Source: an uncultured bacterium (GTDB taxonomy: Bacteria > Omnitrophota > Gorgyraeia > Ghiorseimicrobiales > Ghiorseimicrobiaceae). From it: 64,000 nt of DNA. The DNA lies in assembly GCA_913009335.1 (NCBI GenBank), contig CAJVXN010000004.1, positions 2,349 to 66,348 of the forward strand, in the 5' to 3' direction. Position 1 is the first letter of the stretch, and the number at the start of each line of letters is the position of its first letter. Of this stretch, positions 1 through 64,000 are shown piece by piece. Position numbers and translations under genes: made by a program. The notes under the pieces are model-generated. The model was not told the origin of the DNA and searched no databases. It saw only the letters and a list, made by a program, of their open reading frames with translations.

Positions 1-615
1 AAATTATCAATAACTTCAACTAAGTCGGATTGAAAACCTTTATCCTTGCCATAAGCCCCTAAACATATACCACATAAAACTACTTCTTTAAACCCAGCTC
101 CAGCAAGACTTCTTGCTTCAGCAATAATCTTTGATAAGTCTCTACTGCGCGACCTTCCTCTAACATAAGGAACCTTACAATAACTACAGAAGTTATCGCA
201 ACCATCTTGAATTTTTAAAAATGCACGGGTGCGCTTACTGAAATTATCAATACCTTCAGGAAAAAACTTCTTAGGTATTATGATATCTACACCATTTATT
301 GCCGCAACAGAAGCTATATCTTTCTGAACCAAACATCCCGTAACTATAATTTTGGCACGGGGGTTTTCCCTATTTATGCTTTTAATAAGCTGGCGGCTTT
401 TACGGTCAGCAATAGAAGTAACAGTGCATGTATTAACCACGCAAACATCCGCAGGCATACCATTATAAAGCTCGGTAAAACCCTTTTGGATAAAGCGATG
501 CCTAATACTCTGAGTATCATATTGATTAACTTTACAACCTAAAGTATAAAATTTAATGGTTCGACTTCGCTCACCATTAATCCTGAGCTGAGTCGAAGGG
601 TTAACTGTTTTCATT
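1..615 (-). CDS. MiaB/RimO/MtaB-family tRNA methylthiotransferase, N-terminal portion. The gene continues past the window start, so the 3' end is cut off.
   Basis: Reverse-strand translation from the ATG at 613-615 reads MKTVNPSTQLRINGERSRTIKFYTLGCKVNQYDTQS...KIQDGCDNFCSYCKVPYVRGRSRSR. This has the UPF0004 N-domain and the radical SAM CxxxCxxC (CDNFCSYC) typical of methylthiotransferases. The frame is open to position 1. Confidence 0.7.
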
Positions 616-641
616 GCATTTTGTATAAATTAACAATTATT

Positions 642-1373
642 TTAGTGTCTGGCACCTAAAATAAATAAACCGCAAGTTATAATTGCAGCAGTATCAACTC
701 TAAGTATATTTTCCCCTAAAGATACCGGTGTACAACCATTTTTAATTGCTAAGTCTATTTCTTCCTGGGTAAAATCCCCTTCCGGCCCGATAAAAATTAA
801 TACACGCTTAAATTTAGTATCCACGATTAAATCCCTAATGTGTATCTTCTGAAGGGAAATATTTGGTATTATAGCCAAATCGCAATCTTCTACATGCTTA
901 ATCGCCTGTCTAAAAGTCAAAACATTGGAGATCCTCAATACATTCGTTCTCCCACATTGCTTTGCACTAGACTTGGCAATTTTGCGCCAGCGAAGCAGAC
1001 GTGACGCTTCCCTGCCTCTTAGATCCACTATAGTCCTTTGTGTCTTTAGTGGAATAAAATTGGTAACACCTAACTCTGTAGCCTTTTCAATAATGTATTC
1101 TATTTTTGCTTTCTTGGGAATAGCACAAGCAAGAATCACTTCTATCCCCGGGTTAGAAACTCTCGATTTAGCATGTTTTATTTTTATGGAAAGGGCCTGC
1201 GGAGTTATCTCGAATATTACCCCCTCATAATCAATATTATTATCACTAAATACACTGATTTTATCCCCTATTTTCAAACGTAAGACATTTTTTATATGGT
1301 GAATTTCGGACTTTTCCTTTATGAAAATCGAATCCTGTTTTATATTTTCCTGCTTGCAATAAAATCTTCTCAT
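642..1373 (-). CDS. rsmE: 16S rRNA (uracil1498-N3)-methyltransferase RsmE
   Basis: 243 aa. PUA-like N-terminus plus an SPOUT C-terminus with the FIGPEGDFTQEEI motif characteristic of the RsmE family. Confidence 0.75.
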   Translation of the reverse strand: MRRFYCKQENIKQDSIFIKEKSEIHHIKNVLRLKIGDKISVFSDNNIDYEGVIFEITPQALSIKIKHAKSRVSNPGIEVILACAIPKKAKIEYIIEKATELGVTNFIPLKTQRTIVDLRGREASRLLRWRKIAKSSAKQCGRTNVLRISNVLTFRQAIKHVEDCDLAIIPNISLQKIHIRDLIVDTKFKRVLIFIGPEGDFTQEEIDLAIKNGCTPVSLGENILRVDTAAIITCGLFILGARH

Positions 1374-2902
1374 CTTTTTATACTTTTCTCATTAAAGACT
1401 TCAGCCGTAAAGGTGTATAATTCAGTATCTTTATCCTTCCAGGCATCTGCCGATAACCCTGCTTTATGCGCACAAAGATTAGAAAGAAATTCCTCACGTG
1501 ACCATCCTGTCTCGTCTGCCACCTGCGGCAAAAACACCCCCGAGGCATACCCGCTCTTTACTATTACACCATGCTTGCCCATAACAATATTTTCTGGATT
1601 AACCTCACGTTGAGGTTTTGATAATACGGATATTTCAATTTCAATATCTTCTAATTCATCCAAAGTTACGGGCTTAAAACGCGGATCGTTAGCTGCCGAT
1701 GCTATGCTCATATCGCGCACTGTCCGGTATAAAGGAATACTCGCAATAATATTACCAATACAACCCCGAAGCTTCCCGGTTTTATGTAAAGTAACAAACG
1801 CTCCTTTCTCCTCCAAAAGATCTTTATCTTCTTCAGAAAAATTCTTTATTTCCCCGCTCTTTAAATACTCTTCAATAGTATGACGGGCAATCTCAAGCAA
1901 TCTTTTTCTTTGCATATTAGTAAGCATATCATCATTCCTTTCCTGCTTCTCAACTTCTATATCGTCATCAATCTTCTCTTCTTTACTCTTAAAAAACACA
2001 GCACTGACATACCCCACAACTCTTGTCTTATCTCCGGATATATCACCTGAATTTGCGTATTTCAATACATCCAGCCTATCGGCCCCTAATTTTTGACTGG
2101 CCATTATTACGCTGGCAACACTCGATATACCGCAAAGAATACCCCCTTCGGATAAATCGCCCTCTTTAAAAAGTAACTCCGCCGATATTTTTTTAAGTAA
2201 GCCTAAAGTATGTTTATCTTTCTTAACCGCCTCATCATAAGACAAATAATGCGACATATCAGAACTAGCAATCAATAAAAACTTATCTTTTTCTTTCAAT
2301 ACATTAAAAATAGCCTCGGCTAGTATTTTTGATGTCTCAAATTTTTGATCTCCAATAGCAATAGGCACAATTGAAACATTCGGAAGTACTTTCTTTAAAA
2401 AAGGTATTTGCATTTCCACAGAATTTTCATTAATAAAAGCTGGAGGATAAAATTTAATCTTTGGATGTTCTCTTATTAATTCCCGCACTAATTCTTTATT
2501 GACATTGAGCAACCCCAAAGGAGTATCAAATGCATCTGCATCATAGACGGATACACCGTCAAAATGTATTTTATGGCTAAAGCCTACAATTAAAACAGTA
2601 TCGATATCCAAATTTTGAATCTGCTTAAAACCATATGCAGCTATTGACCCGGAATAGACAAAACCTGCGTGAGGCTGAATAAAAGCAATGATATCACCCT
2701 CTATCTTTTGATTGGGAACAAAAGATAAAAATCTTTCCAGCATTTGGGATAATTTTTTGCTTGAAGAAGGATACCAACTACCCGATAAATCTGACTGTTT
2801 TATTTCTTTAGCGTATACTAAAGTTATTAATCCAGAATTAGAAATAGCTAAAAATAAAATAAAAAACAATAAAACTAACTTTTTAATTTTACTTACCTGC
2901 AT
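1370..2902 (-). CDS. Fusion protein: MEMO1-like (AmmeMemoRadiSam system protein B) N-terminal domain plus AMMECR1 (system protein A) C-terminal domain, preceded by a hydrophobic signal/anchor segment
   Basis: 510 aa. The N-terminus MQVSKIKKLVLLFFILFLAISNSGLITLVYA is hydrophobic. The Memo-like core carries LSGSWYP and IQPHAGFVYSGSIAAYGF. The C-terminus has the AMMECR1 hallmark GAFVTLHKTGKLRGCIGNI...DPRF. Confidence 0.7.
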   Translation of the reverse strand: MQVSKIKKLVLLFFILFLAISNSGLITLVYAKEIKQSDLSGSWYPSSSKKLSQMLERFLSFVPNQKIEGDIIAFIQPHAGFVYSGSIAAYGFKQIQNLDIDTVLIVGFSHKIHFDGVSVYDADAFDTPLGLLNVNKELVRELIREHPKIKFYPPAFINENSVEMQIPFLKKVLPNVSIVPIAIGDQKFETSKILAEAIFNVLKEKDKFLLIASSDMSHYLSYDEAVKKDKHTLGLLKKISAELLFKEGDLSEGGILCGISSVASVIMASQKLGADRLDVLKYANSGDISGDKTRVVGYVSAVFFKSKEEKIDDDIEVEKQERNDDMLTNMQRKRLLEIARHTIEEYLKSGEIKNFSEEDKDLLEEKGAFVTLHKTGKLRGCIGNIIASIPLYRTVRDMSIASAANDPRFKPVTLDELEDIEIEISVLSKPQREVNPENIVMGKHGVIVKSGYASGVFLPQVADETGWSREEFLSNLCAHKAGLSADAWKDKDTELYTFTAEVFNEKSIKR

Positions 2903-2974
2903 TTTGATTGCCGGAAATAACCGGATGTTCTTGGTTAAAATAACCTACCATAAATTGTTTTATATAATCTGCCT

Positions 2975-3030
2975 ATGGTGGAGCTAGGGGGATTCGAACC
3001 CGCCAACCCGTCGCTCGATACATCTCGCTC
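2975..3030 (-). pseudogene. tRNA 3'-half remnant. It duplicates the T-arm, acceptor 3' strand and CCA of the downstream tRNA-Ala and lacks D and anticodon arms.
   Basis: Positions 2975-3000 (tggtggagctagggggattcgaaccc) are identical to 3190-3215. The upstream part cannot form a D arm or anticodon arm. The T-stem has one C-C mismatch. Confidence 0.35.
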
Positions 3031-3189
3031 CCCATATGGGCTTTGCCCCTCTGGCATTCGGTCGAAATTCCGACCTCACTCTCACCCCTAAACCGTGGGA
3101 AAATTCTTTTCCCACACCCTTTTGGGGTCGGATGTTTTATGCGTTACCAAACAACCTTAGCCTTTCAATTCTACCCTACTCACCAAATT

Positions 3190-3265
3190 TGGTGGAGCTA
3201 GGGGGATTCGAACCCCCGACCCCCTCGTTGCGAACGAGGTGCGCTCCCAACTGCGCTACAGCCCC
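3190..3265 (-). tRNA. tRNA-Ala (anticodon CGC)
   Basis: The reverse complement folds as GGGGCTG / TA / GCGC-AGTTGGGA-GCGC / CCTCG-TTCGCAA-CGAGG / GGGTC / GGGGG-TTCGAAT-CCCCC / TAGCTCC-ACCA. It has the G3:U70 Ala identity pair, anticodon CGC and an encoded CCA. Confidence 0.8.
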
Positions 3266-3373
3266 ATTTATTATAACTGATTTATTTTTAATGGGTTAAA
3301 ACAACTGAGCCTTCCTCTGATTCAGCAATAACTAACTCAACAATCTAACTTATAACTATCTAATAATATAATT

Positions 3374-4318
3374 TTAATTTTGCAATACCGGAAAGCCCTT
3401 ATTAAATTTTCCTATTGGACTCACCCAATAAGTTTTATAGGGGTATCCTGTAGGCCTCCAAGAGCAATTATTCTTACAAAAGCAATCTCTACATTCTTTA
3501 AGCTTCGCTCGCTTATCTTCTCCGGCATCTGGCTCCCATATAAATATCTTCTTATGTAACTCCGGTAAAAGACATAATGGTGTCTTCTCAATATAAACAC
3601 TCATCTTTTTTTTCCTAGAGTATCTAACAGCGCTCTCCAGGCAGGGTTTAACTTTTTCTAAATCAGGTATTAATGCCTTGTTTTTTAAAAGATTACCAGA
3701 AATAGAAAGATTGGAGAATTTTATCATCCTCACCCCAATACTTCTTAATAAAACCACTATTTCCTTTAGATGTTTATAGTTTAATTTAGTTACGACTATG
3801 TTTACCCTGACAGCTATCTTGTTACGCACTATATTACGTAGTCCCATTATAGTCTGGTCAAAGCTACCTTCTGAGTTTGTTATGTAATCATGAATTTTTG
3901 CTGTGTTTCCATAAAGTGAAACCCTTATACTTTCTACGCCAAGTCTGGCTATTTTCTTTACATAGTCATCATAAAAAAACATTCTCCCATTCGTTGCTAT
4001 TGTTGCCGAAAAACCCCGCTCTCTAGTAAATTCAAGTGCTTTCATAAAAAATGGGTGAAGCGTCGGTTCCCCTCCAAAAAAATCAATAGTTGTGCCCTTT
4101 TTCTGTAATTTTATCTTATTCAACATTAAAGATAAAGGCATATGGCTGCTTTTTTTTATCTCCTGGGAAACCATGCATATCTTGCAATTATTATTACACG
4201 CTCCCATCAATCGTAATATATAGTACCTGTTTTTATAAGGCATTGCTGATAATATTATAGACACTAATACGTTAACTATTTTTGCCTGCTTATTAATACG
4301 GTAATGTCCAAGTACCAA
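3374..4318 (-). CDS. Radical SAM enzyme with a Cys-rich C-terminal region, adjacent to the pilin genes. An alternative start at the internal Met (about 4243) would avoid overlap with the pilin.
   Basis: CNNNCKIC (CxxxCxxC) and the GGEPTLHP motif. The C-terminal cysteines are CRDCFCKNNCSWRP. Same strand as the pilin gene and immediately downstream of it. Confidence 0.7.
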   Translation of the reverse strand: MVLGHYRINKQAKIVNVLVSIILSAMPYKNRYYILRLMGACNNNCKICMVSQEIKKSSHMPLSLMLNKIKLQKKGTTIDFFGGEPTLHPFFMKALEFTRERGFSATIATNGRMFFYDDYVKKIARLGVESIRVSLYGNTAKIHDYITNSEGSFDQTIMGLRNIVRNKIAVRVNIVVTKLNYKHLKEIVVLLRSIGVRMIKFSNLSISGNLLKNKALIPDLEKVKPCLESAVRYSRKKKMSVYIEKTPLCLLPELHKKIFIWEPDAGEDKRAKLKECRDCFCKNNCSWRPTGYPYKTYWVSPIGKFNKGFPVLQN

Positions 4319-4703
4319 AGGCTGTCATGCCATTTTCATCCATAATTAAATCTTCACCTGTGTATGCCCCATTCATCCTTGTCGCCGTGATTTCAAACGC
4401 ACTCTCATCATTAGCAGTAGTATCATAATCCCAATCAACATCAGCATCAACCCCGCCTAACTCAACATAACCACCAAGCCCAGCGGGGCTGGCAGCATCC
4501 CAACCACCCATACTTATATCGTGATATTCACTATTATCAGCCCGATACAAATGCTGCGCCCGGCGAATTAAAGTCATATTTGAGATTGCTTTACCTGCCT
4601 TTGCACGCTCAACACTGTTTAGATACTGCGGAATTGCAATACCTGCCAAAACACCAATAATGATAACTACCATAATTAGTTCAAGTAATGTAAAACCTCT
4701 CAT
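4293..4703 (-). CDS. Type IV pilin / GspG-like major pseudopilin
   Basis: Prepilin leader with the class III signal MRGFTLLELIMVVIIIGVLAGIAIPQY. About 60% identical to the paralog at 6617-7027. There are no cysteines, and both paralogs end with GTWTLPY. Confidence 0.8.
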   Translation of the reverse strand: MRGFTLLELIMVVIIIGVLAGIAIPQYLNSVERAKAGKAISNMTLIRRAQHLYRADNSEYHDISMGGWDAASPAGLGGYVELGGVDADVDWDYDTTANDESAFEITATRMNGAYTGEDLIMDENGMTAFGTWTLPY

Positions 4704-4867
4704 GGATTACATAATTTTCCACCTCCGGTTCGCGGTTTTTACTTATGAATTAATACTACATGCAATCTAAGCAAATTTACCATAATATAGGATAAATTAC
4801 AAGCAGGAAAAATCAATAATGGCGTCGATTAATAGATTTTCATTTATGGGGATATTAATGAAACTAT

Positions 4868-5509
4868 CTATCGTGCGGATTGGGAAATGGCATGTGCACT
4901 TGTAGTAAGGGTTAATTCAGGATTAGTAGGAGTTATGGAGTCCCCGGGAATAAAACGGGCAGTAATACTAACCTCTGCCCCGCGAGATAGGTCCGCGTCA
5001 AAAGCACTATTAATTGAAGCTAAAGTAAAAGCCTCCACTCTAGTTGAGATTATTTCATTAGCCGCGGTAGTAGCTGGAAAACCTCCCCCAGAACCATAAG
5101 GTAAATAATAAAGAATATTATTATTACCATCTAAACGATAAGCTATCCAATTATCATCCCCATAGTCATTAGCAGTGCCAATATTAGGAACACCGTTAGC
5201 ATCTATATCTAATCTAATGGCAATACGGCTATTGCCTGGTTCTATATCAAGCCCGGAATCACCTCTATCTCCCGTTGCCATATTTATACTTTTTTTTATC
5301 TGTAAAAGAATAGGGCTAATCTCATTTTGTAATTCTGCCTGGCGTTCAGCAACATTCATAAGCTTTCGGGAGGCAATATCAATATTCGCCGAAGTTAAAA
5401 ATATAAGACTTAATAGTGTTATAGCCACCATCAACTCTACAAGAGTAATACCAATTTTCCTACGCAACGAATAACCAATTATGGACATTATCTTCTTTAT
5501 TTTTACCAT
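4868..5509 (-). CDS. Minor pilin / pseudopilin
   Basis: N-terminal RRKIGITLVELMVAITLLSLIF is a prepilin-type cleavage/methylation motif with Glu at +5. Confidence 0.6.
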   Translation of the reverse strand: MVKIKKIMSIIGYSLRRKIGITLVELMVAITLLSLIFLTSANIDIASRKLMNVAERQAELQNEISPILLQIKKSINMATGDRGDSGLDIEPGNSRIAIRLDIDANGVPNIGTANDYGDDNWIAYRLDGNNNILYYLPYGSGGGFPATTAANEIISTRVEAFTLASINSAFDADLSRGAEVSITARFIPGDSITPTNPELTLTTSAHAISQSAR

Positions 5510-5549
5510 TGTATTGCCTGTCTAAATTAAAACTAAATTTATCCGTCTC

Positions 5550-6053
5550 TTAATTCGGCTCTGTCCATTGAACCTGCATAAATACCCGGCGCGCGGGAAA
5601 AGCAGCACCAGCAGCAGCCGGAACAGGATTACCCGGAGACGAATCATCTTCAACCCAATAACGATATGACTGAGCAATAGCACCAACCGACGGGCCCGCA
5701 ATCCACCCGCCAGGATTCCATGTTCCCCCTGTTGTTCCTAAATTAGCATTGTCGTTAGCTTCAGTCCAGGTATCCTCTCTAACAAATTCTCTTCGGCGTT
5801 CAATCTGATCCTGAGCAAGATTTACCGCGGCCAACCTCCTATTTGCCCTTTGTACAAATCGATTACTCGATATAAAAATGCTAAATAACCCCCCGATAGT
5901 AAGTGACATGATTACCGCAGCAATTACTACCTCGGTTAATGTAAACCCTTTTAGAGCGCTACACCTAAAGCTTGTAATATAAAATCGCCCTGCCTTAACA
6001 CGATACCTGCCAGAAACAAAATATTTAAACAACCATCTGTATTTTTTAGTCAT
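5550..6053 (-). CDS. Minor pilin / pseudopilin. The leader is long, so the true start is uncertain.
   Basis: KGFTLTEVVIAAVIMSLTIGGLF prepilin motif about 34 aa into the ORF. Confidence 0.55.
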   Translation of the reverse strand: MTKKYRWLFKYFVSGRYRVKAGRFYITSFRCSALKGFTLTEVVIAAVIMSLTIGGLFSIFISSNRFVQRANRRLAAVNLAQDQIERRREFVREDTWTEANDNANLGTTGGTWNPGGWIAGPSVGAIAQSYRYWVEDDSSPGNPVPAAAGAAFPARRVFMQVQWTEPN

Positions 6054-6099
6054 AATTTCTTATCGCCACATAGGTTATGAAGAATACCTCTTATGGGTA

Positions 6100-6498
6100 T
6101 TATGGACAGCTGGCATTGGGGGTTGGGTCAGCAATCGCATCGCTTACCGTATACACACAAGCATCAAACGCCCCTGCCTGCCTACCGGCGACAGCAGTAA
6201 AACTATTAGCCGCAGAAGCTGTAATATTATAATCCCAATTATTCTCTGAAAGGTTTAGACGCAGATTGGTATTAATATCAGCTACATTTCCCTCACCGCC
6301 CGCGCCTGGATAAAAATTACCAAATTCACTCTGATAAACCATCTGGGCAGCACGTAATAGCCTTAAACCCACAACAGCTTCCCTGGTATATGTACGCTCT
6401 TGCGACCTTAAATAACTAGGCATAGCAATACCTACTAATACACCAAGAATTATTACAACAATAACCATCTCAATTAAATGGAACCCGCGTGAATACAT
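6100..6498 (-). CDS. Type IV pilin-like protein
   Basis: MYSRGFHLIEMVIVVIILGVLVGIAMPSY prepilin motif. Confidence 0.65.
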   Translation of the reverse strand: MYSRGFHLIEMVIVVIILGVLVGIAMPSYLRSQERTYTREAVVGLRLLRAAQMVYQSEFGNFYPGAGGEGNVADINTNLRLNLSENNWDYNITASAANSFTAVAGRQAGAFDACVYTVSDAIADPTPNASCP

Positions 6499-6616
6499 GC
6501 TTTTAAACCCATCCCTTTTTTAGAATACCCCGCATAAATCCTTTTCGAATTACACGGGGTATTTTTAAAAACTATTTCATCTAACAATACTAACATAGAC
6601 GTCTCAACCATCTATT

Positions 6617-7027
6617 TTAATACGGAAGCGTCCAGGTACCAAGCCCTGTAATACCATCCTGATCAATAATTAAGTCATCGCCTCCATATGGACCAGCGGT
6701 TCTCGTCGCCGTAACCTCAAGTGTATCTTCATTATTATCAGTAGTATCATAATCCCAATCAAGATCATTATCAACCCCAGTTAACTCAACATACATCCCA
6801 AGCACAGCCTGCCAACCACTAGAGCTATCCGCAGCGCTATATTCATCGCTATCGGCGCGATAGAGATGCTGTGCTTGACGGATCAGCCCTAAATTTGAAA
6901 GGGCTTTTCCTGCTTTTGCACGCTCAACAGCATTTATATACTGAGGAATTGCCAAGCCGGCCAAAACGCCGATAATGATAACTACCATAATCAACTCAAG
7001 TAACGTAAAACCACCTTTTGTTTTCAT
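6617..7027 (-). CDS. Type IV pilin / GspG-like major pseudopilin, paralog of 4293-4703
   Basis: MKTKGGFTLLELIMVVIIIGVLAGLAIPQYINAVERAKAGKA... Cys-free, and the C-terminus GTWTLPY is shared with the paralog. The RBS AAAGGAGGGTGAA lies upstream. Confidence 0.8.
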   Translation of the reverse strand: MKTKGGFTLLELIMVVIIIGVLAGLAIPQYINAVERAKAGKALSNLGLIRQAQHLYRADSDEYSAADSSSGWQAVLGMYVELTGVDNDLDWDYDTTDNNEDTLEVTATRTAGPYGGDDLIIDQDGITGLGTWTLPY

Positions 7028-7178
7028 TTCACCCTCCTTTTAAACTCACCCACGTATATTTCAATTTTAAGAACTCTATTATACTCTCTTATTTTTGTAG
7101 GCCTATTATCGTTTTTTTGCGCCCATCACCCCCTCTCATTAAAGTGTAACACATTATTACTATAAGTCAACCGGCCTT

Positions 7179-8423
7179 TTAAAGCCCTCCTCCTGATGAT
7201 GCGGACGCAATCTTAAAAATCGGCAAGAATAGCGCGATAAGCATAACCCCAACTACACCCCCCATAAACACAAGCATTATAGGCTCGAAAATAGTGGTGA
7301 AACGATCAATAAAAGTTTCTAAATAGGTGGCGTAAAAATCTGCCACCCTTCTAAGCATTTTAGATAATTCACCTACCTCTTCACCAATCGAAACCATCTG
7401 AACCACCATCGGTTCAAAAAAGCCACTTTCATCCATCAAATCTGCCAGAGCCTTTCCCTCCCGTACATTTATTTTAATGCTTTTAACTACTTCCTCCAAT
7501 ACTACATTACCTACGCTGCGCTCTGTAATCTCTAGCGCATAAAGGATAGGTACGCCCCCTTCTATCAAAGTAGCCATTTCTGATGTAAATCGCTCAACAG
7601 CAAGAACTTTAAAGAAGTTTCCGAACACCGGAAGGCTTAATTTAAACTTATCAAAAATACGTCTACCGTGCGTAGTTTTAATAAACTGCTTAAAAATAAA
7701 AAAGATACCTCCAAAAATAAACAGAGATGGAACAAACAATTTCTTAACATTAGCACTAAACCCAATAAGAATTTGTGTTATAAGCGGCAATTCTATGTTA
7801 AATCCTGAAAATAAACCAGTAAATGTTGGTACGATCTTTAACACAAAGAAAAAAATTGCCCCTAAAGCAACAATAAACAAAATTGCCGGATACATGAGAC
7901 CAGATATAATCCTGCGCCTAAAATCCGCCTGCATCTCCAGATATTGCGCCAATCTATCTAAAACAAGAGCTAAATTTCCGCTAGCTTCCCCTGACTCGAT
8001 TAAATTAATCCATAAGTCTGAGAAAACCTTTGGATACTTGGCTAAAGCATCTTTTAAGGTTAACCCTGTTTCAACATCAGCTTTAGTATCTGCAACGATT
8101 TTGTACAACTTGGCAGAATCTACCTGTTTTAAAATTGCATCAAGGCTTTTATGAATAGTGATTCCTGAATCAAGAAGAATAGCTAACTGCCTGGCAAAAA
8201 AAACTAGATCGTAAAGTTTTATCTTGCTATGCCCAAATTTTCGCCGCCGCCGCTGCCTTACGCTAGTTTTTACAGCAACTCCTTTATCTACAGGGGTAAC
8301 CTTTGTAACAATGAGACCTTTATCTTGTAGGCGAGATACTAAATTATCTTCCGAAGGAACTTCCACAACTCCCGTTTCGCGTTTACCTTCTCTTGTTCTC
8401 GCAACATATTCAAATTTAGGCAT
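7179..8423 (-). CDS. pilC: Type IV pilus inner-membrane platform protein PilC (GspF family)
   Basis: Two T2SS-F repeats, three TM segments and the typical N-terminus MPKFEYVARTREGKRETG. The start is placed at the internal ATG (8421-8423), which is preceded by GGAAA. The ORF track extends to 8465. Confidence 0.85.
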   Translation of the reverse strand: MPKFEYVARTREGKRETGVVEVPSEDNLVSRLQDKGLIVTKVTPVDKGVAVKTSVRQRRRRKFGHSKIKLYDLVFFARQLAILLDSGITIHKSLDAILKQVDSAKLYKIVADTKADVETGLTLKDALAKYPKVFSDLWINLIESGEASGNLALVLDRLAQYLEMQADFRRRIISGLMYPAILFIVALGAIFFFVLKIVPTFTGLFSGFNIELPLITQILIGFSANVKKLFVPSLFIFGGIFFIFKQFIKTTHGRRIFDKFKLSLPVFGNFFKVLAVERFTSEMATLIEGGVPILYALEITERSVGNVVLEEVVKSIKINVREGKALADLMDESGFFEPMVVQMVSIGEEVGELSKMLRRVADFYATYLETFIDRFTTIFEPIMLVFMGGVVGVMLIALFLPIFKIASASSGGGL

Positions 8424-8503
8424 ATAACTATTTCCGTATCTATGTATAACTATTATTAATAACAAAAATAAAGAGTACAGCTAAAAATACATAAACGATA
8501 AAA

Positions 8504-10234
8504 TTAATCACTCGCCGTACTTCCGAGGGCTACACTCATTACCTCTTCTAATGATGTAATCCCTTCAGCTACCTTCTTTATGCCACTCTGATACAATGTC
8601 CCCATATCGTATTTCACAGCTATTTCACTGATCTTACGAACTGAGGCCTTTCTCATAAATGCCTCAAAGAGCTCATCATTCATTGTTAATATCTCAGCGA
8701 TACTCGTACGGCCCTTATACCCAATATTATTACATTTTTCACATCCTTTAGCTCTATAGATTAAATCCGCATCTATCTTAATATCGCCTAATTTTTCAAC
8801 TGTCGGCTCATAGGCCTCTTTACAGTGAGGGCAAAGAACGCGCACTAAACGCTGCGCTATAATCATAATCAAAGACGGGAGCAATAAATATGGCTCAATC
8901 CCGATATCAATAAGTCGTGTCACTGCGGTAGGAGCATCATTTGTATGAAGCGTACTCAAAACCAAATGTCCCGTCAAAGCTGATCTAACGCATATCTGAG
9001 CGGTTTCTAAATCTCTGACCTCTCCAACAAGCATAACATCAGGGTCCTGCCGTAAAAAAGTTTTTAATGCCTCAGCGAATGTTAGCCCTATCTCAGGTTT
9101 GATCTGAACCTGATTTATCCCTTCTATCCTATACTCAACAGGATCCTCTACAGTCATAATATTTTTTGCTGAAGACTTCATCTCATTAAGAGACGAATAT
9201 AACGTTGTAGTTTTACCAGACCCTGTAGGGCCAGTTAAAAAAATCAACCCATACGGACTTTTTATCCCCTTTCTAATCTGCTTTAGTTGCTTATCATCAA
9301 AACCTATAGTAGCCAAATCTAAAGAAATGCTCTCTTTATCTAATATTCTCATAACCAGCTTTTCGCCATATATAGTAGGCATAGTCGAGACACGAATATC
9401 AATAGTGCTATCTTTGATTTTTACAAAAAAAGCCCCTCCCTGAGGTAATCGTTTCTCAGCAATATTCAAATTCGATAAAATCTTAATACGTGAAAGGATT
9501 GGAAGATGCAGATGTTTTGCCGGAGGGGGTATCTCAAAAAGTTTTCCATCAATACGGTAGCGCAAAATTATTCTATCCTTAAACGGTTCAATATGTATAT
9601 CTGATGCCCTCTCTTCGATAGCTTGCCCGATAATTAAATCTACTAGTTTCACTACAGGTGCTTCCTCGGCTTTTTCAATAAGCTTATCCAGACTTAAACC
9701 CTCTTCTGCTTCTTCCATTTCCCTGGACGAGGCTGAAAAACTCTTCTCGATTTGATATGACTCCCTAACTGCGGCTTTAAGCAGATCTGCCTTACTATAA
9801 AATTGCTCAATTGCTTCATTAATATCAGCTTTAGTAGCAATAACCGGATTAATTTCGCAACCCGTCATCTTTCGTAAATTATCTAACAGAATTAAATCAA
9901 ACGGATCGGATATGGCACAAGTAAGAGAATTCAAATTACGCGCTAGAGGAAGAACGCAATACTTAAAAGCATACTCCTTAACAATCAACTCTTCTAAGCT
10001 CTGATCGATAGCTGGTTTCAAATGGCCAGTCCCTAAGCTCACATAAGGAATAGATAATTGTTTACCTAAAGCGGCAATCATACTTTGCTCGCTAATAAAA
10101 CCCTGTTCAATTAAAATTTCACCCAGCCTGCCTCCTTTTTCTGATTGCATAGCCAGGGCACTATTTAATTGATCTTCAGTAATCAAACCATCTCTTATTA
10201 AAATTTCACCTAGCCTTAGATAATTACGCGCCAT
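8504..10234 (-). CDS. pilB: Type IV pilus assembly ATPase PilB (GspE family)
   Basis: Tandem T2SSE_N domains (LGEILI...LITE and LGEILIEQGFISEQ), Walker A GPTGSGKTTT, and the tetracysteine CPHC...CEKC zinc motif. Confidence 0.9.
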   Translation of the reverse strand: MARNYLRLGEILIRDGLITEDQLNSALAMQSEKGGRLGEILIEQGFISEQSMIAALGKQLSIPYVSLGTGHLKPAIDQSLEELIVKEYAFKYCVLPLARNLNSLTCAISDPFDLILLDNLRKMTGCEINPVIATKADINEAIEQFYSKADLLKAAVRESYQIEKSFSASSREMEEAEEGLSLDKLIEKAEEAPVVKLVDLIIGQAIEERASDIHIEPFKDRIILRYRIDGKLFEIPPPAKHLHLPILSRIKILSNLNIAEKRLPQGGAFFVKIKDSTIDIRVSTMPTIYGEKLVMRILDKESISLDLATIGFDDKQLKQIRKGIKSPYGLIFLTGPTGSGKTTTLYSSLNEMKSSAKNIMTVEDPVEYRIEGINQVQIKPEIGLTFAEALKTFLRQDPDVMLVGEVRDLETAQICVRSALTGHLVLSTLHTNDAPTAVTRLIDIGIEPYLLLPSLIMIIAQRLVRVLCPHCKEAYEPTVEKLGDIKIDADLIYRAKGCEKCNNIGYKGRTSIAEILTMNDELFEAFMRKASVRKISEIAVKYDMGTLYQSGIKKVAEGITSLEEVMSVALGSTASD

Positions 10235-10260
10235 AATATTTCTCCAAAATTAAAATTTAA

Positions 10261-11820
10261 TTATCTTATATCGTATTCTTTAAGTAATCGTTCGACTTTG
10301 CGTTCACGTCCGGATAAAGCCTGTTCCCTGTCTAAATCAAAACTTAACTGAGAAAAATCAGCAACTCTTGCCATATCTCTACTACGGCCATCCATTATAT
10401 ACGGGGTAATAAATATAACAACTTCTCTTTCTTGCTCGGTTTTTGCTTTATGTCTAAACAATATCCCGAAAATGGGAATTTTTGAGAAAAAAGCAACATT
10501 TGTTCTCGTATCACTCTTGTCAGTTTTTATAAGGCCTCCGATTAATAAGGTGTCGCCGTCTTTCATCCTCACGGTTGACTTTGTTCCGCGTATTTCCGGA
10601 TCTCTAAAAGCGCTCGATAACGCTGACTGTGTTGCCTCGGCTATTATCGGTTCTATAAACATAGTTATCTCACGGTTTTCCATGTCAACCTGCGGCGTAA
10701 CGCGTAAAGATACCCCTGTCTCCGCACGCTCTGCTTCCTCAGTAACACTACCGGTACCGCCTTCATTAGCAGCAGTTGTAGTTTTTATTCCTATAGCTTC
10801 ATCTGTAATAATCTTAATTTCGGCTGTTTCATGGCTAAGAGTCAAGATACGCGGCCTGGCTAATGACTTTGTACTTGTCTTGGATCTTAAAAGATTTAAT
10901 GCTAATTCAGCATTAACAATCTCCAATACTGAAGGAAGAAAATCATGCGCGCTCCAGCCGGAAAAATCAACACCACCGGGACTTGTATATTCACTCCAAG
11001 ATGTACCAAAAGTTTTTGGCTTATGATTGGTGTCAAAAGGAAAAGAAGTAGCTCTTGCCCCTGAAACATCTAATTTCGCGACCGTTGTAGGCCACTGCAC
11101 ACCTAAATCATCTACGTCACTTTTCGCGACATCTAAAATCTCCACCTCAATCATTACCTGCGGCAAAGAAACATCTAGCTTTGCGACTACATCATCAATA
11201 ATCTCAAATTGCTCTGGAATATCCGTAACGATAAGACTATTTGTACGTACATCGATATCTATCTTTCCGAATTCAGTAAGGATATTAGCTATTATCGTAA
11301 CAATACTACTTTCGTTTTCTCCGCCACTTTTTTCTCCGCCACTGCCGCCTCCCGATAACCCCGTTAAGGACTGACTCATGCCTGAAGAAATCTCCCCTCC
11401 CAGGCGTGATCCAGGAACCCGGGCAAACTTAAGATAGAAAACTTTAGTCAAAAGCCTTATCTCCGGCACAATAGATCGCTTTACCACAAATATGTTACTT
11501 GCAGAGTCTAAATCATAACTCAAGCCATTAGCAGAAAGTAATTTCTCTAATGCCTGTTTAACGCTAACATCATCCAAGTATAGCGTTAAATTTACATCTT
11601 CTACATTCTCGGCCGCGACAAAATTTAAACCAGACTGCTGTGAAAATATTTTAAGCACATCCTTAAGGCTAGCATCTTTAAAATCCATGGAAATGCGTTT
11701 CCATAAATTAGAATCTAATATATCACCTAAGCCAAATCCAGCAGGAGCAAAGCAAAGTAATAAAAATATGCTCACAATAAAAAAAACTATTCTTTTCTTA
11801 CTTCTTTTAATTATTTTCAT
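10261..11820 (-). CDS. pilQ: Secretin PilQ
   Basis: Signal peptide. Secretin domain with PQVMIEVEILDV and the C-terminal KIPIFGILFRHK...VIFITPYIM. A Gly/Ser-rich linker is present. Confidence 0.85.
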   Translation of the reverse strand: MKIIKRSKKRIVFFIVSIFLLLCFAPAGFGLGDILDSNLWKRISMDFKDASLKDVLKIFSQQSGLNFVAAENVEDVNLTLYLDDVSVKQALEKLLSANGLSYDLDSASNIFVVKRSIVPEIRLLTKVFYLKFARVPGSRLGGEISSGMSQSLTGLSGGGSGGEKSGGENESSIVTIIANILTEFGKIDIDVRTNSLIVTDIPEQFEIIDDVVAKLDVSLPQVMIEVEILDVAKSDVDDLGVQWPTTVAKLDVSGARATSFPFDTNHKPKTFGTSWSEYTSPGGVDFSGWSAHDFLPSVLEIVNAELALNLLRSKTSTKSLARPRILTLSHETAEIKIITDEAIGIKTTTAANEGGTGSVTEEAERAETGVSLRVTPQVDMENREITMFIEPIIAEATQSALSSAFRDPEIRGTKSTVRMKDGDTLLIGGLIKTDKSDTRTNVAFFSKIPIFGILFRHKAKTEQEREVVIFITPYIMDGRSRDMARVADFSQLSFDLDREQALSGRERKVERLLKEYDIR

Positions 11821-11855
11821 TACTACCCCTCCATAATCAGTTTATTTATATTTTC

Positions 11856-12263
11856 CTATTCAAACTCATCATCTGCTGATTCATTATCATATTCATCCTT
11901 AACTGAAATATAAAAAATATTTTCAGCGTAAGACAGTTTTATTCTATCTGGGTTAATCTCTACTATTTTAACACCCTTAAATGTATCACCAACCTTAACC
12001 ACGAAACCATCAATTATTGCCTGATTGATATCCCCCCCCCAAACTATACCTTGTACCTTAAAATCCGGCAATTCCCCTTCCTCTGCTTGTATCAAATCCT
12101 TAACTTCGATAAGCTCTTTTCGCTTAGGAAGATGCGATTTAAATGGGTCAGCATATTCAAATCCGGAATAAATAACTGCAGGCCCTAAGACTTCCTCATC
12201 AGCAAAAATATAATCTGAGCATAAAATAAAGCTAATTGTAATAAGAAATATTTTTATTCGCAT
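11856..12263 (-). CDS. PilP-like pilus assembly lipoprotein (assigned by position and lipobox)
   Basis: Signal peptide with lipobox ILCSD. It sits between the pilO-like and pilQ genes. It contains a G9 homopolymer (plus-strand C9 at 12032-12040). Confidence 0.45.
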   Translation of the reverse strand: MRIKIFLITISFILCSDYIFADEEVLGPAVIYSGFEYADPFKSHLPKRKELIEVKDLIQAEEGELPDFKVQGIVWGGDINQAIIDGFVVKVGDTFKGVKIVEINPDRIKLSYAENIFYISVKDEYDNESADDEFE

Positions 12264-12290
12264 TTAAATACTATAAAATTATAAAATCAG

Positions 12291-12866
12291 TTATTCTTTA
12301 ATAAAGGCTACGCTAATAACTATATCTGCGGTAAGAATATCATCTCTACCTTCTACCGTTTTCCTTCTTCTTTTTGTCCTTTTTTTCCTTGAAATAACCG
12401 CCTTGTATAAATTAATCTCGATAACATGTAAGATAGCTGGAGATGACTCAAGACGACTTAAAAAATCTCCAATCCGATGATACAAACCTTCAACTTTCAC
12501 ATCAAACGACAAAATACTAAATATGTCAGAATCTATTTTTTTCTGTGGGGCCAGAGAAGATATTTTTATTCCTGAACCACGCGCAAATCCAGATATCTCC
12601 TCCACAATAAACGCGGGATCCTTTTCACTGAATTCTACCAAATATTCTGTAAATTCCTTTTCTTGAAGCTTAATATCATCAACAATTTCATTCAATTCCT
12701 TTTCTTCTTTTATTTTTTTTTCGAGCTTTTGAACTTCTTGTTTCTGATTTTTGTATACACCAACAGCAAATAATAAAGATAAAACCACCGTTAGAATAAA
12801 CAATATTATCTTTTGCTTGCTAAGCAAGAAAGAAATATCAAAATTTCTATTGAATTCAAAAGCCAT
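12291..12866 (-). CDS. PilO-like bitopic pilus assembly protein
   Basis: A single N-terminal TM followed by a coiled-coil and KE-rich region. It lies between pilMN and the pilP-like gene. Confidence 0.5.
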   Translation of the reverse strand: MAFEFNRNFDISFLLSKQKIILFILTVVLSLLFAVGVYKNQKQEVQKLEKKIKEEKELNEIVDDIKLQEKEFTEYLVEFSEKDPAFIVEEISGFARGSGIKISSLAPQKKIDSDIFSILSFDVKVEGLYHRIGDFLSRLESSPAILHVIEINLYKAVISRKKRTKRRRKTVEGRDDILTADIVISVAFIKE

Positions 12867-12902
12867 ATTTTTCTATTAACCCCTTAATCTAATCTTAGCA
12901 CC

Positions 12903-14447
12903 TTATTCACAAAGAATTTCAAATTTCGTTATATCGTGCCCATCTACTACCTCGTAAGATAGTGAAGCCAGTGAAATATTCTTAAAATCTGCAAAGCTTT
13001 CTTCTTTTTTTAAATCCGCTAAAAATTGATTTACAACATTGAACTCTTCCTCTTCATCATTAAGAGAAACAAAACCTGAAAGAATGAATCTTAAATCTTC
13101 ACCAACCTTTTTAAAATTAAGACTATTCATCCAAGCTCCTTTACGTCTTAATGCAGCTATACTCGAAAACTTAGGCGTAATATAAACTCTATGTTCTTTC
13201 ATATTTTCTACAATAGTAATTTTCTCTTTATACTGTTTTTTGAGTTTTCTTAACGAAGAACGATTTATAGTTCTAAGGCTTTCTAACACGGCTACGTTTT
13301 CTCTTTTATTTTTTAGTCTAATATGTATATTCTTAGCCATATTAACTTCACGTAAACCTAAAAGAAAACCCATAAACACAATACCACAAAAAATCAAAAT
13401 ATTCTTAACGAGCAATTCTCTATCTATACCGCGAGCAATTTTCTTGATTATAGACTCTAACTCGAATCCACCCTCAGTAGGAGCAGGAGCCACCCCTTTA
13501 AGCAAATCAATCCTTAAGGGAAAATCTACCGCATCCTTTAATGAAGCACCGTAAGCTTTTATTAAGCCAGAGCCAAAATCCTCCCCTGGGATATCAATTC
13601 TATCCTGGATATTTACCGGCACAATTAAAAGCTCTAATTCTTTATTCAATGTCTCTGCGTGCCCTGCTACATCAATAGCGCTTAATAAAACAATTCTATC
13701 TATATCTAATGTCTCTGACTTAAATTGCCTGCGACAATAGTCCAATGATATCCTTACTTCATTTATAAGTTTAGTAATAATGGTCTCGTGGGAAGGGGTT
13801 TCATCCGGCATAATTAAATTAAAATCACGGCTAAAACGTGGATACAAATTTTCGATTACTGTTATATCGCCCAACCCTGCCTCGAAATCGACATCAACAA
13901 CAACTACTAGCTCTTTTGCAGAAATCGCCTTAATAAACTTAAGCACTCTTAACGTGCTTAAAAACGACGGCTCAATAGCTAAAATATTTAAATCTGCCTG
14001 CTCCAGTATTGAAATATGTCTATTAATAATTTCTTTTTTAACGGCAATAAATAAAACTGTAATTTTTCTTGTCTTTCTATCATGCTTAGTCTGAAAATCA
14101 TAAATTAACTCTTCAAGTCTAAAAGGAATATATCTCTTAACTTCAAAACTAACTGTGGATGCTATCTCACCACGGGGAACAAATGGTATTTCAAAAAATC
14201 TTACTATTAAATCATTGCTAGGAAGAGTCAATACTACATCACGGGATATAATATTACTATCTAATAATCGCTCTTTAATCAGGCTAACGATCTTAACCTC
14301 ATCCACTACAGTCTGACTCAAGCCTGACTTTTTCTCCTGCAGCATACAAGGTAATTTAGAAAAATTCAAAACCTTTAAAGATTGCTGCTCAAGAATATTT
14401 ATAAAATTAGAACTAAAATGAATACCTAATTGTTGTTTTTTAAGCAT
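12903..14447 (-). CDS. PilM-PilN fusion: an actin-like ATPase-fold PilM domain followed by a TM helix and a PilN-like periplasmic domain
   Basis: 514 aa. The first ~330 aa have a PilM-like actin fold. Then comes the TM segment ILIFCGIVFMGFLLGL and a coiled-coil C-terminal region. Separate pilM and pilN genes normally occupy this position. Confidence 0.7.
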   Translation of the reverse strand: MLKKQQLGIHFSSNFINILEQQSLKVLNFSKLPCMLQEKKSGLSQTVVDEVKIVSLIKERLLDSNIISRDVVLTLPSNDLIVRFFEIPFVPRGEIASTVSFEVKRYIPFRLEELIYDFQTKHDRKTRKITVLFIAVKKEIINRHISILEQADLNILAIEPSFLSTLRVLKFIKAISAKELVVVVDVDFEAGLGDITVIENLYPRFSRDFNLIMPDETPSHETIITKLINEVRISLDYCRRQFKSETLDIDRIVLLSAIDVAGHAETLNKELELLIVPVNIQDRIDIPGEDFGSGLIKAYGASLKDAVDFPLRIDLLKGVAPAPTEGGFELESIIKKIARGIDRELLVKNILIFCGIVFMGFLLGLREVNMAKNIHIRLKNKRENVAVLESLRTINRSSLRKLKKQYKEKITIVENMKEHRVYITPKFSSIAALRRKGAWMNSLNFKKVGEDLRFILSGFVSLNDEEEEFNVVNQFLADLKKEESFADFKNISLASLSYEVVDGHDITKFEILCE

Positions 14448-14451
14448 AAGA

Positions 14452-14643
14452 TTAGCTTGTTTCCTCTTTTGTAGACAAACGCCGCTGATTTTTTAACCAT
14501 AAATCTATTTCTTTGCGATCAAAGCGCCAGACTCCTCCCACCTTCATGCCAGAAATCTTTCTCTGATTCAACCAATTATATATGGTTTGCTTCTTCAGCC
14601 TTAAATAATGCGCTAATTCCTCTATATTCATGAGCCTGCTCAT
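14452..14643 (-). CDS. Excisionase-family helix-turn-helix DNA-binding protein, the first gene of the pil operon
   Basis: 63 aa. IEELAHYLRLKKQTIYNWLNQRKISGMKVGGVWRF matches the MerR/Xis-type HTH (excisionase DNA-binding domain). Confidence 0.6.
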   Translation of the reverse strand: MSRLMNIEELAHYLRLKKQTIYNWLNQRKISGMKVGGVWRFDRKEIDLWLKNQRRLSTKEETS

Positions 14644-14740
14644 AATAAAAAGCTCTCCTCGTCTTAAATAATTTAGCGGTCTTTTTATGTACAGATGGTA
14701 AACTAAAACTATATAAACATACCTATACTTAATTATATTT

Positions 14741-14770
14741 AATTAAATCATAATAAGATTACTTTGTCAA
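14741..14770 (-). promoter_or_regulatory. Candidate sigma70 promoter for the HTH-pilMNOPQ operon
   Basis: The minus strand reads TTGACA-17 nt-TTTAAT about 95 nt upstream of the HTH gene start, in a 223 bp AT-rich gap. Confidence 0.25.
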
Positions 14771-14866
14771 GTATTTTCTTACTTAAACTTACTTATTCTA
14801 TAATATTTTATTGTTTAATAACTAATAGTTTGTGGTGGATATTTGGAGGGAAAATAAGAAATAGGA

Positions 14867-15292
14867 CTAAGGACCGTAGTCGATCGTTGATGTGAGTTGA
14901 TTAGTATTGGTATCGTATGTGACGCGTATCGTCTTGGTATCAGGTAGCACATTACCAGCGTCATCAACTCTCCACTCAAATCCACCAGGGCCCCAATCCC
15001 ATTGCCAAACACCGGCACCGAGATCTACCCAGTTGCTGCCCACTGGTGGAGTTGATACTGTTACGTCTGCATATCTTAAGGATAGATATGCCTTTACCAT
15101 AGCCGATTCAACTGCATAGAAGCCTTTTATTCTTCTTACCTGATGTTCTGCGAGCCTGGCCTGCTTGGTAGTTATAGATAATACTGCGCCGGCCATAATA
15201 GTGACCAGAAGCATAAATATCAACGCCGTAACCAAAGCAATGCCTCTTTTGGAGGATTGCCAATGAATAATTCTATTAAATTGATAATTCAT
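14867..15292 (-). CDS. PilX-like minor pilin (PilX N-terminal domain)
   Basis: SKRGIALVTALIFMLLVTIMAGAVLS is the PilX_N signature. Confidence 0.55.
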   Translation of the reverse strand: MNYQFNRIIHWQSSKRGIALVTALIFMLLVTIMAGAVLSITTKQARLAEHQVRRIKGFYAVESAMVKAYLSLRYADVTVSTPPVGSNWVDLGAGVWQWDWGPGGFEWRVDDAGNVLPDTKTIRVTYDTNTNQLTSTIDYGP

Positions 15293-15519
15293 ATTTTATT
15301 CACCTGTTCATAATCTGCCTGCTTTCTCAAGGAAACCGTATAATCTAAAGCTCCCTCATCCAGAAGGATATGCCCCTCTCTGGCAAGCCACCCAATACTC
15401 ATCAATATATTATCTCGAGGCCTATCAATCTTCGATACTATCTCTGATAAAGCTACTTCCCCGCGTTCATCAAGAAAATGCCATATTTCACCTGCAACAA
15501 TACCTATTTTAGTAATCAT
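15289..15519 (-). CDS. Small winged-helix protein (DUF2582-like)
   Basis: 76 aa. The pattern IGIVAGEIWHFLDERGEVALSEIVSKI...SIGWLAREGHI resembles winged-HTH DUF2582. Overlaps the PilX gene by 4 nt. Confidence 0.4.
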   Translation of the reverse strand: MITKIGIVAGEIWHFLDERGEVALSEIVSKIDRPRDNILMSIGWLAREGHILLDEGALDYTVSLRKQADYEQVNKI

Positions 15520-15572
15520 TATATCTCTCCCGCGTTAACAGCTAATACGAAAAGTATGATAAACAAAATAAA

Positions 15573-15821
15573 CTAAGATAAAATATCGCCATCTTTTTGA
15601 TTAATGCTGCCGCATCTGGGACAATTAGAGAATACTTCCTCTTTTAAATCAACATATGCATGCATACATATAGCACACTGCCACAAATGACGCTCATCAA
15701 TAGACATCTTTTTTTTACTAGTATTTCTGCCTTCTACTAAAACAAAATATAATAAAGATACAATAATTAAAAACGATAGATACAATCCAATCGCTTCATA
15801 AAAATCTACCCTAATCATCAC
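15573..15821 (-). CDS. Small membrane protein with a C-terminal zinc-ribbon (CxxC...CxxC)
   Basis: One TM followed by CAICMH...CPRCG. Confidence 0.35.
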   Translation of the reverse strand: MMIRVDFYEAIGLYLSFLIIVSLLYFVLVEGRNTSKKKMSIDERHLWQCAICMHAYVDLKEEVFSNCPRCGSINQKDGDILS

Positions 15822-16509
15822 TAAAGCTTGCCCTTACTTTCTTAAAAAGTAAACCCTCTTGCCTATTACTCAGGTAAAGCTTGCGCCTCATAACCCTAAG
15901 AATAAAAAGATCTATTTCTAGGTCACCGCTGGAACGAACCCTCTTTATTAACAAAATATTCATTCTAGGCACAACTTTTAACTCAGCTTCCATAGCAGCA
16001 AACTTAGATAACTCTTTATAAAAAAAAGGGTCTTTTAATTTCTCAAAAGTAATTAATGTATTTTGTTCTTTCTCTATATCCCCCTTTTCTATAATCGGGA
16101 AAAAAGGAATATTCTTAGCATTTATGCCGGAATAGCCGAATAATGGCTTCTTTCTATCTGCAAATTCTATCCTTTCAAAAAAATATCTATTTTTCTGCGG
16201 TAAATATATTTGTTTTTCAAGGCTTACCAACCTAACCCTATTATATAGTATACCATGATTTTTTGCCTGTCCAGCAGAAAACACTATTTCCTTAAGATCA
16301 AACGCAGCAGATTTACCAAGCTCTCCCTCTATTAAAGAAGGAAAATCGCTCTTATCCAATAACTCACCCAAGAAACTTATATTCGGCTCCCTAAATCTAT
16401 TAGAGATGCTCGGAAAATCAAATTTTATAACAACAAAATATAGCAGGTGACAGATTAATGAAATAGCTACAGCCAATAATAATTCTTTTGCTATTCTTAT
16501 GCGAAGCAT
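15811..16509 (-). CDS. Hypothetical N-terminally membrane-anchored protein, in the position a TonB/TolA partner would occupy downstream of exbBD
   Basis: N-terminal TM LLLAVAISLICHLLYFVVIKF. No TonB C-terminal signature was seen. Confidence 0.35.
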   Translation of the reverse strand: MLRIRIAKELLLAVAISLICHLLYFVVIKFDFPSISNRFREPNISFLGELLDKSDFPSLIEGELGKSAAFDLKEIVFSAGQAKNHGILYNRVRLVSLEKQIYLPQKNRYFFERIEFADRKKPLFGYSGINAKNIPFFPIIEKGDIEKEQNTLITFEKLKDPFFYKELSKFAAMEAELKVVPRMNILLIKRVRSSGDLEIDLFILRVMRRKLYLSNRQEGLLFKKVRASFSDD

Positions 16510-16521
16510 AAGAGACGCCCC

Positions 16522-16920
16522 TTATTCACTTTGATTGGTAGCGATATTTATATTTGTTATGCCCAAATCACGGCATAAATCCCAAATCTCAACCACCCTG
16601 CCCAGAGATGACCTGCGATCAGATTTAATAAGCATCGGCTTTCCCTTAAACTTTTTAAGATATACCCTTAATTCATCTAAGGTCACTATTTTAGCATTGA
16701 GATAAATGACGTTTTCAGCAGATATGGTTATCACCAGATTCTCTTCTGTTACAATATCTCCGGTAATCGCCCGGGGTAAATTTACTCTTATACCCGGCTG
16801 CACAATGAAACTTGATGTAAGCATAAAAAATATAAGCAGCTGAAATACAATATCAATCAAAGGCGCTATATCAATTTGCCTTAAACCCTGCTCCAGCTCC
16901 ATGTGTCTTTTAAATCTCAT
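16522..16920 (-). CDS. exbD: ExbD/TolR biopolymer transport protein
   Basis: 132 aa. IDIAPLIDIVFQLLIFFMLT TM segment with an ExbD/TolR fold. Confidence 0.8.
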   Translation of the reverse strand: MRFKRHMELEQGLRQIDIAPLIDIVFQLLIFFMLTSSFIVQPGIRVNLPRAITGDIVTEENLVITISAENVIYLNAKIVTLDELRVYLKKFKGKPMLIKSDRRSSLGRVVEIWDLCRDLGITNINIATNQSE

Positions 16921-17125
16921 CTATTCCTCATTTATAGTTCTAAAAAAAATAAGCTTTAATCCAGATTTTGCATTAAACGCGGATGAAGAGTACTAAGATT
17001 TTTGAGATACAATGATTACAAAAAAACGCAGGCATACTTAAAAAGTACGTCGAGGTTTTTTGCAAGCACTTGTAGCCAAAAAGATTAATATTATTCGTCA
17101 TGTTCTAATGCAAATTCTGGATTTA

Positions 17126-17776
17126 CTATTCGGTTAAGAAATTAACCAGCTCAGTAGCAGTTCGTTCCATATCCAGAACTACCGAATTAATTTTACTCAC
17201 CAGGATATTGTAAAATATAAATGTCGGGATGGCCACTAAAAGACCAAATACTGTAGTTAATAAAGCCTCCCAAATTCCTCCGGCTAAATCCGCGGGACTT
17301 ACAGCATTCATTGCCCCCGCTTTAACTTGAATTGTTTGAAACGCTCGAACCATACCCGTAACAGTACCAAGCAGGCCTATGAGAGGTGAAATATGAGCAA
17401 TTGTAGCCAGAAATGTCATACGCTTCTCTAAAAGCGGTATCTCATACAAAGACGCATCTTCTAAAGTTTCTTTTACCTTCTCGCGAGTACGGTCATGCTT
17501 TAACACTCCGGTTTTAAGCATTCTGCTGACAGGAGTAGACTCCCTATCACATAGGTCCAATGCCTCCTTTATACGATTATGCTTTATATTATCTACAATT
17601 TTATTTAAAAAAGCGGGTGCGTCTATCTTAGCGCGTGCCAGATAAAAAAAACGCTCTAAGGTAATCGCAAAAGATATTATCGAACATACCAAAACCGGCC
17701 ACATTAAAGGACCTCCGGCAGAAAATATCTGCCAAGGTGTCATTTTCCAAAAATCCATATTGCTCCTCCTGATCAA
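17126..17776 (-). CDS. exbB: ExbB/TolQ/MotA proton-channel protein
   Basis: 216 aa, three TM segments, MotA/TolQ/ExbB family pattern. Confidence 0.8.
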   Translation of the reverse strand: MIRRSNMDFWKMTPWQIFSAGGPLMWPVLVCSIISFAITLERFFYLARAKIDAPAFLNKIVDNIKHNRIKEALDLCDRESTPVSRMLKTGVLKHDRTREKVKETLEDASLYEIPLLEKRMTFLATIAHISPLIGLLGTVTGMVRAFQTIQVKAGAMNAVSPADLAGGIWEALLTTVFGLLVAIPTFIFYNILVSKINSVVLDMERTATELVNFLTE

Positions 17777-17852
17777 ATTTAAATTACAAATTCCTTACTC
17801 TTTATTCTTAACTATATACCAAATAATACAAAAACACAATATTAATCCAATT

Positions 17853-20390
17853 CTAATATTTTACCATCACGCTAATTGCCTTAAGTCTTTCTTGCGCAAA
17901 TTTTGCTTCATCAACATCCATAAGCGAAATCTTAATATAAATACTCTCTGCTTCTTTCCAGTCTTCCCGATTTTCAAAAATACGAGCCAAGCGCAAATAA
18001 CTTTTAAGCAGCCAATACCTATCCTGAGAATGTAAATATGTATTTGTAAGATAGGCCTCAATTGCTTCGTTAATCTTGCCGCTTTCTTCAAAACTCTCAG
18101 CAATCTTAAACTGGATCTCGCCTGCCCCATCCGCGCCCGCGCTATCTAAAGCGCTCTTATAAGAATAAATAGCTTTATCAAAATCACCCAATTCCTTATA
18201 AACGTTTGCTAACTTAACATGCGCCTCTTTAAAAAAACCAGGATAATCCGATAAGCCTCCTCCGGAAGTATCAGAAGAGGCTATCCCCATGGATAAAACA
18301 CGTTTGTAAAATTCTAAAGCTTGCCGGTAATCCCCTTTATCAAAATAGATATCGCCTATAGCAAAAAAAGCCCGTGCCTTAAATTCCGGACTGCCGGTGC
18401 CCGATAAAGCTTCAAACTGAGACATAGCTTCATCATATTCCCCTGAAGCATAATAAATCCAACCTAAAGAATAATACGCGTCAGAGATAAGATCACTATC
18501 CGGATATTCCAAAATCAAACGTTTAAAATGCCTAATTGCCACCTCATTATTAGCTGAATTTAAATAATGTTCTCCTAAAAAATAAATAACATCCGGAGCT
18601 ATCACCGCATTCGGATAACGAGAAAGAATCTCTTTAAATTTTTTAACTGAAAGTTTTTTCGCGCCTTCTTGATAAAGACAATTTGCGATCTCATATTTAC
18701 ACTTTATAACTAGATCAGAATCCTGAGGATATTCCTTTATCGCTTTTTTAAATATTCCTCGCGCTTGTTTATAATTACCTAGATTCAACAAAGAAATTCC
18801 TTCCAGGTAAAAACCATGGGATCTCAACGGACTATCCTTAAACAATGAGACAAAACGATCCAACCATTCACTAGCTCTTTTAAAATCATCTTTCTGAAAA
18901 TAACTAACACCAATATAATACTCTGCCTCATCCCTGAAATTACTATCCGGATAATTTGCCTTAAGGCTTTTAAAACTTAATATCGCGTTTTCAAATCTAC
19001 CCATTTTTAACAAGCATAGGCCGGTATGATACTGTACGTAATCACCGTATAAACTATCCGGATAGTCCTTTAATATCATATCATAAGCCTCTATTGCTTC
19101 CTGATACTGACCCAAATCCTGATATGTATCCCCTATTTGAGACAATGCGCTTACCTTCATTATATTATCACTTGAAAGTTCGGCTACTTTCTTAAATTCC
19201 GAAATTGCGCCGGAAAAATCGCCGATCTTTTGGTATGCCCAAGCAAGATTATAACGAGCTTTATTTCTGAATTCAGGAATGGCGAGGTTGTCTTTATCCA
19301 AAAAAGTATTCAGGATATATTTATATAACGATACCGCTTTTTCATATTGAAGTAACGCGTATAAACTTTCAGCCTTACCAAAATATGCAGATGCTACCGA
19401 TTCATGTTTAGGGAATTTTTCGATTAACTCATCATAAATACCAATAGCTAATTCAGATTCCTCGCTTGCATAAAAAATTTGTGCCTTACCAAGCAAACTA
19501 CTGGCATAAACCTCACTTAAAGATTCTTCTATTTCATCAAAAGCATCTCTTGCTTGCGAATATTGTTTAAGCTTAACATAAGTCCAACCCAAACCCACTA
19601 ATGCTAAATCCGCTAAATTTTTATCATGCGCGGCATTAGCAACAACTAGATAATCTTTTACCGCCTCACGAAAACTATCCAGATAATACAAGCTTTCTGC
19701 TCTATAAAATAAAGCTTCGAATCTAACTTTTGATTCAAAATGGTTTTTTACAAAAAAATCAAACTCTTTCTTTGCCTGGGAATATTCTTTAAGGTTATAA
19801 GAACAAAGTGCGATTTTAAAATCAGTATCTTCTATTAACGCGGCACCGGAAAAAGCATCTCTTAATTGCAGAAAACTTTTTTTTGCTTCTCTAAATTTTT
19901 CTTCTTCAAAAAGTGACCATGCTAAAGAATAATGAGCAAAAATAACATATTCAGACTCACTAAACTCATCAATTAATCTCTGATAATAAACTCTTGCCTG
20001 AGGATAATCCCTGCCCTTAAAATGCACTTCGGCTATCCAGTATAAAACCGCATCCTTAATAGAATCAGATTCCGAAGAATTCAATAATTGCCCCAAAGAA
20101 TCTAAAGCTTCCAGATACTTCTCTTTAGAAAAAAGACATTGGGCAATCAAAAGCTTTACCTTAGGAATCAACTCGCTCTGGGGATAATCTTTTATAAAAC
20201 GCTGTAGTAATCCCAGGGATATCGCGTAAAATTGATCTTCAAATGCTTTCTCTGCCACAAAAAGATCATCTTCTTCTTTTGCGGCAAAAACATCAACTAC
20301 AGATAATAGTTGAAAAACGCTTAGAATTAAGAAAATCAATATAGTAAAGGAATATTTTCTATTAGACATATCAAAAAATATTTGATACAT
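17853..20390 (-). CDS. Large tetratricopeptide-repeat (TPR) protein with a signal peptide
   Basis: 845 aa. N-terminal signal/TM, then more than 15 TPR-like repeats rich in A/Y/L. Confidence 0.8.
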   Translation of the reverse strand: MYQIFFDMSNRKYSFTILIFLILSVFQLLSVVDVFAAKEEDDLFVAEKAFEDQFYAISLGLLQRFIKDYPQSELIPKVKLLIAQCLFSKEKYLEALDSLGQLLNSSESDSIKDAVLYWIAEVHFKGRDYPQARVYYQRLIDEFSESEYVIFAHYSLAWSLFEEEKFREAKKSFLQLRDAFSGAALIEDTDFKIALCSYNLKEYSQAKKEFDFFVKNHFESKVRFEALFYRAESLYYLDSFREAVKDYLVVANAAHDKNLADLALVGLGWTYVKLKQYSQARDAFDEIEESLSEVYASSLLGKAQIFYASEESELAIGIYDELIEKFPKHESVASAYFGKAESLYALLQYEKAVSLYKYILNTFLDKDNLAIPEFRNKARYNLAWAYQKIGDFSGAISEFKKVAELSSDNIMKVSALSQIGDTYQDLGQYQEAIEAYDMILKDYPDSLYGDYVQYHTGLCLLKMGRFENAILSFKSLKANYPDSNFRDEAEYYIGVSYFQKDDFKRASEWLDRFVSLFKDSPLRSHGFYLEGISLLNLGNYKQARGIFKKAIKEYPQDSDLVIKCKYEIANCLYQEGAKKLSVKKFKEILSRYPNAVIAPDVIYFLGEHYLNSANNEVAIRHFKRLILEYPDSDLISDAYYSLGWIYYASGEYDEAMSQFEALSGTGSPEFKARAFFAIGDIYFDKGDYRQALEFYKRVLSMGIASSDTSGGGLSDYPGFFKEAHVKLANVYKELGDFDKAIYSYKSALDSAGADGAGEIQFKIAESFEESGKINEAIEAYLTNTYLHSQDRYWLLKSYLRLARIFENREDWKEAESIYIKISLMDVDEAKFAQERLKAISVMVKY

Positions 20391-20558
20391 TCACTGGTAT
20401 CATACCTTACTCTTTAGAGCGAGGTATGAAAACGCCGTTCAGTATCAATCCTGAGCATACCTCGACCTTTAGGCCGAGGTTAATCGAATGGATTGATTTT
20501 TTATCTCTATTTTATTTTAACACCTAAGGGTAATTTTGCAATGCTAAATGTATTATTT

Positions 20559-23369
20559 TCACCTGCTGTTTTTAATATTTTTAAATGCCTTCTTGAGATA
20601 CTGCCCAGTATAAGAAACCCTATTTCCAGCAATTTCTTCCGGTGTGCCGGCAGCAACAACTTTACCCCCATTGTCTCCCCCATCAGGGCCTAAGTCAATA
20701 ATATAATCAGCGCTCGCCAACACGTCAAGATTATGTTCTATCACAACTACTGTATTGCCCCGCTCAACAAGTTTATCCAGGACTTTAAGTAATTTATCCA
20801 CATCAGCAAAATGTAAACCGGTAGTAGGTTCATCTAAAATATAAAAAGTATTACCTGTTGCGCGTTTACTTAATTCAGAGGTAAGCTTTATTCTCTGGGC
20901 CTCGCCTCCGGAAAGAGTAGTTGCCGGCTGTCCTAATTGAATATACCCTAAACCTACATCAATTAATGTCTGCAGAATGCTTTTTATCCGCGGTATATTC
21001 GCAAATAAGACACAGGCTTCCTCAACAGACATCTCTAAACAATCGCTTATTGATTTTCCTTTATACTCTACTCTTCGCGTCTGCTCATTGAAACGTTTCC
21101 CCTTGCATAACCCACAGGTTACATAAACATCAGATAAAAAGTGCATCTCTATTTTTTTTATCCCGTCACCACGGCACTCCTCGCACCTTCCACCTTTAAC
21201 ATTAAAACTAAACCTCCCCGGTTTATACCCTCTGATACGTGCCTCGGGCAAGCGGCTAAATATTTGCCTGATAAGACTAAAAACTCCCGTATATGTAGCT
21301 GGATTTGACCGCGGAGTTCTACCGATTGGCGACTGATCAATTTCAATCACCTTATCTATAAATTCTACACCTTTTATCCTATCGAACTCACCAGGCTTTA
21401 TCTTGGACTTATAAATCTTCTGCTTTAGCGCCTTAAATAAAATTTCGTCTATTAAAGTAGATTTTCCAGATCCGGAAACTCCGCTAACACAGCTAAAAAC
21501 ACCCAACGGTATAGAAATATCAATATTTTTTAAATTATGCTGCCTGCATCCAAATAATTCCAGATGTTTCCCCTTTTTTATGCTGCGACGCTTTTTCGGT
21601 ACATAAACTGACAAATCTCCTCTTAAATATTTAGCTGTAAGGGAAACGCGACTCTTTAGTAAATCTCCGATTTTTCCTTTAAAAACTATTTTCCCTCCAA
21701 ATCTTCCCGCCCCGGGCCCTAAATCAATGATATGATCACTTTCTCTTATAGTCGCCTCATCATGCTCAACAACAATAAGAGTATTACCCAAGTCGCGCAA
21801 AGACTTTAACGTTGAAAGGAGCCTACAATTATCCTTCTGATGCAGGCCTATGCTCGGCTCATCTAAAACATAGACTACGCCCGTAAGACCTGAACCAACC
21901 TGCGTCGCCAATCTTATCCTCTGGGATTCGCCCCCTGAAAGTGTTGCGCTCTTGCGTCCTAAAGTCAAATAGTCAAGACCTACATTTATACAAAAATCTA
22001 AACGTTGATTTATTTCTTTTAAAATATCCTTCGCGATCAACTGCTTCTCTGTTGAAAAACTAAGCTTGCCGAAAAAGCTCTTTGCGCAGATTAAAGACAT
22101 TTCTGTTATAGCATGAATAGACTTACCAGATATCCTAACAAACAAACTTTCTTTTTTTAGACGGCTACCTAAACATTGCGGACACGGCAGGACTGACATA
22201 AATTTAGAAATCTCATTCTTAAGATAGTCGCTATCGGTTTGATTAAATAATCTTTCTAGATGCGGCAAGATTCCTTCAAACGGTTTATTCCATATCACTT
22301 CATCAGACCCGTAAATTATTGCATTTTGTATTTTATTACTCAGGTTTTTAAAAGGTGTATGCAGACTAAACCCTAATCTATTCGCAAGCTGACGAAGTAA
22401 CATGCGATAATACATCAAATAACCCCTGCCGCCCTTTTTCCAGGGAGCTATTGCTCCCTCAACAATTGGTTTATCGCGGTCAGGAATAACAATATCCAAA
22501 TCAAATTCCATTTTTGTGCCTAATCCGTTACAGGCAGAACAAGCACCATAGGGAGAGTTAAAAGAAAAAATTCTTGGCTCAACCTCTCCCAAGCTTATCC
22601 CGCAATCCGGGCATCCGTAGAGCTCACTAAAAAGCATCTCCCTATTATCATCTAAGACAATTATCACCACTCCTTTACCTGCCTTTAATGCCGTCTCAAT
22701 CGAATCCGTAATTCTTCTTTTATTGACATCATTAACACTAAGCCTATCAACAACCACTTCAATCTTATGTATTTTATATCTATCCAGTTTAATCGGTTTA
22801 TCCAACTCGCACGTTTTACCGTCAACGCGGGCGCGCGTAAAACCCTCTTTCTGCATTAGGCCAAAAATTTTAGCATACTGGCCCTTTTTTCCTCTTACAA
22901 TAGGAGCTAATATTTCAATTTTTGCACCTCGAGGTAATTTCATGATAAGATTTACGATTTCTTGCGGGCTTTGTCTTTTTATAACCTTGCCGCATTTATA
23001 ACAATGAGGCGTACCTGCCTTAGCAAAAAGAAGCCGTAAATAATCATAGATCTCTGTTTGGGTCCCCACCGTAGAACGAGGATTTCCGCCTGCGGTTCTT
23101 TGCTCAATTGAAATTGCCGGAGATAATCCCTCGATACACTCAACATCCGGTTTATCAAGCCGTTCTAAAAACTGACGCGCATAACTAGAAAGGCTTTCCA
23201 CGTAACGACGTTGCCCCTCAGCATAAATCGTATCAAAAGCAAGGCTTGATTTACCAGATCCGGAGAGACCGGTTACAACAACCAGCTTATTGCGGGGAAT
23301 CTTTAAACTTATATTCTTTAAATTGTGGACTTTTGCGCCACGGATATTAATACACTGTTCTTTACTCAT
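20559..23369 (-). CDS. uvrA: Excinuclease ABC subunit A
   Basis: 936 aa. Two ABC modules ([12 protein letters not shown] and [10 protein letters not shown]), zinc fingers and LSGGE signatures. Confidence 0.95.
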
Positions 23370-23407
23370 ATTAAATGAAGTTAATGTATAAATACAAACT
23401 CGGTAGG

Positions 23408-24277
23408 CTACTTGATACCTTTTACTTCAACGGATGTATGTCCATACTGCTGATACCTGTTAGTTTTAACCTTTACATCGCAAGGATTACAATGACCAAA
23501 ATTTGAACAGTCTCTAAATTTATTTTCGATTTGAAAATCCGGACTTAAAATATGCCCTATCGGATTTAATCTTTCATAAATATCGGCATGACAGCGAAAA
23601 ACACTCCCCTCACTATCTATCAAAAATTCCGTTGTCTTACATTGTACTTTCTTTCTGAATTTTTTATCACAGACGCCACTATACCTATAGGTTCCATATA
23701 ATTTCTTTTTATATTCGCCAAGAAACTCTTTCATGCGAAAATCTATTCCCTCTTTGCGTGCCTTACTTTGCGCCTCAGACATTATTTTTTCATATCCGGG
23801 TCGCATTACCCCCCATATACCAATACTGAAATTTGCCTTTAATAATTTTGAAGTTTTATGAATAGTTTCGTCTAAATCCATTTGCTCGGGATGGTAACTT
23901 ACGCGAATAGAAGCATAAGGAGCATCCCGCCTTAGTCTCTCAGGGTCAACCTTACTTTTAAATTCATCAATATCGAATCGTAAATTAGTTAATATTTCAA
24001 TATACAAATCTGGTTTTATATTATTTATTATGTATATGAAATCAGGATGTAAGCTAGGCTCTCCGCCTTGAAGAGTTATCGGTAAATCCTCTCGAGAAAT
24101 AATACGATTTAGACCACGGACCCAATCTTTTCCGGAGATATTCTTTCTTTTTATAATACCCTGCTCAAAGTGATTAATACAATAATGACATTTAAGATTA
24201 CAGGCAAAAGTTAAAAATACGCCAATATAATTATAATCCTCTGGAACTTGGACAGGTTTAGTAATATTGGTTTCCAT
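23408..24277 (-). CDS. Radical SAM enzyme with a Cys-rich (SPASM/twitch-like) C-terminal region
   Basis: CNLKCHYC plus LQGGEPSLHP. Seven C-terminal cysteines including CSNFGHCNPC. Confidence 0.75.
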   Translation of the reverse strand: METNITKPVQVPEDYNYIGVFLTFACNLKCHYCINHFEQGIIKRKNISGKDWVRGLNRIISREDLPITLQGGEPSLHPDFIYIINNIKPDLYIEILTNLRFDIDEFKSKVDPERLRRDAPYASIRVSYHPEQMDLDETIHKTSKLLKANFSIGIWGVMRPGYEKIMSEAQSKARKEGIDFRMKEFLGEYKKKLYGTYRYSGVCDKKFRKKVQCKTTEFLIDSEGSVFRCHADIYERLNPIGHILSPDFQIENKFRDCSNFGHCNPCDVKVKTNRYQQYGHTSVEVKGIK

Positions 24278-24299
24278 TTTTATTGAACCTCATTAGAAA

Positions 24300-24839
24300 T
24301 TAATTAAGCTCTGTTTTTTTATTTAAAAGCCGCCGCTTGAAAAATGCTAGAATCTTTGCCATCCATAATACTATAGATCCATAAATAAAATATTTATTGT
24401 CTTTCAAAATTACCTGATTGGTTTCAATAAGCCTCACAAATCTGCGATTAATTATTTCTTCTGCGCTATAGCGCTTTAAGATTTCATCTAAGGAAAGGCC
24501 CTCTCTGGCCTCGAATAGCTCGCGAACAATCCTTATTCTGCGGGCCGTCTCCCCTAAATTTATAAAGTGAAAATAGCAATACCCTAGCGCAGCATATGTC
24601 AAAAGATTTATCAAGATATCGGCAATAAAATCTTTAAGCAAACCGGAATATGCTGAAAAAATATAAAATTCTAAGGCAAATAAACTAATAACTCCCGCAA
24701 AAAAACCTAAGAATATAGAATTTAATAAGCCTATCTTCGGCAGGCATCGGGAAGTTCCAACCTGCAACAATATGTTTACTAGCAAGCTGACCATCAGAAA
24801 GATAATATTTAAATAATCAGGGTTCATTAGCAACCTCAA
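24300..24839 (-). CDS. Hypothetical membrane protein, paralog of 24836-25363
   Basis: Four predicted TM segments. The soluble C-terminal tail is similar to that of the upstream paralog. Confidence 0.4.
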   Translation of the reverse strand: MRLLMNPDYLNIIFLMVSLLVNILLQVGTSRCLPKIGLLNSIFLGFFAGVISLFALEFYIFSAYSGLLKDFIADILINLLTYAALGYCYFHFINLGETARRIRIVRELFEAREGLSLDEILKRYSAEEIINRRFVRLIETNQVILKDNKYFIYGSIVLWMAKILAFFKRRLLNKKTELN

Positions 24840-25363
24840 CCGCCCTTAGGAGCATTTAGCAATTTGCGATAAAATATAAATATATTTGCCAACAAAACTC
24901 CTTTAGGAGTTATTCGATATATCCCCTTATCGAGAAAAAGCATTTTATCGCGAAGTAGATCATCAATCCGCGGCCTTACTAGAAAATCATTCGTCATAAT
25001 CTTCTCTATTTTCTCTTTGGTCAAACCGGATGAGGCGGCTTTAGAAATATACAAAACTATCAGTAGTGACGGACTATCTACTTCTATGGCCGAATATGAA
25101 ACAATATAAGCTAGGACTAATGCGCCATAGGAGAAAGAAATAAGCAAATATTCAGAAAATCCCTGAGGCAAACTAAGACCTAGAAATGATACGGAAGAAT
25201 ATATTCTAGAGAAAAAAATACCGGCTATTAGAACACCAAAAAATATTTTTAGTAATCCTATAGTATGATTTTTTTTAGGCAAAGATACTCGCCAAATAAT
25301 AAAGTGAATTATAAACGCTAAAATAAATAGAAAAATGACATAAACTAGTTTATTCATAAACAA
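24836..25363 (-). CDS. Hypothetical membrane protein, a tandem paralog
   Basis: The C-terminus FLVRPRIDDLLRDKMLFLDKGIYRITPKGVLLANIFIFYRKLL aligns with VRLIETNQVILKDNKYFIYGSIVLWMAKILAFFKRRLL of the neighbor. The two genes overlap by 4 bp. Confidence 0.4.
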   Translation of the reverse strand: MFMNKLVYVIFLFILAFIIHFIIWRVSLPKKNHTIGLLKIFFGVLIAGIFFSRIYSSVSFLGLSLPQGFSEYLLISFSYGALVLAYIVSYSAIEVDSPSLLIVLYISKAASSGLTKEKIEKIMTNDFLVRPRIDDLLRDKMLFLDKGIYRITPKGVLLANIFIFYRKLLNAPKGG

Positions 25364-25394
25364 AAATACTATTGGCTATAGATTACTAAATATG

Positions 25395-26498
25395 TTAGAT
25401 AAAATTCTTATGTAAAACCTGTTTGTCTTTTGGCATCGTAAAGCTTGCGCCGCTAGACTTCAAATCCCATAAAAATTCATTTACTTTATGCTGGAGGCAT
25501 AGCGTGCCGCACATAATCTGTGCATTAAATTTATCAGAAGCAATAAAATTCAAAACATCCCAATAGCGCTCATCCTGCCATATTTCCTTAAAAGATTTTT
25601 CTGCGATATTACCTATATGATATTTTTTATATTTACTGTTAAATAACATTCCGCAAGGTGCGACCAACCCCGAACCGGAAAACTGCATAATAAAGGCAGG
25701 GGCATAACATTGTTTGTATTTACGCTTCCCTCCGCTTAAAATCTTAGACCACTTAACCGCAACTTTATATTCGTGCGTTGAATATTTCTCTGCCTCTTTT
25801 AAAATATCTATACATGACTGGTATTTTAAATAATCCACTCTCAGGCTTCCAACTTCATCATCACTGCAATGTTTAAAAATAAGATAATCTACTCCTAGAT
25901 CTTTACCGAGTTTTGCCAGGGGGATAACCTGATCACTAAAACGGGGGAGAAAAACCATCTGTAGCCCTATAGTAACCCCCAGCAACTTATCCTTTTTAAT
26001 GTTGACACACTGACGAATAATTTTCACTACCCTCTCAAAGCATTTATCATCGGTCCCGTGTATATCAGCATATCTTTTTGCACCTGCCGCCGAAATATTA
26101 AATCGTATATAGGTTAAAACGGATAATATCTCTTCAAGCCTATCTTCCTTTAATAAATACCCATTAGTTCCAACAGCCATATCTAGGCCATTGGCCTTGC
26201 CCCTCAAAACAGCATCGTAAAAATAAGGAGAACAGGTGCTTTCTCCGTCACTAACAAAACTTACTCCTTTAACGCCTATATCGGCTGCGTCATCTAAAAA
26301 CCTAAATATCACATCTTTAGTTATCTTCTTTTCATCGTTTGCCTGTAAGGCACCATAGCAATAAACGCATCTATAGGTACACCTACGGGTTAAAGCGCAA
26401 TCAATAGTAATAGGCGCTATTTTTTTTCCTTCTAGCCATGCCTTAAGGCGCTCCTCATGGTAAGCCAACTTTTGCCCATCGAGAACTAATTCTTTCAT
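25395..26498 (-). CDS. Radical SAM/SPASM-domain enzyme, paralog of 29350-30420
   Basis: CTYRCVYC cluster. C-terminal SPASM-like region with GNIAEKSFKEIW and CGTLC. The N-terminus aligns with the 29350 protein. Confidence 0.75.
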   Translation of the reverse strand: MKELVLDGQKLAYHEERLKAWLEGKKIAPITIDCALTRRCTYRCVYCYGALQANDEKKITKDVIFRFLDDAADIGVKGVSFVSDGESTCSPYFYDAVLRGKANGLDMAVGTNGYLLKEDRLEEILSVLTYIRFNISAAGAKRYADIHGTDDKCFERVVKIIRQCVNIKKDKLLGVTIGLQMVFLPRFSDQVIPLAKLGKDLGVDYLIFKHCSDDEVGSLRVDYLKYQSCIDILKEAEKYSTHEYKVAVKWSKILSGGKRKYKQCYAPAFIMQFSGSGLVAPCGMLFNSKYKKYHIGNIAEKSFKEIWQDERYWDVLNFIASDKFNAQIMCGTLCLQHKVNEFLWDLKSSGASFTMPKDKQVLHKNFI

Positions 26499-26523
26499 CT
26501 GAAATTATTTTTATTGAATAAAT

Positions 26524-27303
26524 CTATGCATTATTTCTTCTGGTTTGCGTTAGTGAATCACGGCTAAATCGTCTTTTACCGTTTTTATTTTTATGAAAAT
26601 AAAAATCTTTGACCAATCGTAAATACCCCCTTACAACCTGGTATAGAGAAGGAAAACTAACAGCTTTAGATACTCCCTCTTTTCTTAAACCCAGCTTATA
26701 GGGAACCTCGGCAAAAAGATAACCTTTTTTTACCGATCTTATCAAAATATCCGTCTGGAAAAAGAAACCATTACTTCTATAATCCAAATCATCTAAAATA
26801 GACTTACGATACAGAACCGTCCCGTTAGTATAGTTAAAATTAACCAGAAATGTCGTATTAATAATGAAACGGTATACAAACGAAAGCATGTTCCTAAAAA
26901 GAAGTCTTGTCTCTCTATTAAATATAAAAGGAATAACAATATCTACATGTTCCAATAAATTATAATAGCGGAAAATTTCCCGGGGATCATTTTCATTATC
27001 TCCGGGCAGCATAACAACAATATCTCCTGTTGCGCCCGCAACTCCATCCCAGAAAGAAGCGCCAATACCTAACGGTTTATCATGCCGGATAATAGAAACT
27101 TTTCCTGGGTTTTCGTTTATTTTTTGCTCAATCAAAATTCGAGTATTATCCGAACTACCATCATCTACTACAATAAGCTCCCCTGCTATATTAAAAGTAT
27201 TAAAATCTTTCAATACATCGTTGATTGCATTGGATATATTTGATTCTTCATTAAGCGCTGGCATAATAACGCTTAATTTATTTTCATCCATCTTCTTATT
27301 CAT
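26524..27303 (-). CDS. GT2 glycosyltransferase, Dpm1/ArnC-like polyprenyl-phosphate sugar synthase type
   Basis: LSVIMPALNEESNIS and VVDDGSSDNT GT-A/DxD architecture. No TM tail. Confidence 0.75.
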   Translation of the reverse strand: MNKKMDENKLSVIMPALNEESNISNAINDVLKDFNTFNIAGELIVVDDGSSDNTRILIEQKINENPGKVSIIRHDKPLGIGASFWDGVAGATGDIVVMLPGDNENDPREIFRYYNLLEHVDIVIPFIFNRETRLLFRNMLSFVYRFIINTTFLVNFNYTNGTVLYRKSILDDLDYRSNGFFFQTDILIRSVKKGYLFAEVPYKLGLRKEGVSKAVSFPSLYQVVRGYLRLVKDFYFHKNKNGKRRFSRDSLTQTRRNNA

Positions 27304-28337
27304 AAAATTCGCTTAACTGCCTTAATAATATCTTCTGAATCCAGATAAAATTCTTTTTCTAAAACAGGACTACTGGGAGTAGGCGTGTCAGCAAGACTAA
27401 TTACCTGGACATCTGATTTTAAATAAGGCCTTAATTTATTATGCATGCGCCCCAGAAGTATCTCGCCTATACCGCCACTAGCCCAACCTAAATCAGCAAA
27501 AACAAGCCTCCCTGTTTTCTTAACAGATTCAATAACAATTTCTTCGTCAAAAGGATTAAGTGATCTGGGATCAATAATTTCTATATCTATATCTTCCCGT
27601 TTTAATTTTTCCGCAGCCTTCATCGCTTCCTGTACCATTAATGATACGGCAACTATTGTTACATCTTTACCGGCCTTACGAATAAAACCTTTTCCAATAG
27701 GTATAAGATATTCTTTGGCAGGGACATAATCTTTAATATCATAAAGCCACCTATGCTCGATAAAAATAACGGGATTATTATCGGCTATACTTGCAAGTAA
27801 TAATCCTTTTGCATCATAAGCGCTTGACGGCATAACTACTTTAATTCCCGGCATATGCAAAAACAATGCATGTAGAGCCTGAGAATGCTGCGCTGAAGAA
27901 CCCCAGCCTCTACCGATAATGGAACGTATAACCATAGGGACAGCTACCCTACCGGAAGACATATAACATATTTTTGCTGCATGATTAAGTATCTGATCAA
28001 ATGAAAGAAGCATGAAATCCATTCGCATGTGTACTAAAATAGGCCTCATTCCACAAACTGCTGCTCCGACGCAAAAGCCGGTTAATCCGTTCTCTGATAT
28101 CGGTGTATCCATTACCCTACCGGGAAAATCCTTATGCAAATTAAGTGTTGATCCAAAAACACCTCCGGGATCATCAACACCTTCACCCATCAGGAAAACA
28201 CGGGGATCTCTCTTAAAAGCCTGAAAAGAGGCCTCTCTTAAGGCCTGTCTAAATTCAAGCGTCCTTTTATTCTTATCTAGAGAAGGAAAGGCTAAATTTT
28301 TAACGGCATTATCAACCGCTACTTTTGTCCAGGGCAT
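27300..28337 (-). CDS. Thiamine-diphosphate-dependent 2-oxoacid dehydrogenase E1 component, beta subunit (transketolase-like Pyr and C-terminal domains)
   Basis: 345 aa. E1-beta fold (FLMGEGVDDPGGVFGST...). Overlaps the alpha subunit gene. Confidence 0.8.
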   Translation of the reverse strand: MPWTKVAVDNAVKNLAFPSLDKNKRTLEFRQALREASFQAFKRDPRVFLMGEGVDDPGGVFGSTLNLHKDFPGRVMDTPISENGLTGFCVGAAVCGMRPILVHMRMDFMLLSFDQILNHAAKICYMSSGRVAVPMVIRSIIGRGWGSSAQHSQALHALFLHMPGIKVVMPSSAYDAKGLLLASIADNNPVIFIEHRWLYDIKDYVPAKEYLIPIGKGFIRKAGKDVTIVAVSLMVQEAMKAAEKLKREDIDIEIIDPRSLNPFDEEIVIESVKKTGRLVFADLGWASGGIGEILLGRMHNKLRPYLKSDVQVISLADTPTPSSPVLEKEFYLDSEDIIKAVKRIL

Positions 28338-29320
28338 GAGCTTTCTGTGTAATAAACGTTAGAATAAAGATCCTTACTATTAGGAAAATCGCTATTTTTT
28401 GCAAATCTTACAGCACTATCTATTTCTTCCTCAATCTTAGAACGAATTATATTTAATTTTTCTCTTGTTGCTATTTTATTTTTTAAAATATAATTCTCTA
28501 TTCTCTTGACAGGACATCGCTTCATCCAAGACTCAAGCTCAACGAGCGGACGGCATCCTTTATCAAAATCACAATCCGGTCCTACATGAGCTTTCCAGCG
28601 ATAGGTTCTACATTCAAGAATAAACGGCCCTGAGCCATGACGTATTTTTTTAATTAGTTTAGATGCTTTATCTATCATACTAATTGCATCGTTACCATCA
28701 CAACGTACACCCTTTATCCCGAATGCCTCTCCTCTCTTGTAAATGTTATCTAAAGGCTGCCTTGCCGAGAGCGGAGAATTTGTGGCATAAAAATTATTCT
28801 CGCAGACAAACAAAATAGGTAGTTTTTTTAGGGCGGCAAAGTTTAGGCTCTCATAAAAAACACCCTGCTCTACAGCACCGTCTCCGAAAAAAACAACCGC
28901 GATATTTTTGGTTTTTTTAAGTTTTAAACTTAAAGCAGCTCCTGTTGCCAACGGTATCCCCCCGCCGACAATAGCAGACGTAGCAAAGATCCCGCGCTCA
29001 GGACTTACCAGATGCATAGACCCACCCTTACCACTGCAACAACCTGTATCTTTACCATAAAGCTCCGCCATTATTGATTGAAGCTCTAATCCTTTAGCGA
29101 TACAATGCCCATGAGACCGATGATTACTAAAAACAATGTCTTCTTTTTTTAAATAATAGCAAACACTACTTGCTATTGCTTCCTGACCGATACACAGATG
29201 AACCGGCGTCTTAATCTCCTGCTCAGGATAGAGCATGACAATCCTCTCTTCAAAGAGGCGTATCTTCTGCATTATAAAATAGACATTTAGTAAATCGCTA
29301 TTTTTAATTTTTCCTGCCAC
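28319..29320 (-). CDS. Thiamine-diphosphate-dependent 2-oxoacid dehydrogenase E1 component, alpha subunit
   Basis: 333 aa. TPP-binding motif GDGAVEQGVFYESLNFAALKKLPILFVCENNFYA. Confidence 0.8.
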   Translation of the reverse strand: MAGKIKNSDLLNVYFIMQKIRLFEERIVMLYPEQEIKTPVHLCIGQEAIASSVCYYLKKEDIVFSNHRSHGHCIAKGLELQSIMAELYGKDTGCCSGKGGSMHLVSPERGIFATSAIVGGGIPLATGAALSLKLKKTKNIAVVFFGDGAVEQGVFYESLNFAALKKLPILFVCENNFYATNSPLSARQPLDNIYKRGEAFGIKGVRCDGNDAISMIDKASKLIKKIRHGSGPFILECRTYRWKAHVGPDCDFDKGCRPLVELESWMKRCPVKRIENYILKNKIATREKLNIIRSKIEEEIDSAVRFAKNSDFPNSKDLYSNVYYTESSCPGQK

Positions 29321-29349
29321 GAAAAACTCCTTAGAACTTAACGGCTATA

Positions 29350-30420
29350 TTATATAAAATTAACATGCGCTCCCGGATTTTTTAATTCCCAGAGGTAACT
29401 ATTGATCTTATCCAAGCGGCAGACATCTCTGCAACGAGAAGTATCTAATTTTAAAGCTGCTACTCTTATAATTTCTCTTCTTCGTCTACCCCCGATTATA
29501 TTATTAAAATCAGTTCGATAAATATTACCGGAGCAAAATTCTTTTTTCCCTAAAAAAGTACTACAGGCATAGACATCCCCGCAAGCACTAATATATGCCC
29601 AAAACGGCAGACCGAGACAATGCTTATAATCTTTATCACTATCCAATCTTTGCATTGTCTGAGATCTAAAAATAATCCTAAATTTATCACTCTGAATTTT
29701 ATTTAATTTAGCACTCATAACAGAATAATTCTTATATTCCAAAACAGGTTTAATATGTGTAATGCTTAAAGGGTGCTGCGAATATGGCTTGATTGTTAAA
29801 TAATCTACTCCGATATCTTTTAGTAATTTCGCTAATATAAAAACTTCCTTGATATTTTCCTTAAGAAGTAATAATTGTACGCCTATTGTAACGGCTAGCT
29901 TATATCTATTTTTAATTTTTACCGCAGCTTCTAAATTCTGCAATACTTCGCTAAAGTCATTTTTTCCGGTATTGTGAATCTTCGAATAAGTGCTACTGCG
30001 CCCCGCATTCAAACTTACCCTAACCCAACTTAAAGACTTTAATATTTCTTTAGATAGATCACGTTTTAACAAGACACCGTTAGTAGTAACTGCGACGTCG
30101 ATTCCGCACCCTTTTGTATAACTGATAATTTTAGCAATATCTTTATGCAATAGAGGCTCGCCTTCCCCGGCGTACATAATACTCTTAACGCCTAAGATAC
30201 CAGCTTGCTTAACCGCAGACTTTAATACTTTTTCCTCTAAAAATTTGGGTTTATAGTCCAAATAGTCAAGCGCGCAAAATATGCATCTATGGTTGCAAGT
30301 TCCCGAAGGAGCAATCTCCAAATATATCGGGCAAATTATTTTTCCCTTCAACCAATCACTTACTCTATCTACATGCAGCATTAACTTATGACTATCTATT
30401 CTAAAATTATTCTTCATCAC
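29350..30420 (-). CDS. Radical SAM/SPASM-domain enzyme, paralog of 25395-26498
   Basis: CNHRCIFC cluster, YAGEGEPLL, and a C-terminal SPASM-like CSGNIYRTDFNNI...CRDVCRLDKINSYLWEL. Confidence 0.75.
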   Translation of the reverse strand: MMKNNFRIDSHKLMLHVDRVSDWLKGKIICPIYLEIAPSGTCNHRCIFCALDYLDYKPKFLEEKVLKSAVKQAGILGVKSIMYAGEGEPLLHKDIAKIISYTKGCGIDVAVTTNGVLLKRDLSKEILKSLSWVRVSLNAGRSSTYSKIHNTGKNDFSEVLQNLEAAVKIKNRYKLAVTIGVQLLLLKENIKEVFILAKLLKDIGVDYLTIKPYSQHPLSITHIKPVLEYKNYSVMSAKLNKIQSDKFRIIFRSQTMQRLDSDKDYKHCLGLPFWAYISACGDVYACSTFLGKKEFCSGNIYRTDFNNIIGGRRRREIIRVAALKLDTSRCRDVCRLDKINSYLWELKNPGAHVNFI

Positions 30421-31358
30421 CGCTTTTCCTTAACAGGTAATAAATCAACAACAGCATCTCTAATCTCACTAGGACTAATAAGCTCCATGCATTGCTTCTT
30501 CTGCTTGCAGGTAGAATTAAGGCAAGGAACACATTTATAATTAACTCTTGGAATAATCTTGACTCCCCGCTTATAAAGGAATACTTCCTTAGACGATGTC
30601 GGGCCGAAAAGAACAATAATTTTTTTCTTAAGAGCTACCGCCAAATGCATGCCCAAGCTATCATTAGTTATAATAAGGCGGCATGACTTAATCCAATCTA
30701 TATATTCATATAGATTATTTAAGCCTTTTTGCCAGGAAATAGCATACCCCTTCTTTAAACTCCGCTCTAAGTCTTTCCAGTACTTTTTGGGCCATGATTT
30801 ATTAGGCCATTTATCGCCAACAGCCCAATTAAACCCGATATCATATTTTACAGCAGATTTAGACTTATACCCAAGGATATACTCGTCTCTTTCTTTCCAT
30901 TTTTTATCGATCATCGAAGCTAATGCATCTTGCCAAAATTTAAAGTTCTCTTTTTTCTCCTGAAGATCCAAACATAAACTTAAAACTTTTTCTGCCCCAT
31001 CATAAGCCTGAGCAATACCTTTATCGGCATCAAATCGAAAACCAAATCTTCTCCAGGCATTAATAGAATCTGAAAATGCGCAAATTCCCGGCCCTTTTTC
31101 CAGGTTAATAACCGTATCAAAGCGCTCCCGCTGTAATTGCAAAACTGACTCCAGATTAAAAACTAAAATACGCTGAATAAACGGATTGTTTTCCAGGAGA
31201 GCATAAGCCTTTTCATCTACAAGCCAGCTAACTTTATCGGACTTAAAATAATTCAAAATTACCGTTGTCCGTAAAACATCTCCCAGGCTCGTTGTTGCGC
31301 CTATGTCTCCATCCAGTGTCTCTGAATAGCCTAACTTTATAATCAAAACCTTTGCCAT
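30417..31358 (-). CDS. Glycosyltransferase family 9 (heptosyltransferase-like)
   Basis: 313 aa. C-terminal GT-B motif SLGMHLAVALKKKIIVLFGPTS is typical of ADP-heptose:LPS heptosyltransferases. Confidence 0.75.
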   Translation of the reverse strand: MAKVLIIKLGYSETLDGDIGATTSLGDVLRTTVILNYFKSDKVSWLVDEKAYALLENNPFIQRILVFNLESVLQLQRERFDTVINLEKGPGICAFSDSINAWRRFGFRFDADKGIAQAYDGAEKVLSLCLDLQEKKENFKFWQDALASMIDKKWKERDEYILGYKSKSAVKYDIGFNWAVGDKWPNKSWPKKYWKDLERSLKKGYAISWQKGLNNLYEYIDWIKSCRLIITNDSLGMHLAVALKKKIIVLFGPTSSKEVFLYKRGVKIIPRVNYKCVPCLNSTCKQKKQCMELISPSEIRDAVVDLLPVKEKR

Positions 31359-31400
31359 GCCTCACCTCGATTCTAAAAATACTACCTCGCATAAACCCGA

Positions 31401-33353
31401 CTAATCAATTTTAATATTCCCTAAGATTACCCGACCAAGATTATCTATTGTTTTAGCATCCAAAACTGGCAATACTGCTCTATTCGCTAATGCAAACAAC
31501 CCTACTCTTATCCGATATTCTCCGCTCTTTAAACCAGAAGGAAGGGAAATATAATAATGTTCTCTGATAACTTGTTGTTCTGGCATATCTTTAGACGGAT
31601 AAACTCCATAAGCAAATGTATGTGTTTTCGTAAAACTCAGATTACCATTTGCATCTAAAAAATGTATAAAAAAACCTAATTCTCCGGGCCCTATTTTTAT
31701 AGATTCCCAATAATAAGCAAAATGCAAAATCCTATCACCATCCATATTCATCTCATCAACATCATACCCTAAAAAAGTAAGCTGGCCCGCTATATTAACA
31801 TGCATGGGATTATCAATATCTTCCTCGCTTGCCATTTCAACCAATTTATGTCCGGAAGGATAATTTTTTTTAAATAATATAATATCATCAACAGCCCCCA
31901 TAACCTTCCAGCCCCCATCCTCTAAAAAAGAACGAATATTATCCGGGGCTTGCGTCGGGAAGAAAGAATTACGCATCAGGGGCTCATTAAAATCTATTAA
32001 AGCATATTCTAAGCCTGAAGGGGGCTGATAAGCTACATTCGTATACATTCTAAATCCTGTTGAAACCAAATGCATTGACGATAAATCATGTCGATGAGCC
32101 AGTTGTGGTAAAAACTGAAAAGTTGAAATAACAGACGCCTCCCGGGGAATCATCTCAATCAACTTTTTCTTTTGCCGCGCTAAATCATTAATCTGATATC
32201 TCTTTATATAGTTGAGGAAATAAAACTGCGGCGCTTTTAAAGAAATACTAAAGCTTGCGCAGATTACAACAAATACAAAAAGCAGTAAAATGCGATATTT
32301 ATAAACTCTATTATAATTCAACAGCCTCTTAAATGCAAATACTACAGATACGAATATAAAAGGGATAATTAAGGCAGTGTAGTGATAATAAATTTTTGTA
32401 TGTGTCGCAACCGATGATAACAAATTTTGCAAAAAAACAGGGAAAGCAATCAATAAAACCGCGGGGCTTAAAAACCCGATAAAACCTGCGGGTGAAAATA
32501 AATCATATATATAAAATAGCTTTTCTGCAGTAAAGGCATACCTAATAGTTAATACAGGATGCATAATTATTGTTTTTGCCATATCAAAAATATTATCCCC
32601 AAGGTGCCGATAGTACGCAGTAAACATAAATCCTTCATTATACAATTTTGCATCCTTGGCAAAATAAGGTATGATAATTTTTACTGCCGTAAAAAACCAA
32701 ACAACGCCTAATATTAACGGTGTCAAAATCCACCTTTTTGATCTTTTTCGAATAAAGGCGTAGATACCAAACATAAAAACAACAAAACTGACATTTTCCT
32801 TACAACTCAAGGCCAATAAGATAAATATTAAAAATTTACTGAATTTCTCCTTCTCAAAATAATATAACGCAAAAAAAAGGAAGAATATCACATATATTTC
32901 AAAATGTGATTCAAAAAGATTCATAAAACCTACCGGTGGATATAATAGATAGACCAGACTTATCATCAAAGCGAAAACTCTATTTAATTTCGATTTAGCC
33001 AAGAGATACAAAGGATACGCCGCCAGGCCTAAGAATAAACTTTGTAAAAACAGAATTGCTAATGGATGCTGAAAAATCATATAGACGGGAATAAGCAGGA
33101 GAATGATCAAATAAATGTGAGCGCCGAAAATGCTTTGCTCGAGAAAAGGATAATAAAATATTTTACCATGAATGCTATTCCAAAGTACGGATATATCACT
33201 GGCAAAATCCCAATCATAATAACCAAAAGAATAATATTTCAAGAAAGAAAGATAGCTGAAAATAATAGCGTACAAACTTATAAATACCCAGATTATTTTA
33301 TCGGCAAACCTCTCACAAAACTTATCAACTATCTTCACGAATTTCTTCTCCAT
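31401..33353 (-). CDS. Large polytopic membrane protein, DUF2079-like (putative GT-C fold glycosyltransferase) with a C-terminal soluble domain
   Basis: 650 aa, about 12 TM helices and an early YYDWDF motif. The soluble C-terminal region is about 230 aa. Confidence 0.55.
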   Translation of the reverse strand: MEKKFVKIVDKFCERFADKIIWVFISLYAIIFSYLSFLKYYSFGYYDWDFASDISVLWNSIHGKIFYYPFLEQSIFGAHIYLIILLLIPVYMIFQHPLAILFLQSLFLGLAAYPLYLLAKSKLNRVFALMISLVYLLYPPVGFMNLFESHFEIYVIFFLFFALYYFEKEKFSKFLIFILLALSCKENVSFVVFMFGIYAFIRKRSKRWILTPLILGVVWFFTAVKIIIPYFAKDAKLYNEGFMFTAYYRHLGDNIFDMAKTIIMHPVLTIRYAFTAEKLFYIYDLFSPAGFIGFLSPAVLLIAFPVFLQNLLSSVATHTKIYYHYTALIIPFIFVSVVFAFKRLLNYNRVYKYRILLLFVFVVICASFSISLKAPQFYFLNYIKRYQINDLARQKKKLIEMIPREASVISTFQFLPQLAHRHDLSSMHLVSTGFRMYTNVAYQPPSGLEYALIDFNEPLMRNSFFPTQAPDNIRSFLEDGGWKVMGAVDDIILFKKNYPSGHKLVEMASEEDIDNPMHVNIAGQLTFLGYDVDEMNMDGDRILHFAYYWESIKIGPGELGFFIHFLDANGNLSFTKTHTFAYGVYPSKDMPEQQVIREHYYISLPSGLKSGEYRIRVGLFALANRAVLPVLDAKTIDNLGRVILGNIKID

Positions 33354-35587
33354 CTAAATACCCAATAGCTAAATATTGTAGCCGAACCTAAAAGACCCGC
33401 CAAAAGACAAAACAGGCCAAATTTATAAAATCTTGGATCATATACAAAACGCACTATATGGCTGCCCTTATCAATAATGACGGATTTAAAAGCAATATTA
33501 GTCTTATATACCTTCCCCTCGTTTCCGTCAATAAATACCCGCCAGCCCTTATCAAAACCATCACTATAATAAAGAAAGCTATCTTCATCCGCATAAACAT
33601 CTATAACTATTTCATTAGGATTAAACGTTGTTACCTCAATCTTGCCGCCTGGGGCACCTCTACTATCTAAACTACCAAAATCTCTTTTTAAGTGAGCGTA
33701 TTTAAACGGTATGGCTTCTTCAATAAATACGACGTCCTTTAAGGTATTTGCATCCATCCCCTGTAACTCTTCAATTATTTTATTAGGAGAGGTAACTATA
33801 GCACTACGGACAAGACGGAGTTTAGGAACAGATATACCCATAATAATATCTTTGACCTCACCTGAGACCCGTGAGCTGTTTATAAATGTATAAAAATCTT
33901 TCATTTCATAAAAATGCGTTGACCTCCGGGGAATCCTAATGCTATAGGCATTAAATATCTTACGCATTGCCGGGCCAAAGGCATAGGGATACGGTTTCGG
34001 AAAAAACTCTGGTAAACGGTAATCTTCATAAGCTATCTTACTGTTCGAAGGGAAAGCCGTATAATCGCGAGGCATAGTTGTAAATTTATAAATGGTATGA
34101 TTAACCATAAGCAAATCAATAAGGATAAAAAATATTATTACAAAATATTTAATATTTATATTAATCCGCGGCCTTGTTAATAGCGGGAAGATAATAACAG
34201 TCCCAACAACGAATATAAGAATATTGAGCGCTGAACGAAAATAGATAGTGAAAAATGTATGGATCGACCCCTTAATAAAAAACATAGAATTGCTGGCAGA
34301 AAGAGAGCATATTTTAAGCAAAGGCAAAAAGATGTTAAAAAGATGGTTATTTATCAATAAAGACAAAAGACAGATGAAACTGACAGAAAAAATAATCGGC
34401 ATTTTATAAAATCCGATTTTAGACGTATGCAGCCAATCCATTACTACATCCGCACCAATACAGGTAAAAAAAACTAAGCAAAAAATATAAAACACGCCAA
34501 AGGTATGCATATTCCTGATTATGGAAAAGAAGGGGAAAAACTTAGTGAATAATTGATATACAGGATATCCATCTCCCAACATCAATAATTCAATAATGAT
34601 AGCTGTAAATAGAAAACCTAATTTATATTTGTGCCGGGAAAAACATAATCCAATAATAGCGAATAACAAAGGGATTAAACCGATATATAAGAAAGATTCG
34701 GACATAGAATACCAGTTAGAAAAATGCAACATAAAAGAATAAGGAACTAATAAACTGAAGAAATCAGTAGGAAGTGAATATGCCCCCGAAGGAATTTCAA
34801 AAATTCGTACTACTGGAATAACATTATGCGTATATGTTAAATAGACAGGCAGTAATCTTATCGTCAAAAGAATAAATATAAAAAATCCTCCAAGGCAAAC
34901 CTTATAATTCTTAAGAAACATAGTAAATTTTGGCGCGGGCAGTGCGCGGGATAAAAAGATGCACATTAAAAGAACGCTAACAGAAGAAATAATGAACATT
35001 GCATGATAGGAAGGAAGCGCTACTCCTAAGAGAAAAACCGTACTCAAAAAAAATTTTGGTTTTTGCTGTTCTAAGAATTTCAGGATAGACAATAAAATCA
35101 GCGGCATAAGATAAAATGCTAAAATGAAGGCATGCTGCTTTAAATATGAAACAGCCAAAGATGAAAAAGATAGACTTATAAAAGCGATAAAAGCGCTAAT
35201 TTTATATTTTGCCACATGCCTAAAAAATAAATAGCCACCGCATATAAAAATTATATACCGCAACAATAAATCATAGTGATAAAGAACAAGGGTATCAATT
35301 TTTACGAATTTTCCTATAAAGATTAAAAAAAGTGTTGTTATATCTAAAAGATGCAATATGTTAATATTTAAAAAAAATATCTCTCCGCAGTTCATAAAAG
35401 GATTCCAAAGAGGCAAGAAACCCTGATGTAAGCAATCTACAAAATATGAAAATATCCCATACCAAATAATACTATCATGACTAACCATTAACTTGTTAGT
35501 CACCCATAACTGCCGTTGTGCAATAATCAATACAACAATAACAGCGACAACTCCAAAGACTTCCTTAAGTTTTTTATTAATTATCAT
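33335..35587 (-). CDS. YfhO-family polytopic membrane protein (GT-C-like glycosyltransferase)
   Basis: 750 aa, more than 12 TM helices. The C-terminal beta-rich domain ending GWRVFIDGNEGKVYKTNIAFKSVIIDKGSHIVRFVYDP matches the YfhO C-terminal signature. Confidence 0.65.
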   Translation of the reverse strand: MIINKKLKEVFGVVAVIVVLIIAQRQLWVTNKLMVSHDSIIWYGIFSYFVDCLHQGFLPLWNPFMNCGEIFFLNINILHLLDITTLFLIFIGKFVKIDTLVLYHYDLLLRYIIFICGGYLFFRHVAKYKISAFIAFISLSFSSLAVSYLKQHAFILAFYLMPLILLSILKFLEQQKPKFFLSTVFLLGVALPSYHAMFIISSVSVLLMCIFLSRALPAPKFTMFLKNYKVCLGGFFIFILLTIRLLPVYLTYTHNVIPVVRIFEIPSGAYSLPTDFFSLLVPYSFMLHFSNWYSMSESFLYIGLIPLLFAIIGLCFSRHKYKLGFLFTAIIIELLMLGDGYPVYQLFTKFFPFFSIIRNMHTFGVFYIFCLVFFTCIGADVVMDWLHTSKIGFYKMPIIFSVSFICLLSLLINNHLFNIFLPLLKICSLSASNSMFFIKGSIHTFFTIYFRSALNILIFVVGTVIIFPLLTRPRININIKYFVIIFFILIDLLMVNHTIYKFTTMPRDYTAFPSNSKIAYEDYRLPEFFPKPYPYAFGPAMRKIFNAYSIRIPRRSTHFYEMKDFYTFINSSRVSGEVKDIIMGISVPKLRLVRSAIVTSPNKIIEELQGMDANTLKDVVFIEEAIPFKYAHLKRDFGSLDSRGAPGGKIEVTTFNPNEIVIDVYADEDSFLYYSDGFDKGWRVFIDGNEGKVYKTNIAFKSVIIDKGSHIVRFVYDPRFYKFGLFCLLAGLLGSATIFSYWVFRWRRNS

Positions 35588-35589
35588 GG

Positions 35590-37050
35590 CTAAATGAATA
35601 CTCTAACTAAGGATGCTAGTAACCTAAATGCCAGTCGAGCAAGGCTGAACCATTCACCGGGTCTTAAATACCACCGGGGAGGAAGATAAAACCATCCGGC
35701 CGGACCTATTCTTTTAATCAAAAGTCTGAAAACTCTATTTGGCCTTAAAGAAAAAAATAAGTTAGCCTTAATTACATCATTTCTGAGCGTTTTTTCATCG
35801 CATGTTACAGGCACATAAGGTAATTTTGCTTCTGTGGAGGAATCCTGAACCAAGCTCGCGCAGGCATTTAAATTAGTCCATCCTTTTTCTATGAAAAGTC
35901 TGCCTTCTTCTTTTGCGATTTCGTACAATCTGGTGCCCGGATAAGGGGTAGCATTATTAAACCTGACATAATCCAAATCTAACTCTTTGGCTAATCTATA
36001 AGCGCTCCATCTTTCCTGCCTGGTCTCAGTAGGCAAGCCAAAGATAAAAGTACCCGATACGCCAAATCCGTGTTTTTTTGCCAGTTTTACCGCATCAATA
36101 TTTTGCTGGACAGTCTCTTTTTTATTCAATATAACCATTAATCGTTCCGATGCTGTCTCGAGTCCAAAATTGATTAATCTAAACCCGGCTTTTTTCAATA
36201 AAACAAGCACTTCATCATTAACAGCATCCGCTCTAGTCTGACAATCAAAAGTTGCCTTTTCATAAAATCTTTTTTTGATCATGCTTTCACATAACTCTTT
36301 AATCCTAGATTTATTAACCGTAAAATTATCATCAACAAAATTAATATGTGTCTGCTGGTATTTATCCAACAAAATGGTAATTCCATCGATTACGGTTTGT
36401 GTAGGTATATAGCGAAATTCCTGACCTGAAATACTCCTTTGACTGCAAAATATGCAATCATAAGGGCATCCGCGGGAACTGGACATAAAACCAAAATTAT
36501 ATTTATCTATATGCCGCTCAAATAAATGGTAAGGAAAAGGCGGAATTTTGCTTAAATCCGGAAGGCGCGCCGGAGGATTATGAACCACTTTTCCATTTTG
36601 CTTAAACGATATTCCGTTTATATTTGAATAATCACCTTTATTCTTAATCGCTTCGTAGAGTTCGGCAATAATCTCTTCACCTTCGCTCCTTACTAAAAAG
36701 TCGACGTCATTGCTTCCTAAAACTTCATTCGGTAAAACTGTAGGATGAATACCACCCAGAATAACCTTGGCCTCAGGATACATTTTTTTAACTAGCCCGG
36801 ATATCTCAAGACTCCTGCTAGCGCAGGCTGTAAGAGTAGAAATACCGACAACATAAGGTGCGGAAGATAATTTGAAAACCTCGCTTAATACTTTTTCTGA
36901 AATAGGCGTTATATGCTCATCGATAATTTCAACCTTCTCATTCTGACCCAATAGATAACCAGCTAAATAACCCATGCCAATCGGTACACTCAGGGGTACG
37001 TATTTCTCAAAAATACCAAATTTAGTTGATCTTGGATTTATTAAAATCAT
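35590..37050 (-). CDS. B12-binding-domain radical SAM enzyme (class B)
   Basis: 486 aa. N-terminal cobalamin-binding Rossmann region followed by SSSRGCPYDCIFCSQ (CxxxCxxC). Confidence 0.8.
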   Translation of the reverse strand: MILINPRSTKFGIFEKYVPLSVPIGMGYLAGYLLGQNEKVEIIDEHITPISEKVLSEVFKLSSAPYVVGISTLTACASRSLEISGLVKKMYPEAKVILGGIHPTVLPNEVLGSNDVDFLVRSEGEEIIAELYEAIKNKGDYSNINGISFKQNGKVVHNPPARLPDLSKIPPFPYHLFERHIDKYNFGFMSSSRGCPYDCIFCSQRSISGQEFRYIPTQTVIDGITILLDKYQQTHINFVDDNFTVNKSRIKELCESMIKKRFYEKATFDCQTRADAVNDEVLVLLKKAGFRLINFGLETASERLMVILNKKETVQQNIDAVKLAKKHGFGVSGTFIFGLPTETRQERWSAYRLAKELDLDYVRFNNATPYPGTRLYEIAKEEGRLFIEKGWTNLNACASLVQDSSTEAKLPYVPVTCDEKTLRNDVIKANLFFSLRPNRVFRLLIKRIGPAGWFYLPPRWYLRPGEWFSLARLAFRLLASLVRVFI

Positions 37051-37151
37051 AATAGCTAAAAAATATTATTATTCTCAAAACACAAATATGAATTTTTGCA
37101 AAATGAATCTTACCGGCCTAAACCTTGAGGTTTTTCCATGGTGAAATAAAG

Positions 37152-37190
37152 CCCCTGATCAGATAAACTTACAGGGGCTTTATTTAGTTC
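37152..37190 (-). terminator. Rho-independent terminator downstream of the Lys-rich small gene
   Basis: Stem AAAGCCCCTG/CAGGGGCTTT (10 bp), followed on the minus strand by TTTATTT. Confidence 0.5.
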
Positions 37191-37215
37191 CTGCAAATAA
37201 CAGAAAAACAAAGAC

Positions 37216-37467
37216 TTATCTTTTTTTCTTCTTCTTTTTCTTACCGCCTCTTACCATCTTGGCAGCGGAAATATCACCCTGTTTGTCAACAAAGTAAAGA
37301 TAACCCTTTTCCTTCTCTATACCTACCTTTGCAACAAGTGTAGGTTTACCGCCTTTTTTCTTACCACGAGCCATCTTTGCGCGGGATACATTACCTTTCT
37401 TATCCACAAAGTAAAGATAACCATCTTCTCTTTTTATTCCCACTTTCGCTACTTTCTTTTTCGCCAT
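37216..37467 (-). CDS. Small lysine-rich protein with an internal tandem duplication (two ~37 aa modules)
   Basis: VAKVGIKREDGYLYFVDKKGNVSRAKMARGKKKGG is repeated as VAKVGIEKEKGYLYFVDKQGDISAAKMVRGGKKKKKKKR. A strong RBS (GGGGAGGTG) lies upstream and the gene has its own terminator. Confidence 0.6.
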   Translation of the reverse strand: MAKKKVAKVGIKREDGYLYFVDKKGNVSRAKMARGKKKGGKPTLVAKVGIEKEKGYLYFVDKQGDISAAKMVRGGKKKKKKKR

Positions 37468-37626
37468 GCTTCTTCACCTCCCCTCAATGAGACCATAACT
37501 TACGTAGCTCAAGCGTTCGTAAGTTATCTGGTCGAATTGACCCCGAAGTTTAATCGAAAATTGTTGAAAAGAATTTTCGATTGCTTAAACAAGGGGTAAA
37601 TCACGCATATCAAACTAACCACCTAA

Positions 37627-38412
37627 TTATGTTCCAACTCTGACGCTATTAAAAATCTGCTTAAGTGTTGCAATGGCTGAAAGCACTGCCAAATAACTTG
37701 TCTTCGGATTAGCCGGTGTCGGGACATTTTCTGTACGGGTCAATATTTTGCCTGCGGATGAAATAATTTCGATTTCATGCATATTACGCCTGTATTCAGG
37801 CGAAGCAATGATACGCACAACAATATTTTTAACACCTCCTGCGGCCAAGCTTAAAGCTACGGCAACATTAATATTTTTAGGAAACTTCTTTACAGCCTCT
37901 TTAACACTACCCTTAAAAATCATTGTTTCTTTTTTAATATTAGAAAAACGCTCCGGCAATGATCTAGGCGGTTTGCGCGTAGTAAGCGTAATACTTTTAA
38001 TATTCGATAGCGATAACGCTTTAAGTCCATCCAAGCCGCAAATTGCCCCTGAAGGAAGATACACAGAAACTCCTTTTTTCCGGGCATAAGAAAAAATCTT
38101 CTCCTTACCTAACAACCCCCCCACGCTCATAACCAAAATATCACAATCAGACGATATGGCTTTTTTAGCTATTTCTGCAGAGACAGCCGCTGAAGCTGCC
38201 TCAATGATAAAATCACTTTTCTTAATCAAACTACCCAAGTTAAGATTTGGCACATTTTTTCTTAATTTTGCTTGTAGTTTTCGAATAGCATCTGGATTGC
38301 TATCACAGATACCTATCAGGCGCGCGTTTTTGGCAAATTTAGTCTCAATAGTTTTAGCAATAATAGAGCCAATCGCCCCACAACCAACTATACCAACCTT
38401 TAATTTTTTCAT
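37627..38412 (-). CDS. Aspartate dehydrogenase-like (NadX family) protein. The ORF track extends to 38436.
   Basis: MKKLKVGIVGCGAIGS Rossmann N-terminus, about 260 aa, with the architecture of L-aspartate dehydrogenase / DUF108. Confidence 0.5.
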   Translation of the reverse strand: MKKLKVGIVGCGAIGSIIAKTIETKFAKNARLIGICDSNPDAIRKLQAKLRKNVPNLNLGSLIKKSDFIIEAASAAVSAEIAKKAISSDCDILVMSVGGLLGKEKIFSYARKKGVSVYLPSGAICGLDGLKALSLSNIKSITLTTRKPPRSLPERFSNIKKETMIFKGSVKEAVKKFPKNINVAVALSLAAGGVKNIVVRIIASPEYRRNMHEIEIISSAGKILTRTENVPTPANPKTSYLAVLSAIATLKQIFNSVRVGT

Positions 38413-38420
38413 AATAAGAG

Positions 38421-38515
38421 TAAATTCTAAAAACAAAATACTAAATCCTAAATAAATTCTAATTCCTAAATTATAAACAAAAAAATCTTTTATTTTGGTT
38501 TAACATTTTGAAATT
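38421..38515 (-). repeat. Copy 1 of a ~95 bp duplicated leader/promoter element (upstream of the nadX-like gene)
   Basis: About 85% identical to 39801-39891. On the minus strand it carries TATAAT followed by three ~18 bp direct repeats (TTTAGGAATTAGAATTTA / TTTAGGATTTAGTATTTTG / TTTTAGAATTTA). Confidence 0.6.
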
Positions 38516-39794
38516 ATTTAGAATTTCGAGTTTTAAATTTCGAATTTATTATTATATTATCGATTAAACGCGTCTTTCCAAACCAGGCAGCAATCACTAT
38601 CAAAACTTTACCGGAAATTTTATTCACCTTATTTAAAATTTGAGCATCAACTATATCAACATACTCAATACGCACTGTTTTTTTATTCTTTATTTTTTTT
38701 GAAATAGCAGAAATTATTGTCTTACTGCTTCGCTCCCCCTTTTTAATCAATGCCTTTGCATAAAGAAGGCTTGCGAAAAGTACCACGGCATCATTCCTCT
38801 GAAATTTATTTAGGTATTTATTCCGCGAGCTCATCGCCAATCCATCTGTTTCCCGCACTATCGGCATAATTTTTATTTTAACCGGCATATTTAAATCACA
38901 AACCATTTGCTCAATTACTCTTGTTTGCTGAGCATCCTTTTGCCCAAAATAGGCAAAATCCGGGGCAACGATATTAAATAATTTAGTCACAATTGTCGCA
39001 ACCCCCCTAAAATGATTCGGCCGCTTCATTCCACATAATCCGGAAGTTATCTCCTCAACATCAACATGGGTTAAATATCCTTTAGGGTAGATTTGTTTTG
39101 CAGCGGGATAAAAAACCGCATCTACACCTATTTGCTTGAGGAGCAACATATCTCTTCTAAAATCCTTAGGATATCTGGAAAAATCTTCCTTGGGTCCAAA
39201 TTGTGCAGGGTTAACAAAAATACTAACAATTACTTTATCGCAATCATTCTTTGCTTGTCTGATTAAAGATAAATGCCCAACGTGTAAATAGCCCATGGTA
39301 GGAACAAAACCTATTGTTTTGCCTTCTATGCGCGCATTTCTAACAAAAGCGCGCATTCTATCTATATTTTTTATAATTTTTGGCCTAAACATCTCCGGAG
39401 CAACATCAGAAAGCGGTTTTAACACAAAATTCCGCCTAAACATCCTGGGGTGAGGAATAGTGAGGGTCTTGGTCTTTATCCTCTCTGAACCAAAAAACAA
39501 TATATCTAAATCAATTACGCGAGGACCAAAACGAATAGTTTTTTTTCTTCCTAATTTTTTCTCAATAGATTTTAGATTTGTAAGGAGTCTTTGTGGGGAA
39601 ATATCGACCCCAAGGCGTATTACGCCATTAAGAAAATCTGGCTGATTTTTAATACCCTCGGGACTGGTAGAATAAAGCCTGGAAATTTTATTGATTTTGA
39701 CTCCCCTGACTTTAGAAAGTTGCGTTAGTGCTCGCTTAATATTCTTATACCTATTACCTAAATTAGAACCAATTCCTATAAAACAAACTGTCAT
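38514..39794 (-). CDS. Bifunctional fusion of 6-hydroxymethyl-7,8-dihydropterin pyrophosphokinase (FolK) and pantoate--beta-alanine ligase (PanC)
   Basis: The N-terminal ~160 aa are HPPK (CFIGIGSNLGNR...FGPRVIDLDIL). The C-terminal ~270 aa are PanC (FVPTMGYLHVGHLSLIRQA...VSIFVNPAQFGPKEDFSRYPKD). Confidence 0.8.
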   Translation of the reverse strand: MTVCFIGIGSNLGNRYKNIKRALTQLSKVRGVKINKISRLYSTSPEGIKNQPDFLNGVIRLGVDISPQRLLTNLKSIEKKLGRKKTIRFGPRVIDLDILFFGSERIKTKTLTIPHPRMFRRNFVLKPLSDVAPEMFRPKIIKNIDRMRAFVRNARIEGKTIGFVPTMGYLHVGHLSLIRQAKNDCDKVIVSIFVNPAQFGPKEDFSRYPKDFRRDMLLLKQIGVDAVFYPAAKQIYPKGYLTHVDVEEITSGLCGMKRPNHFRGVATIVTKLFNIVAPDFAYFGQKDAQQTRVIEQMVCDLNMPVKIKIMPIVRETDGLAMSSRNKYLNKFQRNDAVVLFASLLYAKALIKKGERSSKTIISAISKKIKNKKTVRIEYVDIVDAQILNKVNKISGKVLIVIAAWFGKTRLIDNIIINSKFKTRNSK

Positions 39795-39800
39795 AATATT

Positions 39801-39891
39801 AAAATTCTAAAACCGAAATACCAAATTCTAAATAAATTCTAATTCCGAAATTATAAACAAAAAATATTTTGGGATTTAACATTTTAAATTT
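39801..39891 (-). repeat. Copy 2 of the ~95 bp duplicated leader/promoter element (upstream of folK-panC)
   Basis: ctaaataaattctaattccgaaattataaacaaaaaatattttgggatttaacattttaaattt aligns with copy 1 with only a few substitutions. Confidence 0.6.
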
Positions 39892-39922
39892 ATTTCGTAT
39901 TTCTAATTTTGAAATTAGGATT

Positions 39923-41089
39923 TTATATTACTTTTTTAAATCTCACAATAGCTTCTTTGATCCTATCCTCGTTTGCCGTTAAGGCCATTCTTACATACCC
40001 TTCACCTGAATCTCCAAAACCACATCCGGGAGTAACTACAATATGCGCGCGAGTAAGCAGCATCTTAGCAAACTTTATAGAAGATTTATGTTTTTTAGGT
40101 AGTCTTGCCCAGACATAAAACGTCGCCTTCGGTTTGTCAACCTGCCAACCCAGATCATTTAAACCATCAATTAGCAAATCCCTTCTTTGGGAATATAACC
40201 TACACATCGCATCTACGTATTCCTGCGGGCCGGAAAGGGCCTCGACCGCTGCAATCTGAATAGCCGAGAAAATACCCGAATCCATATTAGCCTTTACCTT
40301 AGCAAGCCCGGCAACTATTTTCTGATTACCGCATACCCACCCGATTCTCCATCCGGTCATATTGTAAGTCTTAGATAAAGAATGAAATTCTACCCCTACA
40401 TCTTTAGCACCTGCCACCTCTAAAAAACTAGGTGGCTTATATCCGTCAAAATTTATTTCTGAATATGCAGTATCATGCAAAACTATAATATTATGCTTTT
40501 TTGCAAAACGCACTACATCTTTATAAAAAGAAATAGTAGCAACCGCTGATGTAGGATTATTAGGATAATTCAAGAATAAGAACTTTGCCTTAGTAAGTAC
40601 TTTTTTAGGTATATGGCTAAAATCAGGTAAAAATTCATTCTCTTCTTTAAGAGGCAAAATATAAGGAATCCCCCCTGCTAGAATTGTACCACCTTTATAC
40701 GGCGGGTAACACGGGTCAGGGACCAAAGAATAATCCCCTTTATTTATAAAAGCTAAGGGGATATGAGATATACCCTCTTTAGACCCTATTAAGGGAAGGA
40801 TTTCTTTATCATGAGAAAGACTTACTTTGAATCTCCTCTTATACCATTTTTTTATCGCCTCTCTTAGAATATCCATGCCTTGATCCAAAGCATAATGATG
40901 ATTTTCCGGATCACGCGCCGCGGTATATAATTTTTCTATTATATGTTTAGGTGTGGGCTGATCCGGATCTCCGATTCCTAAATCCACTAAATCAGCGCCT
41001 TTCGCTCGCTCTTCTCTTTTTGCCTTATCTATTTGGGCAAAAAGATAAGGAGGAAGTTTATTTAACCGTTCAGAAAGCAATATTTTCAT
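39923..41089 (-). CDS. Class I aminotransferase, probably LL-diaminopimelate aminotransferase (DapL)
   Basis: 388 aa. N-terminus RLNKLPPYLFAQIDKAKREERAKGADLVDLGIGDPDQPTP. It lies in a dapA/B/F-lysA block that lacks dapD/C/E. Confidence 0.6.
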   Translation of the reverse strand: MKILLSERLNKLPPYLFAQIDKAKREERAKGADLVDLGIGDPDQPTPKHIIEKLYTAARDPENHHYALDQGMDILREAIKKWYKRRFKVSLSHDKEILPLIGSKEGISHIPLAFINKGDYSLVPDPCYPPYKGGTILAGGIPYILPLKEENEFLPDFSHIPKKVLTKAKFLFLNYPNNPTSAVATISFYKDVVRFAKKHNIIVLHDTAYSEINFDGYKPPSFLEVAGAKDVGVEFHSLSKTYNMTGWRIGWVCGNQKIVAGLAKVKANMDSGIFSAIQIAAVEALSGPQEYVDAMCRLYSQRRDLLIDGLNDLGWQVDKPKATFYVWARLPKKHKSSIKFAKMLLTRAHIVVTPGCGFGDSGEGYVRMALTANEDRIKEAIVRFKKVI

Positions 41090-41808
41090 TTATCTAACTC
41101 CAATACGTTGTCCATGCCATAGAGGCCGTTTTCCTTATTCACAATCCATTTTGCAGCAACAAGTGCACCACCCGCAAAGATATCACGGGTTTTAGCAGAA
41201 TGCGTTAGCGTTAGCGTATCAACATCACTAGATAAAACAATCTTGTGATCTCCAACTATTTCATCCTCACGAATAGATTCAATATTAGAGACTTTCTTGC
41301 CTGAATCTTCAATAATACGCGCTAATTCCTTTGCAGTCCCTGAAGGAGCATCTTTTTTATGCACATGGTGCGCCTCGGTAATATCTATATTATAACCATT
41401 AGATATTTTATTCATTACTCTTTTTAAAAGATCAAAAAGGATATTTACGCCCACAGACATGTTAGGCGAAAAAACTATTGCTGTTTTTTTAGAGGCCTGA
41501 ATTATCTTGGTTGTGTCATCTTTAGATAAACCGGTTGTGCCAACAATTACTTTCTTACCCAACTTTGCGGCTACATCCAGATGAGATACTGTTGCAGACG
41601 GTGAGGAAAATTCTATCAGGACATCGCAGTTTTTAATATCAGCTTCATTACTTGATAGATTAACTCCATCGCAGATAACTTCACCTATTTCAGGATGCCC
41701 GTCATACTCAAGAATAGAAACAATCTCTATATTATTATCTTCCTGCGCAAGGGCAATTATCCTCTTGCCCATCTTGCCTCTAGCACCACTTATTGCAAGT
41801 TTAATCAT
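41086..41808 (-). CDS. dapB: 4-hydroxy-tetrahydrodipicolinate reductase
   Basis: 240 aa. N-terminal NAD(P)-binding AISGARGKMGKRI and the conserved DapB C-terminal domain. Confidence 0.85.
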   Translation of the reverse strand: MIKLAISGARGKMGKRIIALAQEDNNIEIVSILEYDGHPEIGEVICDGVNLSSNEADIKNCDVLIEFSSPSATVSHLDVAAKLGKKVIVGTTGLSKDDTTKIIQASKKTAIVFSPNMSVGVNILFDLLKRVMNKISNGYNIDITEAHHVHKKDAPSGTAKELARIIEDSGKKVSNIESIREDEIVGDHKIVLSSDVDTLTLTHSAKTRDIFAGGALVAAKWIVNKENGLYGMDNVLELDK

Positions 41809-41809
41809 A

Positions 41810-42697
41810 CTATATCAACCTATAACTTTTAAGAGCCTTCTTAAGTTTAGCTAATCCTGCCTTGCTAATCGCACACATAGGCAATCTTAAATCAGGCGAA
41901 CACATTTTCATTAGCCCCATCGCTGTCTTAACAGGTATGGGATTTGTCTCAATAAACATACTCTTAACCAAGGAAAGCATTTTATGATGTAACTCTTTAG
42001 CCTTTCTTGTATCTTTCTTCGCAAATGCTACAATCAAAGCCTTTACATCTTTAGGTATTATATTCGCAACAACTGAAACCACCCCTACGCCTCCGATACT
42101 TAAAACAGGAAGCGTTAAGGCATCATCCCCTGAGAGCAAAGTAAAATCTCGCCCGCAGAGACTTATTGTGCGCGACATCTGATCAAGATTGCCCGATGCC
42201 TCTTTAATAGCTATAATATTTTTACAATCATTGGCAAGCCTTGCTGTTGTCACCGGATCAATATTAATGCCTGTACGCGATGCAATATTATAGAGCATTA
42301 TGGGAAATCCCGGCACAGACTTAGCAATTGCCTTAAAATGCAGATAGAGCCCTTCCTGTGTAGGCTTATTATAATAAGGAGAGACAAGTAATGAGCCGTC
42401 TGCCCCGGCTTTTTTGGCATGACGCGTAAGCATCACTGCCTCATCAGTTGAATTAGAACCCGTACCTGCGATAATAGGAATTCTTCCGTCTGAAGCCTTA
42501 ACACAAAGCTCAGTTACCCGTTCGTGTTCGGCATAATCAAGAGTTGCAGATTCTCCCGTGGTACCGGACGTAAGTATGGCATCCGTACCTGATTTTATAT
42601 GAAAATTAACTAATTTTTTTAATCTTTCTTCATCTATTTTTTTACCACCTTCGTAAAAAGGCGTAACCAATGCGACAATTGACCCTTTGAATATCAT
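41810..42697 (-). CDS. dapA: 4-hydroxy-tetrahydrodipicolinate synthase
   Basis: 295 aa. VALVTPF...TSGTTGESATL DapA signature. Confidence 0.9.
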   Translation of the reverse strand: MIFKGSIVALVTPFYEGGKKIDEERLKKLVNFHIKSGTDAILTSGTTGESATLDYAEHERVTELCVKASDGRIPIIAGTGSNSTDEAVMLTRHAKKAGADGSLLVSPYYNKPTQEGLYLHFKAIAKSVPGFPIMLYNIASRTGINIDPVTTARLANDCKNIIAIKEASGNLDQMSRTISLCGRDFTLLSGDDALTLPVLSIGGVGVVSVVANIIPKDVKALIVAFAKKDTRKAKELHHKMLSLVKSMFIETNPIPVKTAMGLMKMCSPDLRLPMCAISKAGLAKLKKALKSYRLI

Positions 42698-42863
42698 AAC
42701 CGCCCTCCCTTCGTCGTTCGCTTACGCTCCCTCCCCATACCCCGCCTTTGGCGGGGTCACGGTGTTCCTCGCTTACGCTCGTAACTGTCACCCCGCAGAA
42801 TAACTAAAAGCAAGCTATTCATTGAGGGGAAAAATTTTCCCCTCAAACTCCCTTTTGGTTCTT

Positions 42864-43721
42864 TCATGCCTTCTGTTTATTTCCTAAAAAAGAACCAACT
42901 CTACCAGAATAGACAATCTCTGCCTGCCCTGCCAGCCAAACATCCTCTATCGTACCGTATAAAATTTTAAAATAAACCGTTAATATCGCACCACTCTTAG
43001 TATGAACTTTTATCTTTTTACTGCTTGCGGGACGATAATCAAACCTGTACCCGATAGGGTATAACTTAATCCCTGCTATAATAGCAGATGCAGCAGAACC
43101 AGTACCACAGGCAAGAGTTTCATCTTCTACGCCGCGCTCATACGTACGCACCGCTATGTTATTTTTATTAATGATTTGGACAAAATCAACGTTTGTTCCG
43201 CGGGGTGCAAATTTTTTATTGAAACGTAAACTTTCCCCAATAGACTTAACATCAATTAAATCTGTCTTTTCAACTAGCACAACCGCATGTGGAACTCCCG
43301 TATCGATATAATTTACTTTTATAACTCTTTTATTTAAAGTTAATGAAAGATCAAGCTTTATATCTTTGGGATTGGTTAATTTTATCCTGACATTATTATT
43401 ATTTATTTCGGACTCTATTATACCGGCTATAGTCTCAAGCTTTATTCTTTTCTTTCTTCCAGCCGCATACAATGCGGCACATCGTGCTCCGTTACCGCAC
43501 ATCTCTGCCTCTGAACCATCGACATTAAATATACGCATACGAATATCGGCAATCTTAGATTTAGAAAGCAGAAGCAGTCCATCGGCCCCTACACCGTACT
43601 TTCTATCGCATATTTTCCTGGCAAGAGAACGCATACGCGCGGTAGATAATTTTAAATTATCGTTAAATACGATAAAATCATTACCGGCAGCAACCATCTT
43701 TGTAAATTTTATATTATTCAT
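42864..43721 (-). CDS. dapF: Diaminopimelate epimerase
   Basis: 285 aa. FTKMVAAGNDFIV and the catalytic cysteines (MCGNGARC, CGTGSAASA). Confidence 0.85.
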   Translation of the reverse strand: MNNIKFTKMVAAGNDFIVFNDNLKLSTARMRSLARKICDRKYGVGADGLLLLSKSKIADIRMRIFNVDGSEAEMCGNGARCAALYAAGRKKRIKLETIAGIIESEINNNNVRIKLTNPKDIKLDLSLTLNKRVIKVNYIDTGVPHAVVLVEKTDLIDVKSIGESLRFNKKFAPRGTNVDFVQIINKNNIAVRTYERGVEDETLACGTGSAASAIIAGIKLYPIGYRFDYRPASSKKIKVHTKSGAILTVYFKILYGTIEDVWLAGQAEIVYSGRVGSFLGNKQKA

Positions 43722-43875
43722 TTTTTAACCCAAAAAATGCATTTTTGCCTTCCCGTTTTTAGCGGGATCCGCTATAGGCATAATCGGACGCCTCTGGCGG
43801 GGTTAACCCCGCCAGCCGCAACAAGTTGCGGCGTGGCGGTCCTTTGGACAGATTTTGCTATTTCAAAATCTGGGT

Positions 43876-45147
43876 TTAAAATCCCAGAAGAAACGACGGT
43901 ATTATCTCATTACGTATCAAATCTTTTTGCCTCTCTCTCTTCCTGATTACAAACGCCTCATCTTTAAACACAAGTACTTCTTCAGCGCGCGTTCTGGAAT
44001 TATAATTGCTGGACATCGTAAATCCATATGCGCCGCATGAGAAAACTACCAGATAATCCCCTTCGGCCACCTTAGGCATGCCGCGCCCCTTAGCTAAGAA
44101 ATCCCCAGACTCACAAATAGGCCCGACAATATCATATTTAAGATGAATGTGATTCTTGCCATCTGTTCTAGTTAAAGGCGAAATATCATGATATGCCCCG
44201 TATAAACTGGGACGTATAAGATCATTCATCCCGCTATCAACAATGATAAAATTCTTAAGCGGCGTCTTCTTAACAAATAAAACCTTGGTAACAAGGATTC
44301 CGGAATTCCCCGCAATAAACCTTCCCGGTTCCATAATAATCTTCAGATTAGCCTGTCTTAATAAAGGAAGTACCTTCTTGCTAAATTCCCTTGCTGTCTG
44401 AGGAGTCTCTTTATCGTAGATAATGCCTAGACCGCCTCCGATATTAAGATATTTTAAATCTATCCCCTTCCTTGCCAACTGCCCAATAAATCTTACTACC
44501 TTCTCAAGAGCAGCTACATAGGGAGAACTTTGGGTTATCTGAGAACCAATATGAATATGTATACCGCAAATATCCAAATGCGGAAAATCATTCCTTGTTA
44601 AGAAAATAATTCTGGCAGTTTCAAAATCAATGCCGAATTTATTCGTAAGCTTGCCTGTAGTAATATAATGATGCGTCTTAGGCTCAACATCCGGATTAAT
44701 ACGTATGGCAACATTGGTCTTAACTGCCAAACGACAGGCAATTTTATTTATTAATTCAAGCTCCGGGATAGATTCTACGTTGAAAAATAAAATGCCGGCC
44801 TTAAGCGCTTGAGTTATCTCTTCTTCTGTCTTACCTACCGAGGCATAAACTATTTTTTTAGGATCAATGCCTGCTTTTTTTGCGCGGTATAGCTCACCAC
44901 CGGATACAATATCAAGCCCCGCCCCTTTATCCGCAAGCGCTTTTAGGATTGCAAGGTTTGAATTTGCTTTAACAGAGTAGCAAATAAGCGGATCAATTGA
45001 TTTAAAAGCATTTTTTAACTTTAGAAAATGATCAATCAATGTATGATAGCTGTAAATATAAAGCGGCGTACCAAAACGCTCTGCTAATTCCTGGACTTTT
45101 ACATCTTCACAGTAAAGATTATTACTCTTATAGTTAAATTTATGCAT
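43876..45147 (-). CDS. lysA: Diaminopimelate decarboxylase
   Basis: 423 aa. Fold III PLP decarboxylase: YSVKAN, GGGLGI, CESGD. Confidence 0.9.
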   Translation of the reverse strand: MHKFNYKSNNLYCEDVKVQELAERFGTPLYIYSYHTLIDHFLKLKNAFKSIDPLICYSVKANSNLAILKALADKGAGLDIVSGGELYRAKKAGIDPKKIVYASVGKTEEEITQALKAGILFFNVESIPELELINKIACRLAVKTNVAIRINPDVEPKTHHYITTGKLTNKFGIDFETARIIFLTRNDFPHLDICGIHIHIGSQITQSSPYVAALEKVVRFIGQLARKGIDLKYLNIGGGLGIIYDKETPQTAREFSKKVLPLLRQANLKIIMEPGRFIAGNSGILVTKVLFVKKTPLKNFIIVDSGMNDLIRPSLYGAYHDISPLTRTDGKNHIHLKYDIVGPICESGDFLAKGRGMPKVAEGDYLVVFSCGAYGFTMSSNYNSRTRAEEVLVFKDEAFVIRKRERQKDLIRNEIIPSFLLGF

Positions 45148-46507
45148 TTATTTTTGGCTTCCTCCTTGATATTGATTTTTTAGATTTTACGGCATATTCC
45201 GGATTCATTATTTTATTTATCACAATTATGTTTAAACCTTTATGAAATTTCTTAAGAATCGTATCTGGCATTTCCTTTATTTTAACTTTATTATCCTCAG
45301 AATAACGCACAAGTTTTCCAACAATATCATGCGCATCTTTAAAAGCAACGTTCTGATAGACAAGGTATTCTGCAAGCTCAGTTGCATACAAACTTTCATC
45401 CTCAAGAGCCTTCTTAACTGCCTGCTTATTAAGCTTTATACCCTTGATAAACTTAACCATAATACATAGCTCGTCTTTAATAGTATCAACTGATGAGAAT
45501 AACGGTTCCTTATCCATCTGCATATCCCGATTATAAGTAAGCGGCAGGCCTTTCATCGTAGTAAGAATTGAAACAAGATTTCCATATACCTTTCCGGTGC
45601 TACCCCGGACCAATTCCAAAAAATCAGGGTTCTTCTTATGCGGCATAAGAGAACTTCCTGTGCAAAATTCTTCCGGTAAGTCCAGAAAATTAAATTCTTT
45701 TGTCGAATAAAGAATAAAATCCTCCGACAACCTGGAAAGGTGCATTTGTAATATAGATAAAATACTTAAAAATTCAATTATAAAATCCCTATCACTTACA
45801 CTATCTAAAGAATTTTCTATCGTGTTTACGGCATTTTTAAATTTTTCACCTTTAAAAAATTCTTTTATCGCCTTATCATAATCGCTTACTTTTAAAGAAC
45901 TACCTGCTAAGGCACCCGCACCAATATATAAATTAATGCCGTCAATAAACTTCATAAGCCGCGTGCTGTCACGAAAGAACATGCCAGAAAAAGCTGATAT
46001 ATAATCCGATAATTTGACGACTTGAGCTTTTTGAGTATGCGTATATCCGACCATAAAAGAAGAAGGGTATTTCTTCGCAAGAAATTTTAGACTAGCTGAT
46101 AGACCAACTAAAAGCTTGGCAATATGCACCCCTGAATCAAGACAATACCACTTCGCATCGAAAACAATCTGGTCGTTCCTAGAACGCAAAGTATGCATCT
46201 TTAAAGCAAGCTTGCCAATATCTTTTTCTAGCCTGTTTTGAATTTCAGTATGAATATCTTCGCAAGCCTGATTTGGCTTAAATTTGCCTTTTCCAATTTG
46301 CTGTAAAATAGCATTTAAACTTAATATGATTTTTTTACACTCGCCAGTTTTTAAAATACCGCTATTTTTTAAGGCTATAGCGTGAATTATAGAATGATTA
46401 ATATCATACTCGGCTAATTTATAATCATACTGGATAGACTTTGAGAATTCCTCAAAATCCTTATCTATTTTTTTCTTAAATCGTCCACCCCATAACTTCT
46501 TTGCCAT
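45140..46507 (-). CDS. argH: Argininosuccinate lyase
   Basis: LWGGRF N-terminal motif, fumarate-lyase family. The start is placed at the ATG (46505-46507) preceded by GAAGGAGG. The ORF track extends to 46531. Confidence 0.9.
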   Translation of the reverse strand: MAKKLWGGRFKKKIDKDFEEFSKSIQYDYKLAEYDINHSIIHAIALKNSGILKTGECKKIILSLNAILQQIGKGKFKPNQACEDIHTEIQNRLEKDIGKLALKMHTLRSRNDQIVFDAKWYCLDSGVHIAKLLVGLSASLKFLAKKYPSSFMVGYTHTQKAQVVKLSDYISAFSGMFFRDSTRLMKFIDGINLYIGAGALAGSSLKVSDYDKAIKEFFKGEKFKNAVNTIENSLDSVSDRDFIIEFLSILSILQMHLSRLSEDFILYSTKEFNFLDLPEEFCTGSSLMPHKKNPDFLELVRGSTGKVYGNLVSILTTMKGLPLTYNRDMQMDKEPLFSSVDTIKDELCIMVKFIKGIKLNKQAVKKALEDESLYATELAEYLVYQNVAFKDAHDIVGKLVRYSEDNKVKIKEMPDTILKKFHKGLNIIVINKIMNPEYAVKSKKSISRRKPKINA

Positions 46508-46581
46508 TACTTCCTCCTTCAATGAGCACACAATTTACGGAATTTTAGTGAACGTAAAGTGTATGTGCGAATTGAGCCCAG

Positions 46582-46693
46582 CACTAATTTTATTGATAAT
46601 TCAAATCCATAAATAATACTATTTACCTCAACAATACGTTTACGTCTAATAACAATCTTTTTAATAAAATTAGTGCTGGGTAAATTCAACCCC
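46582..46693. repeat. MITE-like element: 18 bp perfect terminal inverted repeats flanking a 76 bp AT-rich core, between argG and argH
   Basis: CCCAGCACTAATTTTATT ... AATAAAATTAGTGCTGGG. Confidence 0.45.
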
Positions 46694-46735
46694 ATAAGTT
46701 ACGTCGGCTACTGCCTCCATAACTTATGGCTTCAT

Positions 46736-47905
46736 TTATTTTTTATACGGCATTCCCCAGAGCTTAATAAAACCTTCTGCTAGACTCTGATCAAACTTAT
46801 CACCTGCTGAATATGTAGCAAGCTCTTTCTTATATAAAGAATAATCTGACTTGCGCCCCACAACAGAACAATTCCCTTTATGTAATTTTAAACGTACTGT
46901 CCCCGTAACCTTTTTCTGGGTTTGATTGATAAACTTATCCAATGCCACCTTTAGCGGCGAATACCATAGCCCGTTATAAATCAATTCTGAATATTTAAGG
47001 CTAATACCTTCTTTAAAATGCAATAGCTCGCGGTCCAACACTAAATTTTCAAGCGCTTTATGCGCTTGATAAAGAATTGTAGCAGCCGGCGCCTCATAAA
47101 TCTCACGTGATTTTATACCAATCAAGCGGCTCTCAACTAAGTCAGAGCGGCCTATTGCGCAATCACCGCCAACTTTATTTAACCGGGTAAGCAACTCTTG
47201 GGATGTTAGATATTTGCCGTTTATATAACAAGGTATGCCCTGTTCAAAACAAATCTGGATATATTTAGGCTTATTAGGTGCGCGTTCAATGCTCTTAGTT
47301 ATCTGATAAGCATCCTCAGGCGGCTCACGCCAGGGATCCTCAAGTATTCCGCATTCAATACTTACTCCCCAGATATTTTTATCCAGACTATAAGGCTTTT
47401 TCTTTGTTATATCTATGGGAATCTTTTTCTTTTTAGCATAATCTATCTCATCTTGACGTGATTTAAATTCCCATTCCCGAACAGGAGCTACAATTTTAAG
47501 TTTTGGACCTAAAATAGCTGCGGTTACCTCAAGACGCACCTGGTCATTGCCCTTGCCTGTACATCCATGGGCGATGTATCCGGCGCCTTCCTTCTTGGCA
47601 ACTTCAACCAAATATTTTGCAATCAGGGGACGTGAAAGGGCAGTAGCTAAAAAATACTTACCTTCATATATCGCGTTAGCAGATAGTGCCGGAAAGACAA
47701 AATCTGAGATAAACTCATCCTTTAAATTCTTTATATAAATACGCTTAGCCCCCGCGTTAAGCGCCCGCTGCCTGACTATTTTAAAATCATCACCTTGCCC
47801 TACATCTGCGGCAAAAGCAATAACTTCATATCCTTTATCCTTCAGCCACTTAACACATACGGAAGTATCCAATCCTCCTGAATACGCTAGTACTATCTTT
47901 TTCAT
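46736..47905 (-). CDS. argG: Argininosuccinate synthase
   Basis: 389 aa. AYSGGLDTS PP-loop. Confidence 0.9.
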   Translation of the reverse strand: MKKIVLAYSGGLDTSVCVKWLKDKGYEVIAFAADVGQGDDFKIVRQRALNAGAKRIYIKNLKDEFISDFVFPALSANAIYEGKYFLATALSRPLIAKYLVEVAKKEGAGYIAHGCTGKGNDQVRLEVTAAILGPKLKIVAPVREWEFKSRQDEIDYAKKKKIPIDITKKKPYSLDKNIWGVSIECGILEDPWREPPEDAYQITKSIERAPNKPKYIQICFEQGIPCYINGKYLTSQELLTRLNKVGGDCAIGRSDLVESRLIGIKSREIYEAPAATILYQAHKALENLVLDRELLHFKEGISLKYSELIYNGLWYSPLKVALDKFINQTQKKVTGTVRLKLHKGNCSVVGRKSDYSLYKKELATYSAGDKFDQSLAEGFIKLWGMPYKK

Positions 47906-47929
47906 AATAACCCTCTTCTTTATAGTCTG

Positions 47930-48851
47930 TTATTTTTTATCTTTAAACAGCTTAATCAATACTGCCTTCTGAACATGCAGCCTGTTTTCTGCTTGATCAA
48001 AAACGATAGCATTATTAGTTTTTAAAACACTGTCTGTTATCTCCTCATCGCGATGCGCCGGAAGACAATGCATTATGAGACAATCTTTTTTTGCTATTGA
48101 TAAAAGTTGATCATTTATCTGAAATCCTTTAAAATCTAGGATCCGTTTCTCCCTTTCAGCTTCCTGCCCCATGCTTGCCCAGACATCTGTATATAATACA
48201 TCAGCGCCGGCTGCGGCTGATTTTGCATCAGTAAATACATTAATCACAGCAGATAATTCCCTTGCGATTTCTTTTGCCTTACGCACAATTTCATTATCGG
48301 GACTATATCCTTGGGGAGATGCAATATTTAAACTAATGCCTAATTTTGCGCATAAATACAATAGGCTATTACAAACATTATTGCCGTCTCCGATATAACT
48401 GATAAGAACTTTCTTAATATTACTACGTTTCTCTTTTATAGTAAATATATCGGATAATGCCTGACAGGGGTGAAATAAATCTGAGAGCCCATTTATTACA
48501 GGGACATCTGCATGCTCTGCAAGCTCACTAACATATTTATGTTCAAATGTCCTAAGCATTATCGCATCAACATAACGCGAAAGCGTCTTTGCGACATCAA
48601 AAACCGACTCCCGAACTCCTAAATTTATTTCCTTATGCCCTAAATAAATAGAGCTCCCGCCCAATTGGTCTATACCAACCTCAAAAGAAACCCTGGTGCG
48701 CAGCGAGGGCTTCTGAAAAATAAGCGCAACGCTCTTTCCACTAAGCACCTTAGAATATTTATTTTTATTTTTCTTTACTTTTTGAGCAAGAGAAAAAATA
48801 TCATTAATTTCATTATTTGTTAAATCGCGTATGGCAATTAAATCTTTCATA
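47930..48851 (-). CDS. argF: Ornithine carbamoyltransferase
   Basis: SLRTRVSFE and HCLPA motifs. The start is placed at the ATG preceded by AGGGG. The ORF track gives 48868. Confidence 0.9.
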
Positions 48852-49043
48852 ATATATACCCCTAACAAGAAAATTCCTCTGGCCCTTTAGGGCTTCGTCG
48901 TAATCTTTCTTGTCCATAAGGGCTCAGCCCCTATGGCGCTCGCCTTCGGCTCCCTGTTACCCCTTGGAATGGGTGCCTGCACCCCTTCCAAACCTACCCC
49001 AGCAGTACAGTAAAGTATTTTATACTTTCCTATACTGTTAAAA

Positions 49044-50222
49044 TTAAACACTACTTAATACACCGTCTAGTATTTTGACTGCTTTATCAATCTGATTCTT
49101 GCCTACATCTAATGCCGGCATCATCCTTAACACTGTACGGTGAGTGCAATTAATAATCAAGCCTTTTTTAAGACAACCTTCGAATATGATACTTCCGTCC
49201 TGACTCAACTCTATGCCCAGCATAAGACCAAGACCACGTATCTGTTTTATTATCTTATGCTTACTTTTCAAACCCTCTAACTTTTCTTTTAGATATTGCC
49301 CCATATCCGCTGCGTTTTTAAGAAGTTTTTCTTTTTGGATTGTTTTTAATACCGCCAATGCTGCTTTACACACCAAAGGACTCCCCCCGAATGTAGAAGC
49401 ATGCATGCCCGGGCCTAACGTATCGGCAATTTTCTTAGAAGCTACCATAACTCCAATAGGCAATCCCCCTCCTAAAGCCTTAGCCAAAGTTATTATATCG
49501 GGTTCTACTGCGTAGTGCTGATAGGCAAACATCTTAGCAGTCCTGCCAATACCGGTCTGCACCTCATCAATTATAAGAAGCATGTTTTTTTCATCACAAA
49601 GTTTGCGTAATTCCAAAACAAAATCCTTATCAGCGATATTTACTCCCCCTTCACCCTGCACTAATTCCAGCATCACTCCTACAGTCTTATCTGTTACGGC
49701 TTGCTTAACAACAGCAATATCATTAAAATCTACACTCTTAAACCCGGAGACCAGGGGTGCAAAGCCTTCCTGATATTTAGGCTGTCCCGTAGCAGAGATA
49801 CATGCAAGGGTCCGTCCATGAAAAGAATTCTTAAAAGTTATTATTTCATGCCGCTCTCCATTACCGAATACCCTAGAGAGCTTTATTGCTGCCTCATTCG
49901 CCTCTGCCCCTGAATTACAGAAAAAAACCTTTCCCTCAAAAGCCCAATATATTAACTCTTTTGCAAGACGTGCCTGTTGAGGCGAATAAAAATTATTAGG
50001 CAAATGTATCAGCTTGCTAACCTGATCCCTTACAGCAGACATTACCTTAGGATGACAATGCCCCAGATTAGATACGCCCCAACCCGGAAAAAAATCAAGG
50101 TATTTCTTTGCGTCTAAATCGACCATCTTCATACCTTTACCCTTGGTAAAAATATAGGGCATGCGCGTATAAGTAGGCATTATATAATCTTCATATGCTT
50201 TAAATATTTCTTGCTTTTTCAT
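49044..50222 (-). CDS. argD: Acetylornithine aminotransferase
   Basis: 392 aa. Class III PLP aminotransferase (IIDEVQTGIGRTAKMFA). Confidence 0.85.
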   Translation of the reverse strand: MKKQEIFKAYEDYIMPTYTRMPYIFTKGKGMKMVDLDAKKYLDFFPGWGVSNLGHCHPKVMSAVRDQVSKLIHLPNNFYSPQQARLAKELIYWAFEGKVFFCNSGAEANEAAIKLSRVFGNGERHEIITFKNSFHGRTLACISATGQPKYQEGFAPLVSGFKSVDFNDIAVVKQAVTDKTVGVMLELVQGEGGVNIADKDFVLELRKLCDEKNMLLIIDEVQTGIGRTAKMFAYQHYAVEPDIITLAKALGGGLPIGVMVASKKIADTLGPGMHASTFGGSPLVCKAALAVLKTIQKEKLLKNAADMGQYLKEKLEGLKSKHKIIKQIRGLGLMLGIELSQDGSIIFEGCLKKGLIINCTHRTVLRMMPALDVGKNQIDKAVKILDGVLSSV

Positions 50223-51076
50223 TGCTTTGTAATCTCCGTACCTATTCCTTCGTCGGTAAAAATCTCAAGCAGTAACGCGTGTGAAATACGCGCATCAATA
50301 ATATGAGTCTTCTTAACATCTTTACTCAAAGCATCTATGCAGGCGCCTACTTTAGGGATCATTCCCTCCTGAATAATTTCCTCATCAATCAAACCCTTTA
50401 CTTCATTAGTATTTAAAGCTGCAATAAATGAATGCGGATCATCAGCATTACGCATTATGCCTTTGACATTAGTAAGCAATACCAGTTTCTCGGCTGATAA
50501 AGCCCCGGCGACATTCGCGGCTACATCATCGGCGTTGATATTAAAAACTTCCCCATTTTTATCTATACCCATAGGTGAAATTACAACAATAGTACTTTTC
50601 TCGGATTCTTCCAAAATCTGCTTTGCGTCAATAGCAGATACATCTCCTACAAACCCCAGATCAATTTCGCTTTTTTTCTTACGTGCCTGTATCAAATTAT
50701 TATCTTTACCACTAAAACCTTTGACTTTACCGCCAAGCTCTTTTAATTCAAAGACTATTTTTTTATTTAAGGCCGCAAGCTCTTCCTGCACAATGTTTAA
50801 AGTTTCCTCATCTGTCACCCGCATACCTTCAACAAAATCGGTTTTCTTACCGATTATCTTCATACGTTCGCTAATATTAGGTCCCCCGCCATGCACCAGA
50901 ACCGGACGCAGGCCCATATAACTTAAAAAAACGATATCTTCTAAAACAGACGACCTGATTTTATCTTCGCCTAAAATACTCCCGCCGTATTTTATTACGG
51001 TTATCTTATTGTGGAATCTTTTAATATAAGGCAATGCCTCTATCAAAACATCCGCTTTTTTAATTATATGTTCCAT
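50219..51076 (-). CDS. argB: Acetylglutamate kinase
   Basis: 285 aa. Amino-acid kinase fold (VIKYGGS...LVHGGGP). Confidence 0.9.
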   Translation of the reverse strand: MEHIIKKADVLIEALPYIKRFHNKITVIKYGGSILGEDKIRSSVLEDIVFLSYMGLRPVLVHGGGPNISERMKIIGKKTDFVEGMRVTDEETLNIVQEELAALNKKIVFELKELGGKVKGFSGKDNNLIQARKKKSEIDLGFVGDVSAIDAKQILEESEKSTIVVISPMGIDKNGEVFNINADDVAANVAGALSAEKLVLLTNVKGIMRNADDPHSFIAALNTNEVKGLIDEEIIQEGMIPKVGACIDALSKDVKKTHIIDARISHALLLEIFTDEGIGTEITKQ

Positions 51077-51105
51077 CTACCCTCGACTTTCTTAACGAAA
51101 ATTTA

Positions 51106-52242
51106 TTAAGTATATTCGGCGTTTATCTTAACATATTCAGAGCTTAAATCTGAAGTATAAATCCTGGATTTTCCGCTTCCCAGATTTAAGATTATATCAA
51201 TCTTAATATTCTTCTGTTTAAAAGAACTGAATTTGATTTTTATATCTTCTTCCTTTATTCTTATGCCTAAAGAGCCGACTGCGGCAATAATCCTGCCCCA
51301 GTTAGGATTTTTTCCAAAGGCGGCAGTTTTAAAAAGATTAGAATTAGCAACCGATAGCCCTATTTCCTTGGCCATAGCAGGACTTGCGGCACCGCATACA
51401 TTTATCTCTATAAATTTTGTGGCCCCTTCGGCATCCCTGACAATCGCCTCTGCCATTTTAGCCGCTACGAAATTTAACGCACGCATAAACTCAGGATAAT
51501 AACGGCTTTTCAGGGTCAATGCCGGGCCATTGCTTAAACCATTGGCCAAAATAAAAACCGTATCATTCGTACTCATGCATCCATCCACAGTTATATTATT
51601 AAAAGAATTACTAACCGCATTCTTTAAAGCCTGCTTTAAGGCTAAAGGCGTAATTTTAATATCCGTAGTAATAAAACAAAGCATAGTCGCCATCTTAGGA
51701 GAAACCATCCCCGCGCCCTTTGCCATTGCCCCTATATTAACAACAGTATTACCTATCTTGATACGCACCGCGATCTCTTTAATAACCTTATCAGTAGTCA
51801 TAATTGCGCAAGCAGCATCCCTATTACCCGTACGAGCTAAAGATTTAATTAATTTAGGCATACCCTTCTTAATTTTTTGTATTGGTAATGTCTTGCCGAT
51901 TATACCGGTTGACGCAACAAGAACATTATTACTACTCAAAGAAAGCCCCGAGGCTGCGGCCTCAACCATCTTTTGCGTATAGGCCAAACCATACGCACCG
52001 GTAAAACAATTAGCGTTCCCGCTATTTACAATAATTGCCTGGGCTTTGGCACTTTTAAGATGTTTTTTACTTACCCTTAGGGCTTGCGCCTTAAAAGTAT
52101 TAGCTGTAAATACGCCGGATGCTATTGCAGGCACCTTAGAGTAAATAAGAGCCAAATCCTTTTTTTTATTTTTTATGCCGCAATTTACCCCGGATGCAAA
52201 AAATCCCCGCGGGGCACATACCCCCCCAGATATAATCCTCAT
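51106..52242 (-). CDS. argJ: Glutamate N-acetyltransferase / amino-acid acetyltransferase ArgJ
   Basis: 378 aa. ArgJ family with the ATML self-cleavage-site region (KMATMLCFITTD). Confidence 0.85.
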   Translation of the reverse strand: MRIISGGVCAPRGFFASGVNCGIKNKKKDLALIYSKVPAIASGVFTANTFKAQALRVSKKHLKSAKAQAIIVNSGNANCFTGAYGLAYTQKMVEAAASGLSLSSNNVLVASTGIIGKTLPIQKIKKGMPKLIKSLARTGNRDAACAIMTTDKVIKEIAVRIKIGNTVVNIGAMAKGAGMVSPKMATMLCFITTDIKITPLALKQALKNAVSNSFNNITVDGCMSTNDTVFILANGLSNGPALTLKSRYYPEFMRALNFVAAKMAEAIVRDAEGATKFIEINVCGAASPAMAKEIGLSVANSNLFKTAAFGKNPNWGRIIAAVGSLGIRIKEEDIKIKFSSFKQKNIKIDIILNLGSGKSRIYTSDLSSEYVKINAEYT

Positions 52243-53228
52243 AACAATCCTTCAGTCTGCTTAAATCCATACATTAAATTCATATTTTCTACAGCTTGCC
52301 CTGCCGCGCCTTTAACTAAATTATCAATCACACTAACGACTACAATCATCTTGCTTTCTTTCCTTAGGTAAATAGCAATATCACAAAAATTTGTTTCTAC
52401 CACATCCTTTATTTGCACAGAGCTATTTTGACTACGAATCCGCAGGAAAGGATCATTTTTATAGAATTTTTTATATAACTCTGTTAATTTAGCATCGGAA
52501 ATATTAGATTTAGCTTTTACTATTTTCACATAAGTTGTCGTCATCAAACCACGGAATACGGGCAATAAATGCGGCACAAAATTCACTGAAATCCTCTTGC
52601 CGCTATATTTAGATAACTCTTGATTAATTTCCGGCATATGCTGATGATAGTTTACTTTATAAGGCTTAAAATTTTCTTTTAATTCATCAAGCAGTCCATC
52701 CTCAACGTTCTTCCTACCGGCTCCGGAAAAACCGGATTTCGCGTCAATGATTATAGAATTCGTATCAATTATCTTTTTTTTAATCAAAGGCAATAAAGAC
52801 AATATCGCAGCCGTCGGGTAGCACCCTGGATTGGCAACTAAACTTGCTTTTTTTATTTGCTTCGCATAAACCGCCGGTAAACCATATACACTTGATACAA
52901 CATTATTCTTATCGCTATGTTTTATTGCATACCAAGTAGTAAATTCACCCGTATTTTTTAATCGATAATCCGCCCCCAAATCAATAACTTTTTTCTTAGC
53001 GCGCAAAACAAGCGGGACGAACTTCATCGATTCGGCATGAGGCAAGGCAAAAAATACCAAATCGCAACTTGAAACTATCTTCTTAATATTAAATTTCTTT
53101 ATTCCCAGGGCCGGCCGCGCTCGCCTGGCAGACAGAGAACCAACACAAACATCAGGATGTTTACTTAGAATCCTATTTAATTCCTGCCCCACATACCCTG
53201 ATGCCCCGACTATACCAATGTTTAACAT
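52239..53228 (-). CDS. argC: N-acetyl-gamma-glutamyl-phosphate reductase
   Basis: 329 aa. IGIVGASGYVGQEL N-terminus and the catalytic Cys region (ANPGCYPTA). Confidence 0.9.
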   Translation of the reverse strand: MLNIGIVGASGYVGQELNRILSKHPDVCVGSLSARRARPALGIKKFNIKKIVSSCDLVFFALPHAESMKFVPLVLRAKKKVIDLGADYRLKNTGEFTTWYAIKHSDKNNVVSSVYGLPAVYAKQIKKASLVANPGCYPTAAILSLLPLIKKKIIDTNSIIIDAKSGFSGAGRKNVEDGLLDELKENFKPYKVNYHQHMPEINQELSKYSGKRISVNFVPHLLPVFRGLMTTTYVKIVKAKSNISDAKLTELYKKFYKNDPFLRIRSQNSSVQIKDVVETNFCDIAIYLRKESKMIVVVSVIDNLVKGAAGQAVENMNLMYGFKQTEGLL

Positions 53229-53337
53229 CTTACCCTCATAATCAATTTATAACTACTTTCACCGTCTATTAATCGACGGAGTCTCGTCTAATAATAATAG
53301 AGTAATTTGGGTTTCCCGTCAAGGAAAATAAACAAAA

Positions 53338-53395
53338 AAGGCCGGCCTGCATTCCTTATTGTGGATTTGCCAGGACGGCTTATTTTTAACGCCTT
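53338..53395 (-). terminator. Probable intrinsic terminator after rpsI
   Basis: A GC stem (GCCGTCCTGGC...GCAGGCCGGCC) followed on the minus strand by TTTTTTGTTTATTTT. Confidence 0.4.
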
Positions 53396-53437
53396 ACTAT
53401 TTAATTTTACTTCTAATCTATTTAATCTTTAAAAACT

Positions 53438-53881
53438 TTAACGTTTTGTCCACTGGAAGCGTTTACGTGCGCCTTTACGCCCGAATTTTTTACGCTCTTT
53501 CATGCGTGGATCACGTGTTAAAAATTTACTCTTCTTTAAAACCGGCTTAAAAGCCTCATCCACTTTTACTAATGCGCGAGCTATAGCATGTCTTAATGCT
53601 CCGGCCTGACCGGAAATACCACCGCCACCTACTTTAGCGATACAATCAAACCTATCAGCGTTATTAGTGACTTTTAACGGCTGTTTGATTAATATTCGGT
53701 CTGTCTCCCGCAAGAAATAATTCTCCCAATTACGGCTATTAACTACAACATTGCCCTTACCGGGAACAAGCCTAACTCTAGCTATAGATTCCTTACGTCT
53801 TCCAGTGGCAATATACTCAATGCCCTCTCGAAGCTCTTCGGAATTATTCTCGACTGTTTCTACCGGTTTCTCCAAAATCAT
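53438..53881 (-). CDS. rpsI: 30S ribosomal protein S9
   Basis: The C-terminus ...RKKFGRKGARKRFQWTKR is canonical S9. Confidence 0.9.
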   Translation of the reverse strand: MILEKPVETVENNSEELREGIEYIATGRRKESIARVRLVPGKGNVVVNSRNWENYFLRETDRILIKQPLKVTNNADRFDCIAKVGGGGISGQAGALRHAIARALVKVDEAFKPVLKKSKFLTRDPRMKERKKFGRKGARKRFQWTKR

Positions 53882-54309
53882 ACCTCCAATTTAATAGAAT
53901 TTTTTGTAACATGGTGAGACTTATCATCTTTAAAAATCTTTAGCTTTTTAAACATCCTCCTACCTAAAGGATTTATCGGTAACATACGCTTCACTGCTAA
54001 TCTTATAACTTGAGTAGGATTCTTAGCAAGCATACCTTCAAGAGATAGCTTACGCAACCCGCTGGGATAGCCTGAATAACGCGTATATATTTTATCTTTA
54101 AGCTTATTCCCTGTAACCCTTATATTTGCGGCATTAATCACAATAACCCGATCTCCTACATCGACATGCGGGGTAAATTCAGGTTTATGCTTACCGCGTA
54201 AAATGGTAGCAATCTTCGTCGCAAGCCTACCTAAAATCTTATCTTTGGCATCTACAATATAGCATTCACGCTTAATATCTTTTTCTTTGGCCATAAAAGT
54301 TGTTTTCAT
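53878..54309 (-). CDS. rplM: 50S ribosomal protein L13
   Basis: 143 aa. CYIVDAKDKILGRLATKIATILRGKHKPEFTPHVDVGDRVIVINA. Confidence 0.9.
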   Translation of the reverse strand: MKTTFMAKEKDIKRECYIVDAKDKILGRLATKIATILRGKHKPEFTPHVDVGDRVIVINAANIRVTGNKLKDKIYTRYSGYPSGLRKLSLEGMLAKNPTQVIRLAVKRMLPINPLGRRMFKKLKIFKDDKSHHVTKNSIKLEV

Positions 54310-54361
54310 GTCTAAAAATCCTTTAATTTACAAACTATTATGCTGCTTGGTACGAAGGAGT

Positions 54362-54390
54362 AAAATACCATACCTACAGCAAAAAGTCAA
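54362..54390 (-). promoter_or_regulatory. Candidate sigma70 promoter for rplM-rpsI: -35 TTGACT, a 17 nt spacer, and an extended -10 TGGTATTTT
   Basis: The minus strand reads TTGACTTTTTGCTGTAGGTATGGTATTTTAC about 45 nt upstream of the rplM ATG. Confidence 0.35.
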
Positions 54391-54493
54391 TGTTTTTTTT
54401 CAATATTACTTGCTATCGTTTTTTACCCTAAAAGAGAGCATTTTAGAAATAAATTAGGCTGGATTATCTTAAAAGGAAAGGTATATCAAAGTC

Positions 54494-54967
54494 TCACTTA
54501 TAGTAATCCTTACCCCTGTGAAGAAACTGCTCATCCATTCTCTGGGGTAGGAAGAAATTTTGCGTAAACTGTTTCGCTTTAAGAAGATCGAACTCTTTAC
54601 AACAATATATATCAATGGAAATGAAATCTTTAGGAGTCAACGTATGTATTACAATAGAGCTTTCGATGAGAGGCGCCCAGCCGGATAAACCAGCCTTATC
54701 GGGAAACTTAACCTCGTCGCTTCTAAAGATATACGGCGGGGCCTGTTTCTCCATACCTAAATAACCCACAATTTCATCTAAAAACTTATAGCAAAGATCA
54801 ATATCATCGCAAGCACCGGGCGCGCAATCATATAAATCCAAAAGAAGCTGATATCCGAATACTGTTGAGTTTTTAGGTAGTACCTTCAGAATCCCTACCT
54901 TAGCAATAGATTGTTTACTCTCAAGTCTATTCATTTTATGATTATATAGTAATCTATAAAAAACCAA
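54494..54967 (-). CDS. S-adenosylmethionine decarboxylase proenzyme-like (SpeH class, pyruvoyl-dependent). The start is uncertain; 54934 is an alternative.
   Basis: PLIESSIVIHTLTP...SIDIYCCKEF resembles the autoprocessing ES site and the C-terminal VDVFTCG motif of class 1 AdoMetDC. Confidence 0.5.
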   Translation of the reverse strand: MVFYRLLYNHKMNRLESKQSIAKVGILKVLPKNSTVFGYQLLLDLYDCAPGACDDIDLCYKFLDEIVGYLGMEKQAPPYIFRSDEVKFPDKAGLSGWAPLIESSIVIHTLTPKDFISIDIYCCKEFDLLKAKQFTQNFFLPQRMDEQFLHRGKDYYK

Positions 54968-55035
54968 AAATCAAGCATTTTTTTCGTTTTTAATACCTTT
55001 GGGGAAACTGCCAATTACCCTCTTATACCCCCAAG

Positions 55036-55473
55036 CTAGCAGCCCAAATTAGGGGCCCTAAAAAGACGCTCTTTTTTAAATCCCGATAAATATCTTGTAG
55101 TAATAAAATAAAAATAAGGACGGATATATTTATTATGTAGTTGATCAAAAATAAGATGCTGCGTCATGCCTATAACTAAACCCATCCAAAACAAACCCAA
55201 CCCAAACTTATATACAATAAACCAAAAAACGATTAAAAGCTCAAAAGAATGCAAAAAAAGATAACTTTTAGCTATCAACGGATAAGGCATAAACACACCA
55301 AAGAATTTTTTGATATTTAACGACCTATACTGCAAAACAAAATCAAGGTAATGATCCAAATCAATAAAAACCCCGGCCAAAAAAGAAGCCATTGCCGCCG
55401 ATAGTGAATTCAAAAACACGTACACAGTACTACTTATTGCAAAGGAAACAGCTACATGATATCTGGGATTCAT
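55036..55473 (-). CDS. Hypothetical polytopic membrane protein
   Basis: 145 aa, 4 TM segments, several conserved His/Asp residues (LDHYLD, HLIFDQLH). Confidence 0.35.
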   Translation of the reverse strand: MNPRYHVAVSFAISSTVYVFLNSLSAAMASFLAGVFIDLDHYLDFVLQYRSLNIKKFFGVFMPYPLIAKSYLFLHSFELLIVFWFIVYKFGLGLFWMGLVIGMTQHLIFDQLHNKYIRPYFYFITTRYLSGFKKERLFRAPNLGC

Positions 55474-55499
55474 AATAAAAATACTTTTCTAGCGTTAAA

Positions 55500-56207
55500 T
55501 CACTTAAATCTAGATAACATCATTGGTATCTTATATATAGCCTCGAAAACTATTTTCTTTGAAATTTTTGATTTGCCTTTACGCCGGTCTGTAAAAACTA
55601 TAGGTATCTCCTTTACGGCAAATCCTTTTTTATGCGCGATAAAGGTTGCCTCTATCTGAAAAACATACCCCTCGGAACTCGCAGACATCAATAATATCTC
55701 CTCTACTAGGTTTTTCTGATAACACTTATAGCCCCCGGTTAAATCTCTTGTACTTATACCTAAAATACATCTGGCATAAAGATTACCGCAATAACTCAAT
55801 AATTTCCTGGAAAAACCCCATCCTACCGTCGCCCCCCCCTCAATATAGCGAGAGCCTAAAACCAGAGGATATTTTAATACTTCTTCGATGAATTTCGGTA
55901 AATATTTAGGGTGATGTGAAAAATCCGCATCCATTTGAACAATAAGGTCGTAGTTACATTCACGCGCATATTTAAATCCAACAATATAGGCAGTACCCAA
56001 ACCTAACTTGTTAGACCTGGTTATAAGCTTTATCTGTGGATTTTGTTTCCCAATACGCCTGACTATATCCCCTGTTCCATCAGGAGAACTATCATCTATT
56101 ATTAAAATATCGGCTTTAGGAAGCACTTCAAATATACTCCTGATGAGTGAAGAGATATTTTCCTTTTCGTTGTAAGTAGGTATAATAATTAAAATTTTAT
56201 GATCCAT
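55500..56207 (-). CDS. Polyprenyl-phosphate mannose (or other sugar) synthase, Dpm1/Ppm1-like GT2
   Basis: ILIIIPTYNEKENI, IIDDSSPDGT and QMDADFSHHP Dpm1 motifs. It contains a G8 homopolymer (plus-strand C8 at 55833-55840). Confidence 0.8.
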   Translation of the reverse strand: MDHKILIIIPTYNEKENISSLIRSIFEVLPKADILIIDDSSPDGTGDIVRRIGKQNPQIKLITRSNKLGLGTAYIVGFKYARECNYDLIVQMDADFSHHPKYLPKFIEEVLKYPLVLGSRYIEGGATVGWGFSRKLLSYCGNLYARCILGISTRDLTGGYKCYQKNLVEEILLMSASSEGYVFQIEATFIAHKKGFAVKEIPIVFTDRRKGKSKISKKIVFEAIYKIPMMLSRFK

Positions 56208-57456
56208 GATAATTTTTCCTTAATTGATGAGCCACTCGAATAAGTGCCGCGATTAAAATAACGGCACTTAAGGTAACATTCGAATAAAGACTTACTATTT
56301 CATTATAAGACTTTAAAATATCCGGGTTTAATACGCTCGCCAGAAAAAAAGAAGCAATCAATAAATATCTGACCAAGCGGTCTTTCGGATGCTTAAGGAT
56401 ATAATAAATTAAAACCATGCACGGAATGATTAAATGCAGGAATGTGTGCTTCCAGGCAATAGGAGAAAATATCACCATACATATCAGGATAGATGAAAAT
56501 TCCAACAAATGTCCGTATCCGAAATGTTTTTTCTCATTTCTAATCAATCCTTTACAAAAATATAAAATACTAAATACTAAAACTACTGATAATAATAAAA
56601 AAATACCTTTTATTAAGAGAGGAGAAAGTGCAATAATCGCAACCTTTGATTTCTCTGAAAACAAACGCGAAACAGCGCTTAAAAGAGACTGATTTTTATA
56701 CCACAACATTAAATCAGGCGTTGAGTCAGAAAGGCTATTGATCCAGGAACGGACAAAATTAATATTTTTCTCCCAGCCTAGACCGATAGCCGGAATGCAT
56801 AAATAAAATAAAACTGCCGCTATAGAACTTGCCGCCATTTTATAGAATTTACGATAGATAAAATAAGGAATAAATATTAAGGGAGTTAGCTTAATCATAA
56901 TAGCTGTCCCTAAAGCAAATCCGGATAACGCATCTTTCCTGCGATGCAAGAGATAGACAGAAAGGCTTAAGAAAAATAAAACCAATGAATCAGACTGTAC
57001 CCTTGAGACCAAGGTAAAGAAAAACCGTAAAACCATCAAAAACGAGAGAAAATAAACACACTTCGGTAAGTTATTTTCGCCCCGCGAATGAATAATTATT
57101 TGTCTTATAAAATAAACTGACGCCAAAATAGAGAGAAATATCAATAAATACCAAAGCGGCACAGATTTATGCATATGCATCTTCGTAAACGGCACCATAA
57201 AATAAGCAAAGGCAGGCGAATATTTATATACATCAATACCGTGACCGCCGGTCTCAGGGGATTCATATATCTCTTCACCTTTTATGATTCGCTCCCCTGC
57301 CCGATGAAAAACAGTAAAATCAGTCCAGCTTGTTCCCCAGGGCTGATATATTCTCGTAAAATAATAAATGCTTGTTATCAAAGATACAAGCAGTAAAAAT
57401 CCCGCGAATATTAAAAAATTTTTATCTATTCTTCTTTTAAACATTTTACCACGCAA
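56197..57456 (-). CDS. GT-C-like polytopic membrane glycosyltransferase (DUF2029 / GT87-like)
   Basis: 419 aa, about 10 TM segments and the YKYSPAFAYFMVPF motif of GT87/DUF2029. It overlaps the Ppm synthase gene. Confidence 0.6.
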   Translation of the reverse strand: MRGKMFKRRIDKNFLIFAGFLLLVSLITSIYYFTRIYQPWGTSWTDFTVFHRAGERIIKGEEIYESPETGGHGIDVYKYSPAFAYFMVPFTKMHMHKSVPLWYLLIFLSILASVYFIRQIIIHSRGENNLPKCVYFLSFLMVLRFFFTLVSRVQSDSLVLFFLSLSVYLLHRRKDALSGFALGTAIMIKLTPLIFIPYFIYRKFYKMAASSIAAVLFYLCIPAIGLGWEKNINFVRSWINSLSDSTPDLMLWYKNQSLLSAVSRLFSEKSKVAIIALSPLLIKGIFLLLSVVLVFSILYFCKGLIRNEKKHFGYGHLLEFSSILICMVIFSPIAWKHTFLHLIIPCMVLIYYILKHPKDRLVRYLLIASFFLASVLNPDILKSYNEIVSLYSNVTLSAVILIAALIRVAHQLRKNYHGS

Positions 57457-58444
57457 ATCCCGCGCCTATTTGAACTACACCCTCTTCTGTATTTAGAATA
57501 AACTTAATAAAACTATTTTTTCTACCCGAGAGCACATCTCTGGATAAAGTAATATCTATTCCTAAGAATCTTCCTTCTTTATTTTTCAACGAAAAAACCA
57601 GGTTATTTTTCTTGCCTAACTTTACTCTGGCAGAAAAAGCAACAGTACTTCTTTTACCTTTTTCATGTTCTATTGCGAATAGCAATCCTATGTCTTTTTT
57701 GTAAATCCATTCCCCAAATAAAGATATATCTTTTTGCGAGACCCCAATTCCGATTTTATACTTTATGCCTTTTTTCTTTCCCCTTTGCGCGGCTATTCCC
57801 AAGCTTACCTTAAAATCAAATCTCGAAGAAGATACCCCATCCAATACATATGAAAGGGCGTATCTATTACTAATATCCCATGACCCTTTAAATACTATGC
57901 GTTGGGTAGAAACGGTCTTTCTTTTTAAATTACGCCTAGTATAAGAATATACTATTCTGTTATCTTTATTTATACGCCAATCATTGGCAAAAGTTAATAT
58001 ATCGTATTTATTTTTATCTTTATTGATATAAAAGCTAAGGCGATTATTCTTATTCGCGCGCCACTTGCCTGAGAATTTTAAAATAGAAGTTCTGGCTTTA
58101 TTCTGCTTGTTTTTTGTGATAAGAGAAAATACTAAATTAGTGCCCCCTACCTTCGCAATCTTCCCTTTAAAAAGAAGACGCCCTTGCGCGTATTGTTTAT
58201 TCCACTTATCTAAAGTCAAAGCCAGATTATGATTTTTATCCAGAGACCAATTACCTGTTAATTTAATCTGTTGAGGAACCTCAAAATCGGATGATTTTTT
58301 TACATGATATATAAGGCGGGATTTTTTATCTATTCTAAAATTTCCATCGAGGACTTTACGGTATTTACTAATGCGGGAAGCCTTGCCGCTAATTTTAGCA
58401 ACCAGCCTATTGTGCGGATCTATTTCATATTTTATCTTCGGCAT
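57446..58444 (-). CDS. Hypothetical beta-rich repetitive protein with a C-terminal aromatic residue (...GAGFAW) and no obvious signal peptide
   Basis: 332 aa, lysine-rich, with alternating hydrophobic patterns. Confidence 0.3.
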   Translation of the reverse strand: MPKIKYEIDPHNRLVAKISGKASRISKYRKVLDGNFRIDKKSRLIYHVKKSSDFEVPQQIKLTGNWSLDKNHNLALTLDKWNKQYAQGRLLFKGKIAKVGGTNLVFSLITKNKQNKARTSILKFSGKWRANKNNRLSFYINKDKNKYDILTFANDWRINKDNRIVYSYTRRNLKRKTVSTQRIVFKGSWDISNRYALSYVLDGVSSSRFDFKVSLGIAAQRGKKKGIKYKIGIGVSQKDISLFGEWIYKKDIGLLFAIEHEKGKRSTVAFSARVKLGKKNNLVFSLKNKEGRFLGIDITLSRDVLSGRKNSFIKFILNTEEGVVQIGAGFAW

Positions 58445-58503
58445 TTAGTTATTTTAAATTCCAATGCGGGTTTGGAATTGGTTGAAGCCCGGCTTCAACA
58501 GGC

Positions 58504-59118
58504 TTACTCTTCGTTGCGCAACTCTCTCCACCACTTCATCCTAAACCCTGAGCCAAAGCTGGGGACTCCTGCCCCGCCAAAGGTGACTTTGCCGGAGATA
58601 ATATTTAGGTAGTCTTCCGAGACAGGGGTCACGGTTACAACTTCTGCCTGAGTATCAGTTACCTCAATTGTGGCTGTGCCGTTTTTAAAGGTAACTGTGT
58701 TGGTTTCCGCGGAGCAGGTGGTAGTATCATCGTCTCTTGATTCTATAAGGGCTACAGTAAATGTAGTGCCGCTGTCAGTGGTGATATCATCGCCGTTTGA
58801 GTCAATCAAATCCACTGTAACAGCAAGTGGACCCACAGGGCCCGAAGTATCGCGCACGATAACTGTGCCTTCTTTTACGGTAAATTGCGGAGATGTACCT
58901 GTAGCCGCAGAATAGGTGGAGTCGGTAGCAGTAATAGAGGTTGTGCCAGGGTCTGTTCCGGATAAGCCAGAAAATATATGCATACCGGTATCAGTTGAAC
59001 CAAAGGAATATGTAGAAGGAAGACTTAAATTGCTTCCTGAAAAACCAACATCTCCGGTATAATTGCCTATGGTCGCGCCGTTATAATCTTTAGCCGTAAC
59101 AGTGGCGGTAAAATAGTA
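58504..59118 (-). pseudogene. 5'-truncated Thr/Asp/Gly-rich surface (Ig-like/adhesin-type) protein gene, interrupted by the IS element
   Basis: The reading frame stays open upstream of the annotated Met (YFTATVTAKDYNGATIGNYTGDVGFSGSNLSLPSTYSFGSTDTGMHIFSG...) right up to the IS left inverted repeat. A stop codon then occurs inside the IR. Confidence 0.5.
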
Positions 59119-59235
59119 GTGTCAAGATAAGGGGCTGTTTCCGAACTCCTTGTAAAATACTAAAAAACCTTGCGTTCTGATACGCTATAGTGTATACTAT
59201 GTATAGTAATAATACTATACATAGGAGGTTTTATA

Positions 59236-59417
59236 TGGGATACCCAACCAGAATGCAAGCAATAAAAAGAGGCCGTAATCAACAATGGTTTGTAAATTTT
59301 CCCGCGGCTATCGCGCGAGCGATGAATTTTACAAAGTCTGAAGTAGTAGAATGGGAAATTATAGATAAAAGCTCTCTTAAGTTGAAAAGAATAGCTAAAA
59401 GGAGGGCGCGAAGATGA
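59236..59417 (+). CDS. AbrB/SpoVT/MazE-fold small DNA-binding protein encoded inside the IS
   Basis: MGYPTRMQAIKRGRNQQWFVNFPAAIARAMNFTKSEVVEWEIID is a swapped-hairpin-barrel-like pattern. RBS GGAGG lies upstream. Its stop overlaps the transposase ATG (ATGA). A 12 bp perfect palindrome (CTATGTATAGTA-ataa-TACTATACATAG) lies just upstream. Confidence 0.5.
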
Positions 59418-60097
59418 TGGGAATTAAACATAGACAGGCAAGACTTTTTTATAACATAAGGCTGGAAGACATGGTGCCGGATGATCATATCTTAAGAAAA
59501 TTAGCCAACAAAATAGACTTTTCTTTTATAAGAGCTTTAACCAAAAAGTATTATAGCCATACAGGGCAACCATCGATAGATCCTATAGTCTTATTTAAAA
59601 TGATGCTTATAGGTTATTTGTTTAATGTGCCATCTGAAAGAAAACTTGCTAAAGAAATAACGGTTAATTTGGCATATAGGCTCTTTTTGGGATACGATTT
59701 AGACGAAATTACTCCAACTCACAGTGTTCTAAGCAAGGCAAGACGGCGATTTGAGTTAAATGTCTTCTCTGGTTTTTTCAATAAAGTTGTAGAATTATGC
59801 AAAGAAGCCAGTCTTGTAGGCCAAGAAGACACCTATGTAGATTCGACTATTATTCAAGCCAACGCGAGCTTGAAATCATTTGTTCAAACCAAACAGACTC
59901 CGGATGAATATATTAAGGAAGTTGAAAAATATCATATGAAAGAAGAGGAAATAGAAAAAACCTCTACTAGTGGAAAGCATTTTGACGGTAAAGCCGATGA
60001 GCAAAAAATTGGCAAAAGAAGACAGCGTTCTTACGTAAATAATAAGTTTCAATCTAAAACAGATAAAGAGGCTCGATTATCTATAGGCCGGGCATAG
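59414..60097 (+). CDS. IS1182/IS5-family transposase, N-terminal part (DUF772 domain)
   Basis: GQPSIDPIVLFKMMLIGYLFNVPSERKLAKEITVNLAYRLFLGYDL is the InsH N-terminal domain signature. Confidence 0.8.
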   Translation: MMGIKHRQARLFYNIRLEDMVPDDHILRKLANKIDFSFIRALTKKYYSHTGQPSIDPIVLFKMMLIGYLFNVPSERKLAKEITVNLAYRLFLGYDLDEITPTHSVLSKARRRFELNVFSGFFNKVVELCKEASLVGQEDTYVDSTIIQANASLKSFVQTKQTPDEYIKEVEKYHMKEEEIEKTSTSGKHFDGKADEQKIGKRRQRSYVNNKFQSKTDKEARLSIGRA

Positions 60098-60855
60098 GAA
60101 GAAAAGCTGCTTATAAAGGACATTTCGTTGTCGATGGTAAGGCCCGTATCATTATAGCTGCCGAGGCTACAAAAGCTAAAGACGCCGATACCTCCGCTCT
60201 CCCGGCATTAACAAAACAAATGCAAAATAACAATATTAAAGGAAAGCATATTGTTGGAGACAGCCACTACGGTACAATCGAAGCTTATCAATATCTGCAA
60301 GGTAAAGATATGCAAACGGTTTTTAAACCATTCAAGACTAAAAACAGGCCTGGATTCTTAAATGAGGAAGACTTTACCTATGACAAGAAAAATGATCAGT
60401 ATATATGCCCGCAAGGAAAAGTTCTCAAGTTTAAGACTTACCAACATACCGTATTCAGAAAGGCCTACAAAGCCAAAAAAGAAGATTGTATTAAATGCCC
60501 GCTTAAGCATAAATGTGTAAGTTCAAAAACTCAAGCTCGGCTTGTAACACGATTTTATGGAGAGTGGATAGATAAAGCTAAAGAATGGACACAAAGCGAC
60601 CATGGCAAAGCACTTCTTAGAAAAAGAAAATTTTGCATAGAAGGTATTTTTGGCGAAGGAAAAACACAGCATTTGTTAAGACGCATGCTTTTTCGAGGAC
60701 TAATAAATGCCAAAATTCAGCTTTTCATGACTGCTGGTGCAATGAATTTAAAGAGACTAATAGATGGGGTAGGTGTTAGAAGTGCCGAATTTTTGTTATC
60801 TCTCGTAAGATGCTGTTGTTTCCAACTATCTATAGCGTTTTCACAAATATATTAG
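60094..60855 (+). pseudogene. IS1182/IS5-family transposase DDE catalytic part, shifted into another frame relative to the N-terminal part
   Basis: A different frame reads GRKAAYKGHFVVDGKARIIIAAEATKA... (first D of the DDE triad), then ...IVGDSHYGT... and the C-terminal KCPLKHKC. The two segments join only through a frame change near 60090-60100. Confidence 0.7.
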
Positions 60856-60978
60856 GTCTTCGGAAACAGCCCCAATAGTTTACACTATCAATAACTTACT
60901 GATTTTACACCCTATTTCTCTATATTCAATCATAATAACTAGCATTTAACCGAATTTTTTAAGGTGGATTTTCATAAA

Positions 60979-62046
60979 TTATTCATTAGATTGGCTCTTG
61001 AAGAATTCCCAGATTTCATCCACCGCGGATATCGCATTAGACGGGGTATCGGCTTTTTCCCGCGGCTTTTGACCTCCCGGCCATGAATGCCCCCCGGTTT
61101 CCGTAACGCAGAGCATGACCCGGACATTATCCGCGCATCCGGAATATAAATCGCAATAAACGCCTTCTTTCTCTAAAACTCTTCTGGGGCTGCTATCGCA
61201 ATCATTCCGCCTGACCCATCTGGAGATTGTTTCCGGCACAGGCGTAAAATTGGTCACCTTAGACTTATCCTTGAAAACATCGCCCGAGCCGCCGTCAAAA
61301 AGAACATAACCGTCATCTTTGGCGTGAATATGCATTACGGAAATAGCTTTTGAAGGGGCGCAATTATCGCAATTTTCCGTGCCGGCAACCGAAGCTATGG
61401 CCGCAAACCGGTCGGTTAGCTCACAGGCGAGCCGATAAGAAAACATTCCTCCGTTAGAAAACCCGATCGCGTAAACCTTGTTCGAATTGATGCTGTATTT
61501 ACCATCTATATCTTCAAGCATTGCTTCCACAAAACCAACATCATCAACCTTATTGTCCCGGGCGTATCCGCAGCAGCTCCCCGCGTTCCAGGTAGCGCGT
61601 TTTCCGGATTTTACCTTACTCACCCCATTAGGAAAAGCAACAATAAACCCCTCTTCGTTGGATTTAGATATTAAATTATAATATTTGTCAATGGCCATTC
61701 TTCCGCTATCACCGCCGCCGCCGTGAAACGAAAGAATCAAAGGCGCAGGCATTGTTGTTTTATAAGAAGGAGGGATGTGAACCTTGTATGTCCGCATCCA
61801 TCCGCCATACTCGAAAGAAAAATCATAATCGCCGATATTTGTATTCACCCGCCCTCTTTCCCCTGCTCGCTCGCTCCGCCTTTCTTTTATGTTCTCCTTT
61901 ATTTTTTCTTTCATTTTTTCCCGCCAGGCCCCTTGCGCTAATCCTGTTTGAGAAACTATAAATAGACTTAAAACCAGAAAAGATACTACAAACAAAACCC
62001 GTTTACTTTTTTTCATTACAAACCCCTCCTTTTTAATTTTACCCAA
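60979..62046 (-). CDS. Secreted alpha/beta-hydrolase, PHB-depolymerase-family esterase (LpqC-like)
   Basis: Signal peptide, then LILSFHGGGGDSGRM...WNAGSCCGYA...GFSNGGMFS, which are the hallmark motifs of this esterase family. Confidence 0.7.
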   Translation of the reverse strand: MGKIKKEGFVMKKSKRVLFVVSFLVLSLFIVSQTGLAQGAWREKMKEKIKENIKERRSERAGERGRVNTNIGDYDFSFEYGGWMRTYKVHIPPSYKTTMPAPLILSFHGGGGDSGRMAIDKYYNLISKSNEEGFIVAFPNGVSKVKSGKRATWNAGSCCGYARDNKVDDVGFVEAMLEDIDGKYSINSNKVYAIGFSNGGMFSYRLACELTDRFAAIASVAGTENCDNCAPSKAISVMHIHAKDDGYVLFDGGSGDVFKDKSKVTNFTPVPETISRWVRRNDCDSSPRRVLEKEGVYCDLYSGCADNVRVMLCVTETGGHSWPGGQKPREKADTPSNAISAVDEIWEFFKSQSNE

Positions 62047-62103
62047 AGCCTTACGGCGAAATTAGCCTCACCGCAATCACATTGCAATAAAAAACTAAAA
62101 ATA

Positions 62104-63399
62104 TTAAAACAAGAAGTATCGAAGCCAGAGATATAATGTACAGATAATCAGCGACTGAAATAGGTATCCCGCTCCGTATTTAAAAAATCGCCCAAAGGAG
62201 ACCGGGCATTTATTTTTCTCGGCGATCCGCGCCATAACGATATTAGCGGATGCTCCGATAAGCGTCCCGTTGCCGCCGAGACATACTCCCAACGCGAGAG
62301 CCCACCATAAAACATTCAGATGCCCCATTGAGCCGGGAAGATTGCCGAGGGCAAAATGGCCGTTAACTTCCTTGACCAGCGGAACCATAACCATGACAAA
62401 CGGGATGTTATCAAGGATAGCGGAAAAAATCGCCGAACCCCATAGAATAAGAATGCAGATAAGAAAAAGATTATCATTTCCTAACCCCAGAAGAGCTTTT
62501 CCGGCTGATGAGATAACACCGTTTACCTCAAGGGAGGCGACAAGCATAAACATGCCGACGAAAAAAAGTATAACACCCCACTCGGCTTGACTGAAGACCT
62601 CGTCTTTCTTCTGGCGGGTCACCAGCAGCATAACCATACTGCCTAAAAAAGCAATAATCCCCGGCTCGATTTTTAAAAACCCGTGAATAAAAAAACCAAT
62701 AAACATCGCCCCAAAAACTATCAAAGCGCGGATCATATTTTTTTTATCGATTATCGCCAAATGCGGTAAAGCATCCGTAACTCTTTTTTTAAGAGCCGGC
62801 TCTACGCGTATGCGGCTCCTGAAAATAAATCGCACCGTCATGAGAAATACAATGAAAACTAAAAGTATGACCGGCCCCAGATTAAAAATAAAAGCGTTAA
62901 AAGAAAGGGCGGCCTTCGAACCAATGATAATATTAGGCGGATCTCCTATAAGGGTAGCTGTCCCGCCGATATTAGAAGAAAGCACCTCCAAAATAATAAA
63001 AGGCACCGGAGACAGTTCCAAAAGCTGAGTGATGAGAATGGTAACGGGGACAATAAGAATAATCGTTGTTACATTATCCAGAAAAGCCGAAAACACAGCC
63101 GTTAATACAAGCAGAAACAGCATAATGATCAGCGGCTCTCCCTTAGCTTTTTTAGCTATAGAAATAGCGACCCACTCAAAAAAACCCGTGCGTGATAAGA
63201 TGTGAGCACAGATCATCATCCCGACCAGCAGAAAAATGACATTCCAATCAATCCGCTCAACCGCTTCCGAAAAAGATATGAGCCTGAAGATAATCGCGCA
63301 TAAAGCAGCGGTAACCGCCAGAATTGTTTTATTGATTTTTTCGCTGACGATGAGGATATAAGTTATTGTAAAAATTACTAAGGATAATACCGCTTTCAT
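62104..63399 (-). CDS. ArsB/NhaD-superfamily permease (anion/citrate-transporter-like)
   Basis: 431 aa, about 12 TM segments. The duplicated LDNVTTIILIVPVT / ILDNIPFVMVMVPL motifs are typical of the ArsB/NhaD ion-transporter superfamily. Confidence 0.65.
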   Translation of the reverse strand: MKAVLSLVIFTITYILIVSEKINKTILAVTAALCAIIFRLISFSEAVERIDWNVIFLLVGMMICAHILSRTGFFEWVAISIAKKAKGEPLIIMLFLLVLTAVFSAFLDNVTTIILIVPVTILITQLLELSPVPFIILEVLSSNIGGTATLIGDPPNIIIGSKAALSFNAFIFNLGPVILLVFIVFLMTVRFIFRSRIRVEPALKKRVTDALPHLAIIDKKNMIRALIVFGAMFIGFFIHGFLKIEPGIIAFLGSMVMLLVTRQKKDEVFSQAEWGVILFFVGMFMLVASLEVNGVISSAGKALLGLGNDNLFLICILILWGSAIFSAILDNIPFVMVMVPLVKEVNGHFALGNLPGSMGHLNVLWWALALGVCLGGNGTLIGASANIVMARIAEKNKCPVSFGRFFKYGAGYLFQSLIICTLYLWLRYFLF

Positions 63400-63401
63400 G
63401 T

Positions 63402-64000
63402 TTAAAATACCAATATTTTGTCAATAATACTGAAGTGGTCAATCATGCCGGCTATCGTGCCGTCAGAATTCACCACAAACAGCTGCGGCTGTTTCTTAAC
63501 CGTAATTTCAAAGATAATCTCCAGAAGCGTATTATCACGGCGCAAAGGATTTATGCCGGCAATAACCAAATCACTAACCTTTAGATCGCTTCTAAGGCGG
63601 AAATATTTCTCAAAAGGATCAATATGGCGCACAAATGAAATAGTTGAAAGCTGCTTGAAAAAATCCGGCATCCCAAAATCAAAAATACTTAAACAGGATA
63701 TTTTACCGCAAAGCTTCTTATTTTCATCTATGACCGGCAAAACATCCTGTTGGCGCAGATGCATTATGCGGGCCGTGTCTTCCACGGATGTATCCATGGT
63801 CACGATATGCCGCACTGGGCGCATAATATCTTCGGCGCAAATCAAAGTCTTACCGTTTACGCGCTTTTCGTTTAAAGCGTTAAAAATATTTTCAAAATTA
63901 AGCGGCGGAATAAGGACATTCTTGATTCCTCTGCTTATTGCCGACATTGTCTGCAATATCAAATATGGATTTTCGACTGAAGACAAAATAAGAAAAATCG
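63402..64000 (-). CDS. CBS-domain pair protein. The 5' end may continue beyond the window edge, and the annotated start is TTG.
   Basis: Two CBS-like segments (EDIMRPVRHIVTMDTSVEDTARIMHLRQQDVLPVID and DLVIAGINPL...TIAGMIDHFSII). The frame is open to the window end. Confidence 0.55.
   Translation of the reverse strand, partial: IFLILSSVENPYLILQTMSAISRGIKNVLIPPLNFENIFNALNEKRVNGKTLICAEDIMRPVRHIVTMDTSVEDTARIMHLRQQDVLPVIDENKKLCGKISCLSIFDFGMPDFFKQLSTISFVRHIDPFEKYFRLRSDLKVSDLVIAGINPLRRDNTLLEIIFEITVKKQPQLFVVNSDGTIAGMIDHFSIIDKILVF

Follow-up and report, generated by a model that had tools for sequence, protein, structure and literature searches.

Introduction

The closest described relatives of the locus analysed here belong to the AmmeMemoRadiSam system, which comprises an AMMECR1-like protein A (TIGR04335), a Memo-like protein B (TIGR04336) and a radical SAM (rSAM) enzyme (TIGR04337). 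In 2007 Balaji and Aravind first drew attention to its gene neighbourhood and to AMMECR1-dioxygenase fusions (PMC2034487), and the role proposed for the system at that time was cytosolic RNA-base modification (PMC2034487). The solved structures of human MEMO1 (PDB 3BCZ, 7L5C, 7KQ8) and of archaeal AMMECR1 proteins (PDB 1VAJ, 1ZQ7, 1WSC) are of separate chains without a leader. Three further families bear on the comparison: the anaerobic sulfatase-maturating enzymes (anSMEs), HxsC, the rSAM maturase of the His-Xaa-Ser system (TIGR03977), and the CcdA/DsbD thiol-disulfide transporters (PF13386). The anSMEs are cytoplasmic rSAM enzymes that are coupled genetically to Sec-exported sulfatases.

Here we analyse a 64-kb stretch of DNA from an uncultured bacterium of the Omnitrophota (the window), in which a Memo-AMMECR1 fusion gene, a tRNA-Ala gene, an rSAM gene and a type IV pilin operon follow one another. 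The original prediction, made from the sequence alone, described this layout, took the rSAM enzyme as a candidate partner of the fusion and linked the whole to the pilin locus; the layout was confirmed, and the reading built upon it was partly supported.

Results

The fusion gene and its leader

1370 to 2902, minus strand: Memo-AMMECR1 fusion gene (AmmeMemoRadiSam protein B/A fusion), 510 aa, assigned by profile matches, AF2 and Foldseek
2810 to 2902, minus strand: signal peptide, residues 1-31, as read from the sequence (with MQVSKIKK as n-region, residues 9-29 as h-region and a predicted signal peptidase I cut at VYA↓KE)
1994 to 2797, minus strand: Memo (LigB-type) domain, spanning about residues 36-303, in which H78, H110, D215, H218 and C257 are invariant
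1382 to 1903, minus strand: AMMECR1 domain, spanning about residues 334-507 and containing the RGCIG motif (C381) and the DPRF motif (D406, R408, F409)

Judged by sequence and modelled fold, the 510-aa ORF is a real, intact two-domain enzyme and an orthologue of the AmmeMemoRadiSam B/A fusion, as had been proposed. In profile searches, residues 39-302 matched Pfam Memo (207 bits) and residues 336-503 Pfam AMMECR1 (188 bits), and the NCBIfam scores for TIGR04336 (248.6 bits) and TIGR04335 (184.2 bits) were both far above cut-off. The AF2 model (mean pLDDT 89.7) was matched by Foldseek to MEMO1 (TM 0.83) and PH0010 (TM 0.78); over the solved structures, TM values were 0.80-0.83 for human MEMO1 and 0.77-0.78 for the archaeal AMMECR1 proteins, with sequence E-values of 1e-17 and 1e-37, respectively. 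The His/Asp/Cys metal site and the RGCIG and DxRF motifs, the AMMECR1 motifs being those defined in PMC2034487, are intact, and the catalytic-type residues are invariant in an alignment of 22 homologues. Unlike the solved proteins, whose matched regions start at chain residues 5-13, the window protein is fused and carries an export signal.

The N-terminal hydrophobic segment, which reads M-QVSKIKK, LVLLFFILFLAISNSGLITLV and VYA↓KE, is on sequence criteria a genuine, conserved signal peptide, predicted to be cleaved after residue 31; in the AF2 model it forms a helix at 3-22 followed by a low-confidence stretch at 23-33. In 111 of 120 homologues the conserved Memo N-terminus is immediately preceded by an n/h/c signal pattern, Sec-type or lipoprotein-like; 106 of them have K/R ahead of the hydrophobic run, 69 have the run closed by Ala, and in 72 the run stops 8-9 residues short of the conserved GxWY. 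Among fusions, 69 of 74 carry the signal, from Omnitrophota, Cloacimonadota, Bacteroidota, Aminicenantes, Acidobacteriota, Thermodesulfovibrionales and other phyla, as do 26 of the 29 metagenome fusions that adjoin TIGR04337 genes.

The absence of an obvious Shine-Dalgarno sequence ahead of ATG 2902 could point to an annotation artefact, with a cytosolic fusion starting at an internal codon, yet we regard this as extremely improbable. A start at the MLERFLS methionine (Met54) would remove residues 33-53, a segment within the Pfam Memo match that contains the invariant K35, G41, Y44 and L51, and no further ATG occurs between residues 1 and 39. Moreover, across more than 100 orthologues the leader drifts in sequence while its physico-chemical pattern is kept, and lipobox-like Cys variants are seen in some fusions of other phyla. 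The leader may alternatively be an uncleaved signal anchor, in which case the fusion domain would still be expected to face outward. Such a conserved signal peptide is at odds with the cytosolic RNA-base-modification role of 2007.

A solo locus and the complete cassette

3190 to 3265, minus strand: tRNA-Ala(CGC), a conserved upstream cassette neighbour in Omnitrophota, on the same strand and upstream in 25 related loci
3270 to 3299, minus strand: promoter-like site TTAACC-18-TATAAT, a consensus match only, 5 nt upstream of the tRNA
2976 to 3189, minus strand: 214-nt unit between tRNA and fusion gene, ending in a repeat of the T-arm, acceptor stem and CCA of the tRNA (2976-3033)
642 to 1373, minus strand: rsmE (16S rRNA U1498 methyltransferase), its start overlapping the fusion stop codon by 4 nt
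3 to 629, minus strand: MiaB/MtaB-like methylthiotransferase, N-terminal part (UPF0004 and radical SAM), truncated where the window ends

The fusion, rsmE and the mtaB-like gene probably form one transcription unit that starts at tRNA-Ala. Relatives share the fusion-rsmE junction and likewise have the mtaB-like gene after rsmE; the promoter-like sites of the region do not in total exceed the shuffled expectation. The 214-nt unit (fold z-score -3.7) is kept in two related loci, L083 and L084, and occurs as a tandem repeat in L086.

In sister Omnitrophota genomes the order is tRNA-Ala, TIGR04337 rSAM, exported fusion, a DsbD_2-like membrane protein and rsmE, so that the same fusion stands in an operon with TIGR04337, and these cassettes differ from the described system by the extra membrane protein. 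In other genomes, 29 of 30 rSAM genes adjoining fusions belong to TIGR04337. The co-occurrence of the two additional genes is all-or-none: they are found together in 16 loci and are both absent in about 20, including this one, and no compared locus had only one of them. Neither gene was found at the locus or in the whole 64-kb window, which thus carries the solo form.

The DsbD_2-like protein scores 59-79 bits against PF13386 and resembles CcdA, with six helices in a sequence that reads as multi-pass membrane protein and with two conserved Cys motifs (GPCxxSCGP and LPCxPL). DsbD_2 is, however, a member of the LysE transporter clan, and the weak ArsG and LysE matches of the cassette protein fit a transporter role too; instead of shuttling thiols it might serve as a permease. 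The cassette rSAM is related to glycyl-radical activases. Like an anSME it is coupled genetically to a protein with a Sec signal peptide, an analogy that has its limit in the fact that it does not belong to the SPASM-type anSME family. Comparison of cassette- and solo-type fusions revealed no residue conserved only in the former, and therefore nothing marks a site for rSAM modification.

It is possible, although we would not bet on it, that the system is complete, with a TIGR04337 rSAM and probably a DsbD_2-like gene encoded elsewhere in the genome and working with the exported fusion. Many TIGR04337 genes on metagenome contigs with full 6-kb flanks have neither a Memo nor an AMMECR1 gene in those flanks; at one locus (L016) the rSAM gene lies on the opposite strand, 2.7 kb away; and every residue conserved in cassette-type fusions is kept by the solo type. 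Against this, both genes are missing from 64 kb of sequence and both would have had to relocate in several lineages. In addition, the long contigs on which solo fusions lie, 1.55 Mb, 1.43 Mb, 307 kb and 218 kb in length, were not among the best 120 matches listed for an Omnitrophota TIGR04337 query, which argues weakly in the same direction.

The neighbouring rSAM gene

3374 to 4243, minus strand: HxsC-like radical SAM gene, not the AmmeMemoRadiSam rSAM, 289 aa from ATG 4243, the ORF being open back to 4318
4293 to 4703, minus strand: additional pilin gene whose paralogue at 6617-7027 is 69% identical to it; relative to L083 and L084, this gene and the rSAM gene form an insertion

The product of ORF 3374-4318 is an rSAM protein (PF04055, 67.8 bits; CNNNCKIC present). 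The TTG start of this ORF overlaps the preceding pilin gene, and ATG 4243 is the likely start because a 78% homologue begins MPHKDKYY; the other candidate, GTG 4264, agrees with NCBI's 296-aa call. The expectation that this enzyme would be the third member of the triad failed: TIGR04337 was not among its 25 best NCBIfam matches (the 25th scoring 42 bits), and against a profile made from 29 neighbours verified as TIGR04337 it reached 17 bits, as opposed to 545-617 for true members. Its best match was HxsC, of which it covers profile positions 28-286 of 292, at 133.6 bits and hence under the cut-off of 267.9. Its distant homologues lie within multi-rSAM Hxs clusters, alongside HxsD, and genuine HxS-repeat peptides occur in relatives, whereas the window gene has no adjoining HxsA, HxsB or HxsD and is paired with the duplicated pilin gene. 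The Cys-rich C-terminus suggests an auxiliary cluster.

We conclude that the neighbouring rSAM is unrelated to the fusion and not its partner. That it replaced TIGR04337 by non-orthologous displacement is close to refuted, even though it is encoded on the same strand as the fusion, no more than 500 nt plus a tRNA away, sits roughly in the pilin-fusion slot held by TIGR04337 in sister genomes, and is accompanied by no TIGR04337 gene in the window. It represents a different class (HxsC/SPASM-type vs. activase-type) and is located upstream of tRNA-Ala and its promoter-like site, on the far side from the fusion, while TIGR04337 is always downstream of the tRNA. It has only two close homologues, compared with thousands of fusions, and the 78% homologue is placed after rsmE-mtaB in another genome; a 100% identical one, in a second assembly (GCA_011051015.1), shows the same pilin-rSAM arrangement. 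In the relatives' loci that lack the cassette rSAM, no gene was found where the window has the HxsC-like rSAM. The HxsC-like rSAM and the duplicated major-pilin gene would have arrived together; they form a lineage-specific insertion of two genes that closes the pilin operon and lies upstream of the tRNA.

Adjacency to pilin genes

4868 to 10234, minus strand: type IV pilus genes, comprising four prepilin-type genes (4868-7027), PilC (7179-8465) and the PilB ATPase (8504-10234)

With the extra pilin, the span 4293-10234 holds five prepilin-type genes, then PilC and PilB. L083 and L084 have four pilins, tRNA-Ala and the fusion, without extra pilin or rSAM, and their orthologous operons contain Pfam T2SSE, T2SSF, Secretin, PilM and PilO. 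The proposed link to a pilin locus held in part. Pilins lie upstream in 10 of 26 Omnitrophota loci with enough upstream sequence (about 40%) and, beyond these, at L007, L023, L036 and in the window; at eight loci the pilins are followed by a genuine TIGR04337-fusion cassette. The two units are always separated by a tRNA gene, however, and the adjacency is missing from the other 16 Omnitrophota loci, is found in 1-2 of 36 loci of other phyla, and does not hold in a 96%-identical relative, which has no pilins upstream.

We infer that the adjacency is inherited gene order within Omnitrophota and not an operon. An exported enzyme that acts, with or without the rSAM and DsbD_2, on type IV pilins or the pilus machinery of Omnitrophota could also account for it, given that tRNA-Ala alone separates the two units at all these loci, that cassette- and solo-type lineages share the arrangement with fusions only 40-50% identical, and that the products of both units are extracytoplasmic. 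This we consider unlikely: 34-35 of the 36 loci elsewhere lack the adjacency, the intervening tRNA gene has its own promoter-like site, and rsmE and mtaB downstream are equally conserved yet are housekeeping genes, which suggests plain conservation of gene order.

Discussion

Cumulatively, our findings make it probable that the locus encodes a Sec-exported Memo-AMMECR1 enzyme in its solo form, next to an HxsC-like rSAM that is not its partner and to pilin genes retained as inherited gene order. The protein consists of a predicted cleavable signal peptide, a Memo/LigB-type metal-site domain, a disordered linker and an AMMECR1 domain with a catalytic-looking cysteine (RGCIG), and the mature enzyme may work in the periplasm, where its metal site and thiol would be used on a substrate located there or in the envelope. 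Since the partner carries a Sec signal peptide and the rSAM is cytoplasmic, any action of TIGR04337, where present, would have to precede export; its target might be the unfolded fusion precursor, by analogy with anSMEs, or a small molecule. The DsbD_2-like protein could pass reducing equivalents, or a substrate, across the membrane. To our knowledge, eukaryotes possess MEMO1 and AMMECR1 but no such rSAM, and the rSAM and DsbD_2 functions may be dispensable in this genome likewise, or encoded elsewhere.

What makes this uncharacterised system of interest is that its fused bacterial form is predicted to act outside the cytoplasm, to which its rSAM partner would be confined.

The Memo-AMMECR1 fusion is intact

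The minus-strand ORF at 1370-2902 encodes an intact Memo-AMMECR1 enzyme of 510 residues that keeps the conserved metal-site and cysteine motifs. As stated in the original prediction, two domains are fused, and both families were matched far above their cut-offs: the Memo domain scored 248.6 bits against TIGR04336 (cut-off 26; profile positions 3-270 of 270) and 207.3 bits against PF01875 (cut-off 27; residues 39-302), and the AMMECR1 domain 184.2 bits against TIGR04335 (cut-off 99) and 188.5 bits against PF01871 (residues 336-503). The AlphaFold model (mean pLDDT 89.7) consists of two compact domains and an N-terminal helix (residues 3-22), with low confidence at residues 23-33 and 309-323. 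The Memo domain, which has a LigB-type fold, superposes on human MEMO1 with a TM-score of 0.80-0.83 (Foldseek), and the AMMECR1 domain on archaeal PH0010 with a TM-score of 0.78. Across 22 homologues, residues H78, H110, D215, H218 and C257 of the Memo domain are invariant, and we take them to correspond to the metal ligands of MEMO1. Equally invariant in this set are R379-G-C381-I-G and D406-P-R408-F409 of the AMMECR1 domain, whose RGChG and DxR-aromatic motifs were defined previously (PMC2034487). Such fusion proteins already carry the NCBI label AmmeMemoRadiSam protein B. No second copy of either domain was found in the 64-kb window, and an exact look-up of the fusion protein in the contig index gave no record. 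Among the matches listed, the closest named relatives come from Candidatus Omnitrophota MAGs.

The window has a G+C content of 37%, and nearly all genes between 1 and 58 kb lie on the minus strand. The fusion locus adjoins a type IV pilus operon with PilB, PilC and genes carrying the prepilin methylation motif.

Genes around the fusion, in transcription order
8504-10234, minus strand, PilB
7179-8465, minus strand, PilC
6617-7027, 6100-6498, 5550-6053, 4868-5509 and 4293-4703, minus strand, five prepilin-type genes
3374-4318, minus strand, radical SAM (rSAM) ORF
3190-3265, minus strand, tRNA-Ala(CGC), followed by a spacer of 287 nt
1370-2902, minus strand, 510-aa fusion ORF, identified by profile matches
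642-1373, minus strand, rsmE, its start overlapping the fusion stop by 4 nt
3-629, minus strand, MiaB/MtaB-like gene, start only

PilB and PilC were named by similarity to T2SSE and T2SSF genes at two homologous loci from other genomes, L083 and L084. All five pilin ORFs matched PF07963, two of them above its 21.2-bit cut-off, and profile searches gave N-terminal GspG and PilA matches as well. Elsewhere in the window, the only sizeable plus-strand ORFs, an adjacent pair at 59414-60855 (227 and 211 aa), read like a split transposase and break the otherwise uniform minus-strand array. Four further radical SAM genes lie on the minus strand, at 23408-24277 (289 aa), 25395-26498 (367 aa), 29350-30420 (356 aa) and 35590-37050 (486 aa), none of which reached a curated NCBIfam cut-off; the product of the last is B12-binding and BchE/HpnJ-like.

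The fused form carries an export signal in many phyla

The N-terminus of the fusion reads MQVSKIKK-LVLLFFILFLAISNSGLITLV-YA/KEIKQSDLSGSWYP, where the slash marks the predicted cleavage site. It has the pattern by which we defined a Sec type I signal, namely a positive n-region (K5, K7, K8), an uncharged h-region of 10-20 residues, here within the hydrophobic run of residues 9-29, and small residues at -3 and -1 before the mature domain (V29-Y-A31/K32). The same architecture recurs in the 120 best homologues (46-100% identity, 455-546 aa, all with both domains). An uncharged hydrophobic run with a median of 16 residues is present in 111 of them; it is preceded by Lys or Arg in 106 of these 111, ends in Ala in 69, and in 72 stops 8-9 residues short of the Gly in the conserved GxWY motif. 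Since the leader sequence drifts while its pattern stays, the segment behaves as a signal peptide. The nine homologues without a leader resemble truncated gene calls, e.g. MSSDCFAQQIKKP.

The leader extends well beyond this group. In a cross-phylum scan of 80 loci, with one genome per species, 74 fusions could be assessed and 69 of them have it; these represent Omnitrophota, Cloacimonadota, Bacteroidota, Ignavibacteria, Aminicenantes, Acidobacteriota, Thermodesulfovibrionales, WOR-3, Zixibacteria and further lineages. In 80 further metagenome loci anchored on TIGR04337, the rSAM family of the system, 26 of the 29 fusions near such genes had it. Some loci have lipobox-like Cys variants instead (for example L033, ...LTTGC/AEQ; L038, ...TLLSC/QQ; L061, ...LLVSC/AN). 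Solved relatives are leaderless, their matches beginning at chain residues 5-13. The hydrophobic leader noticed at the outset is thus real and wider in distribution than was supposed. A mis-called start with the true one at Met54 (MLERFLS), raised as an alternative, can be dismissed, as it would cut into the Pfam match, which begins at residue 39, and remove K35, G41, Y44 and L51, invariant among 22 homologues. Because the same crude leader rule also flags 14 of the 59 ORFs of the window, mostly pilins, secretin and membrane proteins, we regard export of the fusion as a strong inference from sequence, short of demonstration.

The adjacent radical SAM gene belongs to another family

The rSAM gene upstream of the tRNA had been proposed as the partner of the fusion, a view that the family assignments overturn. 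TIGR04337 comprises proteins scoring at least 220 bits and akin to PflA/NrdG-type activases. On a profile of 29 verified TIGR04337 neighbours, true members score 545-617 bits and the product of 3374-4318 scores 17 bits; the search for the family among its 25 best NCBIfam matches, the last of which scores 42 bits, was likewise negative. The best match, over nearly the full profile, was HxsC (TIGR03977; 133.6 bits), followed by SPASM/twitch-type maturases (HxsC4, tungsten-cofactor maturase, ScmF, BlsE), and among solved structures the nearest is that of the cytosylglucuronate decarboxylase BlsE. The protein also falls outside HxsC proper, for which we expected a score of 267.9 bits or more and nearby genes for HxsA peptide, HxsB and HxsD; the gene lies between a pilin gene and a tRNA. 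Its C-terminus is Cys-rich (CRDCFCKNNC). Hence, in scans of this kind, an rSAM gene beside Memo/AMMECR1 is not necessarily the rSAM of the system.

Only two close homologues were found among 5.8 billion proteins. One, 100% identical, has the same gene arrangement in the second assembly of the organism (GCA_011051015.1); the other, 78% identical, lies after rsmE-mtaB and before a gene for a secreted non-pilin protein. Distant homologues (27-37% identity) occur in multi-rSAM clusters with HxsD, and at L083, L084 and L170, a third such locus, HxsD and HxS-repeat peptides are encoded near them. No pairing with pilins was seen for the 78% homologue or the distant ones. The full His-Xaa-Ser systems of these three loci (L083 17169-17474, L084 17247-17543, L170 6946-9978) lie downstream of rsmE-mtaB, and their precursor peptides end in runs of HGS/HAS repeats; one protein of the L170 cluster is weakly similar to prepilin peptidase (Peptidase_A24).

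In L083 and L084, whose fusions are 62-63% identical to that of the window, the order is PilM, PilO, secretin, PilB, PilC, four pilins, tRNA-Ala and fusion. Since both loci lack a fifth pilin and an rSAM gene at this position, and since the fifth pilin of the window (4293-4703) duplicates the first (6617-7027) at 69% identity, the segment 3374-4703 on the minus strand, pilin copy and HxsC-like rSAM gene together, is an insertion of two genes where the pilin operon ends, upstream of the tRNA. Just 5 nt before the tRNA lies a promoter-like TTAACC-18-TATAAT, a consensus match only.

Sister genomes pair the fusion with an activase-like rSAM and a DsbD_2-like protein

In other genomes, 29 of 30 rSAM genes adjoining the fusions belong to TIGR04337, with scores of 371-378 bits (377.6 bits at L009, one such locus; cut-off 220) and further matches to the PflA, NrdG and YjjW activases. 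The typical Omnitrophota order is a type IV pilus operon, present at some loci, then tRNA-Ala(CGC), the TIGR04337 rSAM gene, the fusion with its signal peptide, a gene of about 215 aa, rsmE and an mtaB-like gene. The product of about 215 aa reads as a multi-pass membrane protein with GPCxxSCGP and LPCxPL motifs, matching Pfam DsbD_2 (PF13386) at 59-79 bits and, more weakly, DsbD_TM and LysE. It follows the fusion at L009 (4226-4837), L013 (6441-7091), L017 (11571-12224), L029 (6625-7272) and 12 other loci. In Omnitrophota-type loci this gene and the rSAM gene travel together without exception.

Co-occurrence of the two partner genes at fusion loci
rSAM present, DsbD_2-like gene present: 16 Omnitrophota-type loci
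rSAM present, DsbD_2-like gene absent: 0 loci
rSAM absent, DsbD_2-like gene present: 0 loci
rSAM absent, DsbD_2-like gene absent: about 20 loci, including the window (best DsbD_2 score there 7.7 bits)

The Omnitrophota count takes in some MAGs labelled 'uncultured Planctomycetia', because these share clustering and gene order with named Omnitrophota loci. No DsbD_2-like gene was detected near fusions of other phyla.

The partners of the fusion in sister genomes are thus the activase-like rSAM and the DsbD_2-like membrane protein, and both genes are absent from the window locus. Nothing in the 64 kb exceeded 17 bits on the 29-protein profile, in ORFs or in six-frame translation, and TIGR04337 was not among the 25 best NCBIfam matches of any of the five CX3CX2C ORFs (3374-4318 and the four at 23408-37050), so that TIGR04337 is not encoded together with A and B in this stretch. 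In a neighbour-joining tree, drawn without support values, the window falls in a large subclade of mostly solo fusions, i.e. those lacking both partner genes. Every residue conserved in fusions that have the partners is kept in solo ones; a search for residues conserved in the former only, as candidate targets of the rSAM, returned none. The partners may have been lost or may have moved: detached TIGR04337 genes are common in metagenomes, which fits a move, whereas none of the best 120 TIGR04337 matches lay on a long contig with a solo-type fusion, a weak pointer the other way.

At locus L015, a single 849-aa ORF (8894-11443) joins the TIGR04337 rSAM, Memo and AMMECR1, with no signal peptide. 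It could reflect true variation or faulty assembly. As it arises by one 118-nt in-frame deletion relative to L167, a locus whose fusion has a normal leader, we give it little weight as Rosetta-stone evidence for a cytosolic complex.

Pilin adjacency is most simply inherited gene order

The locus had also been taken to link the system to a surface filament. What holds of this is that the gene order recurs: pilins lie upstream in 10 of 26 Omnitrophota loci with at least 2.5 kb of upstream sequence, and also, with shorter flanks, in L007, L023, L036 and the window, and pilin-positive loci include those with and without the partner genes. Elsewhere the association is at chance level (1-2 of 36 loci from other phyla). 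A functional tie between the fusion or its partners and the pilins would have to accommodate a tRNA gene that always stands between them, downstream neighbours that are equally conserved and are housekeeping genes, and a relative (L082) whose fusion is 96% identical yet has NfeD/Band7 and tRNA-Ala(GGC) upstream instead; we therefore hold it to be quite improbable. Gene order inherited within the phylum is the simplest reading of the adjacency.

A tRNA-like unit in the spacer

Between tRNA-Ala and the fusion lies a 214-nt unit (2976-3189, minus strand) whose end repeats the T-arm, acceptor stem and CCA of the tRNA (GGAGCGAGATGTATCGAGCGACGGGTTGGCGGGTTCGAATCCCCCTAGCTCCACCA). The unit recurs in L083 (about 9740-9925), L084 (about 9642-9860) and L086 (4288-4622), being kept in relatives with fusions merely 62-63% identical, and in each genome the copied end agrees with the resident tRNA. 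A tandem repeat of the unit, with a different internal hairpin, occurs in the second assembly; on L086, Tandem Repeats Finder reported nothing, though a unit of about 214 nt is visibly repeated. Its predicted fold is more stable than that of shuffled sequence (z = -3.7), and the break in gene order and similarity relative to L082 falls exactly at its 3' end. An identity as tmRNA was rejected (sub-threshold Rfam scores of 14.8 bits for tmRNA and 19 bits for permuted tmRNA, no ARAGORN hit, no mRNA-like domain), as was a phage attachment site (no exact matches in viral contigs). The unit could be a tRNA-integration scar, a small non-autonomous element or a processed RNA.

Discussion

Conservation of AMMECR1 and MEMO1 extends from archaea to humans, and both have been linked to human disease. 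We know of no biochemical function for either protein or for the prokaryotic three-gene system with the rSAM, and the literature searched contained no functional study of the AmmeMemoRadiSam system; six papers name it, none of them in title or abstract. Nor did the searchable literature mention that export signals are general among the fused proteins, that the rSAM and DsbD_2 genes are strictly paired in Omnitrophota, that partner-less lineages exist, or that Omnitrophota share the order with pilus operon and tRNA-Ala. A 2007 study described the AMMECR1-dioxygenase fusion with its rSAM neighbourhood and proposed that the system modifies RNA bases (PMC2034487), a proposal that misfits at least the exported clade of fusions.

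Our observations place three constraints on any hypothesis of function: most fused bacterial forms carry export signals, yet their genes share operons with that of an rSAM that must be cytoplasmic; in one phylum the rSAM gene and that of a DsbD_2-like membrane protein occur strictly as a pair; and whole lineages retain the exported enzyme alone. The mature enzyme would work in the periplasm. As the rSAM needs SAM, iron-sulfur clusters and reductant and has no export signal, it would act before export, its target being either the precursor while still unfolded or a small molecule. The nearest analogy is the anaerobic sulfatase-maturating enzyme, an rSAM with exported sulfatases as its clients. 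The DsbD_2-like protein might carry reducing power or a substrate across the membrane. In the genome of the window, the enzyme may work alone or with partners encoded elsewhere; to our knowledge, eukaryotic MEMO1 and AMMECR1 work without such an rSAM.

Taken together, we tentatively propose, as a possibility that we would not yet favour over its negation, that the fused B/A protein is extracytoplasmic in many phyla, that the activase-like rSAM acts in the cytoplasm, ahead of Sec export, to mature the precursor of this protein or to make its substrate, that in Omnitrophota the DsbD_2-like protein completes a cross-membrane module, and that lineages such as that of the window have neither partner. 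If this were true, the proposal of RNA-base modification would fail for the exported clade, and the target of the system would be the cell envelope.

What the first reader, a model, noticed from the sequence alone, without database searches (positions are those of the whole stretch)
23408..37050. A ~13.6 kb co-directional block packs four radical SAM enzymes, an orphan TPP-dependent E1 alpha/beta pair, GT2 and GT9 transferases and two GT-C-like membrane proteins. It looks like an unusual radical-chemistry envelope glycoconjugate pathway.
Twelve tightly spaced minus-strand genes form the block. Three junctions overlap (4 bp, 19 bp, 4 bp) and the others are closely spaced, so it is operon-like.

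Gene order along the minus strand:
- B12-binding radical SAM (35590-37050)
- YfhO-like GT-C membrane protein
- DUF2079-like polytopic membrane protein
- GT9 heptosyltransferase-like
- rSAM-SPASM (29350-30420)
- E1 alpha
- E1 beta
- Dpm1-like GT2
- rSAM-SPASM paralog (25395-26498)
- two paralogous small membrane proteins
- rSAM with Cys-rich tail (23408-24277)

A Dpm1-like polyprenyl-phosphate sugar synthase together with GT-C polytopic transferases (YfhO, DUF2079) is the established logic for moving a lipid-linked sugar to a periplasmic or surface acceptor. ArnC/ArnT, GtrB/GtrC and YfhO in lipoteichoic acid glycosylation work this way.

E1 alpha/beta pairs without E2 or E3 are known to install two-carbon branches on sugars; AviB1/AviB2 in avilamycin are an example.

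Four radical SAM enzymes on top of this is exceptional. In sugar chemistry such enzymes do epimerisation, C-methylation, dehydration or dehydrogenation. I infer that the locus builds a heavily tailored, possibly branched or C-methylated, sugar on a lipid carrier and attaches it to a surface polymer or protein, possibly the adjacent pilins. I do not recognise this combination as any described pathway.
Basis: partly seen in the sequence, partly recalled or inferred. Interest (0 to 1): 0.85.

Follow-up and report, generated by a model that had tools for sequence, protein, structure and literature searches.

The report
Radical-SAM sugar-tailoring and membrane glycosylation gene cluster
An uncultured Omnitrophota bacterium carries a conserved 12-gene operon that most likely builds an unusual, radically tailored heptose-type sugar and attaches it to the cell envelope through lipid-carrier enzymes; its enzyme core recurs across many anaerobic bacteria and archaea and has not been described.

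Summary
Twelve tightly packed minus-strand genes (23408-37050) encode four radical SAM enzymes, an orphan E1 alpha/beta pair, GT9, a Dpm1/ArnC-like GT2, a YfhO-type and a DUF2079 membrane protein, and two small membrane proteins. The source is Candidatus Omnitrophota. The same gene order recurs in at least seven other species-level genomes, mostly with different flanks.

The block is modular. One radical SAM gene ("SPASM1") plus a thiamine enzyme (the E1 pair or a split transketolase) recurs across Omnitrophota, Desulfobacterota, Planctomycetota, Bacillota and archaea. This pair is preceded either by GT9 or by GmhA-like and HldE-like genes, never both, which points to a heptose-type nucleotide sugar.

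The two small membrane proteins belong to a tiny unannotated family (three helices plus a winged helix). They travel with the GT2, "SPASM2", B12-radical SAM and GT-C genes. A structure model confirms the GT-C fold of the YfhO-like protein.

Best reading: cytoplasmic radical and thiamine tailoring of a heptose-type sugar, followed by lipid-carrier export and GT-C transfer. The product and acceptor are unknown. A link to pilins is not supported.

This is a new variant of known glycosylation logic. Interest is moderate to high.

The parts
35590..37050 (-). B12-binding radical SAM enzyme (class B type) with a hydrophobic C-terminal tail (residues 468-486)
   Evidence: Pfam finds PF02310 plus PF04055. 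No NCBIfam cut-off is reached; the best hit is BchE at 196 bits against a cut-off of 481. The best PDB relatives are 9ccb (QCMT, glutamine C-methyltransferase), AprD4 and OxsB. CX3CX2C is invariant at C195/C199/C202.
33335..35587 (-). YfhO-type GT-C glycosyltransferase, about 13 TM helices plus a C-terminal beta-rich domain; a branch seen so far almost only in Omnitrophota
31401..33353 (-). DUF2079 polytopic membrane protein, a presumed GT-C-type transferase
   Evidence: Pfam PF09852 scores 216 bits. At least 9 hydrophobic segments are predicted. D47, D49 and D53 are invariant in the stretch after the first hydrophobic segment. No PDB sequence relative was found, and there is no profile similarity to the YfhO-like family. 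The fold was not modelled.
30417..31358 (-). Divergent GT9 (heptosyltransferase-like) GT-B glycosyltransferase with a conserved C-terminal four-Cys site
   Evidence: Pfam PF01075 matches residues 215-288. The score is below all heptosyltransferase equivalog cut-offs. Both GT9 signature stretches (GD...; ND-S-x-G-x-H) align to 3tov and to WaaF 1psw. D233, S234, G236, H238, C93, C279, C284 and C290 are invariant. The subfamily is small, with 170 representatives at E<=1e-30. Fusions exist to an SDR epimerase, to an OYE-like reductase and to Nudix.
29350..30420 (-). 'SPASM1': radical SAM enzyme with one probable auxiliary cluster; the anchor gene of the cross-phylum cassette
   Evidence: Pfam finds PF04055 plus PF13186. 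The best NCBIfam score is 99 bits against a cut-off of 380. The best PDB relatives are BlsE, MoaA and DesII. Cysteines C42/C46/C49 plus C268/C286/C330/C334 are invariant across 82 sequences. There are 429 relatives in species genomes, 47-68% identical across phyla.
28319..29320 (-). TPP-dependent E1 alpha-like subunit, orphan (no E2/E3)
   Evidence: Pfam E1_dh scores 227 bits. TIGR03182 scores 332 against a cut-off of 394. Human PDH E1 alpha matches at E 1.6e-51. The GDG...N TPP motif is invariant, and cluster-associated orthologues are 47-71% identical.
27300..28337 (-). TPP-dependent E1 beta-like subunit
   Evidence: Pfam finds Transket_pyr plus Transketolase_C. NF006667 scores 311 against a cut-off of 321. 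The gene overlaps the E1 alpha gene by 19 bp.
26524..27303 (-). Soluble Dpm1/ArnC-like GT2, a candidate polyprenyl-phosphate sugar synthase with no TM helix
   Evidence: Pfam PF00535. NCBIfam weak hits include ArnC, PgfS, AglJ, PpgS and dolichyl-phosphate hexose transferase. The best PDB relatives are ArnC (9hwj) and DPMS (5mlz, aligned over residues 7-232). No hydrophobic segment is predicted.
25395..26498 (-). 'SPASM2': paralogue of SPASM1 (29% identity); almost always directly follows the GT2
   Evidence: Pfam. BLASTP against SPASM1 gives E 2e-48. Orthologues are 60-78% identical across phyla. The CX3CX2C motif plus five further cysteines are invariant. The GT2-SPASM2 pair occurs near TMa in 24 of 43 loci.
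24836..25363 (-). 'TMa': 3-TM helix protein with a C-terminal winged-helix domain; new small family
24300..24839 (-). 'TMb': distant paralogue of TMa, always its downstream neighbour
   Evidence: 25% identity to TMa over 168 residues, E 0.045. It is adjacent to TMa in 42 of 43 metagenome loci.
23408..24277 (-). 'rSAM4': short radical SAM enzyme with a Cys-rich, abbreviated SPASM-like tail; co-occurs with GT9
   Evidence: Pfam PF04055 scores 34.6 bits. No NCBIfam cut-off is reached. C26/C30/C33 plus C213, C229, C257, C263 and C266 are invariant. It is present in 20 loci, almost always loci that also have GT9.

Best explanation
The block is one operon that joins two recurrent modules into an anaerobic envelope-glycosylation pathway.

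Module A is cytoplasmic: GT9, SPASM1, E1 alpha/beta and rSAM4, acting together with the GT2 and SPASM2. It tailors a heptose-type activated sugar. SPASM1 has a single auxiliary cluster, like the radical SAM dehydrogenases BtrN and anSME and the sugar enzymes BlsE and DesII. I propose that it creates a carbonyl on the sugar. [quoted passage not shown] The product would be a branched or chain-extended higher-carbon sugar. The other radical SAM enzymes and the B12 enzyme tailor it further, for example by epimerisation or C-methylation.

Module B works at the membrane. The soluble Dpm1/ArnC-like GT2 loads a sugar onto polyprenyl phosphate. The TMa/TMb pair tethers or organises the soluble enzymes (the GT2, and perhaps the tail-anchored B12 radical SAM) at the membrane, or takes part in translocation. 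The YfhO-type and DUF2079 transferases then move the sugar to an envelope acceptor on the outer face.

Shown here: gene content, conservation, modularity, the GT-C fold of the YfhO-like protein, the winged-helix fold of TMa, the absence of E2/E3, and intact cofactor motifs.

Inferred: heptose as the substrate, the carbonyl-plus-two-carbon chemistry, the order of the steps, the lipid carrier, and the acceptor.
For: Unit and conservation:
- The same order is kept in at least 7 species-level Omnitrophota genomes, with two or more different flank sets.
- In L006 the YfhO gene has moved to the 3' end but stays inside the cluster.

Glycan context:
- In other phyla the core lies among epimerases, DegT aminotransferases, NeuB, methyltransferases and other GT2 genes.

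Heptose link:
- SPASM1 is preceded either by GT9 (29 loci) or by a GmhA-like isomerase and a domain-swapped HldE-like kinase/nucleotidyltransferase (34 loci). The two never occur together (Fisher p = 6e-10, not corrected for phylogeny).
- All six Bacillota or archaeal loci are of the GmhA/HldE type.
- GT9 keeps both heptosyltransferase signature stretches. It occurs fused to an SDR nucleotide-sugar enzyme and to Nudix.

Radical SAM and thiamine coupling:
- A thiamine enzyme follows SPASM1 in at least 57 of 68 loci with enough sequence downstream.
- The E1 pair (29 loci) and the split transketolase (34 loci) replace each other. This fits a shared two-carbon carboligation onto a carbonyl.
- E1 pairs without E2/E3 install two-carbon sugar branches in avilamycin and paulomycin (PMC4425429).
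- SPASM1's closest solved relatives include the sugar enzymes BlsE and DesII.

Membrane module:
- The GT2's nearest relatives are ArnC and DPMS.
- The YfhO-like model is a GT-C fold.
- TMa/TMb are found only in such loci. Within 6 kb of TMa in 43 loci there is a GT2 in 24, SPASM2 in 24, a B12 radical SAM in 19, and a known GT-C or large polytopic protein in 30.
- The B12 enzyme has a hydrophobic C-terminal tail.
- Deltaproteobacterial versions of the cassette are followed by a PMT_2-like protein and a polytopic TPR protein.
- A GT2 paired with YfhO is the established three-component glycosylation logic (PMC5836110, PMC8035078).
Against: - No biochemical data exist for any of these families.
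- No GmhA, HldE or SDR gene lies in the 64 kb window, so the sugar supply for this organism is unseen.
- GT9 and the GmhA/HldE-like proteins all score far below the curated heptose-pathway cut-offs, so the sugar may not be a heptose.
- The GT2 lacks the TM helices of GtrB, ArnC and DPMS, and its acidic motif is GDNEND rather than a classical DAD.
- TMa/TMb do not look like any known flippase. Their winged helix could instead be a DNA-binding regulator.
- The GT-C enzymes sit next to the SPASM1 cassette only in Omnitrophota among the 80 genome loci, so the two modules could serve different products.
- The roles of GT9 and the GT2 in one pathway are not reconciled.
- The GT-C fold of DUF2079 is untested.
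Confidence: 0.55

Rival explanations
1. The chemistry runs in a different order. The thiamine enzyme, with SPASM1, builds an unusual ketose phosphate de novo from an aldose phosphate plus a two-carbon unit. A GmhA-like isomerase and an HldE-like kinase/nucleotidyltransferase then isomerise and activate it. This would resemble the lincosamide GDP-octose route, rather than tailoring an existing NDP-heptose.
For: The gene order HldE-like, GmhA-like, SPASM1, transketolase occurs in more than 30 loci. The GmhA-like and HldE-like proteins are divergent and below the heptose cut-offs, and HldE-like has swapped domain order. HAD phosphatase-like and APH kinase-like genes accompany the cassette in the Desulfovibrio loci. 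Transketolases normally act on sugar phosphates.
Against: The window's own cluster and 28 other GT9-type loci have no GmhA-like or HldE-like gene within 10 kb. An E1-type enzyme using pyruvate would give a 1-deoxy-ketose, which a GmhA-type isomerase cannot convert. Yet E1 and GmhA/HldE co-occur in L013, L014, L021, L059 and L068.
Confidence: 0.2
2. There are two unrelated pathways that merely lie side by side. One is a cytoplasmic sugar-nucleotide tailoring cassette (GT9 to rSAM4). The other is a separate membrane glycosylation unit (B12 radical SAM, YfhO, DUF2079), with a different sugar and a different acceptor.
For: The modules occur apart in other lineages. SPASM1 cassettes occur without GT-C genes in about 70 loci. 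TMa/TMb, B12 radical SAM and GT-C genes occur without SPASM1 or E1.
Against: The gene order is kept in at least 7 species-level genomes, with 2-42 bp gaps or overlaps. TMa/TMb, which belong to the membrane-module signature, are embedded in the middle of module A, between SPASM2 and rSAM4. YfhO relocates within the cluster in L006. GT2-SPASM2 links to both modules. Deltaproteobacterial cassettes are followed by other GT-C-like genes.
Confidence: 0.13
3. The cluster modifies a membrane lipid or the polyprenyl carrier itself, with glycosylation as a side feature. Examples would be methylation or cross-linking, as in hopanoid, ladderane or tetraether chemistry.
For: The weak best NCBIfam hits of the B12 radical SAM include HpnJ, HpnR and the ladderane-associated lipid B12 radical SAM. 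The protein is tail-anchored. The cassette is present in anammox bacteria.
Against: There are no lipid-synthesis genes in the block or its relatives. The neighbours are nucleotide-sugar genes. All scores are far below the family cut-offs.
Confidence: 0.06
4. The radical SAM/SPASM enzymes are peptide (RiPP) maturases, and the transferases glycosylate the peptide.
For: SPASM-domain enzymes are best known from RiPP pathways. Many weak NCBIfam hits are to peptide maturases.
Against: No intergenic gap in the block exceeds 42 bp, so there is no room for a precursor gene. The only small ORF nearby (83 aa) is conserved only in the one genome that shares the flanks. The N-terminal extension before the radical SAM core is about 30 residues, too short for a peptide-recognition domain. 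Only 4-5 auxiliary cysteines are conserved. The context is nucleotide-sugar genes in more than 30 loci.
Confidence: 0.04
5. These are ordinary housekeeping enzymes, namely a pyruvate or acetoin dehydrogenase E1 and MoaA/PqqE/anSME-type radical SAM proteins, that happen to be neighbours.
For: E1 alpha and E1 beta score close to the PDH E1 models: 332 against a cut-off of 394, and 311 against 321.
Against: There is no E2 or E3 in the 64 kb. The E1 pair is interchangeable with a split transketolase at the same position. All radical SAM scores are 3-10 fold below the curated cut-offs.
Confidence: 0.02

Closest known systems
Three-component transmembrane glycosylation systems: CsbB/GtlA + GtcA + YfhO/GtlB for lipoteichoic acid; GtrB/GtrA/GtrC; ArnC/ArnEF/ArnT
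   Same: A Dpm1/GtrB/ArnC-type GT2 catalytic domain is encoded together with polytopic GT-C transferases, one of them in the YfhO family. The implied logic is the same: a polyprenyl-phosphate sugar made inside and transferred outside (PMC5836110, PMC8035078).
   Different: The GT2 is soluble, with no TM helices. There is no GtrA- or SMR-type flippase. Instead there is a pair of 3-TM winged-helix proteins. Two different GT-C proteins are present. Four radical SAM enzymes and a thiamine enzyme are embedded in the operon. The host is a diderm Omnitrophota bacterium, not a Firmicute.
E1-like pairs that install two-carbon sugar branches: AviB1/AviB2 (avilamycin eurekanate) and Pau11/Pau12 (paulomycose); functionally also YerE (yersiniose)
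   Same: A PDH-type E1 alpha/beta pair without E2/E3 sits inside a glycan gene cluster (PMC4425429).
   Different: Sequence relatedness to AviB1/AviB2 was not tested. The partner here is a radical SAM enzyme, not the non-haem iron AviO2 or a 4,6-dehydratase-derived 4-keto sugar. The E1 pair is interchangeable with a split transketolase. The hosts are anaerobes, not Streptomyces.
ADP-heptose pathway and GT9 LPS heptosyltransferases (GmhA, HldE, WaaC/WaaF)
   Same: There is a GT9-family protein with both signature stretches. In sister loci, GmhA-like and HldE-like genes sit directly upstream of the same radical SAM gene.
   Different: All scores are far below the equivalog cut-offs. HldE-like has swapped domain order. 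GT9 carries a conserved four-Cys site and belongs to a small divergent subfamily. No lipid A or core genes are nearby.
Radical SAM enzymes of sugar tailoring: BtrN (twitch dehydrogenase), DesII, BlsE, AprD4, and B12-dependent C-methyltransferases such as GenK
   Same: Each has a radical SAM core plus a single auxiliary-cluster domain. BlsE and DesII are among the best solved relatives of SPASM1, and AprD4 is among those of the B12 enzyme.
   Different: Similarity is confined to the radical SAM core (E 1e-8 or weaker for SPASM1). No known pathway pairs such an enzyme with a thiamine enzyme, or uses three to four of them for one glycan. The functional comparison with BtrN and GenK rests on my own knowledge, not on a test here.
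Lincosamide GDP-octose pathway (LmbR transaldolase, LmbN GmhA-like isomerase, LmbP/K/O); cited from memory
   Same: A carbon-carbon bond-forming enzyme makes a higher-carbon ketose phosphate, which heptose-pathway paralogues then isomerise and nucleotide-activate. This resembles the HldE/GmhA-type sister loci.
   Different: A thiamine enzyme and a radical SAM enzyme take the place of a transaldolase. It does not apply directly to the window, which lacks GmhA/HldE-like genes.

Membership tests
Three-component GT2 / flippase / GT-C glycosylation system | Cytoplasmic GT2 of the GtrB/CsbB/ArnC/DPMS polyprenyl-phosphate glycosyltransferase type | tested here: inconclusive
   The catalytic domain is closest to ArnC and DPMS and to the ArnC, PgfS, AglJ and PpgS models. 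All scores are below the cut-offs, there is no TM helix, and the acidic motif is atypical (GDNEND).
Three-component GT2 / flippase / GT-C glycosylation system | Small GtrA/GtcA-type (4-TM) or SMR-type flippase | tested here: not met
Three-component GT2 / flippase / GT-C glycosylation system | Polytopic GT-C fold transferase with an acidic residue in the first outer loop | tested here: met
YfhO family (PF09586) | Full-length match to the family model | tested here: inconclusive
   Only model positions 755-834 match, though the score of 36.5 bits is above the gathering cut-off of 28.5. The orthologues form a separate branch, those with a source name all Omnitrophota.
LPS heptosyltransferase (GT9: WaaC/WaaF/WaaQ) | Reaches an equivalog model cut-off | tested here: not met
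   The best score is TIGR02195 at 50.3 bits against a cut-off of 134.6.
LPS heptosyltransferase (GT9: WaaC/WaaF/WaaQ) | N-terminal G-D and C-terminal D-(S/T)-G-x-x-H signature stretches | tested here: met
   Both stretches align to 3tov and 1psw. D233, S234, G236 and H238 are invariant in 28 orthologues.
LPS heptosyltransferase (GT9: WaaC/WaaF/WaaQ) | Uses ADP-heptose as donor and lipid A-Kdo as acceptor | not testable with these tools
   The only evidence is indirect: mutual exclusivity with GmhA/HldE-like genes.
2-oxoacid dehydrogenase complex E1 | Thiamine diphosphate binding motif and an alpha/beta pair | tested here: met
   Pfam E1_dh, Transket_pyr and Transketolase_C are present. G146-D147-G...N176 and beta Glu82 are invariant.
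2-oxoacid dehydrogenase complex E1 | Encoded with E2 (lipoyl acyltransferase) and E3; reaches the PDH E1 cut-offs | tested here: not met
   There is no E2 or E3 among the ORFs of at least 100 aa in the window that were scanned against Pfam. Scores are 332 against a cut-off of 394 and 311 against 321.
AviB1/AviB2-type sugar-branching E1 pair | Orphan E1 pair inside a glycan biosynthesis cluster | tested here: met
AviB1/AviB2-type sugar-branching E1 pair | Sequence orthology to AviB1/AviB2, and transfer of a two-carbon unit to a keto-sugar | not tested
Radical SAM / SPASM | CX3CX2C radical SAM cluster motif | tested here: met
   The motif is invariant in SPASM1, SPASM2, rSAM4 and the B12 enzyme.
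Radical SAM / SPASM | Seven-cysteine SPASM motif binding two auxiliary clusters | tested here: not met
   Only 4 (SPASM1), 5 (SPASM2) and 5-6 (rSAM4) invariant C-terminal cysteines are present. This is more like a twitch or partial SPASM domain.
Class B (cobalamin-dependent) radical SAM methyltransferase | N-terminal B12-binding Rossmann domain plus a radical SAM core | tested here: met
   PF02310 plus PF04055. The best solved relative is QCMT, 9ccb.
Class B (cobalamin-dependent) radical SAM methyltransferase | Catalyses methyl transfer | not testable with these tools
   Relatives also include non-methylating enzymes: AprD4, OxsB and BchE.

The most novel reading that the evidence does not exclude
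A widespread, undescribed anaerobic route to branched or chain-extended higher-carbon sugars. A single-auxiliary-cluster radical SAM enzyme oxidises a heptose-type activated sugar to a carbonyl. A dedicated thiamine enzyme, either an E1 pair or a split transketolase, then adds two carbons. In Omnitrophota this route is wired to a new membrane module: a soluble GT2, a new paired 3-TM winged-helix protein family, a tail-anchored B12 radical SAM and two GT-C transferases. The module modifies the sugar on its lipid carrier and installs it on the envelope.
Probability: 0.25. Interest if true: 0.8.

Novelty: new variant of a known kind. Interest (0 to 1): 0.62.

Why it matters
If the model is right, a radical SAM enzyme coupled to a thiamine enzyme would be a new way of making carbon-carbon bonds on sugars without oxygen. 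The pairing is present in hundreds of uncultured anaerobes from at least eight bacterial phyla and three archaeal lineages, so a whole class of envelope sugars would be unknown to current glycobiology.

It would also give a first functional handle on three things:
- DUF2079.
- A divergent YfhO branch, so far seen almost only in Omnitrophota.
- A new membrane-tethered winged-helix protein pair.

Omnitrophota are ultrasmall and often host-associated, so their surface chemistry probably matters for attachment.

The proposal can be tested directly. The core enzymes are small and soluble, and their candidate substrates (ADP-heptose, pyruvate, SAM) are available.

Tried and rejected
- An exact-sequence look-up of the GTG-start SPASM1 ORF failed, because the databases call the gene one codon shorter.
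- Promoter and terminator consensus scans over 20000-38600 found fewer sites than in shuffled sequence, so they are uninformative.
- Rfam at gathering thresholds found no riboswitch or other RNA near the block, only tRNA-Ala at 3190-3265.
- A profile-profile comparison of the YfhO-like and DUF2079 families gave no similarity.
- DUF2079 has no sequence relative in the PDB. Its GT-C status therefore rests on Pfam membership and a conserved acidic motif only.
- The afdb50 fold library was unavailable.
- Literature searches found nothing for DUF2079, for radical SAM with transketolase, GmhA and HldE, for radical SAM with ADP-heptose, or for Omnitrophota with radical SAM and glycosyltransferase.
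- The idea that TMa/TMb are an ArnE/ArnF-like flippase pair was dropped after the structure model.
- The idea that pilins are the acceptor was dropped. The type IV pilus-like genes are 8-19 kb away, and the other full clusters, apart from L008, have different flanks.
- tblastn for GmhA, HldE, SDR epimerase, NeuB and other recurrent neighbours found none in the window.

Full report
**1. The observation**

Pfam confirms the following:
- A B12-binding radical SAM enzyme.
- A YfhO-family protein. The hit is above the gathering score but covers only the C-terminal 80 residues.
- A strong DUF2079 match (216 bits).
- A GT9 protein.
- Two Radical_SAM + SPASM proteins.
- An E1 alpha and an E1 beta subunit.
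- A GT2.
- A fourth, short radical SAM protein.
- Two small hydrophobic proteins with no Pfam hit.

With longest-ORF starts, the junctions are 2, -19, 42, -4, 29, -19, -4, 25, 31, -4 and 22 bp. That is five overlaps rather than three, and the largest gap is 42 bp. uvrA follows 38 bp downstream. An 83-codon ORF lies 165 bp upstream.

The surroundings are housekeeping genes:
- On one side: a type IV pilus / type II secretion-like apparatus (4293-15292), ExbBD, a TPR protein and UvrA.
- On the other side: aspartate dehydrogenase, HPPK-PanC, and lysine and arginine biosynthesis genes.

No E2 or E3 component is present in the window. None of the radical SAM proteins comes near a curated NCBIfam cut-off (best 99 against 380, 83 against 380, 196 against 481 and 34 against 260).

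**2. Origin and conservation**

The closest database proteins are from Candidatus Omnitrophota. In GCA_028714115.1 (L002) the twelve genes occur in the same order, with one extra B12 radical SAM gene.

I ran a genome-collection scan with an alignment of the first SPASM protein ("SPASM1"). It found 429 relatives, and I examined the best 80 loci. BLASTP and clustering of their ORFs show the full arrangement in the Omnitrophota loci L002, L004, L005, L006, L008, L010 and L028. Metagenome contigs L084, L102, L143 and L148 also show it. Only L008 shares the window's flanks. In L006 the YfhO gene sits at the other end of the cluster. The block is therefore a conserved unit, not a chance run of genes.

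**3. The block is modular, and the core is cross-phylum**

SPASM1 homologues 47-68% identical occur in many lineages:
- Bacteria: Omnitrophota, Deltaproteobacteria/Thermodesulfobacteriota, Planctomycetota (including anammox bacteria), Bacillota, Elusimicrobia, Fibrobacter, Auribacterota and Firestonebacteria.
- Archaea: Methanoperedens, Hydrothermarchaeota and Nanoarchaeia.

In at least 57 of 68 loci with enough downstream sequence, the next genes encode a thiamine enzyme. This is either the E1 alpha/beta pair (29 loci) or a split transketolase (34 loci).

Upstream of SPASM1 lies one of two alternatives:
- The GT9 gene (29 loci), usually with rSAM4 elsewhere in the same locus.
- A GmhA-like SIS isomerase plus an HldE-like protein with swapped domain order (34 loci), often with an SDR epimerase.

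The two alternatives never share a locus (Fisher p = 6e-10, not corrected for phylogeny). All six Bacillota or archaeal loci are of the GmhA/HldE type, whereas GT9-type loci come only from diderm phyla.

The surrounding genes in these other organisms are typical glycan genes: DegT aminotransferases, NeuB, SDR epimerases, methyltransferases and other GT2s.

The cluster-associated proteins are unusually conserved across phyla:
- SPASM2: median 68% identity.
- rSAM4: median 62% identity.
- GT9: median 60% identity.
- GT2: median 60% identity.
- E1 alpha and E1 beta: median 54-55% identity.

**4. Individual proteins**

*SPASM1, SPASM2 and rSAM4.* SPASM1 and SPASM2 are paralogues (29% identity, E 2e-48). 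Beyond the CX3CX2C motif they keep only four and five invariant cysteines, and rSAM4 keeps five to six. This fits one auxiliary cluster rather than a full SPASM domain. SPASM1's best solved relatives are BlsE, MoaA and DesII, but the similarity is weak and confined to the core.

*B12 radical SAM.* It is closest to the glutamine C-methyltransferase QCMT (9ccb), AprD4 and OxsB. It ends in a hydrophobic tail.

*E1 pair.* It keeps the thiamine diphosphate motif and the activating glutamate. It resembles PDH E1 but falls below both curated cut-offs.

*GT9.* It keeps both heptosyltransferase signature stretches and has an invariant C-terminal four-cysteine site. It belongs to a small divergent subfamily, with 170 representatives at E<=1e-30 among 1.84 billion proteins. 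Members of this subfamily occur fused to an SDR nucleotide-sugar enzyme, to an OYE-like reductase, or to a Nudix domain.

*GT2.* Its closest solved relatives are ArnC and Pyrococcus dolichol-phosphate-mannose synthase. Its weak NCBIfam hits are enriched in polyprenyl-phosphate glycosyltransferases. It has no transmembrane helix.

*DUF2079.* It has invariant D47, D49 and D53 after its first hydrophobic segment. Its fold was not tested. It has no PDB sequence relative and no profile similarity to the YfhO-like family.

**5. The small membrane proteins**

A metagenome scan found 203 relatives. In 43 loci of at least 5 kb, the following lie within 6 kb of TMa:

| Neighbour | Loci (of 43) |
|---|---|
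| TMb, adjacent to TMa | 42 |
| The GT2 | 24 |
| SPASM2 | 24 |
| A B12 radical SAM | 19 |
| A recognised GT-C (YfhO, DUF2079, GT87 or PMT_2) | 15 |
| A GT-C or another large polytopic protein | 30 |

Some of these loci lack SPASM1 and the thiamine enzyme altogether. So TMa/TMb, the B12 radical SAM, GT-C enzymes and GT2-SPASM2 form a second, membrane-centred module.

In deltaproteobacterial loci, the SPASM1-E1-GT2'-B12'-small membrane protein-GT9-rSAM4 operon is followed by a PMT_2-like protein and a polytopic TPR protein. That is weak, independent support for a link between the cassette and GT-C enzymes.

**6. Most likely mechanism**

I read the block as a fusion of two modules.

*Module A (cytoplasmic).* The either/or pattern of GT9 versus GmhA/HldE-like genes, together with its split between diderm and monoderm/archaeal hosts, is most simply explained if the substrate is a heptose-type activated sugar. 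Organisms that make LPS heptose would supply it from their own pool and use a heptosyltransferase-like enzyme. The others would carry dedicated supply genes.

The fixed SPASM1-thiamine enzyme pair, and the interchange of an E1 pair with a transketolase, suggest a shared reaction: addition of a two-carbon unit to a carbonyl. Single-auxiliary-cluster radical SAM dehydrogenases such as BtrN and anSME make ketones or aldehydes without oxygen (this is my own knowledge, not tested here). E1 pairs without E2/E3 are the established way to add two-carbon branches to sugars in avilamycin and paulomycin (PMC4425429). SPASM2, rSAM4 and the B12 enzyme would tailor the sugar further.

*Module B (membrane).* The soluble GT2 would load a sugar onto polyprenyl phosphate. 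TMa/TMb would anchor or organise the soluble enzymes at the membrane, or take part in translocation. The two GT-C enzymes would transfer the sugar to an envelope acceptor. This follows the CsbB/YfhO logic (PMC5836110, PMC8035078).

Shown: gene content, conservation, modularity, cofactor motifs and two folds.

Inferred: the sugar, the chemistry, the order of steps, the carrier and the acceptor.

Overall confidence in this reading is about 0.55. Confidence in the specific carbonyl-plus-two-carbon chemistry is about 0.25-0.3.

**7. Rivals**

1. The thiamine enzyme and SPASM1 build a new ketose phosphate, which GmhA/HldE-like enzymes then activate, as in the lincosamide octose route. This fits the HldE-type loci. 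It does not fit the window, which has no such genes, nor the loci where E1 and GmhA co-occur.
2. Two unrelated pathways lie side by side. This is possible because the modules occur apart elsewhere. It is weakened by the conserved order, by TMa/TMb being embedded in the middle of module A, and by the relocation of YfhO within the cluster.
3. Lipid modification. This rests only on weak B12 radical SAM similarities.
4. RiPP maturation. There is no precursor ORF and no recognition domain, and the context is nucleotide-sugar genes.
5. Ordinary PDH and housekeeping radical SAM enzymes. This is contradicted by the missing E2/E3, the transketolase interchange and the sub-threshold scores.

**8. Comparison with what is known, and novelty**

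The logic combines four known things:
- GT2 plus GT-C transmembrane glycosylation.
- Orphan E1 pairs for sugar branching.
- Heptose pathway and GT9 enzymes.
- Radical SAM sugar tailoring.

Three defining features of those systems were tested and not met: a GtrA-type flippase, equivalog-level membership of GT9 in the heptosyltransferases, and a full SPASM motif.

I found no paper describing this cassette, DUF2079, or the TMa/TMb family.

I rate it a new variant of a known kind. It is an uncharacterised but widespread radical SAM and thiamine sugar-tailoring module, here wired to GT-C transfer. Interest is 0.62. It is still substantial, because the cassette is widespread, enzymatically unusual and directly testable.

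Noticed in passing
window 1370-2902 (-), 3190-3265 (-), 3374-4318 (-): A fused Memo + AMMECR1 gene and a nearby radical SAM gene are separated by tRNA-Ala(CGC). They resemble the three-part 'AmmeMemoRadiSam' system of unknown function. This is a fifth radical SAM gene in the window, unrelated to the cluster.
   Followed up: partly
window 4293-15292 (-): A type IV pilus / type II secretion-like gene set. It comprises five N_methyl pilin-like ORFs, PilC/T2SSF, PilB/T2SSE with an MshEN domain, a secretin, a T2SSB-like protein, PilO, PilM and PilX. It is followed by ExbD/ExbB and an 845-aa TPR protein.
   Followed up: partly
window 37216-37467 (-): An 83-codon, very basic ORF made of two about 35-residue repeats (KVGIxxExGYLYFVDKxGxxSxAKMxRG) with a poly-Lys tail and no Pfam hit. 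It is conserved at 66% identity at the same position in L008 but is absent from the other cluster-bearing loci.
   Followed up: partly
window 55500-57456 (-): A second, independent small GT2 (55500-56207) overlaps a GT87-family GT-C protein (56197-57456) by 11 bp. This looks like another candidate lipid-carrier glycosylation pair in the same window. A 332-aa ORF with no significant Pfam hit follows.
   Followed up: no
window 59414-60855 (+): Two plus-strand ORFs carry transposase domains (DUF772 and DDE_Tnp_1_6), apparently a split IS element. They sit where the otherwise uniform minus-strand coding and the negative GC skew break down.
   Followed up: no
window 1-58000: Essentially every gene over 58 kb is on the minus strand, with GC skew steadily about -0.2. 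This is an unusually long co-directional stretch.
   Followed up: no
window 38514-39794 (-): One ORF fuses HPPK (folate pathway) to pantoate-beta-alanine ligase (PanC).
   Followed up: no
proteins P0306, P0415, P0432: Members of the divergent GT9 subfamily occur as fusions: SDR epimerase/dehydratase + GT9, Old-Yellow-Enzyme-like reductase + GT9, and GT9 + Nudix hydrolase. These fusions tie the subfamily to nucleotide-sugar chemistry.
   Followed up: partly
L038 9989-21058, also L015 and L039: Deltaproteobacteria carry a compact eight-gene version of the cassette: SPASM1, E1a, E1b, GT2', B12-rSAM', a small YdjM-like membrane protein, GT9 and rSAM4. It is followed on the opposite strand by a PMT_2-like polytopic protein and a polytopic TPR protein.
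   Followed up: partly
L085 6596-17892; unnamed JGI contig of P0174: The TMa/TMb pair also occurs without SPASM1 or E1. In L085 it sits next to GT87, a GT2-methyltransferase fusion, a PMT_2-NHL protein, B12 radical SAM enzymes and an ABC-2 exporter. In the P0174 contig it sits next to a B12 radical SAM, asparagine synthase, a formyltransferase, a polysaccharide deacetylase and YfhO.
   Followed up: partly
L017, L030, L041, L043, L054, L055, L061, L073, L082: A 'GSU2086 family' protein (NF052581, 370 bits against a cut-off of 250) and a stand-alone cytidylyltransferase-like protein recur next to the HldE-like and GmhA-like genes upstream of SPASM1. Their role is unknown.
   Followed up: no

Follow-up and report, generated by a model that had tools for sequence, protein, structure and literature searches.

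Paired radical SAM enzymes and an E1-type thiamine-diphosphate enzyme in a conserved anaerobe cassette predicted to build a carbon-branched envelope sugar

Two radical SAM enzymes (rSAM-A and rSAM-B) enclose a GT2 glycosyltransferase and an E1 alpha/beta pair in the 64-kb window, by which the whole stretch of DNA analysed is meant. The locus raises the question of what an E1 pair without a lipoyl-E2 partner does between two radical SAM enzymes. The original prediction took the radical SAM enzymes for paralogues and the E1 pair for an orphan dehydrogenase; the first view was upheld and the second was not.

All five open reading frames were recovered on the minus strand in the order rSAM-A, E1 alpha, E1 beta, GT2 and rSAM-B. 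The operon is longer than had been noted and consists of 12 genes, including four radical SAM enzymes, one GT9 and two GT-C membrane proteins (Table 1). E1 beta shares 19 bp with E1 alpha and 4 bp with GT2, and the GT9 stop runs 4 bp into the start of rSAM-A. The best NCBIfam matches of the B12-binding enzyme are BchE and HpnJ, both far under cut-off, and 39 of 80 related loci contain a homologue. The YfhO-type protein has many predicted transmembrane (TM) segments and is syntenic in two Omnitrophota loci (L009, L010), and the DUF2079 protein in four loci (L007, L009, L010, L015). The GT9 falls under the cut-offs of the heptosyltransferase I, II and III models and lies directly upstream of rSAM-A in 16/80 loci. 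The two small membrane proteins matched no known family in Pfam and NCBIfam profile searches; they are weakly similar to each other (25% identity over the full length, E 0.045) and always occur as a pair, each in 28/80 loci. rSAM-C is present in 15/80 loci.

Table 1. Genes of the 12-gene block, in order of transcription.
Feature	Coordinates	Strand	Evidence
B12-binding radical SAM enzyme, first of the block	35590..37050	-	Pfam B12-binding 1.5e-15, Radical_SAM 5.5e-25
Polytopic membrane protein, YfhO-type C-terminus, GT-C-like glycosyltransferase candidate	33335..35587	-	Pfam YfhO 2.5e-9, residues 649-727
DUF2079 polytopic membrane protein, GT-C-like candidate	31401..33353	-	Pfam DUF2079 1.5e-63
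GT9 (heptosyltransferase-family) glycosyltransferase	30417..31358	-	Pfam Glyco_transf_9 3.3e-15
rSAM-A, truncated SPASM (twitch-like) C-terminus, 356 aa	29350..30420	-	Radical_SAM 1.4e-19, SPASM 2.1e-5
E1 alpha-type thiamine-diphosphate subunit (alpha-KADH2 type)	28319..29320	-	E1_dh 3.8e-67
E1 beta-type subunit	27300..28337	-	Transket_pyr 4.1e-35, Transketolase_C 6.8e-31
GT2, polyprenyl-phosphate sugar synthase type	26524..27303	-	Glycos_transf_2 1.5e-21
rSAM-B, strongly conserved rSAM-A paralogue, 367 aa	25395..26498	-	Radical_SAM 1.9e-15, SPASM 1.2e-8
Small membrane protein, 175 aa	24836..25363	-	TM prediction: ~3 N-terminal helices + ~80-aa soluble tail
Small membrane protein, 179 aa, same architecture	24300..24839	-	TM prediction
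rSAM-C, third non-B12 radical SAM, Cys-rich C-terminus	23408..24277	-	Radical_SAM 2.7e-8

rSAM-A and rSAM-B align by BLASTP almost end to end (residues 6-367 against 8-356, 29% identity, E 2e-45), including the shared N-terminal extension that had been pointed out and a C-terminal H-x-N-F-I tail. This similarity exceeds the generic radical SAM core: it is far stronger than that of either protein to solved radical SAM enzymes (best E 1e-4 to 9e-9) or to rSAM-C (E 0.03-0.3), for which no paralogy was detectable outside the core. The predicted CX3CX2C motif is common to both (C42, C46 and C49 in rSAM-A). A GGEP or GEGEP motif had been claimed for both proteins and holds for rSAM-A (GEGEP); the glycine-rich SAM motif of rSAM-B is an invariant SDGEST. 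The C-termini do match Pfam SPASM, as predicted, but only four C-terminal cysteines are conserved across both families (C264, C282, C330 and C334 in rSAM-B; C268, C286, C330 and C334 in rSAM-A), which differs from the seven-cysteine SPASM signature. C34, C89 and C211 are further invariant in rSAM-B, the last within a KHCSDDE motif. The identity of orthologues to the window protein is 67-78% for rSAM-B (in Omnitrophota, Nitrospirota, Desulfobacterota, Planctomycetota, Patescibacteria and Nanoarchaeia) and 53-69% for rSAM-A, against 27-32% between A and B. The two are thus true ancient paralogues kept together in a single operon, each with its own orthologous group.

The AF2 models of rSAM-A (pLDDT 86) and rSAM-B (pLDDT 84.6) have DesII as top solved fold (E 5e-16 with TMq 0.67-0.70, and E 6e-16, respectively), with BlsE close behind. 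The next-best folds are SuiB and SkfB, which count against a sugar-branch function; peptide modification is the commoner role of SPASM/twitch enzymes. DesII converts an NDP-sugar to a 3-keto-sugar through deamination or dehydrogenation (PMC11434129).

rSAM-B is present in at least 567 species-level genomes, almost all of uncultured anaerobes, and commonly lies within the same cassette arrangement as in this window. Gene content was counted in 61 loci with enough flank, the sampling being anchored on rSAM-B. A thiamine-diphosphate (ThDP) enzyme adjoins rSAM-B in 55 of them (36 E1, 18 split transketolase, 1 both), GT2 is nearby in 47 and an rSAM-A orthologue in 45. The six loci without a ThDP enzyme beside rSAM-B, in some of which rSAM-A, GT2 and rSAM-B directly adjoin, count against ThDP-dependent branching. 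On the rSAM-B tree (which carries no support values), E1-type loci are interspersed with transketolase-type ones, with sister pairs that differ in type, which suggests that the two ThDP enzymes are functionally equivalent in the cassette. Both classes have been described or proposed as C2 donors to keto-sugars (PMC12247030; PMC4425429 for AviB1/B2 and Pau11/12). In the reciprocal direction, three of three E1 beta orthologues, picked solely for long contigs, are cassette members, accompanied in every case by an rSAM-B orthologue (65-67% identity). Single ORFs combining E1 beta with GT2 occur in loci L032 and L085, and at least 13 protein clusters contain the fusion. Given the split-transketolase exchange, the GT2 fusion and orthologues that are cassette-bound whenever looked up, the E1 pair forms an integral part of a conserved sugar-modification cassette, and one that can be exchanged. 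The neighbours that recur are sugar-nucleotide genes (HldE-like, GmhA-like SIS, SDR, DegT, GT9, Wzx, Wzt). An NDP-sugar SDR occurs in 9 of 16 loci without rSAM-A versus 5 of 45 with it (Fisher p = 6.8e-4, ignoring shared ancestry), and the SDR replacing rSAM-A is often accompanied by DegT aminotransferases. No curated family and no paper describing such a gene set was found.

On balance, the five genes are read as the core of a cassette, conserved and spread by horizontal transfer, for a modified envelope-glycan sugar made under anoxic conditions, most likely with a two-carbon branch; the product is probably a carbon-branched envelope sugar. The substrate would be a nucleotide-activated sugar and may be a heptose, since the cassette is often accompanied elsewhere by genes of the HldE-like, GmhA-like and GT9 types; no HldE-like, GmhA-like or SDR gene lies within the 64-kb window. 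A DesII-fold radical SAM enzyme would then form a keto-sugar. rSAM-A would here take the role of the SDR dehydratase and aminotransferase of other lineages, and rSAM-B would perform a second, near-universal radical step; the earlier proposal of two related radical steps is a reasonable one. In the putative third step the E1 pair, modelled on AviB1/B2 and KbDH, would act without E2/E3 as a carboligase that decarboxylates pyruvate and passes the C2 unit to the sugar carbonyl, a task that would fall to the split transketolase in other genomes. The ArnC/DPM1-like GT2 may next load the sugar onto polyprenyl phosphate, and the DUF2079 and YfhO-type GT-C proteins and GT9 may finally place it on the envelope. 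The best NCBIfam match of the GT2 is ArnC, and its best solved relatives are ArnC (2.4e-12) and the P. furiosus Dol-P-Man synthase (2.3e-11, aligned residues 7-232). It has no predicted TM helix, and the small membrane proteins show no likeness to known flippases in a family search, and both points count against this reading. A TM-less GT2 with two small membrane proteins presumably recalls eukaryotic DPM1, tethered by DPM2 and DPM3.

It is unlikely, though conceivable, that the ThDP enzyme extends the sugar in the manner of DXS or transketolase, passing C2 to an aldehyde that a radical SAM dehydrogenase has produced, to yield a linear higher-carbon sugar (octulose or nonulose) that is nucleotide-activated afterwards. 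The split transketolase subunits match DXS models too, anSME, of an aldehyde-producing SPASM type, is among the fold matches, and some cassettes have next to them KdsC-type phosphatase/cytidylyltransferase fusions of a kind usual for ulosonic sugars with 8 or 9 carbons (L005, L006; similar ORFs in 9/80 loci). However, the known E2-less E1 alpha/beta sugar enzymes use ring ketones (PMC12247030), and DesII yields a ring 3-ketone.

An improbable reading makes the E1 pair a genuine 2-oxoacid or acetoin dehydrogenase E1, with E2/E3 elsewhere or another electron acceptor, that provides the glycan pathway with acetyl units or reducing power. Public annotation names the proteins alpha-ketoacid dehydrogenase subunits. 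E1 alpha, with human PDH E1 alpha as top solved relative (1.6e-51), carries a GDG-X26-NN ThDP motif, read from the sequence, and the pair retains the active-site histidines and beta C-terminal domain of genuine E1s, so that an E2 may exist elsewhere in the genome. The matches to PDH E1 models exceed 300 bits, yet both subunits are under curated equivalog cut-offs (PDH_E1_alph_y, 332 against 394; NF006667, 310.7 against 321), and the slot is shared with a split transketolase devoid of the C-terminal domain. The glycosyltransferase fusion and the cassette-bound orthologues also argue against a dehydrogenase. The search for E2/E3 covered the window and the flanks of 86 loci. The predicted lack of a lipoyl-E2 in the 64 kb was borne out: the Pfam models 2-oxoacid_dh, Biotin_lipoyl, E3_binding and Pyr_redox had no match among all 53 window ORFs of >=150 aa, and DHR..DG and E[ST]DKA motifs were missing from a six-frame scan. 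Neither E2 nor E3 was found in the flanks. E2-independent E1 alpha/beta carboligases branching keto-sugars are an established class (PMC4425429, PMC12247030), so an absent E2 is expected and no anomaly. Most likely the E1 pair is no pyruvate dehydrogenase and belongs instead to the widespread five-gene cassette.

Little credence is given to a target that is a lipid, polyprenyl-linked or cofactor-like molecule (e.g. hopanoid-type head-group chemistry) and not a free nucleotide sugar, with all four radical SAM enzymes acting at the membrane. That number of radical SAM enzymes, the resemblance of the B12-binding one to BchE, HpnJ and lipid B12-rSAM families, the two dedicated small membrane proteins and a weak similarity of the GT2 to HpnI-/HpnB-type enzymes would fit; against this, the recurring neighbours are sugar-nucleotide genes, the nearest folds are sugar-nucleotide enzymes, and squalene/hopene genes were not seen within the window. 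That rSAM-A and rSAM-B serve as RiPP maturases, with a small precursor peptide as their target, is very improbable, for although SPASM scores above the Pfam threshold and SuiB, SkfB, CteB and PqqE are among the fold or sequence matches, the operon genes overlap or have gaps of <=42 bp and leave no space for a precursor gene, both proteins lack an RRE or peptide-binding N-terminal domain, the conserved auxiliary cysteines are only four, and the context of every locus is glycan biosynthesis.

For the favoured reading, a C2-branched envelope sugar, the closest models are the E2-independent alpha-KADH2 carboligases AviB1/AviB2 (avilamycin), Pau11/Pau12 (paulomycin), AlmDI/DII (aldgamycin) and KbDH-alpha/beta (kibdelomycin). 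Enzymes of the AviB1/AviB2 type likewise consist of two E1-type ThDP subunits, are encoded in sugar clusters without E2/E3 and use pyruvate as the C2 donor for a keto-sugar (PMC4425429, PMC12247030); the likeness to AviB1 and KbDH is one of described features and gene context, not of sequence comparison. Those enzymes belong to actinomycete antibiotic clusters, where keto-sugars arise via NAD-dependent dehydratases and the avilamycin partner AviO2 needs oxygen, whereas the present E1 pair belongs to putative envelope-glycan loci of uncultured anaerobes, lies between two radical SAM enzymes, is linked by coupling or fusion to a polyprenyl-phosphate-type GT2 and can be replaced by a split transketolase. 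The latter, too, has a counterpart, the two-gene transketolase-like ThDP enzymes of the miharamycin and amipurimycin sugar pathways, for which hydroxyacetyl branching of a presumed keto-sugar acceptor has been proposed; only 13 sequences, all from Streptomyces and none characterised, were reviewed (PMC12247030). Unlike these, the cassette versions (295 aa + 164 aa) lack the transketolase C-terminal domain and are distributed over many anaerobic phyla.

DesII (TDP-4-amino-4,6-dideoxy-D-glucose deaminase/TDP-quinovose 3-dehydrogenase) and BlsE are radical SAM enzymes acting on sugar nucleotides, the DesII product being a 3-keto-sugar (PMC11434129). rSAM-A and rSAM-B differ from them in their low identity (15-18% to DesII), in scores far under the curated DesII (30 bits against 450) and BlsE cut-offs, and in their own N-terminal D-x2-KL-x2-H...W segment, HxNFI tail and four auxiliary cysteines. 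Known three-component extracytoplasmic glycosylation combines a GT2 (CsbB/GtrB/ArnC), a small flippase (GtcA/GtrA/ArnEF) and a GT-C (YfhO/ArnT); the present operon is similar in joining an ArnC/DPMS-like GT2 to YfhO-type and DUF2079 GT-C proteins (PMC7389260). It differs in that the sugar is evidently remodelled via predicted radical and ThDP chemistry, for which no three-component system is known, and in that its small membrane proteins, with a soluble domain of ~80 aa, match no GtrA, GtcA or ArnE/F family.

The five-gene cassette (rSAM-A, E1 alpha, E1 beta, GT2 and rSAM-B) forms the core of a block of 12 genes running from 37050 to 23408, in which every gene is on the minus strand and neighbouring genes either overlap or are separated by gaps of at most 42 bp. 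The genes are listed in the table below. Radical SAM (rSAM) enzymes in this operon number four, not the two of the original prediction: rSAM-A, rSAM-B, rSAM-C and a B12-binding enzyme. The 289-aa rSAM-C has a cysteine-rich C-terminus (C-x16-C...C-x5-C-x2-C) and recurs with the cassette in 15 of 80 related loci from other genomes; the B12-binding enzyme is of the BchE/HpnJ type and recurs in 39 of the 80. A promoter and terminator scan of 20300-38600 returned fewer sites than shuffled sequence.

Genes of the block around the cassette, in order of transcription
Gene product	Position in window	Strand	Assigned by	Remark
B12-binding radical SAM enzyme	35590-37050	-	domain profiles	first in transcription order
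YfhO-type membrane protein	33335-35587	-	domain profiles	
DUF2079 membrane protein	31401-33353	-	domain profiles	
GT9 glycosyltransferase	30417-31358	-	domain profiles	
rSAM-A	29350-30420	-	domain profiles	
E1 alpha	28319-29320	-	domain profiles	
E1 beta	27300-28337	-	domain profiles	
GT2	26524-27303	-	domain profiles	
rSAM-B	25395-26498	-	domain profiles	
Small membrane protein 1	24836-25363	-	no family	
Small membrane protein 2	24300-24839	-	no family	
rSAM-C, third non-B12 radical SAM enzyme	23408-24277	-	domain profiles	last of 12 genes

Pairwise BLASTP aligned rSAM-A and rSAM-B over nearly their whole lengths, with 29% identity and an E value of 2e-45. The alignment takes in the N-terminal segment that the original prediction had described as shared, and also a common C-terminal H-x-N-F-I tail. 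When both orthologous groups were aligned (25 sequences), identity to the window protein was 53-78% within each group and 27-32% between groups, and the residues invariant in both included CX3CX2C and four C-terminal cysteines. The proposed ancient duplication within one operon is borne out by these values, which point to an old event with each copy strongly constrained since. The cluster motif CxxxCxxC stands as predicted in both proteins, whereas GGEP does not hold for rSAM-B, which has SDGEST at the glycine-rich motif. Membership of the superfamily is indicated by the Radical_SAM profile PF04055 (71.3 bits for rSAM-A and 57.9 for rSAM-B, cut-off 29.5) and by AF2 models of both proteins, which are rSAM folds. 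The SPASM-type C-termini were upheld in part. The SPASM profile PF13186 (cut-off 21.5) scored 35.5 bits for rSAM-B and 25.2 for rSAM-A, but the seven-cysteine signature CX9-15GX4C...CX2CX5CX3C...C, which corresponds to two auxiliary clusters, was found in neither group; the two share four C-terminal cysteines spaced C-x17-C...C-x3-C. This arrangement looks like a twitch-like, truncated SPASM domain with one auxiliary cluster. Three further cysteines are invariant in rSAM-B (C34, C89 and C211), the last inside a KHCSDDE motif. The DesII equivalog TIGR04426 (cut-off 450 bits) scored 29.8 bits for rSAM-B and 44.8 for the rSAM-A orthologue of L001, one of the related loci. No NCBIfam equivalog cut-off was reached among BlsE, MoaA, PqqE, anSME, W-cofactor maturase, viperin and BtrN/AprD4, the top scores being 82.7 and 98.7 bits against the 380 of TIGR04317. 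Relatives of both proteins carry only the public name 'radical SAM protein'.

A genome scan with rSAM-B, using one genome per species, found a relative in at least 567 genomes. The best 80 of these were taken with 10-kb flanks, a sampling anchored on rSAM-B, and the flanking ORFs were classed by BLASTP against the window proteins and a few reference neighbours. The rSAM-B family is 67-78% identical between Omnitrophota, Nitrospirota, Desulfobacterota, Planctomycetota (including anammox genera), Elusimicrobiota, Patescibacteria, Latescibacterota and one Nanoarchaeia MAG. The recurrent gene order is rSAM-A, a two-subunit thiamine diphosphate (ThDP) enzyme, GT2 and rSAM-B. Optional genes before rSAM-A encode a cytidylyltransferase-like protein and an HldE-like kinase/nucleotidyltransferase; those after rSAM-B encode the two small membrane proteins and rSAM-C, a B12-rSAM or a CbiR-like TIM-barrel protein. 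Neighbours were counted in those 61 loci whose sequence reached 4.5 kb or more upstream of rSAM-B. An E1 alpha/beta pair is next to rSAM-B in 36, a split transketolase (TK)-like pair (295 aa + 164 aa) in 18, both types in one and no ThDP enzyme in six; rSAM-A is nearby in 45 loci and GT2 in 47. In Omnitrophota loci, among them L007, L009, L010 and L015, all 12 genes or the majority of them are syntenic with the window. The Thermodesulfovibrionales locus L069 (1-11101) has three rSAM-B-like genes, namely two tandem copies at 41% identity and the orthologue, and combines both ThDP types, split TK and E1; it may represent a cassette that has doubled or diversified. The HldE-like gene has a recurrent neighbour whose product, of about 300-320 aa, matches nothing in Pfam but ArgZ-like_C_2nd, and that weakly (L001, 2979-3929; L087, 4803-5768; L089, 5001-5906); similar ORFs occur in 19 of the 80 loci.

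The statement that the 64 kb contain no lipoyl-E2 was confirmed: by Pfam none of the 53 ORFs of at least 150 aa is an E2, E3 or lipoyl protein, and a six-frame motif scan was negative. The description of the E1 pair as an orphan dehydrogenase was abandoned on four grounds. The first is exchange of the ThDP slot. On a neighbour-joining tree of rSAM-B, E1-type and TK-type loci are intermixed, with sister loci of differing type (L042 versus L034; L067 versus L031, L043 and L049; L039 versus L017, L019 and L020), and repeated replacement of one ThDP enzyme by the other is therefore apparent and speaks for a shared function. The second is fusion. E1 beta and GT2 form one polypeptide of about 610 aa in L032 (7926-9791) and L085 (8106-9974), and when the L085 fusion was used as a database query, at least 13 distinct protein clusters (594-615 aa) were retrieved that combine Transket_pyr, Transketolase_C and Glycos_transf_2 domains; the E1 beta and GT2 genes of the window share 4 bp. 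These database proteins (P0241-P0253) and the L032 and L085 fusions are publicly annotated 'pyruvate dehydrogenase complex E1 component subunit beta', and the source record names the window E1 beta 'alpha-ketoacid dehydrogenase subunit beta'. Thirdly, three E1 beta orthologues picked solely for lying on long contigs were all in the cassette, with E1 alpha upstream and an rSAM-B orthologue (65-67% identity) downstream. Finally, scores lie below the pyruvate dehydrogenase (PDH) E1 cut-offs, both for E1 alpha (332.1 versus 393.85 bits, TIGR03182) and for E1 beta (310.7 versus 321, NF006667; 306.1 versus 454, NF008854).

The pair could possibly be a genuine E1 whose E2 is encoded elsewhere in the genome, as it keeps all features of a catalytically competent E1. 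Its ThDP motif is present in E1 alpha (GDGAVEQG...(26 aa)...ENN, within GDG-X24-27-NN), and its active-site histidines align with those of the human and G. stearothermophilus enzymes. The motif and the histidines are common to all E1 alpha/beta-type ThDP enzymes (alpha-KADH2) and hence do not discriminate for PDH. Against a genuine E1 stand the lack of any E2, E3 or lipoyl protein in the window and a search of the flanks of 86 related loci, where no ORF carried the E2 catalytic motif DHR..DG. The four independent observations explain the 'orphan E1', at the level of sequence, as a probable member of a conserved rSAM/ThDP/GT2 sugar-modification cassette. By analogy, the E1 pair or the split TK would be a carboligase that adds a C2 unit to a keto-sugar made by the radical enzymes.

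Sequence searches of the PDB with rSAM-B, as a single sequence or a profile, gave only marginal matches (PqqE, 1e-4; DesII, 3e-3), so a comparison of folds was needed; the closest solved relatives of rSAM-A by sequence are BlsE, MoaA and DesII. AlphaFold models built from a mixed alignment of rSAM-A and rSAM-B sequences had pLDDT values of 86 and 84.6, respectively. Foldseek against the PDB placed DesII at the top for both (E about 5e-16, TMq 0.65-0.70, 15-18% identity), followed by SuiB, SkfB and BlsE and then by anSME, viperin, MoaA and BtrN. In these models the likeness to DesII is distant and at fold level only, with peptide-modifying rSAM enzymes close behind. DesII converts TDP-4-amino-4,6-dideoxyglucose to a 3-keto-sugar and also dehydrogenates TDP-quinovose to a 3-keto-sugar (PMC11434129). 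A product of this type would be exactly the kind of acceptor that a ThDP carboligase needs. An NDP-sugar SDR (dehydratase/epimerase family) is found in 9 of 16 loci without rSAM-A versus 5 of 45 with it (Fisher p 6.8e-4, ignoring phylogeny), often accompanied in the former by DegT aminotransferases. The SDR sits directly upstream of E1 alpha in L087, and L003, L044 and L064 each combine two SDRs and two DegT enzymes with a TK pair and rSAM-B, a layout with the same logic as the desosamine pathway (DesIV, DesI, DesII, DesV). The enrichment of SDRs where rSAM-A is missing fits a DesII-like role in keto-sugar formation. In such a scheme rSAM-A would use radical chemistry in place of the steps otherwise done by SDR and aminotransferase, and rSAM-B would catalyse a near-universal second radical step, in which either the final keto acceptor is made or the branched product is processed. 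A role of the rSAM enzymes as RiPP maturases was rejected, given that there is no space for a precursor gene, just four auxiliary cysteines and a glycan context at all loci.

GT2 is closest to ArnC, the undecaprenyl-phosphate Ara4FN transferase (top NCBIfam match, 4.5e-14), and its best solved relatives are ArnC (2.4e-12) and the archaeal Dol-P-Man synthase PfDPMS (2.3e-11), aligned over residues 7-232. It has the GT-A catalytic domain of ArnC/GtrB/DPMS-type enzymes. The score for the ArnC equivalog was 52 bits against a cut-off of 529, and no TM segment was predicted in GT2, the C-terminal TM helices of this type included. Members of the polyprenyl-phosphate type without TM segments exist, for example DPM1, which is tethered by DPM2 and DPM3. 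The two small membrane proteins are weakly alike, each being composed of about three TM helices followed by some 80 aa of soluble tail. They might, speculatively and by analogy with DPM2/DPM3, tether soluble enzymes to the membrane. An ArnE/F- or GtrA-like flippase role was discarded on this architecture and on the absence of any Pfam or NCBIfam match even at E 5, GtrA/GtcA and ArnE/F families included. The operon also encodes the DUF2079 and YfhO-type polytopic proteins, and in L001 a PMT_2-like protein adjoins the cassette. In three-component glycosylation systems, polyprenyl-phosphate sugars serve YfhO-type proteins as substrates (PMC7389260). Among the 80 loci, HldE-like (36), GmhA-like SIS (29) and GT9 (16) neighbours hint at a heptose-type substrate; in the window GT9 is present, and a search for HldE-like, GmhA-like SIS, CbiR-like and KdsC/cytidylyltransferase genes found none.

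The window includes two housekeeping blocks (4868-14447 and 39923-53228), and the cassette is therefore chromosomal rather than part of an obvious mobile island. One block is a type IV pilus/T2SS-like cluster (pilins, T2SSF, T2SSE, secretin, PilO and PilM); the other is devoted to lysine and arginine biosynthesis (aminotransferase, dapB, dapA, dapF, lysA-like, argH, argG, OTCase of argF type, argD-like, argB, argJ and argC-like). Up to about 58 kb nearly all genes are on the minus strand with a GC skew near -0.2, which climbs to +0.07 at 58-60 kb; on the 58-64 kb side is a plus-strand transposase split into two ORFs (DUF772, 59414-60097; DDE_Tnp_1_6, 60220-60855). Immediately upstream of the operon (37216-37467) is a gene for a very basic 83-aa protein with no Pfam match, which is built from a duplicated motif of about 35 aa (VAKVGI-x-[RK]E-x-GYLYFVDK-x-G-x-[VI]S-x-AKM-x-RG) plus a terminal lysine-rich tail, KKKKKKKR. 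A single 426-aa ORF (38514-39794) carries an HPPK domain, of the folate pathway, together with a pantoate-beta-alanine ligase (PanC) domain; it is unusual for these two vitamin pathways to be joined in one protein. At 55500-58444 there is a second, separate glycosylation module, in which the end of a 235-aa GT2 overlaps the gene for a GT87-family GT-C protein (56197-57456); next comes a gene whose 332-aa product weakly matches DUF7840. In the region 1370-4318 a gene for a 510-aa Memo-AMMECR1 fusion is preceded, at a distance of a few hundred bases on the same strand, by a radical SAM gene (3374-4318), which completes the AmmeMemoRadiSam trio, here with two of its members in one protein.

Taken jointly, the data allow a tentative proposal, which we hold to be somewhat less probable than its opposite, of an undescribed pathway, independent of oxygen, that leads to a C-branched sugar perhaps derived from heptose. 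Two DesII-fold rSAM enzymes would replace the usual dehydratase/aminotransferase/oxygenase chemistry and supply the substrate of a carboligase, either an E2-free E1 or a split TK, that is in physical association with a lipid-carrier glycosyltransferase. From this would come a new envelope sugar common to Omnitrophota, Nitrospirota, Desulfobacterota, anammox Planctomycetota, some CPR bacteria and some DPANN archaea, and rSAM-B, 67-78% identical across these phyla and with its invariant KHCSDDE, would catalyse a reaction type new for sugar-modifying rSAM enzymes.

The interest of the cassette rests on its breadth, conservation, corrected misannotation and experimental tractability. Thousands of its proteins are labelled "pyruvate dehydrogenase E1 beta", "alpha-ketoacid dehydrogenase" or plain "radical SAM protein" in the databases, and such labels mislead attempts to reconstruct the metabolism of uncultured anaerobes, where they suggest, for instance, a PDH or acetoin pathway. 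Because its five genes are compact, very conserved and present in at least 567 species, the cassette lends itself to heterologous reconstitution and offers new carboligases and sugar-modifying rSAM enzymes. If the carboligase model is right, ThDP sugar branching by alpha-KADH2 and split-TK enzymes extends beyond actinomycete antibiotics and is widespread in cell-envelope biosynthesis of anaerobic "dark matter" phyla, together with a radical SAM solution to keto-sugar formation.

In the literature searched no description of the cassette was found, only the precedents of E2-less E1/TK sugar branching, DesII and three-component glycosylation; as no curated family reached its threshold either, the cassette appears to be undescribed. 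In the closest precedents, E1 alpha/beta-like pairs working without an E2 place a two-carbon branch derived from pyruvate on a keto-sugar (AviB1/AviB2, Pau11/Pau12, the aldgamycin enzymes, and KbDH-alpha/beta, which was tested in vitro), and for split-gene transketolases transfer of a hydroxyacetyl equivalent is proposed in miharamycin and amipurimycin (PMC4425429, PMC12247030). A 2025 review assigns alpha-KADH2 and TK enzymes of this kind mainly to actinomycete secondary metabolism, with all 13 candidate TKs from Streptomyces (PMC12247030), and the context of the cassette is therefore new. It is best classed under ThDP-dependent branched-sugar biosynthesis, as a new form of it. Like the clusters of the AviB1/B2 and KbDH type, to which the likeness is one of gene context, it has an E1 pair in a sugar-biosynthesis cluster without E2 or E3, here with E1 beta-GT2 fusions.
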